Assembly: GCA_034667545.1 (NCBI GenBank)
Contig: JAXDJR010000015.1
Coordinates: forward strand, 2,850 to 66,849
Direction of reading: 5' to 3'
Source of the DNA: Actinomycetota bacterium
GTDB lineage: Bacteria; Actinomycetota; CADDZG01; WHSQ01
Length of the DNA: 64,000 nucleotides
Numbering within the stretch: the stretch's first letter is position 1; every line of letters begins with the position of its first letter. The translations under genes and the position numbers were made by a program. Shown here in pieces: positions 1 through 64,000 of this stretch. The notes under the pieces were generated by a model, which saw nothing but the letters and a program-made list of their open reading frames with translations, was not told the origin of the DNA and did no database searches.

Positions 1-153
1 GTGAACGTCACGGCGAAGGGGCGCAAGGGGTTGCTCCCTTCGATCCTGGATCACGCCGAGGCGGGGGGCTTCACCATTACGGATCTGTCGGCCTCAGAAC
101 CGACACTCGAAACAGTGTTCATCCGGCTGACTGGAAAGGATCTTCGGGAATGA
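1..153 (+). CDS. ABC transporter ATP-binding protein, C-terminal fragment (gene starts upstream of window)
   Basis: Frame 1 is open from the window edge to TGA 151-153. The tail ...GFTITDLSASEPTLETVFIRLTGKDLRE looks like the C-terminal end of DrrA/ABC-2-type ATPases. The stop overlaps the permease ATG (ATGA at 150-153). Confidence 0.7.
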   Translation: MNVTAKGRKGLLPSILDHAEAGGFTITDLSASEPTLETVFIRLTGKDLRE

Positions 154-980
154 TCGAAACGACCGAGCTCGCTTTTCTACGACCCGTAAGACAGGCGTCC
201 ATCACCGCTTTCGGCGCACTCGTCCTTCGCGATCTGGTCGTCCTGCGAAAGGGCTTGGGTGTTTTCGTCATCCGTACGATCATGCAGCCACTTCTCTTCG
301 TTTTCGTCTTCACCTATGTCTTTCCGAAGATCGGTCAGGGCATCGGAGGTGCTAGTGGCGCAGCTCAGTTCTCGAGCCTTCTCGTGCCCGGTGTGGTTGC
401 GATCGCTTGCATCTTTCAGGGCATCCAAGCAGTAGCGCTGCCGTTGGTACAGGAGTTCAGCTACACACGCGAGATCGAGGACCGCGTCATGGCGCCGTTA
501 CCGGTGTGGGCCGTAGCCGCGGAGAAGATAGTGGCCGGCGCGTTGCAAGGCGTGATCGCTGGAGCGATCGTCTTCCCGCTCGCACTGGTGATACCTACGA
601 CCGTGGTTCACCTGAACGTCCGGTGGTTCGAGCTCCTAACCTTTCTTCCACTGGCCGCGATCGTCGGAGCGTCCCTGGGCCTCTCAATTGGCACGCGCGT
701 GAAGCCGCAGCAGGTTCCTCTGTTGTTCAGCATCATCGTTCTGCCCCTCACGTTTCTCGGAGCGACTTATTACCCCTGGGCGAAACTGACACCGATCCTG
801 TGGCTGAAGTATGTGGTTTTGGTGAACCCGCTCGTGTACATGAGTGAGGCCTTCCGTACGGCGCTGACCCCACAGATCCCGCACATGCCCACAGGGGTTA
901 TCTACCTTGCGCTGGTCCTGTTCTGCGTCGGCCTGACCTGGCTAGGCGTCGATGGATTCAAGCGCAGAGTGCTCGCCTAG
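150..980 (+). CDS. ABC-2 type transporter permease
   Basis: 276-aa polytopic membrane protein of typical ABC-2 permease size and layout, translationally coupled to the upstream ATPase fragment. Confidence 0.85.
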   Translation: MIETTELAFLRPVRQASITAFGALVLRDLVVLRKGLGVFVIRTIMQPLLFVFVFTYVFPKIGQGIGGASGAAQFSSLLVPGVVAIACIFQGIQAVALPLVQEFSYTREIEDRVMAPLPVWAVAAEKIVAGALQGVIAGAIVFPLALVIPTTVVHLNVRWFELLTFLPLAAIVGASLGLSIGTRVKPQQVPLLFSIIVLPLTFLGATYYPWAKLTPILWLKYVVLVNPLVYMSEAFRTALTPQIPHMPTGVIYLALVLFCVGLTWLGVDGFKRRVLA

Positions 981-987
981 CTGATAC

Positions 988-1464
988 TCAGGAGTCTTCT
1001 TTCCGGCGCCGGCCGGTCGCCTTAGACCGGAGCTTTTCAAGCACGCCCGGGGGATTGACCCCACCGATAAGGCCTAGAGCTTCCACATCGCCAGAGCGCA
1101 AAGTGACAACATCCGTGATCAGATCGCCGCGTTCGGTGAGGACTTCATTGATGTATTCGCTGACCCACTCCGCCTCCGAGGACAGCTGCGAAAGCTCATT
1201 GAGATCGATAACCAATTGCTCTCTACCCTCAGGATTCACCTGCTCGAGCACCGCGGCCAACATCCTGTCCGGAGGAGTCGCATAGAAGGCAGCCAGCAGA
1301 CAGAATCGATCTAGGGAGATGGAACGCTCTCCCCTCTCGTATCCGCCTACAGAAGACGGTTTGAACCGACCCGCAGAGCGCATCCAGACATCATCGAGAG
1401 TCAGCCCGCGCTCGAGGCGCGCTTTCCGCAGGATCTGACCAACAGCCTGTGCGAAGGTTTGCAT
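988..1464 (-). CDS. XRE-family helix-turn-helix transcriptional regulator
   Basis: N-terminal HTH_3-like segment (GQILRKARLERGLTLDDV...GGYERGERSISLDRFCLLAAFY) followed by an acidic C-terminal domain. Confidence 0.8.
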   Translation of the reverse strand: MQTFAQAVGQILRKARLERGLTLDDVWMRSAGRFKPSSVGGYERGERSISLDRFCLLAAFYATPPDRMLAAVLEQVNPEGREQLVIDLNELSQLSSEAEWVSEYINEVLTERGDLITDVVTLRSGDVEALGLIGGVNPPGVLEKLRSKATGRRRKEDS

Positions 1465-1659
1465 CGTTCTCTTCCTGTCGATGTCAGAAGAGATTATCGA
1501 GGGCTGGCCCGCAGAACCACGACAAACAGCCGTAGCTTGGGTACGGCTAAGGGCAGCCTAGAAGACCGCTCTCCGCGTTAGTCAATCTCGAAATACCCGT
1601 TCTTTTGGCCCGGCCACGGCCTCGCTCCCCGATACACTGGGTGCTCCGAACGTCGATCA

Positions 1660-3252
1660 TTGTTGGAAAGAGGTTGGCGAGAGCCGATGAGCCCCCCACA
1701 GAAGATCGATCTCAGCGGAACCAGGTTCGGAGCGCCGGCCCGGATAAGAGAAGCCCTGAGGATAGTCACTCGATCCGTGAAACCAATCGTCGGTCCGGAA
1801 GGCAAGGTGCGGCTGTTTCTCCTGCCAGAGCGGGGAAGCCGGCCGATCCTCGCGGTCTCCGAGTCCAGCGAAGGCCTGCGCAAGGCTGTGGCGACGCGCT
1901 CATCAGCCTTGTCTAACCTCAAGCCAGTACGGGTGCATCTCGACCAGGTTTCTGGACGCACGGTGGCGGTACTCCCTCTCATCTCTCGAAGCGAGGCTCT
2001 CGGCGTGTTGGAAGTCGTTGGGCCTTCTGCAGCTGTCGACTCTTCGTGGAAGAGCTTGAGAGCCGTTGCCGACGAAGCGGGCCTGATCCTCAGGATGTTG
2101 CAAGAGGCGTCATCGTTGAGAACCCAGACCGAGTCGTCGCGCATGCTCGCAGACCTGGCTCGTGACCTCGTTAGAGCGAGATCCATCAGCGAGGCGGTTG
2201 AGGATGTAGCTCGGAGCATCTTTGAGAGATATCGAGTCCCCGTTGTGTCGTGGGCAGTACGAGCGGATCTGACCCGCCTCACCTTCCTATCCGCCCATGG
2301 CCTCTCATCTCCGGCATCGAACCGTCTCCAGACTGAGATGCGGATCATCAAGAGACTCAGTGCGACGGGACCCCAAGCGAAGGCTCAACTGCTGGATTCG
2401 ATCGCAGAGAGCGCCGGCATCGCCCGAACGTCGATGATCGACGGCCGTGACGCCCTCATCGTCATCGCAGCACAGTCATCGGAGATCGCAGCGACCGTGG
2501 CGCTGATTCAACCCCTGCTCAGGGATGTCCTTCGTCGCCTGGGGATCCTGGCACAAGCGGATCTCCACCACGAGCGCCTCGACCTTGGGATCTCGTGGAC
2601 GGCCCATGAGTTGAGAGGCCCCCTCACAGGAACGCGCGCGGTCATCGACCTCCTTCTTCAAACCGCCGACGAAGAAAGCCGGACCCAGCATCTGCTCAAA
2701 CGGTCGAGGGAGGACCTCGACAGGATGTCGGCTCTCGTCGATGGAGCATTAAGGGTGACGATGGCCGACGAGTCTGTGGCTCACCGCCCAACTCCCCTGA
2801 TGCGAGTCGTGCGAGATGCCATCAACATCTGTCGAGCGGAACGCTCGACCACCGAGATCCTGCTGCGGAGCGAGGCGGAGGTCGTGCTTCAAGCCGACGC
2901 TCCACAGCTAACTGGGGCCATAGCGAACGTGGTTCGCAACTCTCTGTGGCACGCTCCTCCGGGCTCCTCGGTGGAGATCGACGTGGTCGTTCGAGGCGCC
3001 AACGTTCAACTCCGGGTGACCGACCAGGGACCTCGTGTGTCGGGGGTAGACAAAGAGATGATCTTCGATCCCTTCGGTCGGGGCGAATCCCCACGAGCGG
3101 TGGGGCGTGGCAAGGGCCTGGGACTATTCATCGCACGCCGGGTCATAGAGGGTCATGGTGGGACAATCAAGGTTGGCTCCAGCTCGTCAGGGGCCATGTT
3201 CGTGATTGACCTACCAGTAGCCGAAGAGAGGAGACAGGCATCCGCGTCCTGA
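1660..3252 (+). CDS. Cytoplasmic sensor histidine kinase with GAF-like N-terminal region
   Basis: H-box WTAHELRGPLTG, N-box VVRNSLWHAPPGS, G-boxes DQGPRV and GKGLGLFIARRVIEGHGGTI. No clear TM segments. Start is uncertain (TTG 1660 or ATG 1687). Confidence 0.85.
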   Translation: MLERGWREPMSPPQKIDLSGTRFGAPARIREALRIVTRSVKPIVGPEGKVRLFLLPERGSRPILAVSESSEGLRKAVATRSSALSNLKPVRVHLDQVSGRTVAVLPLISRSEALGVLEVVGPSAAVDSSWKSLRAVADEAGLILRMLQEASSLRTQTESSRMLADLARDLVRARSISEAVEDVARSIFERYRVPVVSWAVRADLTRLTFLSAHGLSSPASNRLQTEMRIIKRLSATGPQAKAQLLDSIAESAGIARTSMIDGRDALIVIAAQSSEIAATVALIQPLLRDVLRRLGILAQADLHHERLDLGISWTAHELRGPLTGTRAVIDLLLQTADEESRTQHLLKRSREDLDRMSALVDGALRVTMADESVAHRPTPLMRVVRDAINICRAERSTTEILLRSEAEVVLQADAPQLTGAIANVVRNSLWHAPPGSSVEIDVVVRGANVQLRVTDQGPRVSGVDKEMIFDPFGRGESPRAVGRGKGLGLFIARRVIEGHGGTIKVGSSSSGAMFVIDLPVAEERRQASAS

Positions 3253-3269
3253 TCGTCGACGATCACAAA

Positions 3270-3884
3270 TTGTTCGCTGAAGCGATCCGCTCGAGTCTCG
3301 AAGCCCTGGGGATGGAAATCCTGGAGCTAACGCAAACCGGGGAAGAAGCGGTCGCTGCAGCACATCAGCAGCCAGACCTCGTGTTGGTAGACCTTGGTTT
3401 GCCGGATATGCACGGGGTGGAGGTTGGCAAGGCGATCCTTGCCCAATGCCCTTCTGCCACAGTGCTGGCCGTGACATCGATCATGGATCCTGCCGTGGTT
3501 CGGGAAGTTATGCGCGCGGGCTTTCATGGTTACCTCACCAAGAACACCCCGCTCGATCAATTCATCAAGTCGATCGAAGCCGCTCTCTCGGGGCAGATGG
3601 TCATCCCCCAACATCTCGCAAGCAGGGCCGCCGGACAGCGAACCAAGGAGCAGCAGGAAACCGACCTATTGGTCCGGCAGCTGACCCCTCGCGAGCTCGA
3701 GATCCTGACGTTGTTGGCTCAGGGCAAGTCGGGGGGAACGATGGCATCGGAGCTTTCGATAAGCGCGAACACCATCCGAAGCCATATCCAGAACATCCTC
3801 ACGAAGCTGCAGGTCCATTCCCGACTCGAGGCGGCCACCTTCGCAGTCAAGCACGGGATCGTGCAGGTAGAGGGGACGGGTTAA
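3270..3884 (+). CDS. LuxR/NarL-family response regulator (receiver homology extends upstream to ~3240, see findings)
   Basis: Receiver domain (DLVLVDLGLPDMHG, phospho-acceptor Asp) plus a C-terminal LuxR HTH (LTPRELEILTLLAQGKSGGTMASELSISANTIRSHIQNILTKL). The first canonical start is TTG 3270, but the in-frame IRVLIVDDH lies upstream of it. Confidence 0.85.
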   Translation: MFAEAIRSSLEALGMEILELTQTGEEAVAAAHQQPDLVLVDLGLPDMHGVEVGKAILAQCPSATVLAVTSIMDPAVVREVMRAGFHGYLTKNTPLDQFIKSIEAALSGQMVIPQHLASRAAGQRTKEQQETDLLVRQLTPRELEILTLLAQGKSGGTMASELSISANTIRSHIQNILTKLQVHSRLEAATFAVKHGIVQVEGTG

Positions 3885-3940
3885 CTCCGCGGGCTCTGCC
3901 CGGGCTCGCCTTTAGGAATGAGGCTGGCCCCCAAATGACT

Positions 3941-3968
3941 TCGGGCCGCCCCCAGGGGAGCGGCCCGA
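3941..3968. terminator. GC-rich hairpin between convergent genes (putative bidirectional terminator)
   Basis: TCGGGCCGC (3941-3949) pairs with GCGGCCCGA (3960-3968) around a 10-nt loop. It sits between the regulator stop and the LPXTG gene stop. Confidence 0.4.
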
Positions 3969-3991
3969 CAGATCAGAAGTTGAGAAGCTTC

Positions 3992-4297
3992 CTACGAAGA
4001 GATACTTCCTGGCCTCGACTTACGGAAGAGAGTCAGTCCAGCTCCGAAGGTCAGTAAACCGATCCCAAGAAACAGGATGACGTCCGCACCCGTGAAGGGC
4101 AGTGTGCCGGCTGGAGCCTGGTGGATGGAAGCAGCGTGCACAACCGGACCTGCCGGCGGTCGGTTCAGCTTCTTACCCTTGACGATTGGGGGCCCTGCTG
4201 GCTTGGAGCCCGCGGCATACGAGACGCCCACCATGGAGGCGAGAGCTAACAGGACGCCCGCCACCACCAAGATACTTTTGAAACGGCCCAAGGCCAT
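3992..4297 (-). CDS. Small secreted LPXTG cell-wall-anchored protein (101 aa)
   Basis: ATG at 4297 is preceded by AGGAGG (4305-4310 on the complement). N-terminal signal/TM segment is MALGRFKSILVVAGVLLALASMVGVSYA. The C-terminal sorting signal is LPFTG + hydrophobic stretch + RKSR tail. Confidence 0.7.
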   Translation of the reverse strand: MALGRFKSILVVAGVLLALASMVGVSYAAGSKPAGPPIVKGKKLNRPPAGPVVHAASIHQAPAGTLPFTGADVILFLGIGLLTFGAGLTLFRKSRPGSISS

Positions 4298-4480
4298 GAC
4301 GGTTCCTCCTCTATAACGGCTATTAGTCACAGGATGGGGCCACTGGACCACCCCTGCCTGCGCGTTTGAGCGTATCTTGCCACTTGACGGGCATGAGGCC
4401 ATGACATTTCCCCATATATTCGGTGCTTGCTTGCCTGTTTTGTCAGGAGATGACCCAACCGGCGCCCGGAGGGGCAGTTT

Positions 4481-5563
4481 TCAGCCGCCTCCCAGTTCGA
4501 CCAGCTGACGGCGCCACACCGCCGTTACGTTTCCCCAGGACATGTCTGAGTTGACGATGGCAGACCCTCTCTCCGACACCGCCGGCGCCTCCGAGGACAC
4601 CAGCCGATCCAGGCCCGCCGCGAGGCTTGCCGGAGAAGGATCGGAGAGAAACGCTCCTCCCTTCGAGGCCAGGTAACGTCCCAGAGGATAGGTCGTGGTC
4701 AGGGTGGGAACGCCAACCGAAACCGCTTCCGCCACCGAGTTGCCAAAACCCTCCCAGCGGGAGGGGTAGACAAAGCCGCTGGCAGCAGCGAGCAGGTCCC
4801 ACTTCTCCCTTCCGTACACCGGCGCTTCGATGGTGACCTCGGCCCCCAAACCGAGTCTGCCGATGAGGGCCGCGACGGCTTTCTTTCGCCCTCGCCAGTC
4901 GGGGCCGACCAGCCGCAGGATCGGCCGTGACCCCGGTCCCATCTGGGCGACGCCATGCAGGAGGAGATCAAGGCCCTTGTGCTCGGGGTCGAAACGGCCC
5001 ATCCACAGGACGTATCCGCCGCTCCCCCCATCCCAGCGCACGCCTTCGGGGGGCTCGACACCATTGGGGGCCACCAGCCACGGGCCGGTGTAGCCCAAGT
5101 TCTGCATGTCGTCGCGTTCTGAATCGAAGAACAGGTGCATCGCGCGAGCGCCTTGAACCAGGCTTCTTTCGAAAGCGACCCACCAGGCAAGCTTGAAAAG
5201 CCTCTTCCGGCGAACGATGTGGGGGTCGTAAGCACCACGCGGAGCCAGAATGTAAGGGACGTTCGCGCGTCTGGCGACCGCCCCAGCGGCGACATTGTGA
5301 ACGACCCAGGCGGAATGAAAGATGGCAAGGTCGGCTCCCTCGAAGACCTCGCGCAGCTTCAGTGGAACTCTTGCCCTCCGAACGCCGACATGATCTATCT
5401 GCTCCCAGACGACTGCGGGGTCCCGATCTCTGCTGTCACCCTCGCCAAATGCGATGGACACCTCGAGGCCAGAAGTCGCCAGGCCATGGGCCAAACGGCG
5501 CACGGCGCCGGTCATGCCCCCGTCGCCGACAACTGCGCGGGGGTAGTAGAAGACGATCCTCAT
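4481..5563 (-). CDS. Glycosyltransferase family 4 (GT-B)
   Basis: C-terminal Glycos_transf_1-like region with an EX7E-type motif (YPSRWEGFGNSVAEAVSVGVP). Confidence 0.9.
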   Translation of the reverse strand: MRIVFYYPRAVVGDGGMTGAVRRLAHGLATSGLEVSIAFGEGDSRDRDPAVVWEQIDHVGVRRARVPLKLREVFEGADLAIFHSAWVVHNVAAGAVARRANVPYILAPRGAYDPHIVRRKRLFKLAWWVAFERSLVQGARAMHLFFDSERDDMQNLGYTGPWLVAPNGVEPPEGVRWDGGSGGYVLWMGRFDPEHKGLDLLLHGVAQMGPGSRPILRLVGPDWRGRKKAVAALIGRLGLGAEVTIEAPVYGREKWDLLAAASGFVYPSRWEGFGNSVAEAVSVGVPTLTTTYPLGRYLASKGGAFLSDPSPASLAAGLDRLVSSEAPAVSERGSAIVNSDMSWGNVTAVWRRQLVELGGG

Positions 5564-5603
5564 ATCGCCGCTGCCCTCACCAGTGAAGGCTACCGGCAGG
5601 AAG

Positions 5604-6602
5604 CTACGAGGCGGCGCCCACCGGCGAGGCGCTGATGCGTCCGGCCTTCTCGAGTTCTGATTCGATGAATCTGTAGGTAGATCTCAGACCTTCTTCGAGA
5701 GAGACTGCGGGCTTCCACGCCAGAATCTCCCACAGCTTTGAGTTGTCGCTGTTCCGACCACGCACGCCTTGCGGCTTCGAAACATCGTGGCGCTTCTCGA
5801 TCGTCTTTCCCGCAATCTTGGCCACCATGTCCACCAGGCGGTCCACGCTCACGAGCTCGTCGGTTCCGAGGTTCAGCGGCTGCGAGTGATCCGACTGCAT
5901 CAGCCGAAAGATCCCTTCCACGCAGTCGTTCACGTGCATGAAGGATCTGGTTTGGAGGCCGTCACCCCACACCTCGATCTCTCCTCCGTCCACGGTTAAC
6001 GCCACCTTCCTGCAGATGGCCGCGGGGGCTTTCTCCCTGCCCCCTTCGTAGGTGCCGAGGGGGCCGTAGATGTTGTGGAATCGAGCGACGCGGGTGTCGA
6101 TCTTCCCTTCTTCGGTGTAGTACTGACACAGCTTCTCGGCGTAGAGCTTCTCCCAGCCGTAACCCTCTTCGGGGTCAGCCGGATAAGCATCGTCCTCCTT
6201 GAGTGGCTTTACATCGGGACTCGTTTGCAGATACATCGGATAGATGCATGCCGACGAAGAATAGAAGTGCCTGTCTGCACCGCTGACCCGGGCCGCCTCC
6301 AGCATGTGGGCGTTTATCAGGACGTTATTGCGAGCCACTTCGGCGTGGTTGGCCGTGATGTAGCCGATACCACCCATGTCGGCGGCCAACTGATAAACCT
6401 CGTGGACGTCGTTCGTGGCCTCGAGACAATTGTCATATTCCCTCAAGTCCAGCAGCAGGAACTCGTCAGCCGCCGTGGGTTCGTACTCCGCCTCTTTGAT
6501 GTCAACGCCTCGGACCCAATAGTCCCGGTCTTTGAGGTAATTGACCATGTGATGGCCGATGAACCCACCGGCTCCTGCCACCACTGCTCTTCGCTGACTC
6601 AT
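5604..6602 (-). CDS. GDP-mannose 3,5-epimerase-like NAD-dependent epimerase
   Basis: GAGGFIG Rossmann motif plus blocks I recognise from plant/bacterial GME: LAADMGGIGYI, SSSACIYP, RFHNIYGPLGTYEGGREKAPAAICRK, WGDGLQTRSF, GVRGRNSDN. Good RBS (GCAGGAGG) upstream of ATG 6602. Confidence 0.85.
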   Translation of the reverse strand: MSQRRAVVAGAGGFIGHHMVNYLKDRDYWVRGVDIKEAEYEPTAADEFLLLDLREYDNCLEATNDVHEVYQLAADMGGIGYITANHAEVARNNVLINAHMLEAARVSGADRHFYSSSACIYPMYLQTSPDVKPLKEDDAYPADPEEGYGWEKLYAEKLCQYYTEEGKIDTRVARFHNIYGPLGTYEGGREKAPAAICRKVALTVDGGEIEVWGDGLQTRSFMHVNDCVEGIFRLMQSDHSQPLNLGTDELVSVDRLVDMVAKIAGKTIEKRHDVSKPQGVRGRNSDNSKLWEILAWKPAVSLEEGLRSTYRFIESELEKAGRISASPVGAAS

Positions 6603-6647
6603 GCCTTGGAACCTCCTGCGCTTGGAATTTCGGAAAGCCTTACCCAG

Positions 6648-6803
6648 TTACTTCGGATGAAGTCCGGGATGGGTAAAGCCACAACCGTGAGTTTCTATCG
6701 TTGCCTCTGCGTACAGGGTGCCACAGGGCGCGGTCATGGCAATCAACCATCCACCGTAGGTCCCTGTCACCATCCGCAGGAGGCGTCCGTCTGCTGCGCT
6801 CAT
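6648..6803 (-). CDS. Possible 51-aa coupled small ORF (hypothetical)
   Basis: Its ATG overlaps the TGA of the upstream GT4 gene (ATGA, 6800-6803). It fills most of the otherwise unexplained 197-nt GT4-to-epimerase gap. Third-position GC is only moderate and I recognise no homology. Confidence 0.3.
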   Translation of the reverse strand: MSAADGRLLRMVTGTYGGWLIAMTAPCGTLYAEATIETHGCGFTHPGLHPK

Positions 6804-7963
6804 CGGTTCGTTGTTGGTCCGCCGACGACCTTCGAGTAGACGGCCTCCAGGCGTCGCAGATGGGCCTCCGGGGTGAACTCGGCAGCTGCTCTCTCGAGCG
6901 CCGCAGAACCTGCTTCGAAGCAGAGCCGGTCGTCGGTAGCAAGCGCCTTCATCTTGGCAGCGAGGTCGTGAGGATCGCCGCGCCGGCACATGAATCCCTC
7001 GCCGGAAGAGACCAGTTCCGGCAGACCGCCGCCTTCCGTGACCAGAAGCGGTCGTCCGGCGGCCAAAGCTTCAAGGGCGGCGAGGGGAGCATTTTCGTCC
7101 CACAACGAAGGAAGGACGAAAAAGCGTGATCCCTGAAGCTCCGCCGCAACCTGGTCCCCGGCTAGCTGCCCGAGAAAGTTGGCATTCTGCAGGCCCCTTT
7201 CGGCGGCGAGGTCTTCCAAGGCGGGCAGCGCCGGTCCGTCGCCGCAGATATGAAAGGGAGGGTCCCCGGCCAGGCTTAGGGCCTCCAGCAGGACGTCGAC
7301 GCCTTTCTCGCTCGAAAGCCGACCGAGATAGATCCCGTAGGCGCCCGGCACGGCGCTTCCCGCATGATGATCGGTGAAGTTACGGACCACATCAACGCGT
7401 GATCCATCGAATCCCCAACTGATCATTCGATCGTGCATGAACTGGCTCGGAGTTATGTAGGCCGCCACCTTGTCATCGGTGTGAAACATGAATCGGTGGA
7501 CCCAGAGTGACGAGGCGTAACTCGCTGCCTGCTTTCCGTCGGAAAAGCAATGATGCAGAACCGCGTTCGAGTAGTTGCCTCCTTCGCAGCGATGGCAAAG
7601 CTTGCCTTCGGTGAACATGTAACCGTTGGGGCATCTCAACCTGCAGTTATGTACGGTCATCACCAGCGGGATACCAGCGCGTTGCGCCTCCAGATGCACG
7701 GCAGGGCCGAGGGCCGGGTACGCGTTGTGGAGATGGATGACGTCGGGGCGGAAGGATCGAATGACCCTCCGCAGATCCCCTCTGTCGTGAGAAGACGAAG
7801 CCGTCATGAGGACCGCCGTCGAAAGCCCCCCACCCAGCTCCTCGTTACGGCGACTGAACAGCTCGACCGCGTGCTTCCCCTTTAAGAGCTGGATCTGCTG
7901 CCCGACGTACCTATCCTCGCCGCCCGGCAAACGGTAGAAGCTGTGGGCTATCAAGACTCTCAC
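6800..7963 (-). CDS. Glycosyltransferase family 4 (GT-B) with Cys4 insertion
   Basis: RLSSEKGVDVLLEAL...GDGP...LPSLWDENAPLAALEALAAGRPLL is a typical Glycos_transf_1 region. The N-domain carries CX3CX11CX2C. Confidence 0.9.
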   Translation of the reverse strand: MRVLIAHSFYRLPGGEDRYVGQQIQLLKGKHAVELFSRRNEELGGGLSTAVLMTASSSHDRGDLRRVIRSFRPDVIHLHNAYPALGPAVHLEAQRAGIPLVMTVHNCRLRCPNGYMFTEGKLCHRCEGGNYSNAVLHHCFSDGKQAASYASSLWVHRFMFHTDDKVAAYITPSQFMHDRMISWGFDGSRVDVVRNFTDHHAGSAVPGAYGIYLGRLSSEKGVDVLLEALSLAGDPPFHICGDGPALPALEDLAAERGLQNANFLGQLAGDQVAAELQGSRFFVLPSLWDENAPLAALEALAAGRPLLVTEGGGLPELVSSGEGFMCRRGDPHDLAAKMKALATDDRLCFEAGSAALERAAAEFTPEAHLRRLEAVYSKVVGGPTTNR

Positions 7964-8048
7964 CGGTAGCTCACCAGCCTGATCGGCACGAGAGAAAGCC
8001 TGGATCGGTGGAGGAACCTAAGAGCTGAGAGCCGAAGCCCGATGTGAC

Positions 8049-9737
8049 CTACTTAGGTGCCGGTAGGTCAGCCTGGGACTGGGTGTCGTCCGGATCGAGG
8101 CTCTTGCCTCCGCCTGAGGATTGCCGCGTGGTTGCCGCGCGCGTCTCTTCTCTAGTGGCGCGAGCATCACGCTTGGGCAGATCTTGGTAGTAGGAGTAGT
8201 AGCCGGCGTGGTGACGGTAGGCCCGGGCACGAGACTTCTCCAGGTTGTTGATCACGATGCCGATACGGCGGGCTTGCAGTTGGTCCAGCTGCTCGCGAAC
8301 GTCGTCGGCAGCGGCACGAGTAGACACCGCAGGGTCCACCACGAGCAAAACACCGTCGCTGTGCGGAAGAAGAGAGGCAGTGTCGGCAACCAGCAGGATG
8401 GGGGCCGCGTCCACGATCACGAAATCACTCCGATCACGCAAGTTATCCAGCACTTTCCCCATCGCCTCGGATCCGATGAGCTCTGCTGCATTGTCACGTG
8501 CGCCGCCGCTGAACAGGATCTGCAACTCGTCGATAGAGGAGGGCACTAGCGCGCGGTCGATAGTTGTCTGACCGGTCAGAACCGTCGCAAGTCCGATCGG
8601 AGAGGAGCCTCCGAAGAACTCGTGCAGCCTCGGCTTGCGCAGGTCGGCAGAGAGCAGCGTGACTCGTTTCCCGGCTTGAGCGAGAGCCACAGCCAGGTTC
8701 GCTGCGGTAGTCGTCTTGCCTTCCCCTTCGAATGCACTCGTGACCAAGATCACCTTGGCACCGGTGCGGGATGCCGCGAAGAGCACCCCCGCGCGAAGGG
8801 TCCGATAGGCATCAGCAGCAACCGACTGAGGCATCGATGACGAGAGCAGCACCGGAACACCACGTCCTTGCGAGCCGCGTACTTTTGGAACTACGGCCAG
8901 CACCGAGGCTCCGGCGTGAGCTTGCAACTCTGCCCGGTCCGTGAAGTGCTCGTCCAGACGCTCCCGGAGGAACGCGACCCCTATGCCGAGGGCGAACCCT
9001 ACGAGCACCGCCAGCAGCATGTTCTTGATGAGGCTGGGGCTCGAAGGTGCGGACGGCAGCTCGGCAGGCGTCGTGATATTGCCTACCTGAACGCTGCTGG
9101 CGGGAGTGATGTTGGCGATCTGCCCCTGGAGGAGAGTCTTCCTGTCGCGGAGCGAGTTCTCCTTGTTGTTAAGACTCGCCAGGATTGCCGGATCCGTTGT
9201 GCTAGTGATCTGGTTGGTGACATTTTGAATCTGCGAGTAGAGACGCTTCACGCGCAACTGCAACGGTTGGATCACCGTCTGGACGGTCTGGACCGCCTGT
9301 TGGGTGCGGTACTGAAGGTACGCGGTCGCGAACCCCGCAGCGATCTGCTGGGCCTCAGCAGCCTTCGGTGAGGAATAGGAGATCTGAAGGATCTCGGTGT
9401 TGGTGGGCACCGTGACCGCAAGATTCTGCAACAGCGTCTTGGTGCTCTCCTGTAGCGAAAGATCCTTCAGGACGAGGGAAGCCACGGTCGCAGAAGAAAC
9501 TAGGTTCTTCTCGGTGTCCATGTTGGGGGGTACCGGCTGTCCCTGTTGGATAGCCGTCAAGGAAAACGGTTGCACTTCGACTTGCGCCTGAGACGTATAG
9601 ATCGGGGTTTGCTGGAACGTGAACGCCAGAGCCGACAGGATGACGACTGCAGCGATAGCGAGGACGGACCACTTGCGGTATCTCAGAACCTGTAGGTAGT
9701 CGTTCAGATCGCTACCGGCGCCACCTGCTGAACTCAT
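8049..9737 (-). CDS. Polysaccharide co-polymerase / tyrosine autokinase (Wzz domain fused to CpsD/Wzc-like BY-kinase)
   Basis: Two TM segments flank a long coiled periplasm-like Wzz region. Walker A is EGEGKTTTAANLAVALAQAG and Walker B is FVIVDAAP. A C-terminal tyrosine cluster reads YRHHAGYYSYY. Confidence 0.9.
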   Translation of the reverse strand: MSSAGGAGSDLNDYLQVLRYRKWSVLAIAAVVILSALAFTFQQTPIYTSQAQVEVQPFSLTAIQQGQPVPPNMDTEKNLVSSATVASLVLKDLSLQESTKTLLQNLAVTVPTNTEILQISYSSPKAAEAQQIAAGFATAYLQYRTQQAVQTVQTVIQPLQLRVKRLYSQIQNVTNQITSTTDPAILASLNNKENSLRDRKTLLQGQIANITPASSVQVGNITTPAELPSAPSSPSLIKNMLLAVLVGFALGIGVAFLRERLDEHFTDRAELQAHAGASVLAVVPKVRGSQGRGVPVLLSSSMPQSVAADAYRTLRAGVLFAASRTGAKVILVTSAFEGEGKTTTAANLAVALAQAGKRVTLLSADLRKPRLHEFFGGSSPIGLATVLTGQTTIDRALVPSSIDELQILFSGGARDNAAELIGSEAMGKVLDNLRDRSDFVIVDAAPILLVADTASLLPHSDGVLLVVDPAVSTRAAADDVREQLDQLQARRIGIVINNLEKSRARAYRHHAGYYSYYQDLPKRDARATREETRAATTRQSSGGGKSLDPDDTQSQADLPAPK

Positions 9738-10023
9738 TGATCGGTTCCCCTAAACTTGTCGTGAAAGCATCGTTGTGCACTACCCGTTCCGTACCAATCC
9801 TCCCGGGCGGGGGCCCTGAACCCAACCTCTGCCCCACGTAGAGCCGATACGTTGACGGGAGCAGACCGCCATCCCCGCCACGATATCCGACCGTTGCGGG
9901 CACATCCGGCGAGCAGGGCGACCAGATCTTCCATTGGAAGCGTGGTTACCGGTCCTATATCGGACACTCCCACGAGGTTCTTGAGAATGTGCCCGCTCTG
10001 GTTCCCGGCGAAACTGGCAGTAA

Positions 10024-11100
10024 TCAGACGGGAGGGGGAGCCTTCTTTCGCCCGGGCCAGGGTCTCCGCAGAGCGAAGGCGAGGCGGGCGAGCATGGGCC
10101 CCGGGTCCGACAGGGACTCGTAGCTGTGGATGGTTCCCCGGTGGGGGGCAAGGGCACGGACCGCGGCCCCCGCATCCATCCGTCCCTGTCGAAGGTTCGT
10201 GAGCACGCTGCGAAAATCGCCTTCCATCCACCGGAAGAATCTTCCAGGACGACCCCTCACGGTCGCGACGGCCCCGCCGGTGACGAGGCGGCAATACGAG
10301 GCGGGGAGGTTCACGCCTGCGCCCAACGCCAACGGGAGCGTCCCGTGGACGCGGGGATTCAGGTCGAGCAGATAGTCGCCTGCGAACTCGGCGTGAAAGA
10401 TGCCGTTGTATCCGGCCAGCAATCTCAACAGTCCCGCTTCCGTGTCCTCATCGGGGGAAACGGTGACTGCGGAGGCAGTCGTTCCGCAGGGCATGGGCCA
10501 CACGCGCACGTAGTCCAGATGCACTGCTGCCCTCAATTCCCCCTCCCACATGAGCCCGACAACCGCCCGCAATCTGTCAGAGAGGTAGGGCTGGACGATC
10601 ACCGGACCTTCTTCCTTCAAGGCCTTGGGAAGCTGAGCCGCCGAGTCCACCCGCGCGGCCGAATACCTCTTGAGGGCGGGCTTGATCACCACCGGGTAGT
10701 CGAGCTGGTGGGCGGCTGAAAGAAGCTCGCCGGTAGATCCGAAGGTCTGACTGGGGGGAACCGACAGACCCGCCGCTACGGCGGCCTTGGCACATTCGAC
10801 CTTGTCCATGAGGTGCCTGACCGGAAACTTGAGGGCGACGAGAGCAACATCACTAGTGGGGATGATGGCGGCGTACGAGCCTCTGTCGAACTCCTCCATC
10901 ACCGCTTCGGGATAACCGTCGGTCCCCGCGTAGGGGACGTTAATGCGGGCTGCGCAGAATCGCGACGCTGCAGCCATCGACAACGAACCAGAGACGGTGA
11001 CGGTGGGCTTCCACCCATCGGAAGCCAACGCGCGCACGGTGGATACGGTGCCCCGGGACTGACCGCTCCCTCCGTGGGTCACGAGAACTCGCCTAGACAC
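10024..11100 (-). CDS. ATP-grasp domain protein (carboxylate-amine/thiol ligase-like)
   Basis: The pre-ATP-grasp N-domain is followed by YPVVIKPALKRYSAARV and PVIVQPYL blocks typical of ATP-grasp enzymes. The GTG start overlaps the upstream ORF stop by 8 nt. Confidence 0.8.
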   Translation of the reverse strand: MSRRVLVTHGGSGQSRGTVSTVRALASDGWKPTVTVSGSLSMAAASRFCAARINVPYAGTDGYPEAVMEEFDRGSYAAIIPTSDVALVALKFPVRHLMDKVECAKAAVAAGLSVPPSQTFGSTGELLSAAHQLDYPVVIKPALKRYSAARVDSAAQLPKALKEEGPVIVQPYLSDRLRAVVGLMWEGELRAAVHLDYVRVWPMPCGTTASAVTVSPDEDTEAGLLRLLAGYNGIFHAEFAGDYLLDLNPRVHGTLPLALGAGVNLPASYCRLVTGGAVATVRGRPGRFFRWMEGDFRSVLTNLRQGRMDAGAAVRALAPHRGTIHSYESLSDPGPMLARLAFALRRPWPGRKKAPPPV

Positions 11101-11911
11101 GGCCTTCGGCCTCCATACCGTGCATCTCGTGCGTCTCGGCTACTTTCGCCAGCCACGCCGCCCGGTTCTCAGGGATCTTGCGGCGCGTGCCCAAGATCGC
11201 TTTGACTATCGGACAGCTGGACTTCGTTTCGAACCGGAATCTCGCTCGCCGCGCCAGGATGACGGGATTGCGGATGCCTTTTACGACGAACCATCCATCG
11301 ACGAGCGCCATAGCACTTGGCTCCCAGCGAGACTCTGCAGCTGCACGCGCCCCTTTAATGACGGCATCTTTGACCGGACCAAAGAGCCGCGCCGCCATCT
11401 CGACGCCGGCGGGATCGGCGGCCAGCAACTCTCTTATGTTCTTTTCCTCGATGCCCTCCCAGTTCGGACGACCGCCCCATTTGGTGCCGTTGAGGACCAG
11501 CTTGAAAAGGCCCTCGGCCCCCGGCCGCAGCCGGCGGAAGCCCCGCTGATCCATCTCGGAGAGGCCCTCTAGGTCCTCAATCACGAACAAGGTCGAGCCC
11601 CGGAAAATGCGCCTCTCTTTCACGCTCATCTCGAGGAATGCTGCCGCCCCCTGTGGAAAGGCAACCAGGTTGAGCCCTCCGGGGATGTGGCGGCAGACCG
11701 CCGCGGGCCCCAACCTCTCGCGCAAAGCCCAGTCCAGGAATTCGTTCTCGATGCTGTTCCACTGCGCCGAGGGTGCTGCCGAATCGACATCCCCTACGCC
11801 TGAAAGTGCGGAGTCGACGTTCTTCCACACCAGCCACTCATCCGACACCGTGCTCAAGGTGCGCAGCAAAGGAAGCCAGGGCGAGGAGGGTGTTTCGAGT
11901 GAGCCTTCCAC
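11093..11911 (-). CDS. Hypothetical protein, weak nucleotidyltransferase-like GxGDxD signature
   Basis: 272-aa ORF with coding-like composition, translationally coupled to the ATP-grasp gene (GTGTCTAG overlap). The only recognisable element is LSGVGDVDSAAP. Confidence 0.6.
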   Translation of the reverse strand: MEGSLETPSSPWLPLLRTLSTVSDEWLVWKNVDSALSGVGDVDSAAPSAQWNSIENEFLDWALRERLGPAAVCRHIPGGLNLVAFPQGAAAFLEMSVKERRIFRGSTLFVIEDLEGLSEMDQRGFRRLRPGAEGLFKLVLNGTKWGGRPNWEGIEEKNIRELLAADPAGVEMAARLFGPVKDAVIKGARAAAESRWEPSAMALVDGWFVVKGIRNPVILARRARFRFETKSSCPIVKAILGTRRKIPENRAAWLAKVAETHEMHGMEAEGRV

Positions 11912-12080
11912 GCGTATCCTCCTTGGGCTGTATCGACCGGCTTTTGCGGCTCCATCCGCAGCGCGAACGAGCCCCGCTCCGGGAGGAACGGCAGCACTAG
12001 GATACGAGTGAATCAGAGCCGCCTCTTAGCCCCCCACTTGCTAAGACGAGCGCTGACATCGCTAGGAGGTTTCAACACCC

Positions 12081-12899
12081 ATGATCGATACCCAGGTCCT
12101 TCGCCGGGCGCGGTTCCGAAGCAAGATCTTGCGACGCCCCACGGTTTGGGCCAGGCACCGTGGGATACAGCGACACGATGCGATCTTGGCGAGCTATCCG
12201 CGATCGGGCACTACGTGGATGCGATTCCTCCTCTCTCAGGCCTTGTCGGGCCAATCCTCCGAGTTCAAAGCGATCAGAGGAATCGTTCCGTACGTGGGCC
12301 GGCACAGGCACGCGCTATCGATCCTGCCCGGAGGCGGCAAGCTTATGTACAGCCACGATCTGCTTAGCAAAGACGTCACCGACAGGGCCATCTACGTGGT
12401 GAGGGACGCGCGCGATGTTGCCCTTTCGGAATTCAACTGGCAGAAGCGCATCGGGGTCTACGAAGGCGAGCTCGATCCGTTCTTAAGAGACTTCGTGTCG
12501 GGTCGGGGAAGCCCGTTCGGTTCGTGGGGGGCTCATGTCGACGGCTGGTTTGACGCCGATCGGATCGCCGATGATCGTCTGAAGGTTGTGAAGTTCGAAG
12601 ACCTCAAGAAGGACGCGCCCGGCGTTCTGGCATCCGTACTCTCGTTCCTGCGCGTGACGGTGCCCGAGGCTGAGATCGCCCAAGTGGTGGAGAGCAATTC
12701 GGTCGAGATGATGCGTCAGAAAGAGGATCGCGCGCCAGAGGGCTCCTTCAAGAAGCGAGTGGTCAAACGGAATGTTCGCTTCGTGAATGCGGGGTCCGTG
12801 GGTAAATGGCAGAGAAACCTGAACCCCACCCAAGAACAGCTCATCGAAGAAGCCTTCGGATCGCAATTGCAGCGGCTCGGCTATGCGCTTCACTCGTAG
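12081..12899 (+). CDS. PAPS-dependent sulfotransferase (Sulfotransfer_1-like)
   Basis: 5'-PSB loop YPRSGTTWMRFLL and 3'-PB motif YVVRDARDVALSEF. Confidence 0.85.
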   Translation: MIDTQVLRRARFRSKILRRPTVWARHRGIQRHDAILASYPRSGTTWMRFLLSQALSGQSSEFKAIRGIVPYVGRHRHALSILPGGGKLMYSHDLLSKDVTDRAIYVVRDARDVALSEFNWQKRIGVYEGELDPFLRDFVSGRGSPFGSWGAHVDGWFDADRIADDRLKVVKFEDLKKDAPGVLASVLSFLRVTVPEAEIAQVVESNSVEMMRQKEDRAPEGSFKKRVVKRNVRFVNAGSVGKWQRNLNPTQEQLIEEAFGSQLQRLGYALHS

Positions 12900-12910
12900 C
12901 GCCCGTATGG

Positions 12911-13528
12911 ATGACCACTAGCTCCTCGGCGGGCCGAGTGATTGCGGTACTCGGGCCCGACGGCAGTGGGAAGTCGACGTTCGCCGATGCTCTTGTCGCG
13001 GGGCCTCTCAACCGAGAGACCATCCTTCGCTTGCATCACAGGCCGGGGGCGGTCGTTTCCAAGAGCCCGAGCGAGGCCCCCGTTACAGAGCCCCATGCCG
13101 GCGACCCCTACCCCCGGACCCTTGCCCTAGCCAAGCTCGTATTCCTCTTCCTCGACTTCCAGATCGGGTGGTGGACCCGGATCAAACCATTCGTACGGCG
13201 GGGGGGATGGGTTGTCTGGGAGCGGCCTTGGTGGGACATCTCCATCGACCCCACCCGCTACCGGCTGCAAGGTTCGGAGCGCGCCGCGCGCGTGCTGGGT
13301 GCTGCGTTGCCGGTTCCCGATCTAGTCATCGTGCTCGAGGCGCCCGTCGACGTGCTCCTCGCGCGCAAGCGCGAAGTCTCGGAGGCCGAACTGGAGAGGC
13401 AAACGCACGAGTTACACCACGTCGTGCCGGCAAAGGTCCGAACGGTGTTCCTGGACTCTCGCGAGCCCATACCCACCCTGCTGCAACAAGCGACGGAAGA
13501 GCTGGAGAGCCTTCGGAGCGAGGATTGA
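12911..13528 (+). CDS. Thymidylate-kinase-like P-loop kinase
   Basis: N-terminal Walker A VLGPDGSGKST. The later blocks VVWERPWWDISI and PDLVIVLEAPVDVLLARKRE resemble the dTMP-kinase/nucleotide-kinase fold. ATG 12911 lies 12 nt after the sulfotransferase stop. Confidence 0.7.
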   Translation: MTTSSSAGRVIAVLGPDGSGKSTFADALVAGPLNRETILRLHHRPGAVVSKSPSEAPVTEPHAGDPYPRTLALAKLVFLFLDFQIGWWTRIKPFVRRGGWVVWERPWWDISIDPTRYRLQGSERAARVLGAALPVPDLVIVLEAPVDVLLARKREVSEAELERQTHELHHVVPAKVRTVFLDSREPIPTLLQQATEELESLRSED

Positions 13529-13614
13529 GAGGCAAGACGCGATGGGCCCCCATCCCTCCAGCGTCATCGCGATGGCTGCTGCCGACGACGCCGCGCCGGG
13601 CCGCCACCAATAGC

Positions 13615-14478
13615 GTGCACATCTATCACCCCGTGACGATCAAAGGACTCTTGGGATGGGAAGCCGCGCGTGCGGTTGCGTCGGTGGGCGGGTTCAGATT
13701 GCTTCCCGGCCGCGGCGCAGTCCCTGCGGAAGTGACCGAGCTCCTCCGGGCCAACGGGCTGGCATACCGATCGCTTGCCGTGGCCCGGGCCAACCACCCT
13801 TCCCGATTCCTTGCGCTGCTACTGGGCGAATCCTTGGCCTGTACAGGGGTAGCCAAGATGGCATTCGACGACAAGGGACGTCACGCCCTAGCCAGGGAGG
13901 CGCAAGCGATCGAGGCAGCAACAGCCGTGCTGCCTGCGCCCGTGCGGCCGCCTCTCGTTCGTGCTGCAGCCGATGGATTGCTCCTGCTGGAGCCGGTGGC
14001 GTGGTTGCCGCGCATCACCTCGTGGCGTCTTCCCGGAGAAGTCGCTTATGGATTGGGGGTGTACTCGAGGATGAAGGGAGCCGGTGGCCAGGGTGCCACC
14101 GCAGCCCACGGTGACTTTGCTCCGTGGAACCTCCTGCGGACCGAGGGTGGATGGGTGTTGCTGGATTGGGAGCATGCGTCCGAGTCCAAACCTCCTTTCT
14201 TCGACCTGTGGCACTACTTCATGCAAGCTCATTCGCTACTGGGACGTCCCAACGCGCGAGCACTCGTGGACGGCGTGAGGAAGGGGGACGGCTGGGTTGG
14301 GATCGCTCTGGCGCAATATGCGCGCGGCAGTCAGAGGTCTCCCGCGGAGGCAGTCGATTATTTCGATGACTACATCAGGGCAAGCGCCGAACAACTCGCG
14401 GGAAGGAGCCAGCGGGAACAGCACGGGCTGACGGCGCGAACCGAACTACAGCGTCAGATCACACGTGGACAAGAATGA
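13615..14478 (+). CDS. Aminoglycoside-phosphotransferase (APH)/choline-kinase-like phosphotransferase
   Basis: Catalytic loop HGDFAPWNLL, metal-binding LLDWEHA, and a candidate beta3 lysine in GVAKMAF. The start is uncertain (GTG 13615 chosen). The upstream part of the 436-aa track ORF overlaps the previous gene. Confidence 0.7.
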   Translation: MHIYHPVTIKGLLGWEAARAVASVGGFRLLPGRGAVPAEVTELLRANGLAYRSLAVARANHPSRFLALLLGESLACTGVAKMAFDDKGRHALAREAQAIEAATAVLPAPVRPPLVRAAADGLLLLEPVAWLPRITSWRLPGEVAYGLGVYSRMKGAGGQGATAAHGDFAPWNLLRTEGGWVLLDWEHASESKPPFFDLWHYFMQAHSLLGRPNARALVDGVRKGDGWVGIALAQYARGSQRSPAEAVDYFDDYIRASAEQLAGRSQREQHGLTARTELQRQITRGQE

Positions 14479-14649
14479 AAGAAGCGATGGGCAGAGGTGT
14501 AACGGTTAGCCTGAGGGCACATTCGCCCTTTAGGAGACTCCTCGCTTTGATCGGCAAGAACGCCTTCCCAGACATCTGCAACCTGATCCTTCTGGATAGC
14601 AGCGCGTCGTCATCCCCCCGACTCGGTCTCGCGGAAGCCGGCTGAAACG

Positions 14650-16212
14650 GTGGACGAAACCCCGGGAGTAGAAGACCTAACGCAGGAATCCGCCGCCGAT
14701 GTCGCGACTCTGGCCAAAGGCGGGGCCCTGCAGATGGTTGGTCGCGTCAGCTCTCGCATCCTTGGCTTCGCGTTCATCGCCGTTGCAGTACGGATCTTGG
14801 GGACCAGCAGATATGGGCTGTTCCGAGAGGTCACGCAGGTCCTGTTGATCGCCGCCGCGCTGGCCCCCGGTGGGTTCCAGTTCGCAGCCGTTCGATTCAT
14901 CGCCCGAGCACGCGCGTTGCACCGGCCGGGGGCCGTGCGAGGGTCGGCGACCGTCGCGGTATGGGGCGGGGCAACTGTCTCCACCTTGGTCTTTATCGGC
15001 CTGCTCATATTGGCTCAGCCGATCGCGGATCACTTTGCATCAGGCGCCACGAAGCAAACGGACTTGGCGCATCTCTTGCGGCTGGGGGCACTGTTCGTGC
15101 CGCTCTACTCGATGACTCTGGTGCTCCTTTACTGCACGCAGGGTTACAGAACGCTGGTTCCGACCACGACGGTGAACGATGTGGGATTGCCGGCGGCGCG
15201 CTTCGCCCTGGGAACCATCGCGATCCTGGTAGGGCTCGAGGTTGCGGGATTGGTGGTTGCCCTCGACGTGTCGGCGGCACTGGCTCTGCTCGGAGCGTTG
15301 TGGTTCTACAGAAAGCTCCTCACCGAGGAGGAGAAAGTGGCGACGCCGGAGCGCGAAGTGGGGCCGATCGTGAGATTCGCTCTCCTGTTGGGGGCCTCCA
15401 ACCTATTCAGCACCCAATCGCTGGGGCTCGGCATCATCCTGCTCGGGATCTATTCGACCGATCGCAACGTCGGTTTGTTCGCGATCGCCCTCGCATTGCA
15501 AGCAGCGGGCGGTGTCTTTCTGCAAAGTCTGGTCGGGATCTGGGCTCCAGTCGTGACCAAGGTTTACGAAGAGGGGGACATCGCGCGCTTGCAGTCTCTT
15601 TACCAAGCGATCACGCGATGGATCGTGACGCTGGCCTTCCCCGTATACGCAGCGTTGATGGTGCTCCCGGGCTTCTTCGGTCGTTTGCTGGCCGGTCACA
15701 ATGGAGCCGACGCCGCTCCCCTGATCGTGGTTCTTGCGCTTGGAAATATCTTTTACGCCGGGACGGGACCCTCGGGCCACATCCTGAACATGACGGGGCG
15801 ACCTCGCGTCACGCTCATCAACTCGATCACGGCCGTCATCCTCTACATCATTCTGGGCGCGATCCTGGTGCCGCGCTATGGGGCGATAGCCATGGCAGGA
15901 GTCGACGCCGGAATCACCGCGGCGATCAACCTCACCGTTGTGTTGGAGGGACGCATCCTCGTCGGCGTCCACCCCTTTGGGAAGTCCTTCCTCAAACCGT
16001 TGGGCGCAACGGTGGTCTTTGCCCTATTCCTGTTGTTGTGGAGAACCGTCCTTGGCACGGGACTCGCCGTCGAGGGGGCCGGGTTGGTCGTCGGGGTGAT
16101 CATCTACCTGGGGATCCTGGCGAAGCTGGGGATGGACCCAGAGGAACGGTACGTGTTTGGGCGGATCAAACAGCGGATCCCCTTCCTCGCCCGGCGAGGC
16201 AGAGGTCGCTGA
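14650..16212 (+). CDS. wzx: Oligosaccharide/polysaccharide flippase (MOP superfamily, Wzx-like)
   Basis: 520-aa protein with about 12-14 TM helices. The N-terminal LAKGGALQMVGRVSSRILGFAFIAVAVRILGTSRYGLF is typical of polysaccharide biosynthesis (Wzx) proteins. Confidence 0.85.
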   Translation: MDETPGVEDLTQESAADVATLAKGGALQMVGRVSSRILGFAFIAVAVRILGTSRYGLFREVTQVLLIAAALAPGGFQFAAVRFIARARALHRPGAVRGSATVAVWGGATVSTLVFIGLLILAQPIADHFASGATKQTDLAHLLRLGALFVPLYSMTLVLLYCTQGYRTLVPTTTVNDVGLPAARFALGTIAILVGLEVAGLVVALDVSAALALLGALWFYRKLLTEEEKVATPEREVGPIVRFALLLGASNLFSTQSLGLGIILLGIYSTDRNVGLFAIALALQAAGGVFLQSLVGIWAPVVTKVYEEGDIARLQSLYQAITRWIVTLAFPVYAALMVLPGFFGRLLAGHNGADAAPLIVVLALGNIFYAGTGPSGHILNMTGRPRVTLINSITAVILYIILGAILVPRYGAIAMAGVDAGITAAINLTVVLEGRILVGVHPFGKSFLKPLGATVVFALFLLLWRTVLGTGLAVEGAGLVVGVIIYLGILAKLGMDPEERYVFGRIKQRIPFLARRGRGR

Positions 16213-16422
16213 TCGAGCGGGCCTCCTTGGCACGTCCACCCGTCAGGGATGAGATGGCCCCGTCCGAGAAAATGCCCCCTAGCGCGCCCCACGCAGCCCT
16301 TGATACCCTCATAGAAGGCATCACCAGCAAGTTGCAAAGGTTCAGGTGGATTGACGTTTGAGTAGCGGGCACGTACGGATCTGCTCGTGGACACGTACTG
16401 ACGACTACTTCTAGGCGGCTGA

Positions 16423-17925
16423 ATGCTTAGTTCCTCACAAGGGTCCTGGTACCGAAGGACCTTGCCGGGCGTTAATCCGGCGCGGGCCGCGGGAAACGCG
16501 GTGATCGCGATGACGGCATTGGGAGCCGGTGTCGGCATCGCTCTGGGAAGTAAGTGGGGGCTGGCGATCGCCGGAATCTCCCTCTTGTTCGCAGCGGCGA
16601 GCGTGGGCTTGTTCCAACTCACCATCCCTCGGTACGCGTTCGGGTACATGGCTATCGAACTACCGGCGATATTCATCTTGATAGCAAGTCTTGGTCTTCG
16701 GGCACGCACAGCGGAGGACCTCGCGGCCAATCCGTTGGACTTCGTCGGCTTGCTGCGCCTTGCCAGCACGGGAATCGCTTTCATGCTGGGGGCCATCGCG
16801 TGCATCTCCGCGACGCGCGATACGACCGAGACCGTGACGAACAGGCCGCTGCGCATCTATATCTGTTACGCGCTCGTGGCCTCGATCGGGATCTTTGCCT
16901 CCGTGAGCCCGGCCCTCACGGGTTACCGCGCCTTCGAGGTGATCGCCGCGATCGTGATGATCGCAGGCGCTTACCGAACCGCCGGGAAAGAAGCTTTGCT
17001 TCGCCTGGAAGGGTTGCTCTATTGGTGGATACTGATCCTCGTTGGCACCGTCTGGGTTGGAGTGGCAGCGTTCCCAGCCCTGACCGTCCAGCACATCAAC
17101 AGTCCGATCCCATACCAGATCCAAGGCGTCTATCCGGGGGTCACCTCCAACACGCTCGGCGAGCTGGCCGTCCTGCTGATCTTTTGGTCTGTGGGCCGGT
17201 TGCTGGCACCCGGGGTCGAGAGGGGCCCCAGGCGTCCGGTTGCGTGGGCGGTCGCGGCCTTTGGATTCATCACGTTGATGGGGGCCCAGTATCGAACTGG
17301 TTACGCGGCCGTGATGCTTGGATTTGCGATATTGCTGTTCCTGCGCGGCCGCAAAGTCCTTGCCGGGTTCGGCGTCATCGTGGTGGCTGTCGGGACCATC
17401 ATCGGATCGAGAGTCGCGACGCAAGCTGCGCCGCTTCTCTTGCGGGGGCAGAATAGCTCGCAGGTCAGCAACTTGAATGGACGTCTGAACTGGTGGGAGC
17501 TCGCCATCCCGATCTGGAAGAAATCCCCCATCATCGGAGGTGGCCTTCGTACCGCCAGCCGGCTGCTCGTCTTGGGACAGTCAGGCTTCCAGAACACCAG
17601 CACCGTCCACAGCACGTGGGTGGAAGCGCTCGTCGGGACGGGAGTGCTTGGAACTGCCGCCCTTGCCATCTTTCTGATGATTACGATGCGCCGGGCTTTC
17701 CTGACTGCGCTGCGACCGTACGGAAGGATCGTCCCCCTTCTCGCCCTCAGCACGCTTGCGGTGAGGAGCTTCACTGGGGATACCTTCGAGAGCGGTGGTC
17801 TTTACTGCTTGCTCACGCTGGTGTTCGTGATGGGTCTACGGGATCAGTACTTCGTTCGACCGAGGGCGTCAACCCGCATCAGCTCATCCGGTCACGCCGA
17901 GCGTGTTCCCGTGGGAGTCGACTAA
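16423..17925 (+). CDS. wzy: O-antigen ligase/polymerase family membrane protein (Wzy-like)
   Basis: 500-aa polytopic membrane protein. A Wzy_C-like block (STVHSTWVEALVGTGVLGTAALAIFL) follows a large loop. Confidence 0.8.
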   Translation: MLSSSQGSWYRRTLPGVNPARAAGNAVIAMTALGAGVGIALGSKWGLAIAGISLLFAAASVGLFQLTIPRYAFGYMAIELPAIFILIASLGLRARTAEDLAANPLDFVGLLRLASTGIAFMLGAIACISATRDTTETVTNRPLRIYICYALVASIGIFASVSPALTGYRAFEVIAAIVMIAGAYRTAGKEALLRLEGLLYWWILILVGTVWVGVAAFPALTVQHINSPIPYQIQGVYPGVTSNTLGELAVLLIFWSVGRLLAPGVERGPRRPVAWAVAAFGFITLMGAQYRTGYAAVMLGFAILLFLRGRKVLAGFGVIVVAVGTIIGSRVATQAAPLLLRGQNSSQVSNLNGRLNWWELAIPIWKKSPIIGGGLRTASRLLVLGQSGFQNTSTVHSTWVEALVGTGVLGTAALAIFLMITMRRAFLTALRPYGRIVPLLALSTLAVRSFTGDTFESGGLYCLLTLVFVMGLRDQYFVRPRASTRISSSGHAERVPVGVD

Positions 17926-17936
17926 CCGAGTAAAGA

Positions 17937-18827
17937 TCAGGCGATGTTCCAGCCGTCGAAGTCGTTTCCCAGTAGGACCCGCAGCCGTCGAATGTCCGAT
18001 GAGAACTCTGCTTCCAGTTCGGCGCGCAGAGAATCCGGGATAACCGCCTCGGAAGATTCGTAGACGCTCTGCGCGGGCTTGCCCAACATCTGTTTGACCC
18101 GATTGGGAACCAGGCGAGGGATCTTGACAGTAGAGAACACGCGCTTCTTGAACCAGCGACGGCTGTTCCCTACCCAGGCCGGATAGGCCAAGCGCCGCTC
18201 AGATGTAAAGAACTCCTGCTCCAGCACCTCGGACTTCCAATCAGCGCGCACGCCGAGGAAGGAGTAGACGCGCTCGAGAGTTTGTACTCGAGTCGAGCGC
18301 AAAGCCTCCGAAGTGATGATGAGCATCTGATCGGTGCGGAAATGCGAAAGATATTGATCCAGCTGCATCGCGTACTTGCTGAAGTTGATGTAGTCGGGAT
18401 TCGTTTGGACCGCCTGAGCTAGGGGCGCGGTTTCGGTGCCGAAGGCCACGTTGTGAACGTAGTGAGAGCGAAGGCGATCTATCGGATTGCGCACCACGTA
18501 TATGAGGCGCGCCTCGGGAAGATAGCGCGCGATGAGCTCTGCAGAACCTGAATAGCGGGGAAACTTGGTGTAGCTGGTTGAGGCCTCACCTACTGCGGCT
18601 ACCCCGGGACCGGCGTCGGCAAAGAGGCGCTGATACCAGGCGAAACCTCGCTCCCAGTTGATGCCGGCGGTGAAGAAGTCCAGCTCTTTGATGTCGGGCA
18701 TGAAGACCTGCGGATGCGACCGCAGATATTCGTAGAGGCTCGTGGTTCCCGACTTCTGAGCGCCAATAACGAGAAAGTCGGGAAGCCGGAGCTTGCCTGT
18801 AGGTGTTGGATAGTCCGAGGGGCTCAC
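17937..18827 (-). CDS. PAPS-dependent sulfotransferase
   Basis: 5'-PSB FLVIGAQKSGTTSLYEYL and 3'-PB YVVRNPIDRLRSHY. The GTG start overlaps the stop of the upstream sulfotransferase (GTGA). Confidence 0.85.
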   Translation of the reverse strand: MSPSDYPTPTGKLRLPDFLVIGAQKSGTTSLYEYLRSHPQVFMPDIKELDFFTAGINWERGFAWYQRLFADAGPGVAAVGEASTSYTKFPRYSGSAELIARYLPEARLIYVVRNPIDRLRSHYVHNVAFGTETAPLAQAVQTNPDYINFSKYAMQLDQYLSHFRTDQMLIITSEALRSTRVQTLERVYSFLGVRADWKSEVLEQEFFTSERRLAYPAWVGNSRRWFKKRVFSTVKIPRLVPNRVKQMLGKPAQSVYESSEAVIPDSLRAELEAEFSSDIRRLRVLLGNDFDGWNIA

Positions 18828-19855
18828 TCAGAACCGTCGCTTGGCGAACTTTCCGACAGAGAGCGGAGATGGTTTCCCGCCTTACGAGTTGCCAGCGAGT
18901 AGCGCAACATCAGCGGCAGCGTCAACGAAGTCACGAGCAGCTTGTCTCGTCCGGGCATCTCGTCCTTCCATCTGTTGTCCTCACGAACCGGCACCTGACC
19001 AAGCCGGAACCGATCTGGGTTGCCGGACACAGTGTGGTTGCCGCCGAGGCTAACCGTGTGATCGTCGGCAAAAGGCAGTTGCGCGCCTGCATCGCCGACC
19101 AGGGATGTGATTGCGCGAACCAACTCACGGGGACGCGAGCAGAAATCGTGGTAATCGATCAGCATCGAGCGATCTGGTCTCTGAGCTCTGCGAACAGCAT
19201 CCGCCGCGAGATTTCGGCGGATCCATTGAAACGCACTGGCCGAGATCCCGGTGGGTGCCATAACCGCAGGCTGGTTGCGGTCCGGGTTGGCTTTCACCTT
19301 CGATTGCGAGTAAGCCATGGCGCGAGGATCACGTACGAGGTGGACGAAGAATGGTTCGACGTTGCGGACCGAGCCCAACAAAGCTGCGTCCCAGGGGCGC
19401 TTGGAAGAATCCACGATGACCGAGGCTCCAGTCACTGCTTTGATCGCCTCATACAGATCGCCCATCAGTGCACCGTGAGCTTGTATCTGTCCGGGAACAT
19501 TGTCCTTAGTTGTCTGATGGAGGAGCTGCCACGTACGCCAAGTCCCCGAGATCTGCCTCTGACGTGCCATGACAGCCCGGGCCGTTGCAGAGGGCTCTGA
19601 GCCGGCAACCTTGTCGAGGACACGGGACCAGATCTCACAACTCTCGAACGACTTCCCACACCCGCAGAATCGTCCTTGGTCGAGCCGCTGCCACAGAAAA
19701 CGAAGCTCTCCCGCGGAAAAGAACCCTGCGACCTCGTTCAGGACGTTGTCCAGCACTGTGCTGCCGCAGCGGGGGGCGCCCATGATGTAAAGCACTGTGA
19801 TCGGCTCATCCCGCGCCGGGGACGCGGCCGAAGCGTGGGGGTTGGGTCCGTCCAT
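18824..19855 (-). CDS. Sulfotransferase family protein (Sulfotransfer_3-like)
   Basis: P-loop-like 5'-PSB LYIMGAPRCGSTVLDNVL and 3'-PB HLVRDPRAMAYS. Confidence 0.8.
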   Translation of the reverse strand: MDGPNPHASAASPARDEPITVLYIMGAPRCGSTVLDNVLNEVAGFFSAGELRFLWQRLDQGRFCGCGKSFESCEIWSRVLDKVAGSEPSATARAVMARQRQISGTWRTWQLLHQTTKDNVPGQIQAHGALMGDLYEAIKAVTGASVIVDSSKRPWDAALLGSVRNVEPFFVHLVRDPRAMAYSQSKVKANPDRNQPAVMAPTGISASAFQWIRRNLAADAVRRAQRPDRSMLIDYHDFCSRPRELVRAITSLVGDAGAQLPFADDHTVSLGGNHTVSGNPDRFRLGQVPVREDNRWKDEMPGRDKLLVTSLTLPLMLRYSLATRKAGNHLRSLSESSPSDGSE

Positions 19856-20101
19856 GTGGCCTTCCTTCGTGTGATCGCTCCTGGAGGAAGCGTCACTCAG
19901 CTTCGCACGCTATCGCGGCGCCTGGCCCCAAACCTACCCACCCTGAGCGTGCGATGGTGCAGGGGCTCGGCGGCCGCGTTCAGCCATCCAGCCCGATAAG
20001 GCAGGGCCCCGGGGGGGCATGGGAATTGCTTGGCACGGCTCCGAGTAGAGTTTGGCTCCTAGAACGATGGGGAGAAAAGCGGTGTCAGAGGCCTCAAGGG
20101 G

Positions 20102-22891
20102 GTGTCGAGGCTACGCGCGCGCCAGTTTGCGGCGCGGATCGTCCGCAGCCCGATGCACAAGTCTCAGTCGCCGAGCCTTTCGAGGCTCGGCCCAACCTCC
20201 GGGAGGCGACAGACCATCGTGATCTACCTCGAGGTCGGGGCACTCATCGTGGTGGTCGCCTTGATCTCTGTGTCCGACCTGATCTATCGGCGGGTGACCA
20301 AATCCGGCCGCCGGCGAGGCCGGGCCTCCGTGCGAGGCGCCCGAGCGGCAGTGCTTCGTTCGCAATCCGGGGGCGGGCCCTCGCCCAGGAGTGCGCCGGC
20401 TCAGCCGTCGGCAAGGACCTCTCCTTCCGTGCCACCGCCCGCTCCAGGAACAAGTGAGTTCGTGCGGGTAAAGCTCCGCTCCGGGCGCATCGTGGAGGGA
20501 TGGAGGGAAGCAGGCACCCTGGAAAGCTCCGGGGGCTTAACGGACGCCTTCGATCTGGATGTCTCCAAGGCGTTCGATCCCAACGGCAACCCCATGAGTT
20601 TTCCCAGCAACTCCTTCATCGTCTTTACCTCCCAGGTCGAGCGTCTGGAAGTCCTCGAATCCTCTTCGGAAAGGAGTTCGAGCCGCGAGGTGGCCGCGGA
20701 ACGCCAGCGAGCCTCTGGGGCCACGACCGCCCCCATCGCGCCCGTGCGTGATTCGGGATCCCAAACTGCACGGAAAGAAGAGGACACAGCGAACCCTGAG
20801 GGGCCGGACACCAGCCCCGCTCCGGACGAGTCATCCGACGGTCTGGGCCGGCTGATCCAACTGCCAGAGCCCGAGGACCTGAACGCTCCAGCAGCAGTGC
20901 TCGCTCCTGTCCCTGAGCCCGCTCCTGAGGGTTCTCAGATCAGGCATATCGAGCCCAAGGCAGCGAGTCCGGAAACCCCCTCAGTGCCCGCTCCGCCCGC
21001 TCCCCATAAGAAGCGGCGAGCCCGCCCCTTGTTATGGGTGGGAGCTATCGCCGCGCTCCTCATCGTGGCCCTGATCGTCGACGGGATGTATACGTTCTTC
21101 GCCCTGTCCAACTCCCTCAACTCGGCGCGGGGTGATCTGCGACGTGGCAGCAACGCTCTCCTCTCGGGCCACTACCAGTCGGCGCGCGCGGAATTTCTAA
21201 AGGCTGCATCCGCTTCCGGGACCGCCGATGGGCTCCAAGGCCATCCTGCGTTCTGGGTGGTGTCCCACCTTCCGCGAGTACACCGGGATGCAGTTGCTCT
21301 AAAGGCCTTGGGTAAGTCCTCGGACCTGTCCTCGCGGGCCGGCCTCGACGCCGTGCAGGCGATTCGAGCGATGGGAGCCCCCGCCCAGGGTTTGGCCGCC
21401 GCTATCTACAGCCATGGTCAGATCAATCTCAACGCCGCTCAGAGAGGCGTGCCCTTCTTCATAGACATCGAGGACAAGCTCAACAAGGCCTATGTCAGCT
21501 TGAGGAGCGCTCCTCAACCGGTCTTCGGGGCAGTGCAGTCGGCCCTGTCGCTCGCCCTGACCAAGGTTTCCGAGGCGAGGGACGCGATTCACAAGACCCG
21601 CAACCTGGTGCAGGCCCTGCCGTCCCTATTCGGACGCGACCAGACTCGCCATTACCTGCTGCTGTTCGACAATCCGAGCATCGCCCGGGGCTCGGGTGGA
21701 CCTATCGACCTGTTCGGCATCCTCACCGCAAAGTCGGGTTCCCTGCGCGTGGGATCGATCCACCCGGTCGACGACCTTGCCGCCACGGCGGCACCGAGAA
21801 CTCTGTCCCCCGCTTGGTTCCGCAAGGCATACGGGCCCGCCGGCGCGTTCGATAGTTGGGACCAGATCACTCGGTCGCCGAGCTTCGACTCCGTTGCGCC
21901 GATCGCCCAGAGCCTGTATCAGTCGGCGACGGGCACGACAGTCGACGGTGTGGTCGAGATGGATCCCGTGGCGCTGGGTCTGATGACACGTGCAGTGGGA
22001 TCAGTCCGACAGCCGGGATACAACGTCTCAGTCAACGCCCGTAACGCAGTGCAGACCCTCACGCACGACGTCTATCTGCACTTCGGAACCGACCAACGTG
22101 GCCGGGAGGAGTGGGTGGCCGGGTTGATCGAACAGGTTTGGAACAGAGTGAGCCGGGGGGACGCAAGCGCTGCCGAGCTGACCACAGCCCTCGGGGATTC
22201 CTCGAGGGGGTCTCACTTCACGATGTACTCGAACAGCCCGTCGGACGAACGAGCCTTGAACCAAGTCGGGGTGGGCGCCACATTCTCGACATTCGAGCCC
22301 AATGTGCAGATGGCCGTCACCAACAACAGCACGCTGTCCAGGCTCGGCTATTACGAGAAGCGAAGCGTGAGCACGAGAGTGCAGCTGACCAGCCGCGGCC
22401 AAGCCTACGTGACCTCAACCTTCCGACTCAGCAACACCGCTCCCAAAGGCGTCGCCAAGGTGCTGGTGCACAACCTTCAGTCCGCCCAGGACCGCTCCGA
22501 CCTGAGCTTCATCCTCCCCACCCACGCGAAGGTGCAGGAAGTCTCGTTGGCAGGCAAGTCCCAGCGCTACGACCTTGGGATCGAGGGGACGAATCCTCGC
22601 TTCACGCTGCCGCTGTCGGTGGCCCCGGGGAGCACGGTCCGAGTGGTCTGTTCCTACGTCATCCCACACGCCTTCAAGCTGACCGGCGCAGGAGGCGTGT
22701 TCCGATTCGCAACAGTGCCGCAGGCTGCAGCCAAACCGGATGCAACCTCCGTCACCGTGATCCCACCCGGCGGGCTCGAAGTCGTCAAGGGGGGATCGGT
22801 CGGAGGTGAGGTGGACGGATCGTCTTACGTAGCGAGCGACACTGCCGGGGGTCCCCTGACGGTGGCAGTCAAGTTGGCGCCACCCCCGTAA
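20102..22891 (+). CDS. DUF4012 domain membrane protein with long N-terminal extension
   Basis: The C-terminal ~600 aa after the TM helix LLWVGAIAALLIVALIVDGMYTFFAL contains HYLLLFDNPSIARGSGGPIDLFG, resembling the DUF4012 core seen in actinobacterial EPS loci. The N-terminal ~300 aa is Pro/Ser-rich with one extra TM helix. Start is uncertain. Confidence 0.8.
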   Translation: MSRLRARQFAARIVRSPMHKSQSPSLSRLGPTSGRRQTIVIYLEVGALIVVVALISVSDLIYRRVTKSGRRRGRASVRGARAAVLRSQSGGGPSPRSAPAQPSARTSPSVPPPAPGTSEFVRVKLRSGRIVEGWREAGTLESSGGLTDAFDLDVSKAFDPNGNPMSFPSNSFIVFTSQVERLEVLESSSERSSSREVAAERQRASGATTAPIAPVRDSGSQTARKEEDTANPEGPDTSPAPDESSDGLGRLIQLPEPEDLNAPAAVLAPVPEPAPEGSQIRHIEPKAASPETPSVPAPPAPHKKRRARPLLWVGAIAALLIVALIVDGMYTFFALSNSLNSARGDLRRGSNALLSGHYQSARAEFLKAASASGTADGLQGHPAFWVVSHLPRVHRDAVALKALGKSSDLSSRAGLDAVQAIRAMGAPAQGLAAAIYSHGQINLNAAQRGVPFFIDIEDKLNKAYVSLRSAPQPVFGAVQSALSLALTKVSEARDAIHKTRNLVQALPSLFGRDQTRHYLLLFDNPSIARGSGGPIDLFGILTAKSGSLRVGSIHPVDDLAATAAPRTLSPAWFRKAYGPAGAFDSWDQITRSPSFDSVAPIAQSLYQSATGTTVDGVVEMDPVALGLMTRAVGSVRQPGYNVSVNARNAVQTLTHDVYLHFGTDQRGREEWVAGLIEQVWNRVSRGDASAAELTTALGDSSRGSHFTMYSNSPSDERALNQVGVGATFSTFEPNVQMAVTNNSTLSRLGYYEKRSVSTRVQLTSRGQAYVTSTFRLSNTAPKGVAKVLVHNLQSAQDRSDLSFILPTHAKVQEVSLAGKSQRYDLGIEGTNPRFTLPLSVAPGSTVRVVCSYVIPHAFKLTGAGGVFRFATVPQAAAKPDATSVTVIPPGGLEVVKGGSVGGEVDGSSYVASDTAGGPLTVAVKLAPPP

Positions 22892-23014
22892 ACGGGCTGC
22901 GCAGCTGGTGCTCGCCCGGGGAGTGAACCTAGTTATGCCGCGCTTATTCGACTACACGGGATGGATTGCCCCAATGGGGATCCGGCTGACCGGTCTCTTA
23001 CGGCGTGCGGCAGC

Positions 23015-23872
23015 CTAGTCGCGTCCATGCGCCGCCAACTGTTTGACGAGCAGGAAAACGAAGCGCGGATTACGGTACAGGTACCTCTTCCACAACCTGC
23101 GAGGCTCGGAGCAGAGACGGAAGAGCCACTCGAGCCCCATCCGCTGCATGATGCTCGGAGCCTGCTTCTTCACGCCGGCAAGGAAGTCAAAAGCGGCGCC
23201 GACCCCGACCATCACCGCAGGAACCTTCCCGCGGCGAGCTGCCATCCAAAGCTCCTGCTTAGGCGTACCGAGACCTACGAATACGATCCCCGCGCCCGAG
23301 TCGATGATCTCCTGATCCACTTGGCGATCTTCCTCTTCGGTCGGGGCCCTGAACGGCGGAGCGAACCGATACACCACCTGGAGTTTCGGAAAACGAGCTT
23401 TTAGGTTGGCGATGAAGGACTCGAGCACGTCCGGAGTGCCGCCGTAGAAACCCACAGGAACTCCAGCCTCGGCCGCGCGCTCACACAGGATCGGGGTGAG
23501 GTCGGGCCCGTACACCCGGGTGGCGTCCCGTAGACCGAGCAGCTTGAGACTCCAGACAAGCGGCATACCGTCAGAGGTGACGAGATCGGCCAGGTTCATG
23601 ATCTGCTGGAAGGCTTCACTGGCGCGTGACTCCATCACGTTGTTGACCGAGGCCACGCAGACGTAACGAGACTCGCGTTGCTTGCCCCACGCGACGATGC
23701 GAGAGGCGGCATCTTCATAGTTGGTGCGATCCACACGCATCCCAGCGATGTGACGAGACTCGAGAGGCCGCGCCTCGGAGACGACGACCGGCGATCGTAG
23801 GTCTGGGCTCGACGGTCCCAGATCGGGTGAGGTGCTCAAGATCAGTACGCGCCCTTCCCGCCCAGGACGCAT
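23015..23872 (-). CDS. WecB/TagA/CpsF family glycosyltransferase (GT26)
   Basis: VCVASVNNVMES...DGMPLVW...GVPVGFYGGTPDVLESFIANLKARFPKLQVV...GLGTPKQELWM are typical of the family. An alternative TTG start at 23839 lies 2 nt after the upstream stop. Confidence 0.85.
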   Translation of the reverse strand: MRPGREGRVLILSTSPDLGPSSPDLRSPVVVSEARPLESRHIAGMRVDRTNYEDAASRIVAWGKQRESRYVCVASVNNVMESRASEAFQQIMNLADLVTSDGMPLVWSLKLLGLRDATRVYGPDLTPILCERAAEAGVPVGFYGGTPDVLESFIANLKARFPKLQVVYRFAPPFRAPTEEEDRQVDQEIIDSGAGIVFVGLGTPKQELWMAARRGKVPAVMVGVGAAFDFLAGVKKQAPSIMQRMGLEWLFRLCSEPRRLWKRYLYRNPRFVFLLVKQLAAHGRD

Positions 23873-25332
23873 CCAAGTGTCTTGAAGAGGATGTAAAGGT
23901 CCAGGGACAACGACCAGTTCTCGATGTAGAAGGCATCCATACGAACCGCCTCTTCAGCGGCGACATCGCTCCGGCCGTTGGTTTGCCACCAACCGGTGAT
24001 GCCCGAGCGGATCTGGTGCCGAGCTTCCATGAGCTGGGGATTGGCCGCCACCTGCTCAGCCGGCAGAGGCCGAGGCCCCACCAGGCTCATGTCGCCGATG
24101 ATGACGTTCAAAAGCTGAGGGATCTCGTCCAGGCTGAAGCGCCGCAGGAACCGGCCGACTGTGGTCAGGCGAGGGTCCCTCTGGAGCTTGAAGAATGCGT
24201 CGGTTGTCTTCACAGACATCTTGTCGGCATTCGGGACCATTGTTCTGAACTTGCACATGGTGAAGAGACGTCCATCCTTGGTCACACGCTTATGACGGAA
24301 CAGGACCGGGCCTCTCGACGACACCGCGATCGCAGCGGCTATCACCAAGCAGATCGGCAGCAGCAGCAGAGACAGCAGCGTGGCGGCAAACACGTCGAAG
24401 ACTCTCTTCACGAACGCTTGGGGGCCGGCGAGTCGCACGGGCCGAAGGGAGAGCGTGAGGATCGATCCGAGCGGCTGCACCGAAACGCGTGAGGTCAAGA
24501 TGTTATTCAGGTTCGCCGTGACACGCACGGCCACTCCCTCTTGGCGGGCTGCCTGGACCGCCAGCACCATCTCCGAAGAACCCACCGCGGTGGAAGCGAC
24601 GAAGATGCAATCAGCGGAATACTCACGGACTACCTCGCGCAGATTCTCGATCGTCCCGATGACCGGAAGCCCGTCTGGTGACGCCGTGGGACCGGCGACG
24701 CTAACGAAGCCCAGTGGCGAGAATCCAAGGCCTCGCTCTTGAAGAAGATGTGCGAGGCGGCCCGCCTCATGGTTCGTGCCCACGACGACCGTGCGCAACG
24801 CCAAGCGGCCGGTTGCCCGCAGCTTTGCGAGGCGCCAACGCCACGCCCGCCGGGTCAGAAGCTCGCCGAAGACCGCGAAACCCCAAAGAAGCGCCACCCA
24901 CTCGCGAGAGAACGCAGTTTGGGACCAGAAACTAGTAGCGATTATCCCGAGGATGCCGACGCTTGCGGCTCCCACGATCCGTTGCAGTTCGTCGACCGCT
25001 GAGATGCGGTGCGGCGAGTACAGAGAAAAGACGCGGAAGATCAACACCCACAGCAACGGTGCGGTCACGCCGAGCGTGATGTAAGGACCGTGGATCGTGG
25101 CTTGAAAGCGAACCAGATAGGCAGCGATGAACGCTGCCGACAAAACCAGGGCATCGGAGATGACTAGCCCTGCGGTGACCCGCCGATACATCCGGCGGAC
25201 ATCTATGCCGGAGCTGGAGGAATCCTCGGGCGCATCAAGCTGGATGGCAAGGGGGTCGGACTCGACGTCCTGAACGATCCGAAGGCCGTCATTGACCGTA
25301 GTCGAGTAAGCCTCGCCGGGGGTCTCTATCAT
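23842..25332 (-). CDS. Polyprenyl-phosphate sugar phosphotransferase (priming glycosyltransferase, WbaP/CpsE-like)
   Basis: N-terminal TM bundle, central Rossmann-like domain, and a C-terminal bacterial sugar transferase domain (KRVFDVFAATLLSLLLLP...CKFRTMV...DPRLTTVGRFLRRFSLDEIPQLLNVIIGDMSLVGPRP). Confidence 0.9.
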   Translation of the reverse strand: MIETPGEAYSTTVNDGLRIVQDVESDPLAIQLDAPEDSSSSGIDVRRMYRRVTAGLVISDALVLSAAFIAAYLVRFQATIHGPYITLGVTAPLLWVLIFRVFSLYSPHRISAVDELQRIVGAASVGILGIIATSFWSQTAFSREWVALLWGFAVFGELLTRRAWRWRLAKLRATGRLALRTVVVGTNHEAGRLAHLLQERGLGFSPLGFVSVAGPTASPDGLPVIGTIENLREVVREYSADCIFVASTAVGSSEMVLAVQAARQEGVAVRVTANLNNILTSRVSVQPLGSILTLSLRPVRLAGPQAFVKRVFDVFAATLLSLLLLPICLVIAAAIAVSSRGPVLFRHKRVTKDGRLFTMCKFRTMVPNADKMSVKTTDAFFKLQRDPRLTTVGRFLRRFSLDEIPQLLNVIIGDMSLVGPRPLPAEQVAANPQLMEARHQIRSGITGWWQTNGRSDVAAEEAVRMDAFYIENWSLSLDLYILFKTLGCVLGGKGAY

Positions 25333-26018
25333 CGGCGCGCCGACCCGTTAGTGAGGATGCCGTTCTCCAGCAATCCGTTCTGCATAGCTATGGCGGCGGC
25401 TTCCAGCCTCGAGTGAACGTTCAATTTCCCGAGGATGTTTTGGATATGGGTGCGCGCCGTCTGAGGGCTGATGACCAAGGCTCGTGCGATGGCTTCATTG
25501 TCCGCCCCCTCCGCCAACAGTGCGAGCACTTCTTTTTCGCGCTGAGTGAGACGAAGGATCCTCTCGAAGGCGGCATCTTCCTGCTTGCGTTGCCGCATGA
25601 GGGTGGTGAGGAGCGGGCCAAGCATGTGCCCAGGTACAACCGTTTCGCCACGCTGGAGTGCCCGGACTGCGCCGAGAAGGCCCTGAAGGGGCGATTCCTT
25701 GGTGACGAAACCCTCTGCGCCTGCGCGAGCTGCCCGAAGGACTGCAGAGTGCCCACTGCTTTCTACCAGCAGGAGGACGCGGCACTGGGGAAGTTGGCGC
25801 TTGATCGCGCCGACGAGTCCGTCATCGCCATCTGCTATCTCGACGTCGAGGACGACGAGATCGGGACGCGTATCTGCTAGTTGAGACAGGACCTCCGGCC
25901 CCGTGGAGGCCTCGCCAACTACCTCGAAGTCGTTCTCGCCCTGCAGGACGGCTCGCACCGCTTCGCGGAAGAGAGCGTGATCTTCTGCAAGGAATATCGA
26001 AAATTTTGCCTTGTCCAC
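25329..26018 (-). CDS. LuxR/NarL-family response regulator
   Basis: Receiver (IFLAEDHALFREAV...DLVVLDVEI) plus LuxR HTH (LTQREKEVLALLAEGADNEAIARALVISPQTARTHIQNILGKL). The stop overlaps the start of the priming transferase (ATGA 25329-25332). Confidence 0.9.
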   Translation of the reverse strand: MDKAKFSIFLAEDHALFREAVRAVLQGENDFEVVGEASTGPEVLSQLADTRPDLVVLDVEIADGDDGLVGAIKRQLPQCRVLLLVESSGHSAVLRAARAGAEGFVTKESPLQGLLGAVRALQRGETVVPGHMLGPLLTTLMRQRKQEDAAFERILRLTQREKEVLALLAEGADNEAIARALVISPQTARTHIQNILGKLNVHSRLEAAAIAMQNGLLENGILTNGSARR

Positions 26019-26134
26019 AAACCACTCCCAAACGGGTAAAGCAGCTCAAGCAAGCTGCTCATTCAAGTTAGGCGCTCGACTTGCCGATAGCACTGCCCCG
26101 ACGTCGTATTCGGCCTACTCCAAACGTACGACGT

Positions 26135-27256
26135 CTACTCCGTCGCGGGCAGCGTTTCCGTTAAGCATCCGGGCAGAAGGACCTTGAAGGAAGCACCGCC
26201 TCCAGGGCGGTCTTCTACCCAGGCCCTTCCTCCCAGTAACCTCGCGAATCTTTCTACCAAAGCCAGCCCGATCCCGGTGCCTGCCACGGAAGGTGATGCT
26301 GCTACCCGGACGAAGGGATCGAAGATAGCCTGTTTCGAGTCCTCGTCTACGCCGGGTCCATCGTCGTCTACGTACAGGATCAGGTCCGACCGTCCGGCGG
26401 CCTCGAATCCGAGCCACACTTTCCCTCCAGGAGTGGTGTAGCGCAGGGCATTATCGAGGAGATTGACCAGGATCCGTTCCAAGACCGCCCGATCGATCTT
26501 GGCGACGAGCCCCGAGGACCGGAGTTCGACGCCCCGCTGCCGGTGCGTCTCGAGCTGGCTGAACGCCTGCCGGCCCAGCTGGTCGAGGTCGACAACGTCG
26601 TCCATCGTCCCCAGGTGGCCGCCCCTGAGACGGTCGAGGTCGAGGAGGTCGGTAAGGAGACCCTTCATCTGGTAGGCGCTCCTCAATATCCGTTGGAGGA
26701 GCTCGGTCATCTCCTCGGGCTCGAGGTTGAGGTCCTCCCGCACGAGGGTCTGGGCTAACCCGATCACGGCCGCCAGCGGGCTGCGAAGGTCGTGTGACAC
26801 GGACTGAAGGAATGTGTCCTTCAGTGTGTGCAGCATCTTGAGCCGGAGTTCGCTCTCTCGGAGAAGGTCCCTGCCCCGGTTGCTCTCGGTGACGTCCCGG
26901 ATCAGCCACCTGAGCGCCTCACCGCCGCCGGTTCGCACTCCGCCAACCCGAAGGGAGACCGGCACGGGATCGCCTCGCTCGGGAGCCATCGTTGCCTCCC
27001 ACTCCTCCAACGAGCCGGGGGCGCGCAGGGCGGCGATCCGCTCTAGGGCGTTGGCTTTCGAAGCGGGGGCTATGAACTGCAGGATAGACAGCCCGCCAAG
27101 CTTCTCGACAGGCGCGCCAAGGAGGTCCCCTGCAGCTGCATTGGCCCCCAGGATGCGCCCTCCGGTGTCGGTCACGATGTAGGGGTCGGGGGCAAGCTCG
27201 AAGAGCAGCCGGTAATCGGCAGCCTCCAGCCTGCTGAGGTTGATGTCCGGGTCCAT
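26135..27256 (-). CDS. Cytoplasmic PAS-domain sensor histidine kinase
   Basis: PAS-like N-terminus (YRLLFELAPDPYIVTD), H-box SVSHDLRSPLAAV, N-box LVNLLDNALRYT, G-boxes DDDGPGV and GTGIGLALVERFARLLGG. ATG 27256 with a GGAG-type RBS is preferred over GTG 27322. Confidence 0.85.
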   Translation of the reverse strand: MDPDINLSRLEAADYRLLFELAPDPYIVTDTGGRILGANAAAGDLLGAPVEKLGGLSILQFIAPASKANALERIAALRAPGSLEEWEATMAPERGDPVPVSLRVGGVRTGGGEALRWLIRDVTESNRGRDLLRESELRLKMLHTLKDTFLQSVSHDLRSPLAAVIGLAQTLVREDLNLEPEEMTELLQRILRSAYQMKGLLTDLLDLDRLRGGHLGTMDDVVDLDQLGRQAFSQLETHRQRGVELRSSGLVAKIDRAVLERILVNLLDNALRYTTPGGKVWLGFEAAGRSDLILYVDDDGPGVDEDSKQAIFDPFVRVAASPSVAGTGIGLALVERFARLLGGRAWVEDRPGGGASFKVLLPGCLTETLPATE

Positions 27257-27355
27257 CCTCTCCCCGCTCTCTCCGGGCTTGTGCTCTCTAAAGGTGTCCC
27301 CCTTCAGAAGGTGACCACTCACAATAAGCTGGGCGCCATCGAGAAGAATGCTGAG

Positions 27356-27751
27356 ATGCGCGGCACGGTCGTGGTCGTCGACGACGATGAGAATTTCCGT
27401 TTTGCCCTGATCTTGATGCTGCAGCTGGAAGGCTTCGAGGTCGTGGGAGAGGCCGCCGACGGGTTCGAGGCGGTCGACGTCACCGAGGCGGCGAAGCCTT
27501 CTTTCGTCATCATCGACACGATGTTGCCGGGACGGGACGGGGAAGAGGCCGCCGCCCTGATCCGCACCCGGGCCCCCGGTTCGAAGATCATCGCGTCCTC
27601 GGGTTTCCTGAGGTCAACCCCCACGTGGGCAGATGCCTTCGCCGACAAGACCGACGTGGCCGCGATAGCGAAGTTGTTGAGAGAGCTCGCCGGCGAGGGC
27701 CCGCCCGACGGGCTCCGGGGGCGGGACTCGAACCCGCAACCTACCGGTTAA
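27356..27751 (+). CDS. Single-domain (receiver-only) response regulator
   Basis: VVVVDDDENFRFALILMLQLEGFEVVGEAADG...FVIIDTMLPGRDG is a CheY-like receiver. It is divergent from the PAS kinase. The last ~13 codons read through the antisense tRNA-Asn gene. Confidence 0.75.
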   Translation: MRGTVVVVDDDENFRFALILMLQLEGFEVVGEAADGFEAVDVTEAAKPSFVIIDTMLPGRDGEEAAALIRTRAPGSKIIASSGFLRSTPTWADAFADKTDVAAIAKLLRELAGEGPPDGLRGRDSNPQPTG

Positions 27752-27785
27752 CAGCCGGTTGCTCTGCCAATTGAGCTACCCCGGA
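27713..27785 (-). tRNA. tRNA-Asn (anticodon GTT)
   Basis: Hand-folded cloverleaf: acceptor TCCGGGG/CCCCGGA, D-arm GCTC-AATTGGCA-GAGC, anticodon arm ACCGG-CTGTTAA-CCGGT, variable loop AGGTT, T-arm GCGGG-TTCGAGT-CCCGC, discriminator G. CCA is not encoded. Confidence 0.95.
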
Positions 27786-27883
27786 TCGACCGCCGACATA
27801 TTAAGTGGACGGCGGATCGACGGCTGGAAGCACCCGGATACGATGCGAGCTACGCCGATCTCAAGAGACATAGGAGGGTCAGC

Positions 27884-28165
27884 ATGCGGGGCCGAATGGG
27901 TCTGTTCATCGGGATGGGGGCCGGCTACGTCCTGGGCACGAAGGCTGGGCGCGAGCGCTACGTACAACTGAAACGTCTCTACGACAACCTCACCGCGTCA
28001 CCTGCCTTCCGCCAGGCCAAAGCCAAGGCTAAAGAGGCAGCCGGAAGCGGGCTCGGCACTGCGAAAGACGCAGCGGGTGGCGGCGTGTCGAAGGTGGCCA
28101 GTGCGGTCCGCAATCGGGGCGACGATCGGTCCGGAGGCCTCTCGGTAGCTCCCCCACCCTCCTAG
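27884..28165 (+). CDS. Small YtxH-like membrane-associated protein (hypothetical)
   Basis: AGGAGG RBS upstream of the ATG. An N-terminal hydrophobic helix (LFIGMGAGYVLG) is followed by a Lys/Ala-rich amphipathic region. Confidence 0.6.
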   Translation: MRGRMGLFIGMGAGYVLGTKAGRERYVQLKRLYDNLTASPAFRQAKAKAKEAAGSGLGTAKDAAGGGVSKVASAVRNRGDDRSGGLSVAPPPS

Positions 28166-28181
28166 CCCCAGCACGTCTTGG

Positions 28182-28199
28182 CGCGGGCCACGGCCCGCG
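28182..28199. terminator. GC hairpin between convergent genes (putative bidirectional terminator)
   Basis: CGCGGGC-CACG-GCCCGCG is a perfect 7-bp stem between the stop at 28165 and the sigA stop at 28211. Confidence 0.45.
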
Positions 28200-28210
28200 G
28201 AGTGCGCCTC

Positions 28211-29458
28211 CTACTCGAGGTAGTCGCGCAGTTTCTGGCTGCGCGATGGGTGCCGAAGCTTGGACAGGGTCTTTGACTCGATCTGACGGATGCGCTCGCG
28301 GGTAACTCCGAACTTCTTGCCGACTTCTTCAAGCGTTCGGGGCTGGCCATCGACCAAACCGAACCGCAAGCGGATCACTTCCTTCTCGCGGTCAGTGAGC
28401 GTGTGCAGTACCGATTCGAGTTGCTCTTGTAACAGCTTGAAAGAGGCTCGCTCGAGGGGCACGACCGCTTCATCGTCCGGGATGAAGTCCCCGAGATGGG
28501 AATCCTCTTCCTCGCCGATCGGGGTTTCGAGTGACACGGGCTCTTGTGAGATCTTCTGGATCTCACGCACCTTTTCGGGCGAGAGTTCCATCTGTAAGCC
28601 GATCTCATCCGCAGTGGGCTCGCGTCCGAAGTCCTGGAGCAACTGCCGTTGGATGCGTACCAGCTTGTTGATGGTCTCGACCATATGCACCGGAATGCGG
28701 ATAGTTCGAGCCTGATCTGCGATCGCTCGGGTGATCGCCTGGCGGATCCACCATGTCGCGTAGGTGGAGAATTTGTAGCCCTTGGTGTAGTCGAACTTCT
28801 CGACCGCACGGATCAATCCGAGATTGCCCTCTTGTATCAGGTCCAGAAAAGCCATGCCTCGTCCGACATAGCGTTTGGCGATCGACACCACGAGACGCAG
28901 GTTTGCTTCAACCAGATGGCGCTTCGCCATGGCCCCGTCGCGCTCGAGCCATTCCACCTCCATCACCTTGTCCGAAGATAGCTTGTTGCGTTCCTTTTCG
29001 AGTTTCTCGGTAGCGAACACGCCTGCTTCGATCCTTTTGGCTAGCCACACCTCTTCTTGTGCGGTTAGCAGGGCGACGCGTCCGATCTCCTTCAAGTACA
29101 TGCGAACGGGATCGTTCGTGGGGGCCTTGAGTGCCATCTCGACTTCCTTCCGAGCGCGAACTCGGTCCTCGTCGGGATCGGCAGCTTCCGGCTTTTCGTT
29201 CTTGACCTCTTCTTCTTCGATGATCGCTTCGTCTTCGGCGACGTCCACGCCCAAGTCCATCAAGCGCTGATAGACCGCGTCGGTGTCATCCGGCGTCAGA
29301 TCGAGGACCGAGAGCTTTTCCGCGAGGTCGGCGGCGGTTACGGAGCCGTCCGCCTTCGCCGCCCGGATAATACGGTCGACCTCGGCCTGAGTGGTGCTGA
29401 CCTCGGTAACGGTGCCCGTACCGCCACCCTCCCGATCCGGTCCCCCAGGTTCCACCAT
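28211..29458 (-). CDS. sigA: Principal RNA polymerase sigma factor (sigma-70/SigA)
   Basis: Region 2 is [38 protein letters not shown]. Region 4.2 is [30 protein letters not shown]. Confidence 0.95.
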
Positions 29459-31267
29459 CTAGACCCCGCTCTCTATCCGCCGTAGAAGGTCGCGCCGCTG
29501 TGCTTCGAGCCCCACGAGCGTAGTGAACAAATCGTCGTGCCGCTCGGGTTCATTGAGCGGGTTGATGTCCTGCAGGATGTCCCGGCGCTTCTTTATCTCG
29601 CGTTCCAGCCGGAAGACCTGCAGGCGCACAAACACTTCGTCGGCGCGCTGCGGCCACTCTTCTTCGGAGGTGGCCGCATCGGTCATGGCGAGCTCTGCAA
29701 AAAGCGTACGGGCATCCGGACTGAGGCGCTCGGCGATGTCGCCGCCGAACTCACCATTGGTCGAGGAAACTGCCTGCATCGCCTCCCGGAACAGCTCGCG
29801 ACGAGCCGGTGAGGTGAAGTCTGTCTCGGTGATCTCCGTCGCTCGCGAAGCGATTGCCCGTGTCCGCGTCAGCAACATCTGCAACGCCTCCCGTTCGACC
29901 TTTACATGCCCGGGGAAACGCCGGTCTCGCTCACGTTCGTTCATTCCCCCCGTTGCTCCCGAACCACCGGACGAGCGTTCGTTGAGCGCCCGTTGCACCG
30001 CCTCCGGTTCGACCCCGATCCTTCGTGCGGCAATGAAAACATACTGTCCGCGTGCTATCGGATCGGGGTGCCACCCTAGCACTTCTACAGCTTCTCTCAC
30101 CGCGCGAGAGCGCGCTTCAGGCGTGTCCAACGGCAGCTTGGCCAGCGTTTGTTCGAGCTTGAATTCGAGGATCGGCTGAGCGTCACCTATAACCTTTCGG
30201 ATCAGATCGGGCCCGTGCTCTCGCACCGCATCGGCGGGATCCTGATCGGAGGGCAGCGGCGCGACGAGAACCTCGAGCCCGATGCGGTGATGCATGCCAA
30301 AGCCTCTTTCGGTTGCACCTCTGCCCGCTTCGTCCGCGTCGAACATCAACACTGCGCGTTCCGCGAATCGTTTGAGTAGCTCGAAGTGACTCTCACCCAG
30401 CGCGACGCCGTTGGTGGCAACGGCCTCATCGATACCTGCCTCGTGAAGGGCGATCACGTCGGTGTATCCCTCGACGACTAGGGCCGTGCTCGTCCGCGCC
30501 ATTGTTCTCTTCGCTCGGTTGAGTCCGTACATCACTCGCGACTTGGAGAACACGGGCGTTTCTGAAGAGTTGAGGTACTTCGGTTGCTGGTCGCCAAGCG
30601 CTCTGGCCCCAAAACCAATGACGTCGTCGTTGAGGTTCCACGTGGGGAAAGTGATCCTGTCGCGGAATGTGTCGTACAGGCTTCCATCCCGCTCGCTCTT
30701 CCTGACCAGATCGGCCTGGACCAGCTCCTGATCCGAGAAACCCCTGCTCAATAGGTGTCTGCAGAGCAGGTCTCGCCCCGGCGCGAACCCCAGCTTCCAC
30801 CGCTCGGCGACGTCTCGTCCGAACCCGCGGCCCTCGAGGTAGCGTCGGGCCTCGAGGGCCGCGTCGGACTGGAACAGGGTCCGATAGAAGAAGTCCGCGG
30901 CTGCGTTGTTCGCTTCGATCAGGCGCGCCTTTTGGCCGCGTCGTTGTGTCTCTCCGGGACGAGCCTCCTCGTAATGGATCTCGTAGCCGGTCTTGCGCGC
31001 GAGCCATTCCACGGCTTCCGGGAAGGGAAGAGCTTCGACCTTCTGGATGAATTGGTAGACGTTGCCGCTCTCTCCACAACCGAAGCAGTGATAGAGACCC
31101 CGGCCGGCATCAACTGTGAAAGATGGAGTCTTCTCGGAATGGAAAGGGCAAAGCCCCTTGAAGGTTTGGCCCCCGGACTTTTTGAGGTGCGTGTAACCCG
31201 AAACGACGTCGACGATGCTGGCGCGCTCGCGCAGTCCGTCGATGTCGTCTTCTCTGATCTTTGCCAC
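29459..31267 (-). CDS. dnaG: DNA primase
   Basis: Zinc-binding domain CPFHSEKTPSF...YHCFGCGESGN and TOPRIM block LVVEGYTDVIAL. It lies immediately upstream of sigA. Confidence 0.95.
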   Translation of the reverse strand: MAKIREDDIDGLRERASIVDVVSGYTHLKKSGGQTFKGLCPFHSEKTPSFTVDAGRGLYHCFGCGESGNVYQFIQKVEALPFPEAVEWLARKTGYEIHYEEARPGETQRRGQKARLIEANNAAADFFYRTLFQSDAALEARRYLEGRGFGRDVAERWKLGFAPGRDLLCRHLLSRGFSDQELVQADLVRKSERDGSLYDTFRDRITFPTWNLNDDVIGFGARALGDQQPKYLNSSETPVFSKSRVMYGLNRAKRTMARTSTALVVEGYTDVIALHEAGIDEAVATNGVALGESHFELLKRFAERAVLMFDADEAGRGATERGFGMHHRIGLEVLVAPLPSDQDPADAVREHGPDLIRKVIGDAQPILEFKLEQTLAKLPLDTPEARSRAVREAVEVLGWHPDPIARGQYVFIAARRIGVEPEAVQRALNERSSGGSGATGGMNERERDRRFPGHVKVEREALQMLLTRTRAIASRATEITETDFTSPARRELFREAMQAVSSTNGEFGGDIAERLSPDARTLFAELAMTDAATSEEEWPQRADEVFVRLQVFRLEREIKKRRDILQDINPLNEPERHDDLFTTLVGLEAQRRDLLRRIESGV

Positions 31268-31316
31268 TACCGCCCCTTGTTAGCGCGCGCGAGCCGAACT
31301 TCGGGGGGAAGTGGCG

Positions 31317-32315
31317 TCATCCTAGTCCCGCCGTGAGGTCTGGAGGGGGCATCCCCACAACGGACTCGAACGCCTTGATGGCGAAGCGGTCGGTCATCCC
31401 TGAGACGTAGTCCACGGCGGACATCGCGGTGGCTTGACCTGGTTCCGTGGCTTCTTCCGGGATGCCGTTCTTCGAGAAATGATCGAGCAGGCTTTTCACC
31501 ACCCGATGCACAGCCTCGCGCGTAGACGCCGCCACCAGACCCAGATAGACGCGCTCGAAGAGAAAATCGCGCGTCACTCCCATCGCGTTCATCACATCAT
31601 CGGTCATCCGGATGCCGTCTTTCCCATACGACGCGTCAACGATGTCGTTCACCATGGTCCCGATCCGGCGAGTCTTGCCGACCCCCAGGATGGCGCGGGT
31701 GACCTGCGGCAGATCACTCTCTGCCAGGATCCCGGCACGGATTGCATCTTCGATGTCGTGGTTGATGTAGGCGATGCGATCGGCGTACCGCGCGATCTGG
31801 CCTTCCAGGGTGGTGGGCATCGCCATAGACCATGTGTGGTTGGCGATCCCGTCGCGCACCTCCTTGGTCAGGTTCATCGGCTCCAAGACTTCAACGATCC
31901 GCACCGATTGCAGGTTGTGGCGAAAGCCAGGCTGGAACTCGGCGACCATCTCTTCACCCAGATGACCGAACGGAGTGTGGCCGAGATCGTGCCCGAGGCA
32001 GATTGCCTCGACGAGGTCCTCGTTGAGTCTCAAGGCGCGGGCGATGGTCCGGGCGACCTGGGTGACTTCGAGCGTGTGGGTCAAGCGGACCCTGTAATGG
32101 TCGCCTTCGGGGGCGAGGAATACCTGGGTCTTGTGAGCGAGCCGGCGAAAGGGCTTGGAATGGATGATCCGGTCCCGGTCCTGCTGGAAAAGAGTCCGGA
32201 TGGGATCGTCCGGCTCCTGCATCTCGCGGCCGAGGGACTCCACAACAAGTTGGGCGCGTTCAGAAAGTGTCTGTCGCTCTACCTCTTCGGTTCTCTGCCG
32301 GTAGCCTTCGCGCAC
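31317..32315 (-). CDS. dgt: dGTP triphosphohydrolase-like HD-domain protein
   Basis: FQQDRDRIIHSKPFRRLAHKTQVF, RLTHTLEVTQVARTIA and HDLGHTPFGH. Confidence 0.9.
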   Translation of the reverse strand: MREGYRQRTEEVERQTLSERAQLVVESLGREMQEPDDPIRTLFQQDRDRIIHSKPFRRLAHKTQVFLAPEGDHYRVRLTHTLEVTQVARTIARALRLNEDLVEAICLGHDLGHTPFGHLGEEMVAEFQPGFRHNLQSVRIVEVLEPMNLTKEVRDGIANHTWSMAMPTTLEGQIARYADRIAYINHDIEDAIRAGILAESDLPQVTRAILGVGKTRRIGTMVNDIVDASYGKDGIRMTDDVMNAMGVTRDFLFERVYLGLVAASTREAVHRVVKSLLDHFSKNGIPEEATEPGQATAMSAVDYVSGMTDRFAIKAFESVVGMPPPDLTAGLG

Positions 32316-32503
32316 GAAGACTCCGTTCAGCCGGTCGTGTCGAGTTGGGGGCCGGAAAGATACCTGCCCGTGGTCCTATGGTGCGATTGAGAGATAGGCA
32401 CTCGCTCAATCGTAGTGCGGTAACTGCCCGTGGACGTGATGCCCGTCACTCGTGTGTCTTCGCGGAGGTCGAGCCACGCAGCCTGGCCCGGTCTCGCCAA
32501 GAA

Positions 32504-35230
32504 CTACTTGGAGCTGGAGAGAGCCGCGCCCATAACTGCTTGAGCCGCCGCCAGCCTGGCCGTCGGCACACGGAATGGTGAGCAGGAGACATAGTCGAGG
32601 CCCAGACGGTCACAGAACCCCACCGAGTCCGGGTCGCCTCCGTGTTCGCCGCAGATCCCCAGGTGCATCGACGGGTTCGCCTGGCGCCCGCGAGTCACCG
32701 CGATCTCCATCAACGCCCCCACGCCCGGTTCATCGATCGTCACGAAAGGATTCGCCGGAACCAGCTTGCGTTCCTCGTACATGGCGAGGAACTTTCCGAT
32801 GTCGTCGCGCGAGAATCCGAAGGCCGTCTGCGACAGATCGTTGGTGCCGAAAGAGAAGAAGTCGGCGTGGGTTGCTATCGCATCCGCAGCCATGCACGCC
32901 CGCGGCAGTTCGATCATCGTTCCGAACTCGATCGGCAGATCGACCTTCGCCTTCGCGAGGATCTGCTGCGCAACGGGCTCGAGCTCTTCCCGCATCTGAC
33001 GCAGCTCTTCAGCCGTCGCGACAAGGGGAATCATGATCTCGGGACGGGGGTCCTTGCCTTTCTTCTTCAGCTTGACGGCAGCCTCGACCATGGCTCGCAC
33101 CTGCATCGCGTACAAGCCGGGCTTCACGATCCCAAGGCGTACCCCGCGAAGGCCGAGCATGGGGTTGGCCTCGTGGAGCTCGTCGACCTTCCGCAGGATC
33201 TCTTCGGCCGCTTTGAGCGTGAAGGAGTCTCCCCGGATGGTCACTTTGCGCTTTCCTGTCGCTCGTGCGACCGCCACCTGGGAGGCCAGCTCTACTTGAT
33301 CGGGCAGGAACTCGTGGAGGGGCGGATCGAGCAGACGAACCGTCACCGGCAAGCCGTCCATGGCGTCGAAGATGTCCACGAAGTCGTTGCGCTGCAGCGG
33401 TAAGAGCTCATCCAGCGCGGCGGATTCCTCCTCAGGGGTGTCGGCAAAGATCATCTTGCGGACCACGGCCACACGCTCTTCGCCCAGGAACATGTGCTCG
33501 GTGCGGCAGAGCCCGATGCCCTGGGCTCCCCGCCGGCGGGCATTCTTAGCTTGGTCGGGGGTATCGGCGTTGGCGCGCACGCGTAGCCGGCGAGCGTCGT
33601 CGGCCACCGTCATGAACCTCTCGTAAGCCGCCCACAGCGGTGACCGCTGAGCATGTTTGTCACCAAGCAGGGCAGCGTCGAGAACTGAGGGTTCGGTCTC
33701 GAGCTTGCCCGCGTAAACGGTGCCCTCGGTTCCGTCGAGAGTGATCCAGTCACCCTCCTTGATGACGGTTCCGGCGACCGAGAATCTCTTTGCCTTGCGG
33801 TCGATATGGATCGCTTCGGCGCCGCAGACTGCGGGTATCCCCTCGCCCCGGGCGACGACTGCAGCATGCGAATTCGTTCCACCCGCCGAAGTGAGGATGC
33901 CCTGCGAGGCGATCATCCCGTGATAATCGTCCGGCGTCGTTTCCCTGCGCACCAAGATGACGTGCTCGCCGGCGGCTCCCCACTGCGATGCATCCTCGGC
34001 GTCGAAGACCACTCGTCCGACCGCGGCCCCCGGCGAGGCATTGAGGCCGCCGGCGATCGGGGTCGCCGAGGACTTGAGATCCGCTCTGATCACGCGCTTG
34101 AACAGCTCGTCAAGCTTGTCGGCGGTCAGCCGGTCGCGCACGGCTGTTGCCGGATCGATCACGCCCTCATCGACCATGTCCGTTGCGATCCGCCACTCGG
34201 CTAGCGAGGTGCGCTTCCCCACCCGGGTCTGCAGCAGCCACAGCTTGCCCTGTTCGACGGTGAACTCGATGTCGCACATGTCCTTGTAGTGCCCTTCGAG
34301 AGTGGCCATGTGCTGTTGGAGCTCCGACCACGCGCGCGCCTGCACATTGCCCATCTCTTCCAGCTTCAAGGTGGTGCGGATGCCCGCCACGACGTCCTCG
34401 CCCTGCGCATTCTCGAGATAGTCGCCATAGGGATGGGGCTCGCCCGAGGACGGGTCCCTCGTGAAAGCAACACCGGTGCCAGAGTCCTCACCTTTGTTGC
34501 CGAACACCATCGCTTGGACGTTGACTGCGGTTCCGAGCGTGTCCGAGATCTTGTTCCGGCGCCGGTAGTCCTGGGCCCTGCGGTTATCCCACGACCTGAA
34601 GACAGCTTCGATCGCCAGAGTCAGCTGCTCGGAGGGGTCCTGCGGGAAGTCGCGCTTGGTGCCGCGGCGGATGATTTTCTTGAAGGTCTTGACGAGTGCT
34701 TTGAGGTCCGGGGTGGCGAGATCTACGTCGTTCCTGACCTTCTTGCTTTTCTTCGCGTCATCTATCGCATCCTCGAACAGATCGCCATCGAGTCCCAACA
34801 CGGTTTTGCCGAACATCTGCAACAGACGGCGATACGAATCCCATGCGAACCGATCGGAGCCGGTCTGAGACGTCAAACCTTCGACGCTCTCGTCGTTGAG
34901 GCCGACGTTCAGGACGGTGTCCATCATTCCCGGCATCGAGAATGGCGCACCGGAGCGCACCGACACCAACAACGGGTCGCGCGGGTCGCCTACCTGTCGC
35001 CCCAGCGTTTCCTCCAGATTCTTGCGATGTTCGGCCACTTGATCGAGCAGCCCGGGAGGGAAAGTGTGATCGCCTTGGCGGTACGCGTTGCATGCTGCGG
35101 TCGTGATCGTGAACCCCGGAGGCACCGGAAGGCCGAGGTTCGTCATCTCCGCCAGGTTGGCTCCCTTGCCCCCCAACAGGTTCTTCTGGGAGGCATCACC
35201 TTCGCTGAAATTGTAGACCCACTCGCTCAT
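32504..35230 (-). CDS. ppdK: Pyruvate, phosphate dikinase
   Basis: 908 aa. N-terminal LLGGKGANLAEM, phospho-His loop GGTNSHAAVVARGEG, and a C-terminal PEP-utilising TIM barrel (FFSFGTNDLSQ). Confidence 0.95.
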   Translation of the reverse strand: MSEWVYNFSEGDASQKNLLGGKGANLAEMTNLGLPVPPGFTITTAACNAYRQGDHTFPPGLLDQVAEHRKNLEETLGRQVGDPRDPLLVSVRSGAPFSMPGMMDTVLNVGLNDESVEGLTSQTGSDRFAWDSYRRLLQMFGKTVLGLDGDLFEDAIDDAKKSKKVRNDVDLATPDLKALVKTFKKIIRRGTKRDFPQDPSEQLTLAIEAVFRSWDNRRAQDYRRRNKISDTLGTAVNVQAMVFGNKGEDSGTGVAFTRDPSSGEPHPYGDYLENAQGEDVVAGIRTTLKLEEMGNVQARAWSELQQHMATLEGHYKDMCDIEFTVEQGKLWLLQTRVGKRTSLAEWRIATDMVDEGVIDPATAVRDRLTADKLDELFKRVIRADLKSSATPIAGGLNASPGAAVGRVVFDAEDASQWGAAGEHVILVRRETTPDDYHGMIASQGILTSAGGTNSHAAVVARGEGIPAVCGAEAIHIDRKAKRFSVAGTVIKEGDWITLDGTEGTVYAGKLETEPSVLDAALLGDKHAQRSPLWAAYERFMTVADDARRLRVRANADTPDQAKNARRRGAQGIGLCRTEHMFLGEERVAVVRKMIFADTPEEESAALDELLPLQRNDFVDIFDAMDGLPVTVRLLDPPLHEFLPDQVELASQVAVARATGKRKVTIRGDSFTLKAAEEILRKVDELHEANPMLGLRGVRLGIVKPGLYAMQVRAMVEAAVKLKKKGKDPRPEIMIPLVATAEELRQMREELEPVAQQILAKAKVDLPIEFGTMIELPRACMAADAIATHADFFSFGTNDLSQTAFGFSRDDIGKFLAMYEERKLVPANPFVTIDEPGVGALMEIAVTRGRQANPSMHLGICGEHGGDPDSVGFCDRLGLDYVSCSPFRVPTARLAAAQAVMGAALSSSK

Positions 35231-35487
35231 CGGACCCCTTCCGGTTCGGTCAGATCGATATCCAGCACAGTGTCTCTGTCACCCAGCTGCACTTCAGCAA
35301 GCGCGCGCCGGCCCTGGTGGTCCCACGCTCGCAAACTCCAAGAGCCGGCGATGAGGTGAAAGGCGTAGATGCCCGAGCCGTCTACTTGCATCTGGTCGAG
35401 GACGTCACCGGAGGAATTGTGGAGCTCGACCACGGCGTTCGGCGCAGGCGACAGGCCGTTGAGGGTGACTCGTCCGGTGAGGATCAC
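35227..35487 (-). CDS. DUF1416-like / carboxypeptidase-regulatory-like beta-sandwich protein
   Basis: 86 aa. The pattern G-V-x-x-G-x-P...VELHNSSGD...GxYxF...GSWSLRAW matches what I recall of actinobacterial DUF1416. It overlaps both neighbours by 4 nt. Confidence 0.6.
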
Positions 35488-36812
35488 GCCGCGAACCTGG
35501 CCTTCAGGTAGGCGATCACTCCATCTATGGAGATCCGATCCTGGTGCATCGAGTCGCGCTCTCGAACCGTCACTTGGTTGTCGGTCAAGGTGTCGAAGTC
35601 GACGGTGACGCAGAACGGCGTTCCGACCTCGTCTTGACGCCGGTACCGGCGTCCGATCGACCCTGCAACATCGAGGTCGGTCACAAAGTGGGCACGGACA
35701 TCCGCCGCAAGCTTCTCGGCGGGGGGGCCGAGATCGGCATGTTTCGAAAGTGGCAGGACGGCGACCTTCGTGGGTGCGAGTCGTTTGTCCAAGTGGAGGA
35801 GCGTGCGCTTCTCGACTTTCCCACCGGCGGTGGGCGCTTCTTCTTCCGCGTACGCGTCCACGAGAAAAGCCAGCGCCAGCCGCTCCACGCTTACCGCTGG
35901 TTCGATGACGAAAGGAATGAAGCGCTCATCGGTCTCGGCCTCGAAGTAGGAGAGGTCTGTTCCAGTCGCCTCGGCATGGACCCGCAGGTCGAAATCGCTG
36001 CGGTTCGCGACGCCCTCGAGCTCGGACCATCCCAAGCCCGGGAAGTCGTACTCGATGTCGAAGGTGCGCTTGGCGTAGTGGGACAACTCGTCTGCCCCGT
36101 GCTCCCTTAGGCGCAGGTTGGTCTCGCCCAGACCCAGATCGAGGTACCAGCGCATCCGCTCCTGGAGCCAGTAGTCGTGCCACGTCTCATCGGTGCCGGG
36201 CTTGACGAAGAACTCCATCTCCATCTGCTCAAACTCACGCAGCCGAAAGACGAAGTTCCCGGGAGTGATCTCGTTACGGAACGATTTGCCCTGCTGGGCG
36301 ATACCGAACGGGATCTTCTTCCGGGACGTTTGCTGCACCGTCATGAAGTCCACGAACATGCCTTGCGCCGTCTCCGGCCGAAGATAGACCTCGTTGGCAG
36401 ACTCCTCGACCGGCCCGATGTGCGTGCGAAACATCAAGTGGAAGTTGCGTGGCTCCGTCCAGGTGGCTCGTTGCCCGCAGTTCGGGCAGGCTCCAGCGAG
36501 ATCGACGTGGTCGGCGCGGAACCGCTGATGGCAGTTGGTGCATTCCACAAGGGGGTCGGTGAAAGTCTCGAGGTGTCCAGACGTCGCCCACACCTTGGGG
36601 GCCATGATGATGGCGCTGTCGAGACCCACCACGTCGTCGCGAGAATGGACGATCGCCCGCCACCATTCCGCTTTGAGGTTGCGCTTCAGCTCGACGCCCA
36701 ACGGTCCCCAGTCGTACGCAGAGCGCAAACCGCCATAGATCTCGCTGGAAGGAAAGACGATCCCACGTCTCTTGCAGAGGTTCGCGACCTGCTCGATCGA
36801 TGTCTGCGCCAT
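35484..36812 (-). CDS. glyQS: Glycine--tRNA ligase (dimeric class II type)
   Basis: [36 protein letters not shown], class II motifs, and a C-terminal anticodon-binding domain. Confidence 0.95.
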
Positions 36813-36920
36813 GCGGCGATGATACGAGGGCGGTTCCGGCCAATATCGCTCGGCACGCCGTCTCTCAGGCGCTCCCGGGATCCGGCGCGCCAGAGGTCCG
36901 GCGCGCTAGCCTGCACCCCA

Positions 36921-37583
36921 ATGACTGAAGATGCCTCGAGACCCGTGCGCCCCCAGTTGATAAAGGCCCTCGGCATCTTCGTCCTCCTGGTCGCGGGATT
37001 CGTCATCGCGCGCTTGGGGAACCCGACCTCCCATATCTGGGGCAAGAGGTTGGAGGCATTTCTGGGCGCGGCCTTAGTGCTGCTGGCCGGCATCGTCATC
37101 GTCCGGCTGGTGGCTTCGGCGGTTCGGATGGCGATGGAGCACCATCGCGGCGACCAGCGGGGGGCGCCTTTGGGGCTGATCGTCTCGGGCATCGGCTATC
37201 TGGCATTGCTGCTGGCGGTGCTCTCCGCGCTCCGCTTCAAGCTCGACAGCCTTCTGCTCGGCGGCGCTCTAACCGGCGTCATCATCGGCATCGCCGCGCA
37301 GCAAACCTTGAGCAATTTCTTCGCGGGGATCCTGCTCATGATCGTGCGGCCGTTCAACGTCGGCGACCGAGTGGTCCTCCGGTCGGCGCTCGGCGAGTAC
37401 GAAGGTGTCGTCCGGGATATCGATTTCTTCTATGTGAAGCTCGCTACGCGCCGCGGACCATTGGAGTTGCCCACGGCAAGCGTGCTGGGGTCGGCGATCG
37501 GCCCAGGAGCCCGCTCTCAGGATCCAGCCCCCGAACCCGACGGCGACGACCGGTCGCCGGGTAGGAATGCTACGTCCGGCTAA
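36921..37583 (+). CDS. Small-conductance mechanosensitive channel (MscS family)
   Basis: Three TM helices followed by IGIAAQQTLSNFFAGILLMIVRPFNVGDRV. ATG 36921 was chosen because the upstream part of the track ORF is antisense to glyQS. Confidence 0.8.
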   Translation: MTEDASRPVRPQLIKALGIFVLLVAGFVIARLGNPTSHIWGKRLEAFLGAALVLLAGIVIVRLVASAVRMAMEHHRGDQRGAPLGLIVSGIGYLALLLAVLSALRFKLDSLLLGGALTGVIIGIAAQQTLSNFFAGILLMIVRPFNVGDRVVLRSALGEYEGVVRDIDFFYVKLATRRGPLELPTASVLGSAIGPGARSQDPAPEPDGDDRSPGRNATSG

Positions 37584-37838
37584 AGACCGCTTAGTTGTGG
37601 TCAACCAGGTGCTGTCAGCGCCTGGCCTCGGACCGAAGAGCTGCGCGTCGCAGCCGGCAGCTCGTCTCTGTGCCTCCTGGGAGGCGGCCCCCAAGCAACC
37701 TCTTCTCCAGAAGACATGTGCTCGAGCCTCGAGACCGAACGGGCCACAGGTAGCGCGCCTGGCCGAAAGAACCCTGGGTTGGGTTTCGCAGTCCCGGGCC
37801 GCGATGTTTCTGTCACACCTCGCCTCTAACGTGTCCGC

Positions 37839-38417
37839 ATGACAAGGAAAATCGGGCTTCCCAGTGCCCCAGGCGGGGGCGCGAAAGACACCACGCAGAG
37901 GGAACCGCCCAGGCAGGGTGAACCGGAGGAAGAGCTGGAGCCTGTTGATCCAGAGCTCGCGCAGCTTCAGCGTCGTTACGAATCGGTTCGAGAGCGGCTC
38001 GAACGGCAAGAAAAGAGCAGAGAGCGCAAGGCGCGGCGTGAGCGCTACCAGCGCGAGATGGGGGTGGGCTACCTCATCTACGTCGCTCGGCGATATCGGC
38101 GCCTGTCGCAAGCCGAGCTGGCCCGGAGGATCCGGACGGCGCGCAGTGTCATCCCCCGGTGGGAATCGGGAGGGCGACTGCCAAGCCTCCTGACCTTGGA
38201 GAGAATCGCTGCCGAGACCGATCTCGAACTCCTTATCGGCTTGCGCGACCCCGAAGACAGGAATGGCGACCTATTGGCGCTGGGAATCGCTTTCGAAGAG
38301 GGCAACCTGACCGAGCTCCTGATGCTCATCGACAAGAACAACGACCAGCTGCGGGTCACTCCATGGAGGAAGCGGATGGTCGAGGAAGAGCCCCATCTCG
38401 CCGACGTCCTCTTGTGA
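37839..38417 (+). CDS. XRE-type HTH protein with highly charged coiled-coil-like N-terminal region
   Basis: HTH segment RRLSQAELARRIRTARSVIPRWESGGRLPSLLTLERIA. The N-terminal ~75 aa are Glu/Arg-rich (LAQLQRRYESVRERLERQEKSRERKARRERYQRE). Confidence 0.7.
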   Translation: MTRKIGLPSAPGGGAKDTTQREPPRQGEPEEELEPVDPELAQLQRRYESVRERLERQEKSRERKARRERYQREMGVGYLIYVARRYRRLSQAELARRIRTARSVIPRWESGGRLPSLLTLERIAAETDLELLIGLRDPEDRNGDLLALGIAFEEGNLTELLMLIDKNNDQLRVTPWRKRMVEEEPHLADVLL

Positions 38418-38438
38418 AGCTCAGCCCGTGAGCTGAGG

Positions 38439-39098
38439 TCAGAGACCTCCGAAGCGCCGCTCTCGGGAGGCGTAGTCCTGTAGCGCCCCCAACAGTCCCT
38501 CGCGTTTGAAGTCGGGCCACAGTGTCTCGGTGAAGTAGAGCTCTGCGTAAGCGGATTGCCACAGGAGGAAATTCGATAAGCGCCGTTCTCCCGAGGTTCT
38601 GATCAGGAGGTCCACGTCGGGCGCGTCGGGGGCGTAGAGATGCTCTGCGATACGCCCGCCGGCTGCCGCGTCTTCGAGCTCCGCCCGGCCCCCGTAGTTG
38701 AAGCAAACGAGGAGGTCCAATCGTGAGTTCCCGTTCGTGACTCGTTCCGCCTCGTCGAACTCACTCAGGACCTCGTCGGGAACGCCGTCCCGCCGGCCGA
38801 TACGACGAAGCCTCACTCCGCGGCTTTTCAGAGCCTCGCGTCGCGCCCTCAGCAACGATCTATTGAACTCGAGCAAGAACTCGACTTCGTCCGGGGGCCG
38901 GGTCCAGTTCTCGGTGGAGAAGGCGAACACGGACAGATAGCGAAGCCCAACCTCTAGTGCGCCCTCAACGACATCGAAGAGAGCCCGCTCCCCTTCTTCG
39001 TGACCCTTCGTTCGCGGCAGGCCGCGCTGCTCCGCCCAGCGGCCGTTGCCGTCCATGATGATCGCCACGTGTGCGGGAAGCCGGCTCAGGGGGTCCAT
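38439..39098 (-). CDS. uppS: Isoprenyl transferase (undecaprenyl-diphosphate synthase family)
   Basis: HVAIIMDGNGRWA, FAFSTENWTRP and RLSNFLLWQSAYAELYF. Confidence 0.95.
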   Translation of the reverse strand: MDPLSRLPAHVAIIMDGNGRWAEQRGLPRTKGHEEGERALFDVVEGALEVGLRYLSVFAFSTENWTRPPDEVEFLLEFNRSLLRARREALKSRGVRLRRIGRRDGVPDEVLSEFDEAERVTNGNSRLDLLVCFNYGGRAELEDAAAGGRIAEHLYAPDAPDVDLLIRTSGERRLSNFLLWQSAYAELYFTETLWPDFKREGLLGALQDYASRERRFGGL

Positions 39099-39102
39099 CG
39101 CT

Positions 39103-39825
39103 TCAGGAAACGATCAGAAGGTGCAGGCTCCGGAGTGGTCTTTCGATGTGGTACTCCGCGTATCTCCTCAGAGTTTGAAGCGATTCGAATGTCTGGTCGC
39201 GCTGCGAGCTCTGTCCGAACTCTCCTGCGAGCAGTCTCGCAAGAAACACGATGGTGTCGCCCGATACCTGAAAAGAATCGGGATCTTCCTGCCAGCAGAG
39301 CTGACACACGGCTCCCCCCATGGAGGGGCTGAACCCACCTAGGCCTGTCGTCGTCCCACAACCTGCACACACGGTCAGCTGAGGGTGGTAGCCGGAAAGC
39401 GACAACAGCTTGACGAGAAAGGCAGGTACAACGCTGTCGCCTTTGCCATCTGCGAGCGCTTGAAGACCTCCGAGCAACAGCGCGTAGACCGAGAATGAAC
39501 GTTCGCGGTCGGGGGTTATCTTCTCCACCGCTTCGACCAAGGCGGCCGCGGCAGTCAACCGCGAGTAGTCGGTGCGCACGTCGTCGAACGAGGTGATGAT
39601 CTGCGCCGCGGTGATCGTGTCGAGGTCGCGGCCCCGGTACATCATGAGATCGACACGCGTCAGCGGCTCGAGACGGCCCCCAAAACGACTTTTGGTCTTT
39701 CGGATCCCTTTGGCGACGGCGCGAACCTTGCCATGCTCCCGGGTCAGCAGGGTAACGATCCGATCCGCCTCACCGAGCTTCATCGTCTTGAGAACGATGG
39801 CTTCATCTTTGTAGAGACCAGGCAT
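39103..39825 (-). CDS. recO: DNA repair protein RecO
   Basis: N-terminal OB fold (DEAIVLKTMKLGEADRIVTLLTREHGKVRAVAKG) and a zinc-finger-like CAGCG...CQLC. Position next to uppS and era is conserved. Confidence 0.9.
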   Translation of the reverse strand: MPGLYKDEAIVLKTMKLGEADRIVTLLTREHGKVRAVAKGIRKTKSRFGGRLEPLTRVDLMMYRGRDLDTITAAQIITSFDDVRTDYSRLTAAAALVEAVEKITPDRERSFSVYALLLGGLQALADGKGDSVVPAFLVKLLSLSGYHPQLTVCAGCGTTTGLGGFSPSMGGAVCQLCWQEDPDSFQVSGDTIVFLARLLAGEFGQSSQRDQTFESLQTLRRYAEYHIERPLRSLHLLIVS

Positions 39826-39900
39826 GTCCTCAGCGTAGTGGGCGAGCTCAGGGATCCACGGTAGAAAAGCAAAGGTTCTGTGAGCGGATCGAGAAGCGGC

Positions 39901-39941
39901 GCCTGTTAGGCGTGCCTGTCAGGCGATGCCTGTTAGGCGAT
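39901..39941. repeat. Three tandem 13-14 bp units GCCTGTYAGGCG(A)T, each an internal mini-palindrome
   Basis: Units read directly at 39901-39913, 39914-39927 and 39928-39941. The last unit contains the TAA stop (39933-39935, minus strand) of the 70-aa ORF. Confidence 0.7.
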
Positions 39942-40145
39942 GCCGATCCGGAGGTTGCGGATCTTGGTTTCCCCGGCAGATTCCACTAGATCGAACGTGA
40001 CACGCTGCCCCGGCCGCAGGAAGCGGAACATCGGAGAGGAATCCATAACCTCGGCGTCGACCCTCCACTCCTTGACTCCGTCATCCGAAATCAGAGCTCC
40101 GGTGCGGGTCATCGAGTCATAGGTCCTTACTGTCGCTTGCGGCAT
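39933..40145 (-). CDS. Hypothetical 70-aa protein
   Basis: Compact ORF between the ABC-2 permease and recO with coding-like composition. I recognise no family. Confidence 0.5.
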   Translation of the reverse strand: MPQATVRTYDSMTRTGALISDDGVKEWRVDAEVMDSSPMFRFLRPGQRVTFDLVESAGETKIRNLRIGIA

Positions 40146-40154
40146 GGGCGGCCC

Positions 40155-40898
40155 CTACTCGCTGCGGGGCCACAGCGGCCCCCGAACGGCCCAAAAGGAT
40201 AGCGCCCCGAACCCCGCAAGGACCAGGAGGTCTCCCACCTGACCCGACGAGAAATGCCCGTGCAGTCCCGGTTTCAGCGCGTTGATCGCGTACGTCGAGG
40301 GGATGATCGCCCTGAGGGGCCCCAACCACCCTGGGATGGTGGCTGCCGGCAGGATGCCCAGGAATAGCACGGTCATCATGGCCAGGTTCGAGTACATGCC
40401 GGCCAGTTGCTCATCGGGGGCCGCGAAGCCGATCAGCAGACCGATGCCTGCGAGAGCGAACGAACCGAGAGCCCATACCGGCACGACTGCCCACAGTGCC
40501 GCGATCGACAAGTTGAACATCAACGCTCCGAGCGTCACGACGATGATCGTTCCCGGCAACGCGAACACCGCGAAGGAAAGCAGCACCGAGGCGACAACTG
40601 CAGCCCGCGGAACCGGGAGCGTGGCGTAGAAGTCCATGGTCCCGCTCTCTTTCAGTGACGCCATGCGTTGGGCAAGCATGACTATCGCCGTCATCGCAAT
40701 GGCGAGCACAGCCGATCCCGCGACGATCTGCACGCCGTACCGAGACACCTGTGACGGTTGCATAACCGCTCGCATCAACAAAGCTATGCCGAGAGGCATC
40801 GCGGAAGAGACGATCAGGTACGGCCGCCACGCCGTGCGCAAGCGCGCCATCTGCATCCATAGGAGCACCGTCAGCTTTCCACGTGACGACGCGCTCAT
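40155..40898 (-). CDS. ABC-2 type transporter permease
   Basis: 247-aa protein with six TM helices. It overlaps the upstream ATPase gene by 4 nt. Confidence 0.8.
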   Translation of the reverse strand: MSASSRGKLTVLLWMQMARLRTAWRPYLIVSSAMPLGIALLMRAVMQPSQVSRYGVQIVAGSAVLAIAMTAIVMLAQRMASLKESGTMDFYATLPVPRAAVVASVLLSFAVFALPGTIIVVTLGALMFNLSIAALWAVVPVWALGSFALAGIGLLIGFAAPDEQLAGMYSNLAMMTVLFLGILPAATIPGWLGPLRAIIPSTYAINALKPGLHGHFSSGQVGDLLVLAGFGALSFWAVRGPLWPRSE

Positions 40899-41860
40899 CG
40901 GATGTCCTCCTCGACCGGAAGTTCCCTGCCGCCCTCGAGAAAGACATCTTCGAGTGTTGGCGTAACCAGTCGGACATCCTCCAATGCGTCCATGTCGACT
41001 GCCGACATGAACTTCTCGAGGCGCCGGATCGCCTCATCGCGCGGCACCCACGCACTGATATGCCGCCCGCGTACGATGGCTCCTTCAGCAAGATCCTCTG
41101 CGACGGCTCGGGGATCGACGGGGCCGTCTTTGGCGGTCACGACCTCGATACGCGTGCGGTGTGCAAGACGCGCCTTCAGCTCTCCGGGCGCTCCTGCGGC
41201 AACGATGTTGCCTCGATCCATGATGGCGACGCGGTCGAGAACCTGTTCGGCTTCGGTTACATCGTGGGTCACGAGGATCATCGCAACTCCGTTTCGGGCG
41301 CGCTGCCAGAGCATCTGCCATATCCGTTTGCGAAGGCTTGGATCGATATCGGCGGTCGGTTCGTCGAGGATGATCACCGGCAGGCTTCCGACCAGGGTCA
41401 TGGCGATCTGCACCAGTCGGCGCTGACCGCCCGAGAGCTTGCGCAGCTGGCGGTCGGCGACGCTTGCCAGCTCGAGCTGTGCGATCAATTCCTCGGCTTC
41501 GGAGTGGGCTGGTCTCTTGGAAACGCCCCGAAGCATCCCAGTCCAGGCCACTGCCTCACTCACGCGCAGATCACCCAGAGAAGGGAGCCCCTGGGGAAGG
41601 TACGCGACGGTGCTACCGACGCTCGCTCCCCTGGCCGTCTGCACCGGGTGTCCGAACAATCGAACCTCACCCGAGGTTGGTGCCATCAGACCGACGATTT
41701 GCTTTACGAGGGTGGTCTTGCCCGCACCGTTCCGGCCCAGCAAACCGAACGCCTCGCCCGGGTGCACCACAAAAGAAATGTCGTCGTTGGCGACAACATG
41801 TGGCGACCGATAGACCTTGCGGACGTGCGAGACCTCGAGAGCGGGGGCCGTTGCGGACAC
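40895..41860 (-). CDS. ABC transporter ATP-binding protein (DrrA-like)
   Basis: Walker A GRNGAGKTT, signature LSGGQRR, Walker B VIILDEPT. Confidence 0.9.
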   Translation of the reverse strand: MSATAPALEVSHVRKVYRSPHVVANDDISFVVHPGEAFGLLGRNGAGKTTLVKQIVGLMAPTSGEVRLFGHPVQTARGASVGSTVAYLPQGLPSLGDLRVSEAVAWTGMLRGVSKRPAHSEAEELIAQLELASVADRQLRKLSGGQRRLVQIAMTLVGSLPVIILDEPTADIDPSLRKRIWQMLWQRARNGVAMILVTHDVTEAEQVLDRVAIMDRGNIVAAGAPGELKARLAHRTRIEVVTAKDGPVDPRAVAEDLAEGAIVRGRHISAWVPRDEAIRRLEKFMSAVDMDALEDVRLVTPTLEDVFLEGGRELPVEEDIR

Positions 41861-41862
41861 CT

Positions 41863-42765
41863 CTACGAGAACCCGAGCCGGTGCAGGGACTGCGGCCGTC
41901 GTTGCCAGTCCTTCTCCACCTTCACGCGGAGATCGAGGAAGACGTGACGGCCGAACAGGGTTTCGATCTCCTCGCGCGCTTCGGTTCCCACCGCTTTCAG
42001 CGTGGCGCCTGCTTTACCGATGACGATCCCTTTCTGTGAGTCGCGCTCGACATAGATATTGGCCCTGATCTCCAGCAATCCGTCGTCTCGCTCCTCGTAA
42101 TCCGCAGTCACCACCGCGATCGAGTGAGGAAGTTCGTCCTGCGTCCGTCGCAATAGTTTCTCGCGCACGAGCTCTGCCACGAACACAGGAGGTGGCTGGT
42201 CGCTCCGGGTGCCGGGGGGGTAATAGATGGGGCCGTGGGGAAGCTTCTCGAGGATCAACCGCTTCAGTGTGTCCACGCCGTCGCCGGTCTTCGCCGACAC
42301 GGGAACAAACTCCTCGAAATCCCCCAGCTGAGAGGCCGCTATCAGAGCCGCCGCGATGCCGTCACGGCCGAGAAGGTCGATCTTGTTGACCACGCAGAAG
42401 ATGGGGCGGCGAGCTTCGCTCAGGTCGGCGGTAACTCTCTCGTCACCGCGCCCGACGCCGGACCTGCCGTCTACGACGAATACCGCAACGTCCACGTCAG
42501 ACCACGCCTCGCGCACCACCTCATTGAGCCGCTCCCCCAGCGCGGTGCGCGGCTTGTGATAGCCGGGAGTATCGACGAGGACGGCCTGAGCCCCCGGAGC
42601 GTCGAGGATCCCCCTGATGGCCGAGCGCGTCGTCTGCGGCTTGTCGGAAGTGATCGCTACCTTGTCGCCGACGAGGACGTTGACCAGCGTGGACTTGCCC
42701 ACGTTCGGCCGTCCCACGACGCTTACGAATCCAGAACGGAAACCGTCCTCTGGCGAACTATCCAA
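41863..42765 (-). CDS. era: GTPase Era
   Basis: G1 GRPNVGKSTL, G3 DTPG, G4 NKID, and a C-terminal KH domain. TTG 42765 is preferred as start (TTGGATAG overlap with the upstream stop). The longest ORF reaches 42831. Confidence 0.9.
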   Translation of the reverse strand: MDSSPEDGFRSGFVSVVGRPNVGKSTLVNVLVGDKVAITSDKPQTTRSAIRGILDAPGAQAVLVDTPGYHKPRTALGERLNEVVREAWSDVDVAVFVVDGRSGVGRGDERVTADLSEARRPIFCVVNKIDLLGRDGIAAALIAASQLGDFEEFVPVSAKTGDGVDTLKRLILEKLPHGPIYYPPGTRSDQPPPVFVAELVREKLLRRTQDELPHSIAVVTADYEERDDGLLEIRANIYVERDSQKGIVIGKAGATLKAVGTEAREEIETLFGRHVFLDLRVKVEKDWQRRPQSLHRLGFS

Positions 42766-44038
42766 CTGGCTGCGGTTCGGACTCCGGTGGAAGCTTGGTG
42801 ATGACCACCTTCTGTATCCGGCGACCAGCAACGCGTTCGGTTCGGAACTCGAGAGAATCGAACCTAACGGTTTCCCCGGGAACGGGCACTCTCCCGATCA
42901 GCCCGAAGACCAAGCCGCCGACGGTGTCCCATTCGTCATCGGGAAGCTGAGCCTTCAAGAGATCGTTGACGTCATCGATCGATAACCGGCCGTCGACACG
43001 CATGCTCATGTCGTCGATGGGCTCTACGAGCGGTTCTTCTTTGTCGTACTCGTCCACGATCTCTCCGACGATCTCTTCGATCACGTCTTCGATCGTGCAG
43101 AGACCCGCGATGCCCCCGTACTCGTCCACCACTATGACCATATGCACTCGGTCGCTTTGCATCTCACGAAGAAGGTCCGCTACCTTCTTCTGCTCGGGCA
43201 CGAAGGTGGCGGGCCGTTCGAGGGCGGCCACATTGGCGGGTCTGTCGGTCTCACGGTGGATGTTCTTGAGCAGATCTTTCGCGTAGAGGATGCCGACGAT
43301 GTTGTCGCTGTCCCCCTCGTACAGAGGAACCCGCGAATAGCCGGCTTCGATGACGCTGTCCAACGCCATGTCGAGCGAGACATTCGAAGGCAGCGTCACC
43401 ATGTCGGGACGCGGCACCATCACCTCGCGCACGACGGTGTCGCCGAACTCGAAGATGGAATGGATCAACTCCTTTTCCTCTTCCTCGATGGTTCCTTCCT
43501 CTTCCGCCACGTCGACCGTGTGGCGGATCTCTTCCTCAGTCACGAAGGGGCCGCTCGGAAGCCCGTGTCCAGGAAGAAGCACCATCGCTGCATTGGCGAC
43601 AAGGATCAGCAGTCTCGAGAGAGGTTGCAGAACCCTGCCGAAAAGCAGCACGGGGCGGGCCATGAACAGAGCAGCCCGATCCGTTCGCTGCACAGTGAAC
43701 GTCTTTGGCACTGCCTCTGCGAACACGAAGATGACAAACGTCATCACTCCGGCGGCCACGGCCTCGCCCGCCTTGTGGAAGTGATGGATCGCTATACCCG
43801 TTGCTATCGCGGTGGCGGCAGTGTGCGCTATGAGAGTGAGCAGAAGAACAACCGTTAGGAAAGGCGCCGGCTCTTCCGCGATCCGTTGGAGGGCAAGAGC
43901 CGATCTGGTCTTGCGGTCCTGCGCGAGATGGTGGGCGTGGACCCTGCTCACACGCGAGATGGCGGTCTCGGAAAGCGCCGTAAAACCCGCGAACACCAGC
44001 AAGAAGAAGATAACGACGACACCCAGTAGGTCGCCCAT
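42758..44038 (-). CDS. Hemolysin-family protein (CNNM TM domain + CBS pair + CorC/HlyC domain)
   Basis: N-terminal DUF21-like four-TM region, CBS pair (VREVMVPRPDMVTL...VDEYGGIAGLCTIEDVIEEIVGEI), and a C-terminal transporter-associated domain. Confidence 0.9.
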   Translation of the reverse strand: MGDLLGVVVIFFLLVFAGFTALSETAISRVSRVHAHHLAQDRKTRSALALQRIAEEPAPFLTVVLLLTLIAHTAATAIATGIAIHHFHKAGEAVAAGVMTFVIFVFAEAVPKTFTVQRTDRAALFMARPVLLFGRVLQPLSRLLILVANAAMVLLPGHGLPSGPFVTEEEIRHTVDVAEEEGTIEEEEKELIHSIFEFGDTVVREVMVPRPDMVTLPSNVSLDMALDSVIEAGYSRVPLYEGDSDNIVGILYAKDLLKNIHRETDRPANVAALERPATFVPEQKKVADLLREMQSDRVHMVIVVDEYGGIAGLCTIEDVIEEIVGEIVDEYDKEEPLVEPIDDMSMRVDGRLSIDDVNDLLKAQLPDDEWDTVGGLVFGLIGRVPVPGETVRFDSLEFRTERVAGRRIQKVVITKLPPESEPQPVG

Positions 44039-44472
44039 CAGGCGCGTTGGGATTCGAAGGAAGATAGGACCTCGGCGACGCGCTGCTCCATCCGGCTACC
44101 GTCTTCGACGCCCTGATGGTCGTAGCCGAGTAGATGGAGGATGCCGTGAACGCACAGCGTGTCCAACTCCCGGTCCAGGGAATGACCCAGCTTCCTGGCG
44201 TTGTTGCGCGCCACTTGAGGACACATGACGACATCGCCGAGCACCATCGTGTCTTCGTCTTCTTCCATCATCGGGAAGGCGAGGACGTCAGTGGGATAGT
44301 CGTCACCCGCGAACCTAGCGTTGAGCCGCCGCATGTGGCTGGGGGTCACCAGGAGAACGGAAAGCTCGGCTGAATCGTCGATCTCCTCCGAAGCCAGCGC
44401 GTGACGAGCGAGGACCGAAAGCCGGACCTCGTCGACAGCCAGATCCTGCTCGTTCGCCACGAAGACGTTCAT
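44038..44472 (-). CDS. ybeY: Endoribonuclease YbeY (rRNA maturation)
   Basis: Zinc motif HGILHLLGYDH. Position in the phoH-ybeY-tlyC-era order is conserved. Confidence 0.9.
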   Translation of the reverse strand: MNVFVANEQDLAVDEVRLSVLARHALASEEIDDSAELSVLLVTPSHMRRLNARFAGDDYPTDVLAFPMMEEDEDTMVLGDVVMCPQVARNNARKLGHSLDRELDTLCVHGILHLLGYDHQGVEDGSRMEQRVAEVLSSFESQRA

Positions 44473-45434
44473 CGAGCTTCGGAGTAGAGCCGGTAAGCCT
44501 CGACGATGTCTTGAACGATCTTATGTCGCACGACGTCGCGTGCATCCAGATGCATAAAGGACACACCTGGGATGTCGTTGAGTATCTGCTCGACCACGAC
44601 TAATCCTGAACGCGCCCCCTGGGGCAGATCGACCTGCGTCACGTCACCTGTGACCACGGCGCGCGACCCGAAGCCGAGCCGCGTCAGGAACATCTTCATC
44701 TGCTCGGGCGTGGTGTTCTGAGCCTCGTCAAGGATGATGAAGGCATCGTTGAGCGTGCGGCCCCTCATGAATGCGAGCGGAGCTATCTCGACGGTCCCCT
44801 GTTCCACGTAGCGGTGGAAGGTATCGGGGTCGAGCATCTCGTAGAGCGCGTCGTACAGAGGTTTGAGATAGGGATCGATCTTCGCGGCCAGGTCGCCGGG
44901 CAGGAACCCGAGCCGTTCGCCGGCCTCGACAGCGGGGCGCGTGAGCACGATGCGAGATACCAACTTGGCGCGCAAAGCTTGGATGGCCATGGCGACGGCC
45001 AGGTAAGTCTTGCCGCTTCCCGCCGGCCCGATACCGAAAACGATCGTGTTGTTGCGGATGCAGTCGACATACCTCTTCTGCCCACTTGTCTTGGGGCGGA
45101 TCGGCTTTCCGGCCTGCGTGACTATTACGGTGTCTCCCAGGATCTGTGATGGGGTGCCCTCGGTTCCGTTCTTGATGATGTCGATCGAGCGGTGCACCGA
45201 TTCGCTGGTGAGGACGTGGCCTTGTTCGAGAAGGCTCAGAAGTTCCTCGAAGAGCTTCGAGACGCGTTGGGTTTCGACCGCATTGCCAGATAGGGCGATC
45301 TCGTTGCCCCGAACCAGGATCTTGGTGTCGAATGCCGCTTCGATGAGCTTTAGAAGCTCGTCCCTGGCACCCACCAGGGCAACCATGTCCTGATTGCCGG
45401 GGACGAGGATCTTCACCTGAGTATTGGTAAGCAT
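44469..45434 (-). CDS. phoH: PhoH-family ATPase
   Basis: Walker A GPAGSGKTYLAVAMA and Walker B FIILDEAQN. Confidence 0.9.
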   Translation of the reverse strand: MLTNTQVKILVPGNQDMVALVGARDELLKLIEAAFDTKILVRGNEIALSGNAVETQRVSKLFEELLSLLEQGHVLTSESVHRSIDIIKNGTEGTPSQILGDTVIVTQAGKPIRPKTSGQKRYVDCIRNNTIVFGIGPAGSGKTYLAVAMAIQALRAKLVSRIVLTRPAVEAGERLGFLPGDLAAKIDPYLKPLYDALYEMLDPDTFHRYVEQGTVEIAPLAFMRGRTLNDAFIILDEAQNTTPEQMKMFLTRLGFGSRAVVTGDVTQVDLPQGARSGLVVVEQILNDIPGVSFMHLDARDVVRHKIVQDIVEAYRLYSEAR

Positions 45435-45515
45435 GTATGCCTTCAGAAGTTTAAGGCTTCGAGGGTCGCTTGGGGCCTGATTGGGGCGACCAGGCGCTCG
45501 ACGGAGCCGGGATTG

Positions 45516-45860
45516 CTAGCCCGGGGGCCAGGCCATGCTCCGGCCCCCCAGCAGGTGGAAGTGAAGGTGATCGACGGTCTGGCCGCCATCCGGACCGATG
45601 TTCGTGACTATGCGGTAGCCGCTCTCCAAACCCTCGTCGCTGGCGATCGAAACCATGAGCTCCAACATCTCGGCCAGGATCGCCGTGTCACCGGCCCCCA
45701 GTTCTCTCACCGACGCGATGTGGTGCTTGGGGATCACCAAGATGTGTGTCGGCGCCACCGGGGCGATGTCTCTGAACGCCAGGACGCGTGGCGATTCCGC
45801 CACTATGTCCGCATCGATCTCCCGCGCGGCGATCTTGCAGAAGAGGCAATCGTTAGTCAC
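45516..45860 (-). CDS. HIT-family nucleotide hydrolase/transferase
   Basis: CLFCKI zinc-like motif and histidine triad HLHFHLLGG. Confidence 0.9.
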   Translation of the reverse strand: MTNDCLFCKIAAREIDADIVAESPRVLAFRDIAPVAPTHILVIPKHHIASVRELGAGDTAILAEMLELMVSIASDEGLESGYRIVTNIGPDGGQTVDHLHFHLLGGRSMAWPPG

Positions 45861-45861
45861 G

Positions 45862-47157
45862 CTAAGTCCTCACCTCGAGCAGCTCGGCTCCTCTTATCCC
45901 GTCGGCGCGGATCTCATGGCCTCTTACCATCGCCAGCCTGCCGAGGAGACCGCATCCTTCGAACCACAGCCGCACGTAGTCATCGGTCTGCCCCGAGCAC
46001 ACGCTCACCCCTTCCACCTCACGTTCGTCTTCCACCAATACTTCTAAAGGTCTGCCCAAGTGGTCTTCCAGAAAGCGCCGCCTGATCGTGTTGCCGAGGT
46101 CGATGAGGCGCTTCGAACGCTGCTTCTTTATATCGGGCCCGACCGTGTCGGGCATGGCCGCAGCCTCGGTATCGGGACGAGGTGAGTACCTGAATACGTG
46201 CAGCTTCGAGAAGCGGAGGCGTGCAACGACATCCATGGTTGCCGAGAAGGCCTCCTCCGTCTCGGTCGGAAAGCCGACGATGACGTCCGTTGCCAGCGCC
46301 AGGCCGGGGATAACCGCGCAGGCTCTTTCGATCGCGCTCACATAGTCATCTATCCGGTAGGGGCGGTTCATGTCCGCCAGGACGGCGTCATCGCCCGACT
46401 GCATCGGGACATGCAGATAACGGCACATACGTGGCTCCTGAGCCATGAACGAGACGACTTCGTCCGTCAGATGGCGCGAAAGGATGGACGACAGCCGGAT
46501 CCGGAGGACGCCTGGGATGCCCAACAGTCTCTCGAAGAGACGGACCAAGCTGCGTTCGTCGCCTCCGTGGTCGTAGGTGTACTTGCCGAGATGGACCCCC
46601 GTTAGGACGAGCTCGCGTGTGCCCGCAGCGACTCGGCGGCGAGCTTCGGCGACGAGATCGTCTTCGTTCATTGAGCGAAGCGGGCCGCGCGTCGTCGGGA
46701 TGATGCAGAAACTGCACCACTCATCACAACCCGTCTGGGCCTTGAGGTTGGCGCGCACCTTCGGTGCTACCAGCGCTGTGGGAGCCACGCGTCCGATCTG
46801 CAGCAAGGGGCGGATCTCCGCGTGGCCCGCCAGAACGTCCCCGATGCGCTCCTTGTCGTAGTTATCGACGATGACGTCGACGCCATCTATCGCCTCAACC
46901 TCGTCGCGGTCCGAGACTGCGTAGCAACCGGCCACCACGACCCTGGCTCCGGGATGGGTCTTGATCGCCCTGCGGATCGCCATCCGAGAGGCTTTGGTCG
47001 CCTCGCGCGTAACCGTGCACGTGTTGATGACTACGAGCTGAGGCTCTTCGCCCTCGGCAGGGGCGCCGACGCCCCGAGCCGCCAGTTGCTCCGCCATGGC
47101 GTCGGACTCCGCCTGGTTCAACCTGCAGCCAAGGGTGGTGAAGAGAGCAGAGGACAT
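45862..47157 (-). CDS. mtaB: Radical-SAM methylthiotransferase, MiaB family (MtaB-like by operon context)
   Basis: N-terminal UPF0004 segment TLGCRLNQAESD, radical-SAM cluster CDEWCSFC, and a C-terminal TRAM-like region. It sits in a dnaJ-rsmE-mtaB order as in Firmicutes. ATG 47157 is preferred over GTG 47193. Confidence 0.8.
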   Translation of the reverse strand: MSSALFTTLGCRLNQAESDAMAEQLAARGVGAPAEGEEPQLVVINTCTVTREATKASRMAIRRAIKTHPGARVVVAGCYAVSDRDEVEAIDGVDVIVDNYDKERIGDVLAGHAEIRPLLQIGRVAPTALVAPKVRANLKAQTGCDEWCSFCIIPTTRGPLRSMNEDDLVAEARRRVAAGTRELVLTGVHLGKYTYDHGGDERSLVRLFERLLGIPGVLRIRLSSILSRHLTDEVVSFMAQEPRMCRYLHVPMQSGDDAVLADMNRPYRIDDYVSAIERACAVIPGLALATDVIVGFPTETEEAFSATMDVVARLRFSKLHVFRYSPRPDTEAAAMPDTVGPDIKKQRSKRLIDLGNTIRRRFLEDHLGRPLEVLVEDEREVEGVSVCSGQTDDYVRLWFEGCGLLGRLAMVRGHEIRADGIRGAELLEVRT

Positions 47158-47168
47158 GCGCGGGGACG

Positions 47169-47906
47169 CTATCCGATGAGGCGGTAGTGCCACAGCAACG
47201 CCGCCGTGGCCGCCACGGACGCCATCTCGGTGCGAAAGATGCGGGGGCCGAGCGATACGAGAGCAGCACCCGCGGCCGCAAGAGCTTCGGCCTCCTCGGC
47301 CGCGAATCCGCCCTCAGGGCCGACGACCACCGCTATCCGCTCGGCCGTCGCCGGCAGAGCGTCTCGCAGCCCGGTGGAAGCATCCTCCCACAGGGTCACA
47401 ACGAAAGGCTCCTTTCCGATGCGATCCAGCATCTCCGGCCAGGTCATCGAGGGCCCCGTGCGCATGACGAACGGGTTGCGAGATTGCTTCGCTGCAGCTC
47501 GCGCCCTTCCGTGCCAGCGCGCGGCGAGTTGTGCAACCTTGGCACCCCGCCAGCGGACCACGGTACGCATCGATTCGAACACGCGCAGTTCCGCGATCCC
47601 CAGCTCGGCCGATCGCACGACGATGTCGTCGAGCTTCGCACCCTTAGGCGCGGCTTGGTAGAGAGCGATCTCGGGCCAGGGGCGTGGCTCGGTTCGCTTG
47701 TCGATGATCGAGGCTACGAGGCGGCCATCCTTGACGCCGTCCATCGCACAGCGAGCGACGGTCCCATTACCGTCGAACACGCAGATCGTCTCTGTGGGCG
47801 AGACCCGGAGCACGTGAAGGGCGTGGTGGGTCTCCTCGACGCTGAGCAGGACGCGATCGGAAAGCCAATCACCTTCGGGTGCCATGAACCAAGCGCTCCC
47901 GCTCAC
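47169..47906 (-). CDS. rsmE: 16S rRNA (uracil1498-N3)-methyltransferase
   Basis: PUA-like N-domain with HHALHVLRV and a SPOUT C-domain (VVVGPEGGFAAEE). Confidence 0.85.
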   Translation of the reverse strand: MSGSAWFMAPEGDWLSDRVLLSVEETHHALHVLRVSPTETICVFDGNGTVARCAMDGVKDGRLVASIIDKRTEPRPWPEIALYQAAPKGAKLDDIVVRSAELGIAELRVFESMRTVVRWRGAKVAQLAARWHGRARAAAKQSRNPFVMRTGPSMTWPEMLDRIGKEPFVVTLWEDASTGLRDALPATAERIAVVVGPEGGFAAEEAEALAAAGAALVSLGPRIFRTEMASVAATAALLWHYRLIG

Positions 47907-47968
47907 GGGGCTCTTCGGCTAGCGGGCGTCGATGCCGGCTGGCCGGGCTGCTGCAATCGCGCTCTCTG

Positions 47969-49045
47969 TCACTGGAACGCGTCTTTGATCTTGTGCAGGA
48001 AGCCTTTCTCAGCGACCTCTTCATCGCGAAGGTTCGCGAACCGGCGCAGAAGCTCTTCCTGTTCGGGATCGAGGCGCCGAGGGGTCTCGACCTTTACGAG
48101 GGCGACTAGATCCCCGCGCCCTCGTCCGCGAAGACGCGGCATCCCCATCCCTCGCAGAGTTATCACCTCGCCGGATTGCGTACCGGCCTGGATCTCCACC
48201 AGCTCAGATTCCTCCAGGGTCGGTATAAAGATCTCTCCCCCCAGTGCAGCAGTCGACATCGGCACGGTCACCTCGCATCCCAGATCGTCGCCCACCCTCC
48301 GGAAGATGTCGTGCGGTGCGACGCGGATCAGGACGTAGAGGTCTCCCGACCGGCCCCCTCGGACACCGGCCTGACCACGCCCCGTCACCCTCAGTTGCGC
48401 CCCGTCGTCAACACCTGGAGGGATCGACAGCGTCAGGGTCTCGGTCCCCTCGATCCGGCCCGCTCCCCCACATACGGGACACGGCGTAGCGATCTCCTCG
48501 CCACTCCCCTGGCACCGTCCGCAGGTGGTTGCCGTCATGACGTTGCCGAACACCGTTCGGCGCACCTGTCGAACCTCACCAGTGCCCCCGCACATGCTGC
48601 AGCGGCTGGGGAACGTTCCGGGGGCCGCCCCGGTCCCCGCACAATCGGGGCATTCCGAGAGCGTCTGGATCTCAACATCTCGCTCGATCCCGAGGGCGGC
48701 CTCCTCGAGGGTGATCTCAACCTCAGCAACTACGTCTGCGCCACGGTTGGATCCGCGCGCCCCCGACGCGCTGCCGCCGAAGAACGACGAGAAAAGATCG
48801 GAGATGTCGCCGAACCCCCCGAAGCCCGGAGCGCCTCGCTCGTCTCCGAACATGTCGTAGCGCTGTCTCTTTTCGGGATCAGATAGGACCTCGTAGGCCC
48901 GGGTGATGTCCTTGAAGCGCTCCTCGGCGCCGGGATCGCTGCTCGCGTCGGGATGATGCTGGCGCGCCAGCCGCCGGTAGACGCGCTTGATTTCCTCAGC
49001 CGATGCGCTTCTAGTCACGCCGAGCGTCTCGTAGGGATCGGGCAT
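47969..49045 (-). CDS. dnaJ: Molecular chaperone DnaJ
   Basis: J-domain with HPD, a G/F-rich linker, and four CxxCxGxG repeats (CPDCAGTG, CSMCGGTG, CGRCQGSG, CPVCGGAG). ATG 49045 lies 2 nt after the hrcA stop. Confidence 0.95.
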   Translation of the reverse strand: MPDPYETLGVTRSASAEEIKRVYRRLARQHHPDASSDPGAEERFKDITRAYEVLSDPEKRQRYDMFGDERGAPGFGGFGDISDLFSSFFGGSASGARGSNRGADVVAEVEITLEEAALGIERDVEIQTLSECPDCAGTGAAPGTFPSRCSMCGGTGEVRQVRRTVFGNVMTATTCGRCQGSGEEIATPCPVCGGAGRIEGTETLTLSIPPGVDDGAQLRVTGRGQAGVRGGRSGDLYVLIRVAPHDIFRRVGDDLGCEVTVPMSTAALGGEIFIPTLEESELVEIQAGTQSGEVITLRGMGMPRLRGRGRGDLVALVKVETPRRLDPEQEELLRRFANLRDEEVAEKGFLHKIKDAFQ

Positions 49046-49047
49046 CG

Positions 49048-50091
49048 CTAACGCTTTCCAGTCAGCATGCGGCCCAGATTCCCGGCGACCTCCCACACCG
49101 CGGCGATGATGCGGCGGTAGTCCATCCTCGTCGGCCCCACCACCCCGAGCGACCCGATCGCTCTGTCCTCGGTTCCATAGGGAGCCGTAACAACCGAGCA
49201 CGCCTGCATCTCTTGAACCTGGTTCTCTGTTCCGATCCGCACCGAGACGTTTGGTTCCCCAAGGGACTCGGCAAGCATCTCCAGCACCACTCGGCGATGC
49301 TCCAGCGCGCCGACGACCTGCTTGACGGTCTCGAGATCGGGGAATTTACCCCCGTCGACCATCGTCGAAGTTCCCTCCAGAAAGACCCGTTCGGCCTCGC
49401 GCTGGGAGGTCTCTTGGGCGAGTCCGGCAGCGACGCGGGCGGCAACCGGGCGCAGATCGGGAGGCAAGGTAGCGAGTGAATCTGCTATCACTCTCGCCGA
49501 CCCTTCGAGCTCAACACCGACCACGAGGCGCTTCAGAGCGCCGGCGGCGCGATCCAGCTCGGGTTGCGTCAAGGACTCATCGACAAGAACCACGTAGTTC
49601 TGCACCCGGCCCATATCGGTCACCACGAGCACCATGGCGCGTCCTGCGATCAATCCCACCAGCTCGAGGTCTCGCACGATGCTGCGGTCCACCGCAGGCG
49701 CGAAGACAACGGCGGCGTGATCGGTGAGGGCCGACAACAGCGAGGCAGTCTGACGCAAAGCATCTTCGAACTCCCAGCGGGGCTCGACGAAGAAGCGCCG
49801 AATCCTGAGTGCGTCCCCCGCAGAGAGGCGGGCCCCCGTGGTGTTGGAATCCACGAAGTGGCGGTAGCCCACATCTGTAGGGATCCGGCCGGCCGAGGTG
49901 TGGGGTTGAAAGATGAAGCCCCCTTCCTCGAGGAGACCCATCTCGTGACGGGCAGTGGCCGGGGAGATGCCGAGCTTGAAGCGCTCGACGAGGGTCTTGG
50001 ACCCCACCGGCTCACCGGTCGTGACGTAATGGGACACGAGGGCGTGCAGGATCGCGGACTTTCTTTCGTCCAGAGGAGCGTTATCGACCAT
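49048..50091 (-). CDS. hrcA: Heat-inducible transcription repressor HrcA
   Basis: N-terminal winged helix LDERKSAILHALVSHYVTTGEPVGSKTL. A CIRCE element sits 22 nt upstream of ATG 50091. Confidence 0.9.
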   Translation of the reverse strand: MVDNAPLDERKSAILHALVSHYVTTGEPVGSKTLVERFKLGISPATARHEMGLLEEGGFIFQPHTSAGRIPTDVGYRHFVDSNTTGARLSAGDALRIRRFFVEPRWEFEDALRQTASLLSALTDHAAVVFAPAVDRSIVRDLELVGLIAGRAMVLVVTDMGRVQNYVVLVDESLTQPELDRAAGALKRLVVGVELEGSARVIADSLATLPPDLRPVAARVAAGLAQETSQREAERVFLEGTSTMVDGGKFPDLETVKQVVGALEHRRVVLEMLAESLGEPNVSVRIGTENQVQEMQACSVVTAPYGTEDRAIGSLGVVGPTRMDYRRIIAAVWEVAGNLGRMLTGKR

Positions 50092-50112
50092 GGGCTGACG
50101 ATGGTACCCCGG

Positions 50113-50139
50113 CTGGCACTCTCCGACGGGGAGTGCTAA
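50113..50139 (-). promoter_or_regulatory. CIRCE operator (HrcA binding site)
   Basis: The minus strand reads TTAGCACTC-N9-GAGTGCCAG against the consensus TTAGCACTC-N9-GAGTGCTAA. Confidence 0.85.
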
Positions 50140-50205
50140 CCGGTCCCCCACGCATCTGGGCAGGCATCCGGCGGTGCGCCGGGCTCAAAAATCCTCTCGC
50201 CGGCG

Positions 50206-50502
50206 CTAGCCGAGCGTGCCGCTCAGGAGGATCTCGTGGTCCCGGCCCCCGCACACCGGGCAACAGGGCAGCCTGCCCGTGCTCAGCTCGGACGAACACC
50301 GGGGGCACAATCCCCTCACCTCGAGCAGCGTCCGGCCGTCGGATACGTCTCCGTCCACAGCCAGGATGGTTCCCGAGACGGGCTCTACGTGGACGACGTG
50401 GTCACGTTCGCATCTGTACTCATCGGCGTCCTGGAAAGAGCCCCAGCGAGAGGTGAAAGTAAGACCGCAATCGCGACAGGTGAGATTCCCGAGGTAAGCC
50501 AC
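50206..50502 (-). CDS. Hypothetical zinc-ribbon protein (~98 aa)
   Basis: The C-terminal part of the 315-aa track ORF does not overlap the HD-GYP gene. Cys pairs are CRDC...C, CPRC and CCPVC. GTG 50502 is proposed as start, with no strong RBS. Confidence 0.45.
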   Translation of the reverse strand: MAYLGNLTCRDCGLTFTSRWGSFQDADEYRCERDHVVHVEPVSGTILAVDGDVSDGRTLLEVRGLCPRCSSELSTGRLPCCPVCGGRDHEILLSGTLG

Positions 50503-50534
50503 CCCGCGATGATGGCACGGCGTTTCCGGGTTGC

Positions 50535-51734
50535 CTAGTTGGCGTAACGGACGAGCTTTTCCTCGAGATCCTCGTCGCCAACCTTGGTGAGCATCTCCAC
50601 CAGCAACCTGGCGCACATGGGATCGAACTGGGTACCGGTACAGCGCAGGATCTCGTCGACGGCTTCCGCGACGGGCACTCCTGCTCGGTAGGGCCTGTCG
50701 GAGACCATCGCGTCGAAGGTGTCGCAGACGGCGACCATTCTCGCCCCCAAGGGGATCTCCTCTTTGGCGAGACCATCGGGGTAGCCACCGCCGTCCCAGC
50801 GCTCGTGATGATGCCGGATGATGGGCAGGGCCGGCGCCAAGAACTCGATCGGTCTCAGCATGCGCTCTCCGATCGTGGGGTGACGACGCATGATCTGCCA
50901 TTCGGTTTCGCAAAGGGAAGCGGGCTTGAGCAAGATCGAGTCCGGCACGCCGATCTTGCCGACGTCGTGCAGGATCGAACCGAGCCTCAGAGAGCGGCGG
51001 AACTCTGGGGACAGATGCATCGCCGAGGCGAGCCCTAACACCAGATCGGGGATCCGCTTGGCGTGGGCGTTCGTGTCCGGGTTTCGGGCTTCGAGAGCCG
51101 ACACCATCGTCTCGATCGTGGTCGTGTAGTGCGATTCCAACTTGGAGGCCCATCGGATGTTGGAATAGGAGTTCATCGCGAACCGCGCCAGGACCTCGAT
51201 CTGCCGGTGATCCTCTATCCGAAAGGGCCGCTGGTCGAGGCGATAAGCCTCGACGATGCCGATGGCCGTCCCGTCGACTACGAGCGCCGACAGGATGACC
51301 TGCGAGAACCCCAGCTCTTGCAGGAATCCGGTCTCGCTCGAGTCCGCATGAGGGTCAGAGAGAGAAACCATCGAGCTCCGCTTCGTATCGATGACCGCTC
51401 TCGTGAGAGGGTAGTCGTCCAGCCGGTATTCGCCGGCGATGTCGTTGAGCTGGGCCGGCGGCACCACGCTGGCGGAGACGTCCCTAAGCGTTTCCCCGTC
51501 TTCGTCCAAGATCGAGACAAGGCACGCGTCAGCTTTCACCGCGTTGACGGTGGCGCGCGCGAGACCAGCGTAGAGGTCCCTGAGGTCGGTGGCGTCCTGC
51601 ATCGGCTCAAGGTCGACAAGGACGTCTGAAAGCGACCGGTCGTTGCGAGCAACGTACTGGATCAGGTCGTCACGACGAGGGCCCCTGCGGGCCTCTGCTA
51701 CCGAAAGATGTTTCATTAGGCCCGTTATCGACAC
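50535..51734 (-). CDS. GAF-domain HD-GYP phosphohydrolase (putative c-di-GMP phosphodiesterase)
   Basis: HD motif HDVGKIGVP and HHERWDGGGYPDGL. The N-terminal region is GAF-like. Confidence 0.85.
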   Translation of the reverse strand: MSITGLMKHLSVAEARRGPRRDDLIQYVARNDRSLSDVLVDLEPMQDATDLRDLYAGLARATVNAVKADACLVSILDEDGETLRDVSASVVPPAQLNDIAGEYRLDDYPLTRAVIDTKRSSMVSLSDPHADSSETGFLQELGFSQVILSALVVDGTAIGIVEAYRLDQRPFRIEDHRQIEVLARFAMNSYSNIRWASKLESHYTTTIETMVSALEARNPDTNAHAKRIPDLVLGLASAMHLSPEFRRSLRLGSILHDVGKIGVPDSILLKPASLCETEWQIMRRHPTIGERMLRPIEFLAPALPIIRHHHERWDGGGYPDGLAKEEIPLGARMVAVCDTFDAMVSDRPYRAGVPVAEAVDEILRCTGTQFDPMCARLLVEMLTKVGDEDLEEKLVRYAN

Positions 51735-51749
51735 CGGGGGCCAGGGCCT

Positions 51750-52922
51750 TTAGACGAGGCGGCAGAGCACCTCGTTGGCGATCAGCGTCGCGTGGCCGGC
51801 TAGCCGGAGCCATCCCTCCGCACGGCTCACCAGGCCCAGATTCTCGAGCTCCTCGAGGACCCCGGCGCGAGAGTCGGACAGGTCACCGAAGCGGCGATAA
51901 AAGCCCGCCAGATTCACTCCCGAGGTCAGTCGAAGGCCAAGCATCAGGGCTTCTCCCGCTCGGTGATCTGCTTCCAGGCTCTCGGCTCCCTCCTCCGTGA
52001 AGCCCCCATCGTCCGCCACAGCGATGAAGTCCCGAGGCAAACGGATCGCCCATGAGCGGCGTCCATCGAGGTGCCCGTGCGCGCCCGCCCCGAAGCCAAG
52101 GTAGTTGCCGGCCGACCAGTAGAGGACGTTGTGGCGGGAAGCCCGGCCCGGGCGCGCCCAGTTCGATATCTCATATCGACCGTAGCCCGCCGCGGTAAGG
52201 AGCTCACCGGCCGCCTCGTAGCGGTTTGCCTGGATATCCGGATCGACGTCCGGGGCTCGCCCGGTCCGAACCAAGGTCGCCAGCGGAGTCCCCTCTTCCA
52301 CCGTCAAGGCGTACGCCGAGATGTGATCGGGCAGCTCCGCAAGGACTCCCTCCAGCGACGATCGCCAATCTTCGGGGCGCTCCCAGGGCGAGCCATAGAT
52401 CAAGTCTGCATTCACGTCCGCAACTCCTGCCCGGCGAGCCGCCCTCATCGCGTCGAGAGCTCGGTGCGCCGAATGTTCCCGCCCCAACGCCCGTAGCACG
52501 TGGGGGGCCAGCGACTGGATACCGATGGAGACCCGGCCGAATCCCGCCTCGAGGAGCGCTTCGAAGATGCCCTCGTCGACGGTTTCCGGGTTGGCCTCGA
52601 CCGTGATCTCGGCATGCTCTTCGATCCCGATCCGGTCGCGGACCGCCTGCAGGATGCGAGCCAAGGAGGGAGGAGGCAGCAGGGTCGGAGTGCCGCCTCC
52701 GAAGAAGACCGAGGTCGCGCGGGGAAAATCGCCTACGGCCCGCTCGATGTCGCGCACCAGGGCGACCACATAATCGGCGTGCAGAGCTTCTTGACCTTCG
52801 TAGGTGTTGAAGTCGCAGTAGTGGCACCGGTGGCGGCAGAAAGGGATGTGCACGTACACGCCGAACCCCGGATCTTCTAGCCAGGCCCCCGACCGCGTTG
52901 CCTCGGCCACTACCACGCTCAT
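51750..52922 (-). CDS. hemW: Radical-SAM heme chaperone HemW (HemN-like)
   Basis: [14 protein letters not shown] cluster motif. Position directly downstream of lepA is conserved. Confidence 0.9.
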
Positions 52923-54736
52923 TGTGCTTTCACTTCCTGGTCGAGGCGGAGCGCTTCGATGAAAGCTGATTGCGGGACCTCCACGGAGCCGATCTGTTTC
53001 ATCCGGCGTTTACCTTCCTTCTGTTTTTCGAGCAACTTACGTTTGCGGGTGATGTCGCCCCCATAGCACTTCGCAAGAACGTCCTTGCGTTTCGCCTTCA
53101 CCGTTTCCCGCGCGATGACCCGGGAGCCGATCGCCGCTTGGATCGGCACGTCGAAGAACTGACGCGGGATCAACTTGCGCAATCGCTCCGTCATCGTCTT
53201 GCCGTAGGCATAAGCCTTGTCCCGATGCACGATCGTCGAGAACGCATCGACGGGCTGCTGGTTGAGCAACACATCAACTTTCACGAGGTTCGCGGGATGC
53301 ATCCCCACGGGTTCGTAGTCCAAGGAGGCATAGCCCTTCGTTCGACTCTTGAGTTGGTCGAAGAAGTCGAAGATGATCTCGCCCAGAGGCGTGTGATACC
53401 TGAGCTCGACACGTTCCGGCGACAGGTAATGCATCTCTTTCAGCTCACCCCGACGCTCCTGGCAGAGCTGCATGATTGTTCCCACGTATTCCGAGGGCGT
53501 CACCACCATGATCGAGACATATGGCTCCGAGATCTCGGTGATGGTTCCGGCATCCGGCATGTCGGTGGGGTTCCTGACGATGCGCCGGTCACCGTTGGAC
53601 AACTCGATCTCGTACGCAACCGAGGGGGCCGTAGCGATCAGTTCGAGGTCGAACTCACGCTCCAGACGCTCCCGGACGATCTCCATGTGCAGCAGACCCA
53701 AGAAGCCGCAGCGGAACCCGAATCCCAACGCACTCGACGACTCTGGCTCGTACACCAAGGCGGCGTCGTTGAGCTTCAGCTTTTCGAGAGCGTCGCGCAG
53801 CAGCGGGAAGTCGTCTCCTTCGACCGGATAGATGCCCGCAAACACCATCGGCTTCGGCTCTCGATAGCCCGAGAGAGCCTCGACGTCGGCACCGCGAGCC
53901 CTCGACGTCACGGTGTCTCCGACTTTCGCCAGCGCTACCTCCTTGATGCCGGCGATCAGGTAGCCAACCTCGCCGGTTGCCAGACTCTTTATCGGGGTTG
54001 CATCGGGGGCCATGATCCCGATCTCGTCGGCTTCAGCTTCGACGCCGGTGGCAAGGAAGCGGATCGGCTCTCGGGCGCGGATGGCGCCGTCGACGACACG
54101 GATGTAAGCAACCACGCCGCGGAAGATGTCGTAATAGGAATCGAACACGAGAGCCCGCAGCGGTGCACCCGGGTCACCGGAGGGGGGCGGGATCTGGTGG
54201 ACGATCGCCTCCAGCAGCTCGGCCACCCCCTCGCCGGTCTTGGCAGAGATCCGCAGGACGTCACTGGGATCGCAGCCGATGAGTCCCGCGATCTCCTGAC
54301 CATACTTCTCGGGTTGCGCAGCAGGGAGGTCGATCTTGTTGAGGACCGGGATGATCTCCAACCCGGCATCGACCGCCAGATAGAGGTTTGTCAAAGTCTG
54401 CGCTTCGATGCCCTGGGCGGCATCGACCAACAGCAGCACACCCTCGCACGCAGCGAGCGACCTCGATACCTCGTAGCCGAAATCGACATGACCCGGTGTG
54501 TCGATGAGATTGAGCTCGTAGACCTCTCCATCGGCCGCGCGGTATTCCATGCGAACTGCGGCCGCTTTGATCGTGATGCCCCGCTCCCGCTCCAGATCCA
54601 TGCGGTCGAGGTACTGCTCGCGCATATCCCTCTCGGAGACGGTGCCGGTCAATCCAAGGAGGCGATCGCTGAGCGTGCTCTTACCGTGATCCACGTGGCT
54701 GATAACGGCAAAGGCGCGCTGATGAGCTTGATCCAT
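52919..54736 (-). CDS. lepA: Translation elongation factor 4
   Basis: G-domain ([18 protein letters not shown]) and a LepA-specific C-terminal domain. Confidence 0.95.
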
Positions 54737-54806
54737 CTCGCTACGGTACTAAGCGGTCCTGCTATCCTGCGAGACCAAAGAGAGCAAGAGTAAAGGTGCT
54801 TTACGT

Positions 54807-55070
54807 ATGGCGAACATAAAGAGTCAGATCAAGAGGAACCTTCAGAACGAAGCGGCCCGCGTTCGCAACAAGGGCAAGCGCTCGTCCCTCAAGACCCAAG
54901 TAAAGCGTTTCCAAGAGGCTGTTGAAGCCGGGGACAAGGACGCAGCCCTGGAGGCCTACCGGGGCACGGCGCGGGCATTCGACAAGGCCGCCAGCGATGG
55001 CGTCATCCACAAGAACAAGGCAGCGAACAAGAAATCTCGTTTGGCTAAGCGACTCGCCTCGCTGGGCTAG
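54807..55070 (+). CDS. rpsT: 30S ribosomal protein S20
   Basis: [26 protein letters not shown]...[12 protein letters not shown] is the classic S20 sequence. Confidence 0.95.
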
Positions 55071-55079
55071 CCTGTCGGG

Positions 55080-56003
55080 TCAGCCGCTTCCGATTATCCG
55101 AACTACCGCGCTCTCTAGCGCAGCCTCGGGCGATTCGCCGCCCTTGAGCTCGAGATCGGTGGTCGCGAGGATCTCCATAGCGGATATCAGCTCATCCTCG
55201 CGATAAGAGCGCGTTTGCTTAGCCAGTCGCTGTGCGCGCCACTCCGGCAACCCCAGCAATGCGGCTACTTCAGCCGGTCCTTGATCTGCGGAGCGCCGGG
55301 CCCGGAGCATCCTTCTGACATGCGCCACGAGTGCGCCAAACAGGACAAGGGGAGGATCGCCTTGCTCGAGCAGGCGACGCAATGCGCTCATCGCCACGCT
55401 CAGCCGGCGATCGCCCACGGCATCGGTGAAGACGTACATCCTCTCGTCTGCAAGCCGCGGAAATGCGTGACGGACCTGGTCGCGGCGAACGCGTGAGTTG
55501 GGGCCCAGCGCAGTTGCGAGCTGCGCAAGAGCTCCGTCCAGGTCGCGCAGTTCGACGCCGACCGCATCAACCAGCGCCCATGCTGCGGGGTCGTCGAGCT
55601 GCAACCGATGGGTCTTGGCGCGCTGGCGCGCCCATCCCACGAGCGCCCTGCCTTTCGGCGCGTCCAAACTCACTACGGCCCCCACGCGTTTCACGAGATC
55701 ATCGAACTTCGTGCGGCCCGTGCCGATTAACACCAACACCGAATCGGGTGATGGCGCCTCGAGGTACGCGAGCAGAGGCTGAGCTTGCTCCTTCTTCAGC
55801 TCATGAGCACCGCGCACGATCACAAGCCGCCGTCCGCCTAACAAAGAGGTGGTATTTAGCGCAGTGACGATCTCGGCCCCCGGTGCATCGGAATCGAAAG
55901 CGACCTCCGATAAGGGGTCCACGTTGGCTTCGGCGCGGATCTTCTGCAATCCCTCCTCTGCAAGGAACTCGTTCCCTCGCAGAAGGTAGGCAGGATGACT
56001 CAC
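55080..56003 (-). CDS. holA: DNA polymerase III subunit delta
   Basis: The N-terminus YLLRGNEFLAEEGLQKIR, the size, and the position between rpsT and comEC are typical. GTG 56003 overlaps the TGA of the upstream small ORF (GTGA). Confidence 0.85.
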   Translation of the reverse strand: MSHPAYLLRGNEFLAEEGLQKIRAEANVDPLSEVAFDSDAPGAEIVTALNTTSLLGGRRLVIVRGAHELKKEQAQPLLAYLEAPSPDSVLVLIGTGRTKFDDLVKRVGAVVSLDAPKGRALVGWARQRAKTHRLQLDDPAAWALVDAVGVELRDLDGALAQLATALGPNSRVRRDQVRHAFPRLADERMYVFTDAVGDRRLSVAMSALRRLLEQGDPPLVLFGALVAHVRRMLRARRSADQGPAEVAALLGLPEWRAQRLAKQTRSYREDELISAMEILATTDLELKGGESPEAALESAVVRIIGSG

Positions 56004-56194
56004 TCTTCGTCCAAACCCATCCGGTAGAGAGATTCGTCGTCCCGCATCAGGACCACGAGGCTCGCTCCCTCTTCCCTGAGGGTCGCCCACTCTCTCCCCA
56101 TCCAACTCTCCGCGTCTTCTTGGCTGTCGAACCGTTCGGTCCACCGCAGTTCGTTACCAGCCTTGTCCTCGAGGACCCAGAAATAGGAGCTCAC
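56000..56194 (-). CDS. Hypothetical acidic 64-aa protein
   Basis: Globular-looking sequence (YFWVLEDKAGNELRWTERFDSQEDAESWMGREW). It overlaps both neighbours by 4 nt (ATGA and GTGA). Confidence 0.55.
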   Translation of the reverse strand: MSSYFWVLEDKAGNELRWTERFDSQEDAESWMGREWATLREEGASLVVLMRDDESLYRMGLDEE

Positions 56195-56553
56195 CGGGCG
56201 GCGAGCCCGTACATGACGAAGGAGGCAGCCATGATGCCTCCACCCACGACGAGACCCCAGACGAAGAGCTCGGCAGAGGACACTCGCTCGACGCCGGGAC
56301 GGTCACCCGCGACCCGGGCCATGAAACCCCGGCGGCCCTCGACCCCTCGCCTAGAGGCCCATCCTTCCTGCGGCTCGGTAGCTCCTAGTAACCCAAGGCC
56401 AAGGCACACGAGGGAAACGAAGAACAAGCCGGTGCCGATGCCGTATGCCAATGACCGATGGCCGACCCAGGCGAATACCAGGCCTCCTCCGATCCCCCCG
56501 GCGGCGGCGACAACGAGCGAGGTCAAGAGGACCTTGAAGTGATAAAGGCTCAC
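56191..56553 (-). CDS. Hypothetical membrane protein (120 aa, about 3-4 TM)
   Basis: Hydrophobic helices with Gly-rich faces. It is translationally coupled to the downstream small ORF. Confidence 0.55.
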   Translation of the reverse strand: MSLYHFKVLLTSLVVAAAGGIGGGLVFAWVGHRSLAYGIGTGLFFVSLVCLGLGLLGATEPQEGWASRRGVEGRRGFMARVAGDRPGVERVSSAELFVWGLVVGGGIMAASFVMYGLAAR

Positions 56554-56562
56554 TCTCGCAGG

Positions 56563-57966
56563 TTATTCGAGGGTGCGCGCGGCGGCAGCAACGGCGGCGA
56601 CGAGGACTGGGACGGCGGCGAAGTAGGCGGCGGCCTTGGGAAGATCCACCGCGGCACCGGGGGCCCTGCCGAGGGATGTCCCGACCCACGCGATCCAACC
56701 AGCGAAGGGGCTCGCCATGGCTGCGAGCAGCCGGGCGGCAGCGGCGTTCGCCAGCGACACCACACCGGCGCAGAGGCCCAGGACGGTGGGCGGGGCCACT
56801 GCAGGAAACGCCAGCAGGTTCGCAAGAGGACTGATCACTGACAGTTGACCGAAGGTGGCGATGAGTATGGGCGCCACGGCTATCTGCGCCGAGATCGTCA
56901 CCGCCAGCGGAAGCGCGATGGCGCGCGGGAGGATCCGGAGCGCTCGTTCGACAGGCTTGGTCCAGAGCACGATCCCGCTAGTGGCGGCGGCACTCAGCTG
57001 GAGTCCTACCGAAAAGACCAGCCCCGGCCGGAATGCGATCACGACGATGAGGGCCGTGGCAAGGACCGCCAGAGGTTGCGCGCTATGCCCCCTTCCGACT
57101 GCCGCGACCATCACCGCCCCCATGACGGCAGCGCGCAACACCGAAGGTTGCGGGCCGACGACGAGCACGAACAGTCCGATCGCGCAAAGGTACGCGAGCA
57201 GTCGCAGCCGGTAATGCAACCGGCGTATCGCAAACGCCAAGGCACCGAGAAACATCGCAAGGTTCTCTCCCGATACGGCAAGGAGATGAGAAAGTCCGGC
57301 ACGCCGGAAGTCGTCAACGGTCACAGGATCGAGGTCGCTCGTGTCACCGATGGTGAGTCCTCGTACCAGACCGCGCCGCGGGGGGCCGAGGGATCGCGTC
57401 GCGTCGAGCAGGCCGTTGCGTATCGCCGACGCCAGACGCAGCGGCGGAGCGGAAGCTCGGCCCGTGCGACTCGAACCCGCGTCGAACATCGCGGAAGCCC
57501 CGGCTCGCCTCCGCGCTAAGTCGAAGGGATCGTCCTGCAGAGGAACGAGCGTGCCGGAGGCCGACACCGTCGCTCCAGGATCGGCGACACGCGTCGGAAA
57601 CATCACGGTGCCCGGATTCTGGATGGGTGCGTAAGCATTACAGTGTGCCTGCGCGAGCGCAACCAGCGTGCCCAAGGCACCTTGATCCTCCAGCACGCGC
57701 CCCGTGACTTCGCAATGAGCGAAGTCTGATGCGAGAACCGAGACTGCCGCCGTGCGCTCGGTCCGCAGCGAGGCATCGAGAGCTCCCGCGCCAAACGCAG
57801 CAGCGACGACGCCCACCAGCAGCAGGATCGCCTTTCGCCGGAAGCTCAGGGTCGCGCCCCCGAGCGCGCACAGACCGATGGCCGGGAGAGGACCGGGATG
57901 CGCGTACCCCCACAGGACCCCCGCCGACAACCCCGCGACGGCGAGCCACAGCCGTAGCAGCCTCAC
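56563..57966 (-). CDS. comEC: ComEC/Rec2 family protein lacking the metallo-beta-lactamase domain
   Basis: N-terminal OB/DUF4131-like region plus a Competence domain (GLSHLLAVSGENLAMFLG). The protein ends after the TM region, with no HxHxDH motif. Confidence 0.85.
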   Translation of the reverse strand: MRLLRLWLAVAGLSAGVLWGYAHPGPLPAIGLCALGGATLSFRRKAILLLVGVVAAAFGAGALDASLRTERTAAVSVLASDFAHCEVTGRVLEDQGALGTLVALAQAHCNAYAPIQNPGTVMFPTRVADPGATVSASGTLVPLQDDPFDLARRRAGASAMFDAGSSRTGRASAPPLRLASAIRNGLLDATRSLGPPRRGLVRGLTIGDTSDLDPVTVDDFRRAGLSHLLAVSGENLAMFLGALAFAIRRLHYRLRLLAYLCAIGLFVLVVGPQPSVLRAAVMGAVMVAAVGRGHSAQPLAVLATALIVVIAFRPGLVFSVGLQLSAAATSGIVLWTKPVERALRILPRAIALPLAVTISAQIAVAPILIATFGQLSVISPLANLLAFPAVAPPTVLGLCAGVVSLANAAAARLLAAMASPFAGWIAWVGTSLGRAPGAAVDLPKAAAYFAAVPVLVAAVAAAARTLE

Positions 57967-58101
57967 TGTGCCGTTGACGGTGAAGGCGTATCTCCTACCG
58001 ACGGACCCAAAGCGCGATCACCGGTCTCACGCAGCACAATCTCCACCCCCCGGTGTCCCGTCGCCGTGGCCTGGGCGGGCCTGCGCACCCTGGGGGTGGG
58101 A

Positions 58102-58782
58102 CTAGATGCTGATATAAGGGCGGATGTTCTCGACCGTAGCGGGCCCGATGCCGTTCACGTCGAGCAGCTGCTCGATCGATGTGAAGTGCCCGATGCGAGT
58201 GCGGTAGGCCAGGATGGCATTGGCAGTGACCGGTCCAACTCCGGGAATCTGCTCGAGTGCGGGTTCGTCCGCAGTATTGATGTCGACCACCGGCACAGAG
58301 GGCGACGGCGCCGCGCCCGACGTTCCGACCGTTCCCGTGGCGGCCGCCGGCGCGACTTCTCCTTTGCGTGCGACGTCGACCTTCACGCCGTCGGTCAAGA
58401 GTTGGGCGAGATTGAGGAGGTCGAGGTCCGCGTGCGTCGCGGGGCCACCTGCGGCTTGGATCGCATCCGCAACCCGGGACCCCAGATCCAGCTTGTAGAG
58501 ACCCGGCCGCCGAACGGCGCCTGAGACGTCCACATAGAGGAACCCTGCCGAAGGGGAGGCCGCGACTTGAGCCGAGACTTGTGGGTTGCCGGCGGGTGGT
58601 TGCACCGCTCCTGACTGCTCCGTGGCGGGCGGTGCGATCTGGGCCGGGGCGCCGCGGGCCCACATCAGCAATGCGGCTGCTACGGCGGCGACCACGAAAC
58701 CGGCAACGATCCAGCCGCCGCGCCGCGTTTGTAACTCCTCGAGCCGTTCGCGCCAGCCGCTCGCGATGATGATGTCCGACAC
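58102..58782 (-). CDS. comEA: ComEA-like helix-hairpin-helix DNA-binding protein
   Basis: N-terminal TM helix, SLBB-like segment (PGLYKLDLGSRVADAI), and C-terminal tandem HhH (INTADEPALEQIPGVGPVTANAILAYR...LLDVNGIGPATVENI). Confidence 0.85.
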   Translation of the reverse strand: MSDIIIASGWRERLEELQTRRGGWIVAGFVVAAVAAALLMWARGAPAQIAPPATEQSGAVQPPAGNPQVSAQVAASPSAGFLYVDVSGAVRRPGLYKLDLGSRVADAIQAAGGPATHADLDLLNLAQLLTDGVKVDVARKGEVAPAAATGTVGTSGAAPSPSVPVVDINTADEPALEQIPGVGPVTANAILAYRTRIGHFTSIEQLLDVNGIGPATVENIRPYISI

Positions 58783-58861
58783 GTGGCAGAGTTCACGCCG
58801 AAGCGAGCGAGACGGCAGTGAGGATGGTCACAACCGAATCCAAAGACCGCCCCTTTAGCAT

Positions 58862-60082
58862 GTGCCGATGCCACTCCAGGTCCGTACTTGCTCAGCCGAG
58901 GACATCGCCTCTTTCTTGGGGACGGTGGAGGCCGCCTTCGGTGAGGAATCGCACCTTGAGGACCTCGAGAAGGAACGACGGATCTTCGAGCCCGATCGGT
59001 GCCACTACATTGCCGACGGCGATGGGATGGTCGGAACCGCGGGGGCGTTTTCGTTCTCGATGAGCGTGCCGGGTGCCGACCTACCGACGGCGGGGGTCAC
59101 GATGGTGGGCGTCTTGCCGAGCCACCGGCGTCGAGGGATCCTGACCCAGCTGATGACACATCAGCTGGGCGATGTCCACCGGAGAGGTGAGCCGCTGGCG
59201 GCGCTGTGGGCCTCCGAGGGCACGATCTATGAGCGGTTCGGGTACGCCATCGCGACGCTGCAAGGCGGGAGCGACATCGAGCGGGACCGTGCGAGGTTCC
59301 GGGATGACCCGGGACCGGTAGGTCAGACGCGGCTGCTCGCGCGCGAGGACGCGGCAAAGATCTTCGACCCGATCTACGAACAAGTACGGCGCCAACGCCC
59401 CGGGATGTATTCGCGCAACGAAGACTTCTGGTCGGTGCACACGCTGGCCGACGCGCCCCACATTCGACGGGGCGCAGGACCGCTCTTCTGCGCCGTGCAC
59501 GAGACCTCGGGACAACCGGACGCATACGCGTCCTACCGAGTGAAGCACGACTGGACAGGAGTGTCCGAGAGCCAGCTGGTGGTTCGGGAGGCCCTGGGGA
59601 TCGATGCTCGCGCCACTCGAGAGATCTGGCGATTCCTCTTTGGGATCGATCTCATGCAGAGGGTGCAAGCGCGTTCGCTGCCGATCGATCACCCGTTGTA
59701 TCTCATGCTGGACGAGCCCAGGCGCTTGCGACAGACGCTGGGAGATGGCTTGTGGCTGCGCGTCGTCGATCTCGAGCTCGCCCTCCAGGCGCGTTCGTTC
59801 GCGGCTGCGGACCGGGTCGTTATCGCTATCGAAGATCCGTTGTGTCCGTGGAACAGTGGTTCGTGGCGGATCGACACGACCGGTACGAGCACCTCGGTGA
59901 CGCGCACCGAAGATCCTGCTGAAATGACTTTGACACCGTCGGATCTCGGCGCCGTCTACCTGGGAGGGTTCAGCCTCGCTCAGCTTGCGAGGGCGGGCCG
60001 CGTCGAGCCGAGCGATGCCGTCGAGCGGATGGACGCGATGTTCCACACCCACATCGCGCCCTACTGCTCGGGGACTTTCTGA
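58862..60082 (+). CDS. Eis-like GNAT N-acetyltransferase with SCP2-like C-terminal domain
   Basis: The GNAT acetyl-CoA loop GVLPSHRRRGILTQLM, the ~400-aa three-domain length, and a C-terminus ending in F are as in Eis-family enzymes. Confidence 0.8.
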   Translation: MPMPLQVRTCSAEDIASFLGTVEAAFGEESHLEDLEKERRIFEPDRCHYIADGDGMVGTAGAFSFSMSVPGADLPTAGVTMVGVLPSHRRRGILTQLMTHQLGDVHRRGEPLAALWASEGTIYERFGYAIATLQGGSDIERDRARFRDDPGPVGQTRLLAREDAAKIFDPIYEQVRRQRPGMYSRNEDFWSVHTLADAPHIRRGAGPLFCAVHETSGQPDAYASYRVKHDWTGVSESQLVVREALGIDARATREIWRFLFGIDLMQRVQARSLPIDHPLYLMLDEPRRLRQTLGDGLWLRVVDLELALQARSFAAADRVVIAIEDPLCPWNSGSWRIDTTGTSTSVTRTEDPAEMTLTPSDLGAVYLGGFSLAQLARAGRVEPSDAVERMDAMFHTHIAPYCSGTF

Positions 60083-60198
60083 TATCCGGTTTGTGGTCGA
60101 GAAGTGAAACCTCCAGAAGTAACTGAGGCGCGCAGGAAACGGGGACTTCAGATTCCGCATGGGGATACCACCTCAGAGGAGGCCGAGCCCTCGTCAGA

Positions 60199-62664
60199 TC
60201 ACACCACCAGGGAGATCAGCTTCGGCGGCTTGATGATGATCTTGGACGGCTCACCACCGTCGAGGTAGCTGCGGACCTTGTCGGAGGAGAGAGCCAGCTC
60301 TTTCATCTCTGACTCCGCGATATCCGGCGCGACCGACAGCGTGTCCCGCACCTTGCCGTTGACCTGAATCACCATCGTCACCTCTTGCTCCGAGGCAAGT
60401 GCGGGATCGAACTCCGGCCACATCTCCTTGTGTATCGATGTCTCGTGCCCGAGGCGGTGCCATTGCTCCTCGGTGATGTAAGGGGCCATCGGCGCCAGCA
60501 TCTTGAGCAAGGCTTCCACCAGCTCTCGAACCATAGGTCCCCCGCCGCCCTCAGCTTGATAGCGGTAAGCGTGATTGACCAACTCCATCAACCGGGCGAT
60601 GGCGGTGTTGAACGAGAACCCCTGATAGTCCTTGGTGACGATCTTGATGGTCCTGTGGATGTGTCTCCGTAGCTCGGTCTCGGCAGCGCCGTCGCCTGCG
60701 TCCGCAGCGGCTTCCTGCACCTGCTCGCATAAGCGCCACACCCGTTGGAGCCAGGGAAAGGTCACCCGTCCGATCGCGGTCACCCCTTCTTCGGGCCAGT
60801 CGATCGCTTGTTCGGCGGGGCCGAAGAAGAGCAGGTACAGGCGTAGTGAGTCTGCTCCATACAGATCGAGTGCCGCACTGGCCTCGACGATATTGCCGCG
60901 CGACTTGGACATCTTCTTTCCGCCCATCGTCACGACTCCGTGGTTGAGCATGTTCGGATACGGCTCCGGGTCTCGAACCATGCCCATGTCCATCATCACC
61001 TTCTGAAAGAAGCGGGCATAGATGAGGTGGCCGACCGCGTGTTCGATGCCTCCCGTGTATTGATCGGTCGGCATCCATGCATCTGACTTCGCGCGGTCGA
61101 AGGGAGCGTGGTCGTTGTGCGGATCCAGATACCGATGGAAGTACCAAGACGAGTCTACGAAGGTGTCCATCGTGTCGGTGTCACGCCGGGCCCGGCCCCC
61201 GCACTGCGGACAGTCGACATTCACCCAGTCGTGGGCGGTGGCGAGCGGTGATCCCTCGCCCGTCGGTTTGAAGTCGACGACCTCAGGCAGGACGACCGGC
61301 AACTGATCGTCTGGGGCCAGTACCTCACCGCAACGCTCGCAGTGGATGACCGGGATCGGTGTTCCCCAATAACGTTGCCGGCTGATCAACCAGTCACGCA
61401 ACCTGAAGTTCTTGGCGCGCCTGCCAAGGCCGTTGGCTTCCAGCCACGCGACCACCGCTTCTACCGATTCCGAAGCTGAGATCCCGTTGAAGTCACCGCT
61501 GTTGACCATGACGCCATCGTGTGACCACGCTTCGGTCATGGTCATCGGGTCTAGCTGGCGATCTTCCGGACTGATCACGACACGAACAGGCAACCCGTAT
61601 TGACGGGCAAAGTCCAGATCGCGCTGGTCGTGGGCGGGAACCGCCATGATGGCCCCCGTGCCGTAATCCATCAGGACGTAGTCCCCCACCCAGATCGGCA
61701 TTTTTTCCCCGGTGACAGGGTTCATCGCGTACTTCCCCAGGAACATGCCGTGTTTGGGATGTTCCAAGGAGAGACGGTCGATCTCGGTCATCGCTTCGAC
61801 CTGTTTTCTGAACTCGGCGAGCTCCGACTCCTTGTCGGTGTCCGCAACGAGCTCCTCGGCCAGCGGGTGCTCGGGGGCAAGGACGAAAAAGGTAGCGCCC
61901 CACAGGGTGTCGGGCCGCGTCGTGAAGACCGTGACCGGCTCCGCGATGCCCTCGAGCTTGAAATCGACCTCCGCGCCGAACGACCGGCCGATCCAGTTTC
62001 GCTGGAGGGTCTTCAGCCGCTCGCTCCAGCCGGTATTCAGCGCCAGGTCATCGAGCAACCTGTCTGCATAATCGGTGATCCTGAAGAACCACTGCGACAG
62101 GTAACGCTTGACGACGACGGTGTCGCAAAGCTCGCAGCGTCCTGCGATGACTTGCTCGTTCGCCAAGACGGTCTTGTCCTTGGGACACCACCACGCGGCC
62201 GCCTCTTTCCGGTAGGCGAGACCGCGTTCGTAAAAACGCAAGAACAACCATTGGTTCCAGCGGTAGTACTCCGGTTCGCAGGTTGAAAGCATCCGGTCCC
62301 AGTCGAAGGAACATCCGAAGCGCTCGGCGGACGCCCGCCAGATGGCGATATTCCTGTCGGTCCATTCTCGAGGCTGAATCCCTCGCTTGATAGCCGCGTT
62401 CTCTGCGGGCAATCCAAAAGCATCAAACCCCAAGGGGTTGAGCACCTCGTAACCCTGCATGCGCACGAAGCGCGCTATCGAGTCATGGATCGCAAAGATC
62501 TCGACGTGTCCAACGTGCATGTCCCCCGAGGGATAGGGATACATCGTGAGCATGTAGCGTTTCTTCGCCGGATCGGGAAAGTCGGGCGCAGCCCAGTACT
62601 TGCCGCCGATCCATTCCTTCATCCAGCGGTCTTCTATCGACTTGTGGTCGTACTCCCGCTCCAT
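60199..62664 (-). CDS. leuS: Leucine--tRNA ligase
   Basis: HIGH-type motif PSGDMHVGHV, KMSKS motif GGKKMSKSRGN, and a CP1 editing domain. Confidence 0.95.
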   Translation of the reverse strand: MEREYDHKSIEDRWMKEWIGGKYWAAPDFPDPAKKRYMLTMYPYPSGDMHVGHVEIFAIHDSIARFVRMQGYEVLNPLGFDAFGLPAENAAIKRGIQPREWTDRNIAIWRASAERFGCSFDWDRMLSTCEPEYYRWNQWLFLRFYERGLAYRKEAAAWWCPKDKTVLANEQVIAGRCELCDTVVVKRYLSQWFFRITDYADRLLDDLALNTGWSERLKTLQRNWIGRSFGAEVDFKLEGIAEPVTVFTTRPDTLWGATFFVLAPEHPLAEELVADTDKESELAEFRKQVEAMTEIDRLSLEHPKHGMFLGKYAMNPVTGEKMPIWVGDYVLMDYGTGAIMAVPAHDQRDLDFARQYGLPVRVVISPEDRQLDPMTMTEAWSHDGVMVNSGDFNGISASESVEAVVAWLEANGLGRRAKNFRLRDWLISRQRYWGTPIPVIHCERCGEVLAPDDQLPVVLPEVVDFKPTGEGSPLATAHDWVNVDCPQCGGRARRDTDTMDTFVDSSWYFHRYLDPHNDHAPFDRAKSDAWMPTDQYTGGIEHAVGHLIYARFFQKVMMDMGMVRDPEPYPNMLNHGVVTMGGKKMSKSRGNIVEASAALDLYGADSLRLYLLFFGPAEQAIDWPEEGVTAIGRVTFPWLQRVWRLCEQVQEAAADAGDGAAETELRRHIHRTIKIVTKDYQGFSFNTAIARLMELVNHAYRYQAEGGGGPMVRELVEALLKMLAPMAPYITEEQWHRLGHETSIHKEMWPEFDPALASEQEVTMVIQVNGKVRDTLSVAPDIAESEMKELALSSDKVRSYLDGGEPSKIIIKPPKLISLVV

Positions 62665-62699
62665 CGAGGAACACTAATCGGCGCGCACGCCGCCCGGCT

Positions 62700-63530
62700 T
62701 CAGGCGATTGGGCAACCGGCGAAAGGTGCGCCCGAGAACTCTCGAAGGCGTTGGAGGGCGGCCGGCGACAGAGTCTTGCGTTGAGTGCGCCTCGGGCGGT
62801 ACTTCAGTACGCCGGTCCCCGGCCTGAAGAAGCGGCGCACCACCTTGTACCTGGTTCCCAAGGATCCCTTAGCCAAAGCTCCCGAGATCACGACCGTGCC
62901 GCGGCGGTTGCAGGCTTCTCCGTCGAGATGGCCAACGCTCCCCCCGTAGGCGAAGAGGCCGGTGAAAGGGGTGCCCTTTATCGTTACGGGAACGAGAGTG
63001 CCCGCGGAATAGGTGTAGACACCTTCGAACTGCGTTGATGCGCCGGCAGCGACATCGACGACCACCTCGCCTCCAGGGGCACCGTCTATCCGGGCAACCG
63101 AGTTCAGATGAGGCGCGGGAAGGACAGGGGTCGGTTCCCATTGCCGGATCGCCGCTGCCGCTTGTGTCCCGCTCGCTGTGCGAACTGCAACGAAGGCCTG
63201 GCATCCGGTGGCGCCGGAGGGATCGAGTGCGATCCGTACGGTGTCTGGCCGGCCGTCACCGTCCACGTCTCCTCGCAGGGAGCCTGGTCTCGTAAGGCCA
63301 GGCGTCGCCAGGACCGCGGCTTCGTTGCTGCAGCCGTCATCTGATGCTGCCGACGCCGTTGGGGAGGGAGAAGGCGACGGCGTTCCCGACGGCGTCCGTG
63401 TCAGAGATGGGGAGGGAGTGACGGAATCTAGAGATGTTGTGGAGCCCGCGCCGACTGATTTCGCGTCGCTGCTGTTGCAGGCCGCCAGTCCTACGAGACA
63501 GATGGCGGCGATCGCGACGTAGGTCTTCAT
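62700..63530 (-). CDS. Secreted lipoprotein, hypothetical (FG-GAP/VCBS-like DxDxDG motif)
   Basis: Signal peptide with lipobox LVGLAAC, a Ser/Pro/Thr-rich linker, and GDVDGDGRPDTV. Confidence 0.7.
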   Translation of the reverse strand: MKTYVAIAAICLVGLAACNSSDAKSVGAGSTTSLDSVTPSPSLTRTPSGTPSPSPSPTASAASDDGCSNEAAVLATPGLTRPGSLRGDVDGDGRPDTVRIALDPSGATGCQAFVAVRTASGTQAAAAIRQWEPTPVLPAPHLNSVARIDGAPGGEVVVDVAAGASTQFEGVYTYSAGTLVPVTIKGTPFTGLFAYGGSVGHLDGEACNRRGTVVISGALAKGSLGTRYKVVRRFFRPGTGVLKYRPRRTQRKTLSPAALQRLREFSGAPFAGCPIA

Positions 63531-63601
63531 GGCGATGAAGATACCGAGGCCCGCCGGAAGGGTGGTGTGGAACCCCCGGCGAGCCTCGGAGACCTAAGCA
63601 G

Positions 63602-64000
63602 CTATGCGCTCATCCGCGGGCGCCACCAACGCACCGCCAGGAGGGCGAGTAGCGCAAGCAAACCGATGGGTAGCACGTAAGCGGCTCCAACGATCACCGA
63701 GGAGATCACACTCAGAAGGGCCGCTCCGGCTTGGCGCCATGCCTTTTGGATCGTGCTGTCGTGCTGAACTACAACACCTGTTTGCGATAAGCCGACGGTG
63801 ATCGTGCTCATGGCTGTCTGGCTCCCGAGGTAGCGAAGCTGACCCTTGAGCCGCTCGATCGACAGCTGCACCCCTTCGAGCTGCTGCTCGACCCTGATCG
63901 TGCCGGACACCGACTTCGCTCGATCCATCAACCGAAGAAGCACCGCCTCCTGAGCCTTCGCGTTGCGCAGGCGGGCTTGGAAGTCGATGAACTCCTGAGA
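63602..64000 (-). CDS. DUF4349-like protein, C-terminal part (gene continues beyond window end)
   Basis: The frame is open to the window edge. A coiled-coil (IRVEQQLEGVQLSIERLKGQLRYLGSQTAMSTITV) and a C-terminal TM helix match the DUF4349 layout as I recall it. Confidence 0.65.
   Translation of the reverse strand, partial: SQEFIDFQARLRNAKAQEAVLLRLMDRAKSVSGTIRVEQQLEGVQLSIERLKGQLRYLGSQTAMSTITVGLSQTGVVVQHDSTIQKAWRQAGAALLSVISSVIVGAAYVLPIGLLALLALLAVRWWRPRMSA

Follow-up and report, generated by a model that had tools for sequence, protein, structure and literature searches.

To our knowledge, synechan is the only sulfated polysaccharide of the Wzx/Wzy type for which sulfation, genes, and regulation are all established by experiment. 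These were shown for the xss genes of the Gram-negative cyanobacterium Synechocystis PCC 6803 (PMC8205485), which lie on a megaplasmid, encode two sulfotransferases and eight glycosyltransferases, need an outer-membrane OPX protein, and are controlled via the STAND regulator XssQ. In actinobacteria, the wps-1 cluster of Actinoplanes missouriensis (WpsA-K), dissected in June 2026, comprises two sulfotransferases, a kinase-like protein, a GT26 enzyme, and Wzx/Wzy/Wzz, and its product is a predicted, chemically unverified sulfated exopolysaccharide (EPS) (PMC13390465). This study makes outdated the statement, in an earlier note on the DNA considered here, that none had been characterised for an actinobacterium-like Wzx/Wzy locus. 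Additionally, two reports tie sulfated capsule structures to sulfotransferase-bearing clusters in the marine Gram-negative bacteria Vibrio sp. KMM 8419 (PMC11641403) and Cobetia marina KMM 1449 (PMC11766843), which differ from the present case in phylum and cell envelope. Sulfation is also common in environmental EPS (PMC10483923), and for one sulfotransferase of the present locus, ST1, species-representative genomes yield at least 540 relatives; the rarity of sulfated EPS claimed earlier is thus weaker than was stated. The sole characterised bacterial GDP-mannose 3,5-epimerase (abbreviated GME) is that of the verrucomicrobium Methylacidiphilum fumariolicum and is linked to LPS synthesis (PMC8787198, PMC6678494).

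The locus described here was found in a 64 kb stretch of DNA (the window) from an uncultured soil actinobacterium, an Actinomycetota metagenome-assembled genome (MAG). Its gene content is that of a complete Wzx/Wzy-dependent heteropolysaccharide assembly cluster, and it belongs to the core chromosome; GC content is uniform over the whole window (0.59-0.67), and a foreign-island signature is therefore absent from its composition. Related metagenome contigs keep the locus in synteny, with protein identities of 59-94%, and the proteins of one of them (L001) are 91-100% identical, except for the left-flank histidine kinase (69%). Judged from the encoded proteins, the product is very probably a sulfated polysaccharide with L-galactose. 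The full explanation, in which a chromosomal Wzx/Wzy locus uses an L-sugar, sulfates through the sulfotransferases ST1, ST2, and ST3, and adds a separate substituent through a module termed M1, is in our estimation a reasonably probable one.

Like xss, the locus is Wzx/Wzy-dependent, places sulfotransferases of distinct subfamilies amid glycosyltransferases, and includes a two-component kinase/regulator pair. By contrast, xss has neither an epimerase nor M1, whereas megaplasmid location, the set of two sulfotransferases and eight glycosyltransferases, the OPX protein, and XssQ are all absent from the present locus. With wps-1 it shares actinobacterial Wzx/Wzy/Wzz, a GT26 enzyme, a protein-kinase-like protein, and a heparan-sulfate-type sulfotransferase accompanied by a second one of another subfamily, and in each case a sulfated EPS is predicted from the genes. 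However, GT2, GH26, DUF4262, and a methyltransferase occur only in wps-1, which has a CysN/C-like gene next to it and is set apart in its described gene content by the absence of a GME, the NT272/P-loop/ATP-grasp module, a third sulfotransferase, and DUF4012. No Actinoplanes protein is found among the 73 homologues of the M1 kinase APH317, and WpsI is therefore not a close relative of it. Sulfotransferase-bearing loci are already known, and what is new here is the decorating module M1; we know of no earlier description of a four-enzyme module of this kind.

All genes listed in the earlier note were confirmed as open reading frames at the coordinates given there, and their families held on profile annotation with Pfam (for the ATP-grasp ligase, below curated cut-offs). 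The proposal of a complete Wzx/Wzy-type locus is likewise supported, since primer, glycosyltransferases, Wzz-BY-kinase, Wzx, and Wzy all have Pfam matches. The priming phosphoglycosyl transferase (23842..25332, minus strand) is of the WbaP type (Bac_transf + CoA_binding_3, 2e-64) and has five hydrophobic segments. It is accompanied by a GT26 (WecG/TagA/CpsF) glycosyltransferase (23015..23872, minus strand; Pfam 8e-60), whose homologues are found in the vicinity of an ST1 homologue in 43 of 86 loci, and by two GT4 enzymes, GT4a and GT4b, a set that implies repeat units some four sugars long. The Wzx flippase (14650..16212, plus strand; Polysacc_synt, 3e-18) and the Wzy-type polymerase (16423..17925, plus strand; Wzy_C, 3e-14) have 13 and 10 hydrophobic segments, respectively. 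A fusion of a Wzz-type co-polymerase with a BY-kinase-like P-loop ATPase (8049..9737, minus strand; Pfam Wzz, GNVR (weak), and AAA_31) has its Wzz domain flanked by two hydrophobic segments, Walker A (GEGKTT), A' (LLSADLRKP), and B (FVIVDAAP) motifs that can be read from the sequence, and the C-terminal Tyr cluster YRHHAGYYSYYQD. The DUF4012 membrane protein (20102..22891, plus strand; Pfam 5e-27, residues 513-658) has an N-terminal region that is long and of low complexity, and residues 306-337 form a hydrophobic segment; its family is also present in loci L019, L090, and L091 and turns up in a paper on a CPS/EPS locus of Bifidobacterium longum 105-A (PMC5412050). In the hydrophobic-segment scan, the predicted topology fits the assigned role of each core gene.

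By sequence, the three sulfotransferases are soluble enzymes of three different subfamilies: PDB alignments show the 5'-PSB and the 3'-PB motif for PAPS binding to be intact in each, and the hydrophobic-segment scan found no membrane segments in any of them. ST1 (12081..12899, plus strand; Sulfotransfer_1, Pfam 7e-29) is cytosolic-SULT-like, matching SULT1C2/1A1 in the PDB at 1e-16, and is also similar to the glycopeptide sulfotransferases Teg12/14 and StaL. Its motifs (PRSGTTW, His92, and RDxRDxxxS) fall within positions invariant across 46 homologues (Y39-P-R-S-G-x-T-W46, H92, and R108-D-x-R..S116), and it departs from eukaryotic SULTs in having Arg for the 5'-PSB Lys and NAG for the C-terminal RKG. 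ST2 (17937..18827, minus strand; Pfam Sulfotransfer_1 and _3) is of the heparan sulfate type, with PDB matches to 3rnl (5e-25) and to HS 3-OST and NDST (1e-14 to 1e-16), motifs GAQKSGTT and VVRNPIDRLRS, and a Glu aligned with that of 3-OST 'EKTPSY'; the syntenic relative L002 lacks it. ST3 (18824..19855, minus strand; Sulfotransfer_3, Pfam 1e-10) has GAPRCGST and LVRDPRAMAYS as its motifs, both of which can be aligned with the sulfotransferase domain of CurM (4gox); no catalytic base was identified in that alignment. In 20 of 86 loci an ST3 homologue is encoded no more than 10 kb from an ST1 homologue, and often the two are adjacent. Furthermore, homologues of GT4b (6800..7963, minus strand; Pfam) with 49-60% identity adjoin or lie near ST1 and ST3 homologues in four Actinomycetota loci (L011, L013, L015, and L018) and in an unclassified MAG (L020), the trio being recurrent in Actinomycetota loci.

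The NAD epimerase encoded at 5604..6602 (minus strand) matches the plant GME structures 8sg0 and 2c59 at E 1e-100, in agreement with its earlier assignment, and the near-full-length alignment, in which the SSACIYP, YGxEK, and GGREKAPAA segments are kept, marks it as a genuine GDP-mannose 3,5-epimerase by sequence. In these respects it resembles both the plant enzymes and that of M. fumariolicum, but the latter is tied to LPS synthesis, whereas the present one belongs to a sulfotransferase-bearing locus. Within 10 kb of the ST1 homologue, 33 of the 80 best-matching loci in species-representative genomes encode a protein homologous to GME (50-75% identity), and in nearly every case the two genes share a strand. 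This sample consists entirely of MAGs, represents the best 80 of at least 540 ST1-family relatives, and is dominated in its linked loci by related Acidobacteriota genomes, so that 33 loci do not equal 33 independent events. Actinomycetota and Acidobacteriota are represented among the linked loci, as are MAGs labelled Poribacteria, Verrucomicrobiia, and Binatia, and an Acidobacteriaceae MAG, for example, has the order GT26-GME-ST-ST1. No report of a recurrent genomic link between GME and sulfotransferases was found in the literature searched for it. The linkage suggests that sulfated polymers of L-galactose or L-gulose are widespread in uncultured bacteria, many of them soil-derived.

The remaining tailoring genes, GT4a, NT272, P-loop205, APH317, and an ATP-grasp-like ligase, form one module, M1, whose parts make up one operon in relatives and are often joined there in one polypeptide. 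The earlier note had treated the ATP-grasp protein, the two kinase-fold proteins, and an unknown protein as scattered, independent tailoring functions, a view that the operons and fusions in relatives contradict. Operon structure is read here only from gene spacing. In each of L090 and L091, M1 makes up one operon, and L018 has it in duplicate; its natural fusions are NT272-Ploop-APH, NT272-Ploop, Ploop-NT272, and GT4a-NT272. In Actinomycetota it usually lies beside sulfotransferases; in L008 and L009, however, the M1 genes adjoin GT4a and sulfotransferases are absent from the 10 kb flanks, and because M1 also occurs in such loci it is considered separate from sulfation. GT4a (4481..5563, minus strand; Pfam) has homologues (51-55% identity) directly upstream of NT272 homologues in L008, L009, L090, and L091, and in P0320 it is joined to an NT272 domain. 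The ATP-grasp-like ligase, the last M1 gene (10024..11100, minus strand), matches Pfam ATPgrasp_Ter weakly (4e-6) and NCBIfam PRK12767 (1e-9), both below curated cut-offs, and its homologues (41-53% identity) always follow NT272 or kinase genes in relatives.

NT272 (11093..11911, minus strand) is the former unknown protein: it indeed has no match in Pfam, NCBIfam, or PDB sequences, but its AlphaFold2 (AF2) model (pLDDT 93.5) permits a refinement. The top Foldseek matches are all Pol-beta-type nucleotidyltransferases, and a nucleotidyltransferase fold is accordingly suggested by the model at low TM-scores of 0.36-0.41. G40-D41-x-D43, E94, and D121 are invariant. Among 1.84 billion representatives the family accounts for 294 clusters, and it includes fusions with P-loop, APH, and GT4a domains. 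P-loop205 (12911..13528, plus strand; 205 aa), with the Walker A motif GPDGSGKST, is thymidylate-kinase-like: in a PDB profile search its full-length matches were only to thymidylate kinases (3lv8, 7e-7), and it was rejected as an APS kinase, with no APS kinase match in that search. A fusion with the APH domain is seen in L018, L019, L090, and L091 and in roughly half the family. APH317 (13525..14478, plus strand; 317 aa), which overlaps the P-loop205 gene by 4 nt, is an APH/choline-kinase-fold protein with a full kinase catalytic set (K111, E125, H195-G-D197, N202, and D214, all invariant) and an AF2 pLDDT of 93.1. The limits of both kinase-fold genes follow the JGI gene calls, against which longer overlapping reading frames are unlikely genes. 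Among the Foldseek matches of APH317 are corramycin phosphotransferase (1e-5), 5-methylthioribose kinase, macrolide and aminoglycoside phosphotransferases, and the kinase of WbdD, an enzyme that acts on the O-antigen terminus. These relatives share with APH317 the common eukaryotic-like kinase fold and full catalytic set at a sequence identity of only 8-16%, and many of them phosphorylate sugar hydroxyls. The APH317 family is small and environmental (73 clusters), about half of it fused to a thymidylate-kinase-like domain.

A repeat unit would accordingly be assembled on the cytoplasmic side of the membrane, with undecaprenyl phosphate as its carrier and with L-galactose (or L-gulose) entering as a GDP-sugar and probably being transferred by GT4b. 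ST1, ST2, and ST3 may O-sulfate up to three positions before flipping, using cytoplasmic PAPS, with ST1 and ST3 most likely acting on or beside the L-sugar. M1 would add a further substituent through ATP-dependent steps, independently of sulfation; our best guess is phosphorylation of a sugar hydroxyl followed by its elaboration into a phosphodiester- or amide-linked group. Flipping, polymerisation, and length control would follow decoration, and the DUF4012 protein may act at some late step.

Several observations could be read differently. The 64 kb window contains neither an APS kinase gene nor one for ATP sulfurylase, and P-loop205 is thymidylate-kinase-like, so that PAPS supply is only assumed; this lack of a PAPS-synthesis gene would fit a polysaccharide that is made but not sulfated, with the sulfotransferases acting on a glycolipid, a small metabolite, or a protein, or being inactive without PAPS. 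The kinship of ST1 with cytosolic small-molecule SULTs and with Teg12/14 and StaL, the two PAPS-contact positions at which it differs from the consensus of SULTs, and the similarity of ST3 to a polyketide-synthase sulfotransferase domain point the same way. Nevertheless, we regard this as unlikely, as the three enzymes sit amid Wzx, Wzy, and glycosyltransferases, also in syntenic and distant loci across phyla, ST2 is nearest to carbohydrate (heparan sulfate) sulfotransferases, ST1 accompanies a nucleotide-sugar epimerase rather than natural-product genes, and the invariant PAPS motifs of its family argue against decay. Less probable still, indeed very improbable, is that M1 serves donor synthesis rather than glycan decoration, supplying PAPS, a PAPS-like compound, or a CDP-amidate-like 3'-phosphonucleotide to neighbouring transferases; NT272 would then mirror ATP sulfurylase and P-loop205 APS kinase. 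P-loop205 starts only 12 nt past the ST1 stop codon, M1 usually keeps company with sulfotransferases in Actinomycetota, and NT272 is found repeatedly in fusion with the P-loop protein, as ATP sulfurylase is with APS kinase in PAPS synthases. Against these stand the sulfotransferase-free surroundings of M1 in L008 and L009, the P-loop profile favouring thymidylate over APS kinases, the absence of a sulfate-binding or ATP-sulfurylase signature in Pfam and NCBIfam searches, and the position of NT272 fused to or directly after GT4a, which speaks for a role on the glycan.

A further alternative concerns the destination of the polymer and is compatible with sulfation: the product may be a wall-anchored glycopolymer or capsule (teichuronic-acid-like), or a protein-linked glycan with the Wzy_C protein as ligase, instead of a released exopolysaccharide. 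The Wzy_C domain is common to polymerases, O-antigen ligases, and O-oligosaccharyltransferases, and GT26 (TagA/WecG) enzymes, one of which is encoded here, make wall-polymer linkage units. The appearance of DUF4012 in the B. longum CPS/EPS locus paper (PMC5412050) is a further point in its favour. However, a Wzz-BY-kinase co-polymerase is typical of polymerising Wzy systems, the locus has no LCP-family ligase, and its primer is of the Bac_transf (WbaP/CpsE) rather than the TagO/WecA type; we hold this destination to be less likely than not.

Kinase/LuxR pairs do flank the locus on both sides, as Pfam confirms. On the left, a sensor histidine kinase (HisKA + HATPase_c; 1660..3252, plus strand) and a LuxR-type response regulator (Response_reg + GerE; 3270..3884, plus strand) also adjoin the locus in related contigs (L001, L002, and one further contig). 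On the right, the PAS-HisKA-HATPase sensor kinase (26135..27322, minus strand; Pfam) has no hydrophobic or membrane segment in the hydrophobic-segment scan, and the LuxR-type response regulator (Response_reg + GerE; 25329..26018, minus strand; Pfam) ends in a stop codon that overlaps the start of the priming transferase. Both genes of this right-hand pair run in the direction of the priming transferase gene, with which they are apparently co-transcribed, and the pair probably gates expression of the locus.

An open reading frame (ORF) is present at every position from which the earlier note had read a gene of the polysaccharide locus at 4481-25332, and Pfam profile annotation agrees with the families that it had proposed for the core genes. 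The assembly machinery includes a priming transferase (23842-25332; Bac_transf, 2e-64, together with CoA_binding_3; five hydrophobic segments, as counted here and below by a simple hydropathy scan), a WecG/TagA glycosyltransferase of family GT26 (23015-23872), two GT4 enzymes (GT4a, 4481-5563, and GT4b, 6800-7963), the flippase Wzx (14650-16212; Polysacc_synt, 3e-18; 13 hydrophobic segments), a Wzy_C protein (16423-17925; 3e-14; 10 hydrophobic segments) that by sequence may be either a polymerase or a ligase, and a fusion of a Wzz domain (1e-8) with a P-loop ATPase (AAA_31, 5e-12) at 8049-9737. As read from its translation, this Wzz-BY-kinase fusion carries Walker A, A', and B motifs, with Ser replacing the first Asp of Walker A' (SADLR), and a C-terminal tyrosine cluster, YRHHAGYYSYYQD. 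Pfam also identifies an NAD-dependent epimerase (5604-6602), three sulfotransferases (ST1, 12081-12899; ST2, 17937-18827; ST3, 18824-19855), and a DUF4012 protein (20102-22891). Judged by its encoded proteins, the Wzx/Wzy locus is real, complete, and well conserved, and we consider it rather probable that its product is a sulfated, L-sugar-containing, and further decorated polysaccharide.

Two details of gene structure in this region may be added. The first ~300 residues of the 929-aa DUF4012 ORF (window 20102-21100) are of low complexity and rich in Pro, Ser, and Ala, and its hydrophobic segments (residues 36-63 and 306-337) both precede the conserved domain; translation may in fact begin downstream of 20102. 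Between the ATP-grasp and Wzz-kinase genes there is a 286-nt gap (9738-10023), which is overlapped by a 186-aa ORF matching no Pfam or NCBIfam model; the corresponding place in the related contig L001 holds a 52-aa ORF in the JGI gene calls, with no family assigned to it.

All three sulfotransferases possess the 5'-phosphosulfate-binding loop P[KR]xG[ST]T and the 3'-phosphate-binding motif (R..x..S on a strand-helix), the latter aligned in each case to solved sulfotransferases, and thus satisfy the sequence tests for 3'-phosphoadenosine-5'-phosphosulfate (PAPS) binding. ST1 resembles cytosolic sulfotransferases (SULTs; E 1e-16), with the motifs PRSGTTW and RDARDVALS and a His92 aligned with the catalytic His of SULTs, all of which are invariant across 46 homologues; it has Arg where the eukaryotic 5'-phosphosulfate-binding motif has Lys, as does the bacterial CurM sulfotransferase domain, and does not carry the C-terminal RKG of the eukaryotic consensus. 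ST2 is nearest to PDB 3rnl (5e-25), followed by heparan sulfate 3-O- and N-sulfotransferases, and contains QKSGTT and RNPIDRLRS motifs as well as a Glu aligned to that of the 'EKTPSY' segment of 3-OST. ST3 belongs to Sulfotransfer_3 and shows the motifs PRCGST and RDPRAMAYS; alignment to solved sulfotransferases gave it no assignable catalytic base. The hydropathy scan found no hydrophobic segment in ST1-ST3, nor in the putative nucleotidyltransferase-fold protein, APH-like kinase, and ATP-grasp protein described below, and the predicted solubility of the three sulfotransferases is consistent with cytoplasmic sulfation of a lipid-linked repeat unit. Since the 64 kb window was found to contain neither an ATP sulfurylase nor an APS kinase gene, the supply of PAPS is an assumption of this scheme. 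The 205-aa P-loop protein of the locus (P-loop205, 12911-13528) was considered as a stand-in for APS kinase (CysC) and rejected: its full-length PDB profile matches are thymidylate kinases only, Pfam and NCBIfam return weak dTMP-kinase matches and nothing else, and a role in PAPS supply is further countered by the presence of the gene in loci that lack sulfotransferases.

The epimerase offers a clue to the sugar that is sulfated. It matches plant GDP-mannose 3,5-epimerase (hereafter GME) structures over residues 5-320 (E 1e-100) and retains the conserved segments SSACIYP, YGWEK, and GGREKAPAA, in which we take the SDR Ser/Tyr/Lys and the Cys/Lys acid-base residues to have the same roles as in AtGME; by this degree of conservation, the product of 5604-6602 is a genuine GDP-mannose 3,5-epimerase. 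An alignment of the ST1 family was scanned against species-representative genomes, and the window proteins were then run by tblastn on the best 80 loci. At least 540 ST1 relatives were found, and the best 80 of these, all from metagenome-assembled genomes (MAGs), belong mainly to Acidobacteriota (Terriglobia, Ca. Sulfotelmatobacter) and Actinomycetota, along with MAGs labelled Poribacteria (one), Binatia (one), and Verrucomicrobiia (two). In 33 of the 80 best loci, no more than 10 kb separates the ST1 homologue from a GME homologue (50-75% identity), and the two almost always share a strand. These loci are phylogenetically related and therefore do not represent 33 independent events; the spread of the pair over these lineages nevertheless argues for a functional link. 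In addition, loci of Actinomycetota repeatedly contain ST1, ST3, and GT4b (49-60% identity) as a trio. Taken together, the ST1-GME linkage and the trio point to an L-galactose or L-gulose residue as the target of ST1, and probably also of ST3, and GT4b may be the enzyme that adds this residue. Literature searches returned nothing relevant on a GME-sulfotransferase link or on a link between sulfotransferases and exopolysaccharide (EPS) in Acidobacteria. One Acidobacteriaceae MAG locus (L039) shows the gene order Wzy, carbamoyltransferase, GT26, GME, Sulfotransfer_3, ST1-like, carbamoyltransferase; the GT26-GME-sulfotransferase-ST1 block in this locus (4951-12954) is enclosed by two carbamoyltransferase genes (Carbam_trans_N and _C), which suggests that its polymer is carbamoylated as well as sulfated.

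A further set of genes in the locus appears to be devoted to a different kind of decoration. The protein that the earlier note had left as unknown (NT272, 11093-11911) matched nothing in Pfam (including nucleotidyltransferase models), NCBIfam, or PDB sequences. Its AlphaFold model (pLDDT 93.5) retrieves nucleotidyltransferases as all of the top ~30 Foldseek matches, the best being of the Pol-beta type, with a best E-value of 0.0098 and low TM-scores (0.36-0.41); residues G40-D41-x-D43, E94, and D121 are invariant. The NT272 family is small and sharply bounded, comprising 294 clusters among 1.84 billion representative proteins. The 317-aa kinase-fold protein APH317 (13525-14478) has a full kinase catalytic set (K111, E125, HGD, N202, and D214), and its confident model is nearest to small-molecule kinases, many of which act on sugar hydroxyls; its structural relatives include corramycin, macrolide, and aminoglycoside phosphotransferases, 5-methylthioribose kinase, and the O-antigen kinase WbdD. 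Sequence-only PDB searches yielded nothing usable for NT272 or the ATP-grasp protein (10024-11100), the lone apparent match of the latter being a designed nanobody fusion and hence spurious.

Gene neighborhoods and fusions indicate that GT4a, NT272, P-loop205, APH317, and the ATP-grasp protein belong together as one module, here termed M1. Two loci (L090 and L091) encode a single operon in the order GT4a, two NT272 genes, a fused P-loop-APH gene, and ATP-grasp, and approximately half of the APH317 family consists of P-loop-APH fusions. Other fusions among representative proteins include NT272-Ploop-APH, NT272-Ploop, Ploop-NT272, Ploop-NT272-Ploop-APH, and GT4a-NT272; because the domain orders vary, we regard these fusions as genuine, though some could be gene-calling merges. 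Individual examples with NT272, P-loop, and APH-like domains joined in differing orders include P0368 (a triple fusion of 799 aa), P0381, P0452, P0338, and P0320, the last of which includes GT4a. Two polysaccharide loci, L008 and that of a Gemmatimonadaceae MAG (L009), carry GT4a, NT272, ATP-grasp, and P-loop genes with no sulfotransferase in the 10 kb flanks, implying that M1 is distinct from sulfation. An action of NT272 on the glycan is suggested by its fusion to a glycosyltransferase. In an Actinomycetes MAG (L018), two diverged copies of the NT272/P-loop/(APH)/ATP-grasp set (2883-5589 and 16956-20794) flank the ST1-ST3-GT4b trio on both sides.

Our best guess is that a sugar hydroxyl would be phosphorylated, followed by nucleotidyl- or phospho-transfer and then ATP-grasp ligation, which would place a phosphate- or amide-linked non-sugar substituent onto the lipid-linked repeat unit. 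The logic would be akin to that of phosphocholine or phosphoramidate decoration, with no homology between the components. That M1 is an undescribed glycan-decorating pathway and that, jointly, the ST1 family and GME form a conserved cassette for sulfated L-galactose or L-gulose is a paired proposal that we advance tentatively and regard as less likely than not to hold.

The concept of a sulfated Wzx/Wzy locus is already established. The experimentally proven model is the synechan xss cluster, with two sulfotransferases, eight glycosyltransferases, Wzx/Wzy/PCP, and regulation by XssS/R/Q (PMC8205485). The present locus encodes similar kinds of proteins, including sulfotransferases inside a Wzx/Wzy cluster, but its regulators are of the LuxR type, whereas xss relies on XssS, XssR, and XssQ with a STAND-type activator. 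Neither in the locus nor in its flanks did any ORF belong to a STAND or OPX family and, given these absences and the different envelope type, the locus is not a member of the xss system. The closest actinobacterial case is wps-1 of Actinoplanes missouriensis, which contains two sulfotransferases, a kinase-like protein, GT26, and Wzx/Wzy/Wzz, and is adjoined by a CysN/C-like gene; deletions in wps-1 disturb sporangium formation, and sulfation of its product is predicted (PMC13390465). This report weakens the earlier claim that no such locus had been characterized for an actinobacterium. The A. missouriensis protein WpsI was not among the homologues of APH317. Sulfated capsule loci have also been published for Vibrio and Cobetia (PMC11641403, PMC11766843). 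In chemical terms, sulfated polymers are common in granular sludge and microbial mats, and one Streptomyces EPS has a reported bulk 'sulfate content', without genetics. Within the searches made, three features appear to be new: three sulfotransferases combined with a GDP-mannose 3,5-epimerase, the recurrent association of ST1 with GME across lineages, and M1.

Many environmental biofilms yield sulfated polymers chemically, and the corresponding genes are few outside cyanobacteria and some marine bacteria; this locus and its relatives provide candidate genes for the sulfated polysaccharides of uncultured bacteria, many of which come from soil. Given the binding of water and cations by sulfated polymers, a role in soil aggregation, metal binding, and desiccation tolerance is plausible. 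The sulfotransferase-GME linkage leads to a testable structural prediction, namely a sulfated L-galactose or L-gulose residue, and these genes represent a compact enzyme set for designer sulfated glycans. If the ST1-GME cassette is as proposed, sulfated L-sugar chemistry similar to that of agar and porphyran would be spread widely among uncultured Actinomycetota and Acidobacteriota, a large number of them from soil. M1 is a tractable target for a new glycan modification, given its high-confidence structure models, its invariant catalytic residues, and its clear partners in the genome; along with the predicted sulfated L-sugar, it most deserves to be pursued.

With regard to genomic setting, ST1 is 100% identical to a MAG protein ('Actinomycetota bacterium', locus tag QOG21_187) and to a protein of a JGI metagenome contig. 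The remainder of the window is core chromosome, encoding a BldD-like regulator, a primary-type sigma factor, dnaG, dgt, ppdK, glyS, uppS, recO, era, phoH, dnaJ, hrcA, lepA, holA, comEC, and leuS. Three related metagenome contigs (L002-L004) are syntenic with the locus, with protein identities of 59-94%. The possibility that the locus is a horizontally acquired island is unsupported, as GC content is uniform across the window, the flanks are housekeeping genes, and synteny with the relatives extends to the left kinase/regulator pair. An Rfam scan of the window returned a single tRNA and nothing else: tRNA-Asn (GTT) at 27711-27785 on the minus strand, at the right-hand edge of the locus, with the PAS kinase gene on one side and the gene for the primary-type sigma factor on the other. 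Genes for tRNAs are common integration points. At the other edge, L001 is 93% identical to the window in DNA sequence over 4011-20154, but only 73% over the left kinase/regulator pair (window 1991-3868 versus L001 5-1882), and the GT4a proteins share only 76% identity; from these identities, the left border looks like a recombination mosaic between closely related strains.

The stretch between Wzy and DUF4012 is variable, with two sulfotransferases in some relatives and three in others. Beta-helix proteins are encoded between the sulfotransferases and DUF4012 in L002 (17126-19129), L004 (13361-14386), and the related locus L005 (6510-8021), with a Laminin_G_3 domain in L002 and Malectin and NosD domains in L005; at this position the window carries ST2 instead and no beta-helix gene. 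These proteins could be polymer-trimming hydrolases or lyases.

Pairs of histidine kinase and LuxR response regulator, which had been noted on both sides of the locus, were recovered there by Pfam. The right-hand PAS-HisKA kinase and LuxR regulator are co-directional with the priming transferase and GT26 genes, and the stop codon of this regulator overlaps the start of the priming transferase gene, suggesting a single transcript. A scan of 3900-23800 for consensus promoters and terminators gave fewer sites than in shuffled sequence and is uninformative on operons. Directly upstream of the left two-component pair lies a gene for a BldD-like developmental regulator (HTH_3 and BldD-like_C; 988-1464, minus strand), which is consistent with membership of the class Actinomycetes and is of interest because the sulfotransferase cluster of Actinoplanes is tied to sporangium development.

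Follow-up and report, generated by a model that had tools for sequence, protein, structure and literature searches.

A GDP-mannose 3,5-epimerase homologue predicted to supply an L-hexose precursor in a sulfotransferase-bearing Wzx/Wzy polysaccharide locus of an actinobacterium

Few enzymes lead from common D-sugars to rare L-hexoses, and GDP-mannose 3,5-epimerase (GM35E, or GME) is among them. In plants, where the enzyme is represented by structures from Arabidopsis (2C59, 2C54, 2C5A and 2C5E) and Myrciaria dubia (8SG0), its context is ascorbate biosynthesis. The residues that define the family are, in Arabidopsis numbering, the S143/Y174/K178 triad, the acid/base pair C145/K217, R306, which acidifies the cysteine, the diphosphate-binding R243, and N203 (PMC8787198). 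GMER (Fcl) resembles GM35E in being an extended SDR with a GDP-hexose as substrate and in carrying out 3,5-epimerisation with a catalytic Cys; it also reduces the 4-keto group. Its base is a His where GM35E has the Lys of the acid/base pair, while GalE has neither the Cys nor the Lys (PMC8787198). Among bacteria, the only biochemically characterised GM35E is MfGM35E of Methylacidiphilum fumariolicum SolV (UniProt I0K0X9), described in 2019, and further actinobacterial cases are BlmG and the GM35E step of the A201A pathway (PMC6678494). These actinobacterial enzymes reportedly supply L-gulose or L-galactose within natural-product clusters, for bleomycin and for a nucleoside antibiotic, respectively.

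Here we analyse a GM35E homologue encoded in a different setting, a Wzx/Wzy polysaccharide locus, within a window (the whole stretch of DNA under study, 64,000 nucleotides) located on contig C15 of the metagenome-assembled genome (MAG; 2.43 Mb, 184 contigs, 91% complete, estimated contamination 2.6%) of an uncultured actinobacterium. By the description given for MfGM35E, both proteins are bacterial and stand-alone, have a length near 330 aa and share their motifs (PMC6678494). A role in feeding a surface glycan has been proposed for the Methylacidiphilum enzyme as well; it differs in coming from a thermophile of the Verrucomicrobiota and in having no sulfotransferases reported nearby.

The gene occupies positions 5604-6602 on the reverse strand and is an intact open reading frame of 332 aa that encodes an extended SDR. 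A Shine-Dalgarno sequence, AGGAGG (6612-6617, reverse strand), is found nine bases upstream of its ATG (6602-6600); a promoter and terminator scan around the gene gave no signal above background. The five sequence blocks LAADMGGIGYI, SSACIYP, RFHNIYGPLGTYEGGREKAPAAICRK, WGDGLQTRSF and GVRGRNSDN are all present (5/5), and in the phmmer alignment they match the Arabidopsis (2C59) and Myrciaria (8SG0) enzymes column by column. The best five PDB matches obtained with phmmer are plant GM35E entries (8SG0, 2C59, 2C54, 2C5A and 2C5E; E ~1e-100, 337-340 bits), and the next family, GDP-L-fucose synthase, reaches 97 bits; judged by sequence comparison, the match to plant GM35E is thus far above chance level (340 vs 97 bits). 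Identity to the Arabidopsis enzyme (AtGME) is 49.5% across 311 aligned columns. The window protein is devoid of the N-terminal extension (~25 residues) and the C-terminal tail of plant GME and carries a canonical GxxGxxG motif, as opposed to the GxxGxxA of the Arabidopsis protein.

Domain libraries are less specific. Pfam returns generic SDR domains only, Epimerase (E 2e-45) and GDP_Man_Dehyd, and NCBIfam is without a GM35E model, its best match being the Fcl model NF047922 at 128 bits against a cut-off of 500 bits. An Fcl assignment was rejected on this score and on the presence of Lys, not His, as the catalytic base. A GalE assignment was likewise discarded, with 69.8 bits for TIGR01179 against a 262-bit cut-off and with the Cys/Lys pair in place.

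Mapping through the alignment to AtGME shows that all of the GM35E-defining residues are conserved (8/8). The triad S117/Y148/K152 aligns with S143/Y174/K178 of the Arabidopsis enzyme, the acid/base pair C119/K191 with C145/K217, and R283, R219 and N177 with R306, R243 and N203, so that the catalytic and substrate-binding residues of plant GME are common to the window protein; the catalytic Cys, Lys and Tyr that an earlier reading of this DNA had proposed to check (C119, K191 and Y148) are all among them. The glycine motif GAGGFIG forms residues 10-16 and provides the N-terminal GxxGxxG/A signature. In the alignment used for the phylogeny described below, the Cys is kept in 56 and the Lys in 55 of the 58 rows of the GME clade, and the three Fcl-like outgroup rows combine Cys with His, as expected for GMER. 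The R306 column is by itself not discriminating, because many outgroup rows have Arg there too. The AlphaFold2 model (mean pLDDT 93.4, pTM 0.92) leads to the same family: the top 14 Foldseek matches in the PDB are all GM35E chains, with TM scores of 0.92-0.93, 2C59 and 8SG0 included, and a best rmsd of 1.4 Å, and the first match after them is GalE (E 1e-26).

A maximum-likelihood tree of 74 sequences was built with IQ-TREE under LG+C20. It includes the window protein and a second copy of the gene from the same genome (see below), close metagenomic homologues, diverse representatives of 50%-identity clusters, named genome sequences of many phyla, the two plant structures and, as outgroup, 16 SDRs at ~30% identity, which are Fcl-like, UXS/ArnA-like and GalE/RmlB-like by NCBIfam; the characterised MfGM35E was left out of this set. 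The 58 GME-like rows, among them the window protein and plant 2C59 and 8SG0, split from the 16 outgroup rows with support of 100/98. The phylogenetic placement suggested in the earlier reading is therefore as it had anticipated, with plant GME and not with Fcl-, UXS- or GalE-like SDRs. Sequences of Streptomyces and Geodermatophilaceae fall in another subclade than the window protein.

Family membership is thus shown at the level of sequence, residues, tree and fold, and the first-pass annotation of 5604-6602 as a close GME homologue holds. The annotation as GM35E is solid and unsurprising, and the protein belongs to a family that is already known and widespread. The first-pass annotation as a whole is partly supported. 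At the level of sequence, its remark that GMEs are rare in bacteria is mistaken: a word-indexed search recovers at least 8000 clusters at 90% identity (E<1e-30), from at least ten phyla. Hundreds of these clusters are 73-80% identical to the window protein, many come from MAGs labelled 'Actinomycetota bacterium', and many have been named GDP-D-mannose 3',5'-epimerase by JGI; an exhaustive search at the same threshold gives 1084 clusters at 50% identity. When each species is represented by a single genome, homologues with identities of 43-65% are found in Acidobacteriota, Gemmatimonadota, Chloroflexota, Myxococcota, Cyanobacteriota, Planctomycetota, Verrucomicrobiota, Bacteroidota, Pseudomonadota, Actinomycetota and Saccharimonadota, and a clean gap separates them from SDRs at 32% identity or less. 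In our panel of relatives the gene is present in 11 of 60 genomes, the source genome counted, a patchy occurrence such as would be anticipated if the gene is an accessory of glycan loci that vary. GM35E thereby appears as a frequent, patchily spread accessory gene in surface-polysaccharide loci of uncultured soil bacteria.

The surroundings of the gene are those of a polysaccharide locus, in agreement with its earlier placement in an EPS locus. A GT4 glycosyltransferase (4481-5563, reverse strand; Glyco_trans_1_4, Glycos_transf_1, Glyco_trans_4_4) begins 40 nt downstream of GME and would be a candidate user of the GDP-L-sugar. Upstream, beyond a 197-nt gap, lies another GT4 glycosyltransferase identified by domain match (6800-7963, reverse strand), and after it comes a fusion of a Wzz chain-length determinant with a P-loop (BY-kinase-like) domain (8049-9737, reverse strand; Wzz, AAA_31, CbiA). 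The block further contains a Wzx-type flippase (14650-16212, forward strand; Polysacc_synt), a Wzy-type polymerase or O-antigen-ligase-like protein (16423-17925, forward strand; Wzy_C), a glycosyltransferase of the GT26 (WecG/TagA) family (23015-23872, reverse strand; domain match) and a priming polyprenyl-phosphate sugar-phosphate transferase (23842-25332, reverse strand; Bac_transf and CoA_binding_3), as well as an ATP-grasp and kinase decoration module and a DUF4012 protein. The three nearby sulfotransferases that had been noticed earlier are indeed there, at 12081-12899 (forward strand; Sulfotransfer_1), 17937-18827 (reverse strand; Sulfotransfer_1/Sulfotransfer_3) and 18824-19855 (reverse strand; Sulfotransfer_3).

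Sulfotransferases thus stand inside a Wzx/Wzy cluster, and the genome also encodes PAPS supply, contig C70 having consecutive genes for ATP sulfurylase, a phosphodiesterase, APS kinase and a PHP-domain protein; it is by these two features that we recognise a putative sulfated-EPS locus. The synechan (xss) sulfated-EPS cluster of Synechocystis PCC 6803, which belongs to another phylum than the window's actinobacterium, reportedly has the same arrangement of sulfotransferases embedded in a Wzx/Wzy-type cluster; unlike the window locus, it has to our knowledge no GM35E. Literature searches on bacterial polysaccharides with sulfated L-galactose and on actinobacterial sulfated-EPS clusters found nothing relevant. 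The locus is a repeat-unit heteropolysaccharide cluster of the Wzx/Wzy type with about four glycosyltransferases, not a homogalactan system. The analogy with red-algal galactans proposed in the first-pass annotation is speculative and is not supported by the genes of the locus, which form a heteropolymer cluster and not a galactan synthase; in relatives of the same family, moreover, the GME operon is found with no sulfotransferases nearby.

Gene order around GME is partly conserved. The genome G001, of the same genus, has the identical GME-GT4-Wzz-ATP-grasp order, and a Bac_transf-WecG-GME operon is shared by the same-family genomes G009, G029, G002 and G030 and by the metagenomic loci P0040 and P0005. 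In these relatives the GT26 gene is immediately upstream of GME within one operon, and in locus L092 the end of the WecG gene and the beginning of GME share 4 nt; in the window, GME and the GT26/priming pair, operon partners elsewhere, are 16 kb apart. Across many phyla, genes of glycan loci are enriched near GME (24 of 50 loci, against 7 of 29 outgroup loci) and WecG is found near it in 8 of 50 loci against 0 of 29, both counts being lower bounds because they come from single-sequence phmmer searches.

Sulfotransferases follow another pattern. In the closest long-contig relative, P0040 (GCA_026003015.1), five of them are interleaved with Wzy, Wzx and glycosyltransferases directly after GME, and in G009, G029 and G002 none was found in the fetched flanks, ~4-10 kb either side of GME. 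Within the wider clade, a sulfotransferase is located at most 8 kb from GME in 3 of 50 loci, against 0 of 29 outgroup loci, and it directly adjoins GME in a Sulfotelmatobacter MAG and in an Anaerolineales MAG. A general coupling of GME to sulfation was rejected on the basis of this count, taken over GME-clade loci from many phyla; because so few of them have a sulfotransferase nearby, sulfation is a variable add-on rather than a partner of GME.

The supply of GDP-mannose has to be sought outside the window, which contains no gene for it, as had been observed before: the four NTP_transferase and two PGM/PMM genes of the genome are all off C15. A phosphomannomutase/phosphoglucomutase on C24 scores 610 bits, slightly below the cut-off of 618; a GDP-mannose 4,6-dehydratase (GMD) on C70, cut by the contig end, scores 456 bits (cut-off 415); and on C52 an Fcl-like gene reaches 298 bits, short of its cut-off of 500. 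Because these genes are in the genome, production of GDP-mannose is expected. ManC was searched for with PF00483, GMPPB_C and the mycobacterial man1P_GTase model, and no clear ManC was found in the 91%-complete assembly, where the best scores are 83-88 bits, none above 90, against a cut-off of 440. The four NTP_transferase genes are GalU, GlmU and two unassigned genes at 83-88 bits with the ManC model, the weak candidates being C51:49445-50386 and C52:9308-10009. Every one of the 20 further same-family genomes searched, which all represent different genera, has a ManC-like gene (169-315 bits, with 18 genomes at 284-315), and a ManC-like gene lies ~3 kb from GME in G009 and on the P0005 contig; the congeneric G001 is likewise without a ManC-like gene. 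A search of the genome for a type-I phosphomannose isomerase found none. Since the MAG is 91% complete and its GMD gene is cut at a contig end, the absence of ManC is weak evidence, and it may result from the incomplete assembly of variable glycan loci.

A second copy of GME is found on contig C95 (3.9 kb). It is 90-91% identical to the first, comprises 318 aa and is cut by the contig end; C95 is collinear with positions 2623-6563 of the window at ~75-77% nucleotide identity, with an orthologue of the GT4 at 4481-5563 following the epimerase gene, and the short contigs C127 and C179 carry this parallel version of the left end of C15 further. Comparison of the two GME copies gives dS 1.7 and dN/dS 0.034, so that each copy is kept under strong purifying selection and the two diverged long ago. 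The second copy comes either from a co-binned related population or from an old segmental duplication.

We propose that the window protein is probably a functional, NAD-dependent GM35E (EC 5.1.3.18), an activity that is predicted, and that it supplies an L-hexose precursor for a Wzx/Wzy-dependent polysaccharide decorated by sulfotransferases. If its chemistry follows that of the enzymes from plants and Methylacidiphilum, tightly bound NAD+ together with S117, Y148 and K152 would oxidise C4 of GDP-alpha-D-mannose; C119, with its pKa lowered by R283, and K191 would next take protons from C5 and C3 of the 4-keto intermediate and return them, and reduction of the keto group would give an equilibrium mix of GDP-beta-L-galactose and GDP-beta-L-gulose. 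Because a close GME homologue is located inside an EPS locus, one of these two nucleotide sugars is the likely donor. GME would act as a dedicated precursor-supply gene for the surface polysaccharide; one of the two GT4 enzymes encoded beside GME, or else the GT26 whose gene shares an operon with GME in relatives, would place one L-hexose in the repeat unit, and up to three PAPS-dependent sulfotransferases would decorate the polymer. Fusions of the GME domain with a NodZ-like fucosyltransferase domain (P0138) and with a GT2 domain (P0243) tie the clade to GDP-L-sugar transfer; fusions of methyltransferases with GME also exist in the clade. That the locus makes a sulfated glycan with L-Gal or L-Gul in it is a plausible and attractive prediction; beyond the family assignment, we infer the substrate, the products, the glycosyltransferase using the product, the L-sugar incorporated and whether that sugar carries sulfate.

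Only tentatively, and as a reading that we hold to be unlikely, would we extend this proposal to a lineage making a heavily sulfated L-Gal/L-Gul repeat-unit polysaccharide, in which GT26, whose gene is translationally coupled with GME among relatives, would serve as an inverting L-hexosyltransferase acting on GDP-beta-L-Gal or GDP-beta-L-Gul at the second assembly step. If true, the specificity for a GDP-L-hexose donor would be new for the GT26 (WecG/TagA) family. We know of no description of a bacterial EPS that combines heavy sulfation with L-Gal or L-Gul.

Among the alternatives to a GM35E supplying the polysaccharide, the one that survives best, with a rather small chance of being correct, retains the clade and the chemistry and changes the substrate or the product: the enzyme could take a modified GDP-hexose, for example GDP-mannuronic acid, which it would convert into GDP-L-guluronic or GDP-L-galacturonic acid, or GDP-L-gulose alone could be used. 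Fusions of GME with a UDP-glucose/GDP-mannose dehydrogenase (P0141 and P0196) and a dehydrogenase gene directly after GME in P0005, a 79% identical relative, hint that some clade members may work in pathways to uronic acids. For the window protein this is countered by the conservation of all residues named as substrate contacts in AtGM35E, and by the position of the only UDPG/MGDP dehydrogenase of the genome, which is on contig C120, with none in the window. The variant in which L-gulose alone is used draws on the fact that GM35E always gives both L-Gal and L-Gul and that the glycosyltransferase makes the selection (PMC6678494), and on BlmG, which is 42% identical to AtGM35E and has been proposed to supply L-gulose in bleomycin biosynthesis.

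It is much less probable that the protein is a true GM35E whose product is destined for a wall-linked glycan, a glycolipid or protein glycosylation, with the sulfotransferases acting on different residues or different molecules. The Wzx, Wzy and Wzz/kinase genes of the block indicate a polymerised repeat-unit polysaccharide, and the closest long-contig relative has its five sulfotransferases among the same genes; such a separation of functions would nevertheless fit the flanks of the GME operon in G009, G029 and G002 (~4-10 kb), from which sulfotransferases are absent, their rarity in the wider clade (3 of 50 loci), and the DUF4012 protein and separate decoration cassette found in the same locus. 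Finally, a misassigned SDR (GDP-fucose synthase, GalE or UXS) or a relic inactive for want of GDP-mannose is scarcely credible, for although the best NCBIfam match is Fcl, in a library with no GME model, and the assembly is without a clear ManC, the Fcl score (128 vs 500 bits), the Lys in place of His as base and the grouping with GM35E in tree and fold contradict the former, and the strong constraint (dN/dS 0.034) and a GMD in the same genome that needs GDP-mannose too contradict the latter.

Should the product be confirmed for the GM35E that we propose, L-Gal/L-Gul bacterial glycans, possibly sulfated, would be far commoner than the structural literature implies, and for glycoengineering, loci of this type would be a source of GM35E enzymes from mesophiles, together with L-hexosyltransferases to match. 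As to the borders of the polysaccharide block in the window, the block lies between two histidine-kinase/LuxR pairs.

In same-family relatives, the GDP-mannose 3,5-epimerase (GME) homologue is kept in an operon with a Bac_transf priming transferase and a WecG (GT26) glycosyltransferase, in the order Bac_transf-WecG-GME (loci L092, L106, L107, L108 and L110), in which the WecG stop overlaps the GME start. In L092 (GCA_026003015.1, BPGL01000001.1, 7723-20630), the operon is followed by five sulfotransferases, one of which belongs to the Gal-3-O-sulfotransferase family. The arrangement in the window differs, with GME (5604-6602, minus strand) relocated 16 kb from the WecG and Bac_transf pair (23015-23872 and 23842-25332, both on the minus strand). 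A 197-nt gap (6603-6799) separates GME from the upstream GT4 gene, while the remaining operon junctions are tight; a consensus scan of this gap revealed neither promoter nor terminator. In two unrelated phyla a sulfotransferase gene immediately adjoins the GME homologue, in a Candidatus Sulfotelmatobacter MAG (L014, 8969-10066) and in an Anaerolineales MAG (L053, 5740-6672).

A PAPS-supply operon lies elsewhere in the same genome, on contig C70 (2022-8273), and encodes an ATP sulfurylase, a type-I phosphodiesterase, an APS kinase and a PHP-domain protein, the last of which is possibly a pAp phosphatase. The gene for GDP-mannose 4,6-dehydratase (GMD) is found about 1.3 kb downstream of this operon and is interrupted by the contig end. 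With regard to GDP-mannose supply, we compared the whole genome and its same-genus relative G001 with 20 other genomes of the family, each from a separate genus. ManC-like genes were present in all 20, scoring 169-315 bits to the NF052502 profile (284-315 bits in 18 of them) and often occurring in two copies per genome, whereas none was found in either assembly of the own genus, in which GME and GMD are present. On contig C52 (4762-10995), a second nucleotide-sugar cluster combines two SDRs, one Fcl-like and the other GalE/RmlB-like, with glycosyltransferase-like ORFs and an NTP_transferase of 231 aa and unassigned specificity.

Six representatives of 50%-identity clusters (P0141, P0196, P0138, P0243, P0146 and P0124) are natural fusions of the GME domain. 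Its partner is a UDP-glucose/GDP-mannose dehydrogenase in P0141 and P0196, a NodZ-like fucosyltransferase domain in P0138 and GT2 in P0243, and methyltransferases also occur as partners. The fusions with the dehydrogenase suggest that part of the GME clade constitutes a hitherto undescribed GDP-uronic-acid branch.

Lastly, the left end of the window's contig, C15, is mirrored at 75-87% nucleotide identity by three short collinear contigs: C95 (window 2623-6563), C127 (window -830 to 1545) and C179 (upstream of the window). These shadow contigs carry a second GME copy with 90-91% amino acid identity, a dS of 1.7 and a dN/dS of 0.034. They represent either a related population that was co-binned or a segmental duplication of old date. 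The same behaviour is seen in a few further contig pairs, namely C79/C77, C147/C146 and C102/C87.

Follow-up and report, generated by a model that had tools for sequence, protein, structure and literature searches.

A recurring, often fused enzyme cassette with a GT4 glycosyltransferase partner in bacterial surface-polysaccharide loci

Introduction

The Lic pathway comprises the kinase LicA, the cytidylyltransferase LicC and the transferase LicD, which, like fukutin and FKRP, is a phospho-alcohol transferase; there, a kinase of the APH/choline-kinase fold and a Pol-beta-fold transferase put a phosphodiester-linked group on glycan hydroxyls. WbdD, the terminating kinase of the E. coli O9a O antigen, works alongside GT4 mannosyltransferases and puts a phosphate on a sugar of the glycan; the protein also contains a methyltransferase domain and a coiled coil, and it is part of an ABC-transporter pathway. 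Among aminoglycoside-modifying enzymes, the ANT and APH classes both act on sugar hydroxyls, and ANT enzymes join a Pol-beta-fold N-terminal domain to a helical C-terminal domain. PAPS synthase unites ATP sulfurylase with APS kinase, and CoA synthase unites PPAT with dephospho-CoA kinase. Cj1415–Cj1418 of Campylobacter jejuni are four enzymes, one of them a nucleotidyltransferase and another a P-loop kinase. This four-enzyme set makes an activated donor for O-methyl phosphoramidate decoration of the capsule, CDP-phosphoramidate 3'-phosphate, from glutamine, ATP and CTP (PMC11800397), and Cj1438 ties a glycosyltransferase to a fused ATP-grasp amidoligase that amidates capsule glucuronate (PMC11800379).

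Here we describe a cassette of four enzyme genes, A, B, D and E, together with a GT4 glycosyltransferase gene, G, that has not been described before, is often fused and recurs in surface-polysaccharide loci. As in Campylobacter, several enzymes would act in the cytoplasm to decorate a surface polysaccharide at the expense of ATP and NTP, but we found no sequence relationship between the two systems. Here B has a Pol-beta fold, D is Tmk-like and export is Wzx/Wzy-dependent, whereas the Campylobacter capsule enzymes belong to families other than those of B and D. The ATP-grasp enzymes differ in type as well, A being ATPgrasp_Ter/COG3919 and Cj1438C TupA-like (PMC11800379).

Organization of the locus

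We analyzed a 64,000-nucleotide stretch of DNA from an Actinomycetota bacterium (the window), in which a polysaccharide locus at approximately 4.4–25.3 kb encodes Wzc, Wzx, Wzy, GT4 glycosyltransferases, a WecG-family glycosyltransferase and a Bac_transf priming transferase. The original prediction had singled out five genes, A–E, in two divergent units between wzc and wzx. All five open reading frames are intact and on the strands it gave, with A and B on (−) and C, D and E on (+), and coding in these frames is backed by third-position GC. The flanking genes do encode a Wzc-like protein with Wzz and ParA-type matches and a Polysacc_synt flippase. The features, in window positions, are as follows.

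4481–5563, (−): G, 360 aa GT4 glycosyltransferase, outside the region first singled out
8049–9737, (−): Wzc-like chain-length/BY-kinase protein with Wzz and AAA_31/ParA/CbiA matches
10024–11100, (−): A, 358 aa ATP-grasp ligase
11093–11911, (−): B, 272 aa Pol-beta-fold nucleotidyltransferase-like protein
11912–12080: intergenic region between B and C, 169 bp, read from the sequence
12081–12899, (+): C, 272 aa PAPS-type sulfotransferase
12911–13528, (+): D, 205 aa thymidylate-kinase-like P-loop kinase
13525–14478, (+): E, 317 aa APH/eukaryotic-like small-molecule kinase, start corrected to TTG
14650–16212, (+): Wzx flippase, Polysacc_synt match
16423–17925, (+): Wzy-type polymerase, Wzy_C match

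The 8-nt overlap of A and B (11093–11100) was correctly described, whereas the gap between C and D, given as 12 nt, measures 11 nt (12900–12910). The divergent region had been called a 169-bp shared promoter region; its length stands, but its role as a promoter is conjectural, and a scan of 11912–12080 with the sigma-70 consensus, which is uninformative for the host phylum, gave no match. The start proposed for E at GTG 13615 is wrong because approximately 30 residues upstream of that codon (RWxLPxxPR...IYHPVTxKGLxGW) are conserved in all homologs. The in-frame start at TTG 13525 overlaps the TGA stop codon of D (13526–13528), so that the two genes are translationally coupled. The NCBI call for this protein (P0121, 317 aa) has the same length as the re-started E and is 100% identical to it.

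Recurrence and natural fusions

Our census comprises 36 related loci, all from uncultured MAGs, in Actinomycetota, Chloroflexota, Gemmatimonadota, Dormibacterota, Methylomirabilota and Acidobacteriota. The carriers of the cassette are uncultured soil bacteria of at least six phyla. Related loci are nearly always Wzx/Wzy polysaccharide loci like that of the window, and the neighbors found across them include a flippase, Wzy, Wzc, Bac_transf, WecG, UDP-sugar dehydrogenase and SDR epimerases. Seventeen unique loci extend 5 kb or more to both sides of B; of these, 16 have G, 13 have D, 12 have A, nine have an E-like kinase and none has a sulfotransferase.

G completes the conserved cassette as its fifth member, and in the window it sits 4.5 kb away from the genes first flagged. 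It matches Glyco_trans_1_4, Glycos_transf_1 and Glyco_trans_4_4 in Pfam; GT4 enzymes of 26 related loci are 48–57% identical to it across phyla, and its homologs lie less than 300 bp from B in 16 of the 36 unique loci. Each of G, B and A is approximately 43–57% identical among Actinomycetota, Chloroflexota and Gemmatimonadota, which implies that the substrate is conserved and is not a glycan that varies between strains.

Three loci (L019, L029 and L039) have all five genes as a single operon in the order G–B–D–E–A. The genes are not obligatorily together, however, since L006 and L007 carry G and B alone within 10 kb and L004 carries B and A alone, outside any obvious polysaccharide locus. The E-like kinases of several loci score 56–147 bits against the E profile, and such low-scoring sequences may not be orthologous to E.

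D and E form one open reading frame in L019, L020, L029 and L039 and in approximately 25 of 73 E-family clusters. Further fusions join G to B (P0200, 651 aa), B to D (P0203, P0211, P0263 and P0336), D to B (P0219), B to D and E (P0247, P0261 and P0331) and, in P0217, D, B, D and E. The A family has 147 clusters; the 120 that were listed show no fusions. Fusion of B and D, in either order, would couple nucleotidyl transfer and P-loop kinase steps on one intermediate, as in PAPS synthase and CoA synthase, although both halves of those enzymes differ from B and D in fold and family.

Enzymes of the cassette

B belongs to a small family (293 representatives at 50% identity among 1.84 billion) and has no Pfam, NCBIfam or PDB-sequence match. 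Its AF2 model is confident (pLDDT 92.7) and shows an alpha/beta domain at the N terminus and a helical one at the C terminus, and in a Foldseek search of the model every top match is a Pol-beta superfamily nucleotidyltransferase, all of them weak, with TM at most 0.36 and E at least 0.01 (best match 4p37, E 0.017, prob 0.99, TM 0.35). A GDxD motif is invariant in 49 aligned homologs, the invariant residues being K30, G40, D41, D43, E94, K98 and R126, and WKN stands where the canonical hG[GS] motif is expected. The motif and the superfamily matches bear out the original, cautious assignment of B as a Pol-beta-type nucleotidyltransferase, and the model points to a new family of nucleotidyltransferase-like proteins with this fold.

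The two-part architecture of B is shared with ANT enzymes, but no ANT structure is among its best 50 fold matches, and the context of the cassette is biosynthetic rather than one of resistance. The likeness to the Lic pathway is also limited. B has no match to Pfam LicD at E up to 1, and a LicD protein ranks only 31 (E 0.32) in a viral fold search; D and A have no Lic counterparts, and the cassette has no LicC-type cytidylyltransferase. The usual sugar-phosphate cytidylyl/nucleotidylyl-transferase that a LicD-like route would require was not found among the annotated recurrent neighbor families, which counts against such a route.

Single-sequence matches for the two kinases fall below the Pfam cut-offs (Thymidylate_kin 1e-4 for D, which is also below the Tmk family cut-offs, and APH 2e-4 for E), but both of the labels first given to them hold. 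The D profile aligns over its full length with thymidylate kinases (3lv8, E 1.2e-9), with neither APS kinase nor dephospho-CoA kinase among its best 60 PDB matches. Its motifs are a P-loop, GPDGxGK, an ER aligned to the Tmk DR motif and a short RKxE lid. The AF2 model of E (pLDDT 92.9) has the APH/eukaryotic-like kinase fold, with Foldseek matches at E 1.5e-5 to 6e-4 to methylthioribose kinase, corramycin phosphotransferase, Rio2, macrolide 2'-phosphotransferase, APH(2''), WbdD and choline kinase. These include sugar-hydroxyl kinases (methylthioribose kinase and macrolide 2'-phosphotransferase) as well as an O-antigen terminal kinase. Residues K111, E125, H195-G196-D197, N202 and D214 are invariant. 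Similarity to WbdD is weak, with E 0.19 by sequence profile and 1.8e-4 by fold, and instead of a methyltransferase domain or a coiled coil E has, in its fused forms, a Tmk-like domain.

A on its own matches ATPgrasp_Ter at 4e-6, under the Pfam cut-off. A profile of 19 homologs secures the original ATP-grasp label: it matches carbamoyl-phosphate synthetase in its ATP-grasp domain (E 2e-9), and its further matches include 2pn1, an L-amino-acid ligase, RimK and cyanophycin synthetase. A is 46–57% identical to genes adjoining B in other phyla. There is no UDP-sugar dehydrogenase in the window, and a uronic-acid target for A therefore lacks local support.

Proposed function and alternatives

From the observed gene content, folds, catalytic motifs, co-occurrence, fusions and polysaccharide context, we infer the substrates, order of steps and type of decoration set out here. 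The cassette probably decorates the sugar chain with a phosphate-based group, and putative phosphorylation and amide or ester attachment on the repeat unit can reasonably be inferred. We lean toward the view that the window holds a split copy of the conserved G/B/D/E/A cassette, decorating the residue that G installs with phosphate-based chemistry. The cassette would act in the cytoplasm within the Wzx/Wzy pathway, ahead of flipping by Wzx. G would place one particular residue on the lipid-linked repeat unit, and B, D and E, in a physical complex with G, would build a phosphate-based substituent on this residue or its precursor. In this second step, E would phosphorylate a hydroxyl, D would act on a phosphate-bearing or nucleotide-like intermediate, and B would move a nucleotidyl or phospho-alcohol group onto a hydroxyl in the manner of ANT- or LicD-type enzymes. 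A would finally add an amide- or ester-linked group in an ATP-dependent reaction.

A conceivable but doubtful alternative is donor synthesis by salvage, in which E is an anomeric sugar kinase, B turns the sugar-1-phosphate into an NDP-sugar for transfer by G, the nucleotide comes from D and the sugar is modified by A, so that one unusual activated sugar is made and used and the finished glycan is not tailored. Methylthioribose kinase, one of the top structural neighbors of E, is an anomeric-hydroxyl kinase, the Tmk-like character of D is nucleotide-directed, and the G+B fusion and the adjacency of G and B would tie a donor-making enzyme to its transferase; the high cross-phylum identity of all members also suits small conserved substrates. 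D would, however, be redundant with a housekeeping NMP kinase, and the free-sugar substrate is conjectural. Pol-beta-fold enzymes characteristically use hydroxyl rather than phosphate nucleophiles, and known sugar-1-phosphate nucleotidylyltransferases have a Rossmann-like and not a Pol-beta fold. We consider it very unlikely that E is a protein kinase and B a GlnE/GlnD-type protein nucleotidyltransferase that control G or the export machinery. Protein AMPylators and UMPylators do occur among Pol-beta-fold enzymes, Rio2 and other protein kinases are among the fold matches of E, and fusion to G could reflect regulation, but the fold neighbors of E are mostly small-molecule or sugar kinases, the fusions carry no sensor domains, and a switch would hardly need four enzymes that use ATP or NTP, a Tmk-like kinase and an ATP-grasp ligase among them. 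Some lasso-peptide clusters combine a kinase, a nucleotidyltransferase and a sulfotransferase, and G has weak Pfam matches that conflict with GT4; that these are lasso/RiPP tailoring or anti-phage defense genes, in a glycan locus by chance, is nevertheless scarcely credible. No RiPP precursor, cyclase or protease is present among the scanned genes of the window locus or the annotated recurrent neighbor families, PADLOC defense models gave trivial P-loop matches alone, and the polysaccharide setting is steady across phyla. The gene neighborhoods effectively exclude this reading, and the Wzx/Wzy genes in the window and related loci vindicate the original choice of glycan over peptide tailoring.

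The original prediction further held that 10024–14478, sulfotransferase included, is one co-inherited module that sulfates, phosphorylates and amino-acylates the repeat unit, which now appears unlikely. C is a sulfotransferase, as had been proposed (Sulfotransfer_1, 7e-29, 101 bits), two more sulfotransferases (ST2 and ST3) lie downstream in the window locus, the genes are contiguous and tightly spaced, with C and D only 11 nt apart, and the C–D–E order is kept in a close relative, L042. Across 42 loci, however, a homolog of C was found only in the near-identical L042 (81% identity), and ST2 and ST3 likewise have no homologs in any related locus but this one. The absence of the sulfotransferase elsewhere contradicts a conserved five-gene unit at 10024–14478: A, B, D and E recur without C, ST2 or ST3, and they do so with G, which lies outside that region. 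Because homologs of all three sulfotransferases are confined to L042, sulfation is a lineage-specific addition outside the conserved chemistry, and by this distribution C, ST2 and ST3 are independent additions of this lineage only.

Organization of the five-gene block

Between a Wzz+ParA-type Wzc-like gene on one side and a Polysacc_synt flippase gene on the other, we find five open reading frames whose coding is supported by third-position GC:

10024-11100, minus strand, A, ATP-grasp protein, 358 aa
11093-11911, minus strand, B, Pol-beta-fold nucleotidyltransferase (NTase)-like protein, 272 aa
12081-12899, plus strand, C, sulfotransferase, 272 aa
12911-13528, plus strand, D, thymidylate-kinase-like P-loop kinase, 205 aa
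13525-14478, plus strand, TTG start, E, APH/eukaryotic-like kinase, 317 aa

A shares 8 nt with B, the divergent genes B and C stand 169 bp apart, and the gap between C and D is 11 nt rather than the 12 nt first reported. The original prediction had the five reading frames, their strands, the overlap, the divergent spacing and the flanking genes right, but it placed the start of E at GTG 13615. We assign the start to TTG 13525, which overlaps the TGA stop of D, because the roughly 30 residues upstream of GTG 13615 are kept in every homologue and because a 317-aa protein called in the public annotation of an identical contig (P0121) agrees with it. Two other candidate calls were rejected. For a D start at ATG 12806 (240 aa), the in-frame GC3 climbs only past ~12900 and homologues align from 12911; for a minus-strand frame at 13888-14232 picked by a crude gene caller, E homologues span the same stretch on the plus strand. 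A scan of the region between B and C for the sigma-70 consensus, which is uninformative for this phylum, gave no match, so the shared promoter proposed there stays putative.

A conserved set of genes travels with B

By tblastn and profile-HMM searches we looked for partner genes near B at 36 unique loci encoding a B homologue, all from metagenome-assembled genomes (MAGs) of Actinomycetota (including Acidimicrobiia and Euzebyales), Chloroflexota, Gemmatimonadota, Dormibacterota, Methylomirabilota and Acidobacteriota. The partners of B across these loci are A, D, E and a particular GT4 glycosyltransferase, whose copy in the window lies outside the five-gene block:

4481-5563, minus strand, G, GT4 glycosyltransferase

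G shares 48-57% identity with its counterparts across phyla; for the other GT4 of the window (6800-7963) the value is mostly ~30-35%, the usual level for GT4 enzymes.

Presence of partner genes at the 17 loci with at least 5 kb on either side of B
G (GT4 glycosyltransferase): 16/17
A (ATP-grasp protein): 12/17
D (thymidylate-kinase-like kinase): 13/17
E-like kinase: 9/17
Sulfotransferase homologue: 0/17

After G, A is the commonest immediate neighbour of B. Eight loci have the full complement of partners G, A, D and E, and in some MAGs the genes form a single operon in the order G-B-D-E-A (L019, L029 and L039). C had been predicted to form one unit with the other four genes of the block. Its homologues, and those of the other two sulfotransferases in the window, turned up only at L042, which is closely related to the window, and the conserved set is instead G, B, D, E and A. 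Judged by this gene content, C is a lineage-specific insertion and the sulfation genes of the window form a separate, lineage-specific layer.

Smaller sets also occur. At L006 and L007, G and B are the only cassette genes within 10 kb. In a Chloroflexia MAG (L004:10001-12028, on a contig shared with L026), B and A are convergent among unrelated genes for a pantoate transferase, DinB and uncharacterised proteins; G, D and E are all missing from the surrounding 10 kb, and the pair, being outside any obvious glycan locus, breaks with the usual polysaccharide context. A Gemmatimonadaceae MAG has a SAM-dependent methyltransferase gene between B and A (L002:10841-11794 and L003:5220-6167), which could provide a methylated form of the decoration.

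Fusions and duplications of cassette genes

D and E form one reading frame at L019, L020, L029 and L039, and such D+E frames (510-548 aa) make up about one third of E-family clusters. Further fusions are found in the B family.

Fusions involving B
G+B: P0200
B+D: P0203, P0211, P0263, P0336
D+B: P0219
B+D+E: P0247, P0261, P0331
D+B+D+E: P0217

The fact that these fusions recur in differing orders is strong evidence that G, B, D and E work on a single molecule, one soon after another. No fusion of A was seen among the 120 best clusters listed.

B is also duplicated in tandem in several Actinomycetota and Gemmatimonadales MAGs (L029:9156-10765, L030:938-2550, L031:600-2212, L027:1515-2869 and L038/L039). 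At L038 and L039 the B-D pair is doubled, giving B-D-B-D-E-A with the first D joined to the second B. These duplications suggest paralogues of differing specificity.

B is a putative new branch of the Pol-beta nucleotidyltransferase fold

In single-sequence scans, B matched no Pfam family at E-values up to 1 and no NCBIfam family, and its profile matched nothing among PDB sequences at E-values up to 10. This family is well conserved; it has 275 clusters when grouped at 90% identity and, in a set of 1.84 billion proteins, 293 representatives at 50% identity. The AF2 model of B is confident (pLDDT 92.7), and of the 50 best PDB fold matches listed, 49 belong to the Pol-beta superfamily, all of them weak (best match E-value 0.017, prob 0.99, TM 0.35). 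They include giant-virus poly(A) polymerases, TUTases, Cid1, OAS1, Pol beta/lambda and CCA enzymes, with TM of at most 0.36; a search of viral models in BFVD again gave weak poly(A)-polymerase-like matches and added nothing. The earlier suggestion of a Pol-beta-type NTase, drawn from a GVGDVD motif, is thus upheld by a confident model and by matches that are weak but nearly all within that superfamily.

Seven residues are invariant in 49 B sequences: G40, D41, D43, E94, K30, K98 and R126. The first three lie within the GVGDVD motif. In the alignment and predicted model, D41 and D43 stand at the start of strand 42-45 and E94 lies in strand 93-98. In place of the canonical hG[GS] motif B has W29-K30-N31, with W29 also invariant and N31 conserved in at least 90% of sequences; a short helix and G38/G40 come next. 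From the fold matches, the invariant GDxD/E94 set and the WKN variant, we predict that B represents a new, atypical branch of the Pol-beta NTase fold in which WKN replaces hG[GS]. A LicD-type assignment finds no counterpart, as the LicD family profile (PF04991) did not match B and a LicD protein appeared only at rank 31 (E-value 0.32) in the viral fold search. In addition, C73, C233 and H261 are invariant and H75 is conserved in at least 90% of sequences; these residues are split between the N- and C-terminal halves and could form a structural metal site joining two domains.

Folds of the remaining cassette proteins

In single-sequence Pfam and NCBIfam scans only C exceeded family cut-offs, matching Sulfotransfer_1 at 101.4 bits (cut-off 22) as a PAPS-dependent sulfotransferase; the other folds were therefore settled by profiles and predicted structures. 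These agree with the fold guesses originally made for A, D and E. Profile positions 98-284 of A match the ATP-grasp domain of carbamoyl-phosphate synthetase with an E-value of 2e-9, with further matches to 2pn1, an L-amino-acid ligase, RimK and cyanophycin synthetase, and the single sequence of A scores 27.1 against ATPgrasp_Ter, just under the cut-off of 29.1.

D aligns over its full length (profile positions 5-200) with residues 26-230 of thymidylate kinase 3lv8 at an E-value of 1.2e-9. It falls far under the family cut-offs (22.4 bits versus 27 for Pfam PF02223; 22.5 versus 83.25 for TIGR00041), so it is not a housekeeping thymidylate kinase. Its conserved elements are the P-loop GPDGxGK, E-R105, the equivalent of the Tmk DR motif, and R152-K-x-E155, and its lid is short. 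We considered D as an APS-kinase analogue feeding PAPS to C and rejected this role, since the profile matches thymidylate kinases, with no APS kinase among the 60 best PDB matches listed, and D also recurs without sulfotransferases.

The AF2 model of E (pLDDT 92.9) has a bilobal kinase fold, with 75 PDB matches at E-values of at most 0.001 and prob 1.00 in all 50 listed. In fold space it lies next to methylthioribose kinase, corramycin and macrolide phosphotransferases, APH(2''), Rio2, WbdD and choline kinase. Across 44 E sequences H195, G196, D197, N202, D214, W215, K111 and E125 do not vary, and the HxDxxxxN loop, the metal-binding Asp of the DxE/DFG equivalent, the beta3 Lys and the alphaC Glu are all present. 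The window copy scores 21.4 against Pfam APH (cut-off 23.2), and most of its relatives have a precomputed PF01636 match.

The cassette lies in a Wzx/Wzy-type polysaccharide locus

The polysaccharide locus of the window extends from ~4.4 to 25.3 kb. It begins with G, an SDR epimerase gene, the second GT4 gene and wzc, followed by A and B on one strand and C, D and E on the opposite strand; beyond these come wzx, wzy, two sulfotransferase genes, a DUF4012 protein gene, a WecG-family glycosyltransferase gene and a Bac_transf priming transferase gene. The Polysacc_synt, Wzy_C, Wzz+ParA, Bac_transf and WecG matches, together with the two GT4s, identify it as Wzx/Wzy-dependent. Genes past wzy include:

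17937-18827, minus strand, sulfotransferase
18824-19855, minus strand, sulfotransferase, overlapping the preceding gene by 4 nt
20102-22891, plus strand, 929-aa DUF4012-domain protein

The two sulfotransferases (Sulfotransfer_1/Sulfotransfer_3) bring the number in the locus to three, suggestive of a heavily sulfated polymer.

The gene classes at related loci are the same, and frequent additions there are a UDP-sugar dehydrogenase, a polysaccharide deacetylase, a PF04199 cyclase and a beta-helix protein. Of the recurrent neighbour families sought in the window (UDP-sugar dehydrogenase, PF04199 cyclase, polysaccharide deacetylase and others), only Bac_transf was found, so a local uronic-acid target for A is unsupported. 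The preference for glycan over peptide tailoring in the original prediction holds in this setting: we saw no RiPP or lasso precursor, macrolactam synthetase/cyclase or leader protease among the Pfam-scanned window genes at 150-36812, nor any RiPP or lasso genes in the annotated neighbourhoods of related loci that were looked up. A PADLOC search gave no matches for G, A, B or E and only trivial P-loop matches for D (E-values of at least 5e-4), indicating no defence-system relationship.

A proposed phosphate-based decoration pathway

We interpret the cassette as a polysaccharide decoration pathway centred on the new NTase-fold family B. That a glycosyltransferase, an NTase-fold protein and two different kinase folds are repeatedly fused speaks for a single series of coupled reactions. 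A, B, D and E are ATP or NTP users and none has a membrane segment; since they need cytoplasmic ATP or NTP, they would act before the Wzx flippase. We infer the substrates and the order of steps as follows, in what we regard as the most economical model. G would add one conserved residue, and a complex of B, D and E would put a phosphate-based group on that residue or its precursor. Within this complex, E would phosphorylate a hydroxyl, and B would transfer a nucleotidyl or phospho-alcohol group onto a hydroxyl; the Tmk-type ER motif and arginine-rich conserved positions of D suggest that it may work on a phosphate-bearing or nucleotide-like intermediate. A would join a carboxylate and an amine.

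In the main rival explanation, E and B would supply G with an NDP-sugar donor, which is consistent with the G+B fusion and with the resemblance of E to methylthioribose kinase. Such a route would also need a type of reaction, with a phosphate nucleophile, that is not known for Pol-beta-fold enzymes. The logic of the decoration pathway itself has precedents in the Lic phosphocholine pathway, in WbdD and in bifunctional NTase-kinase enzymes (PAPS synthase and CoA synthase). In the Campylobacter capsule, Cj1415-Cj1418 produce CDP-phosphoramidate 3'-phosphate (PMC11800397), and Cj1438 is a glycosyltransferase fused with an ATP-grasp amidoligase (PMC11800379). None of these systems shows homology to the cassette beyond the fold level. 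We also entertain, as a rather unlikely extension, that G-B-D-E(-A) is a self-contained line for a decoration undescribed in bacteria and common to soil Actinomycetota, Chloroflexota, Gemmatimonadota and other phyla, such as a nucleotidylated or pyrophosphate-linked sugar, with the ELK kinase, the Tmk-like kinase and B acting in sequence on the residue of a dedicated GT4.

Surface charge, recognition by phages and the immune system, and soil aggregation all depend on polysaccharide decorations, and to our knowledge the pathways that make them have mostly been described in a small number of pathogens. The cassette spans uncultured bacteria of six or more phyla, and family B has no Pfam, NCBIfam or PDB entry. 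Our literature searches for the gene combination found no description of it, and the CA_C2195 neighbourhood (PMC4000134) is a different system. Identifying the product would show what several hundred 'hypothetical proteins' do, and it could expose new phosphate-based glycan chemistry.

Genes flanking the locus

Outside the locus lie two-component regulators, followed by housekeeping genes:

988-1464, minus strand, and 1660-3884, plus strand, regulators comprising a BldD-like HTH protein and a histidine kinase with a LuxR-type response regulator
25329-27751, second LuxR-type response regulator, PAS histidine kinase and lone receiver domain
32504-35230, minus strand, pyruvate phosphate dikinase/PEP synthase-type gene

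LuxR/GerE regulators also lie beside the cassette at L001 and L017. The dikinase-type gene (PPDK_N, PEP-utilizers, PEP-utilizers_C) sits in housekeeping surroundings ~7 kb past the locus and is probably unrelated to the cassette.
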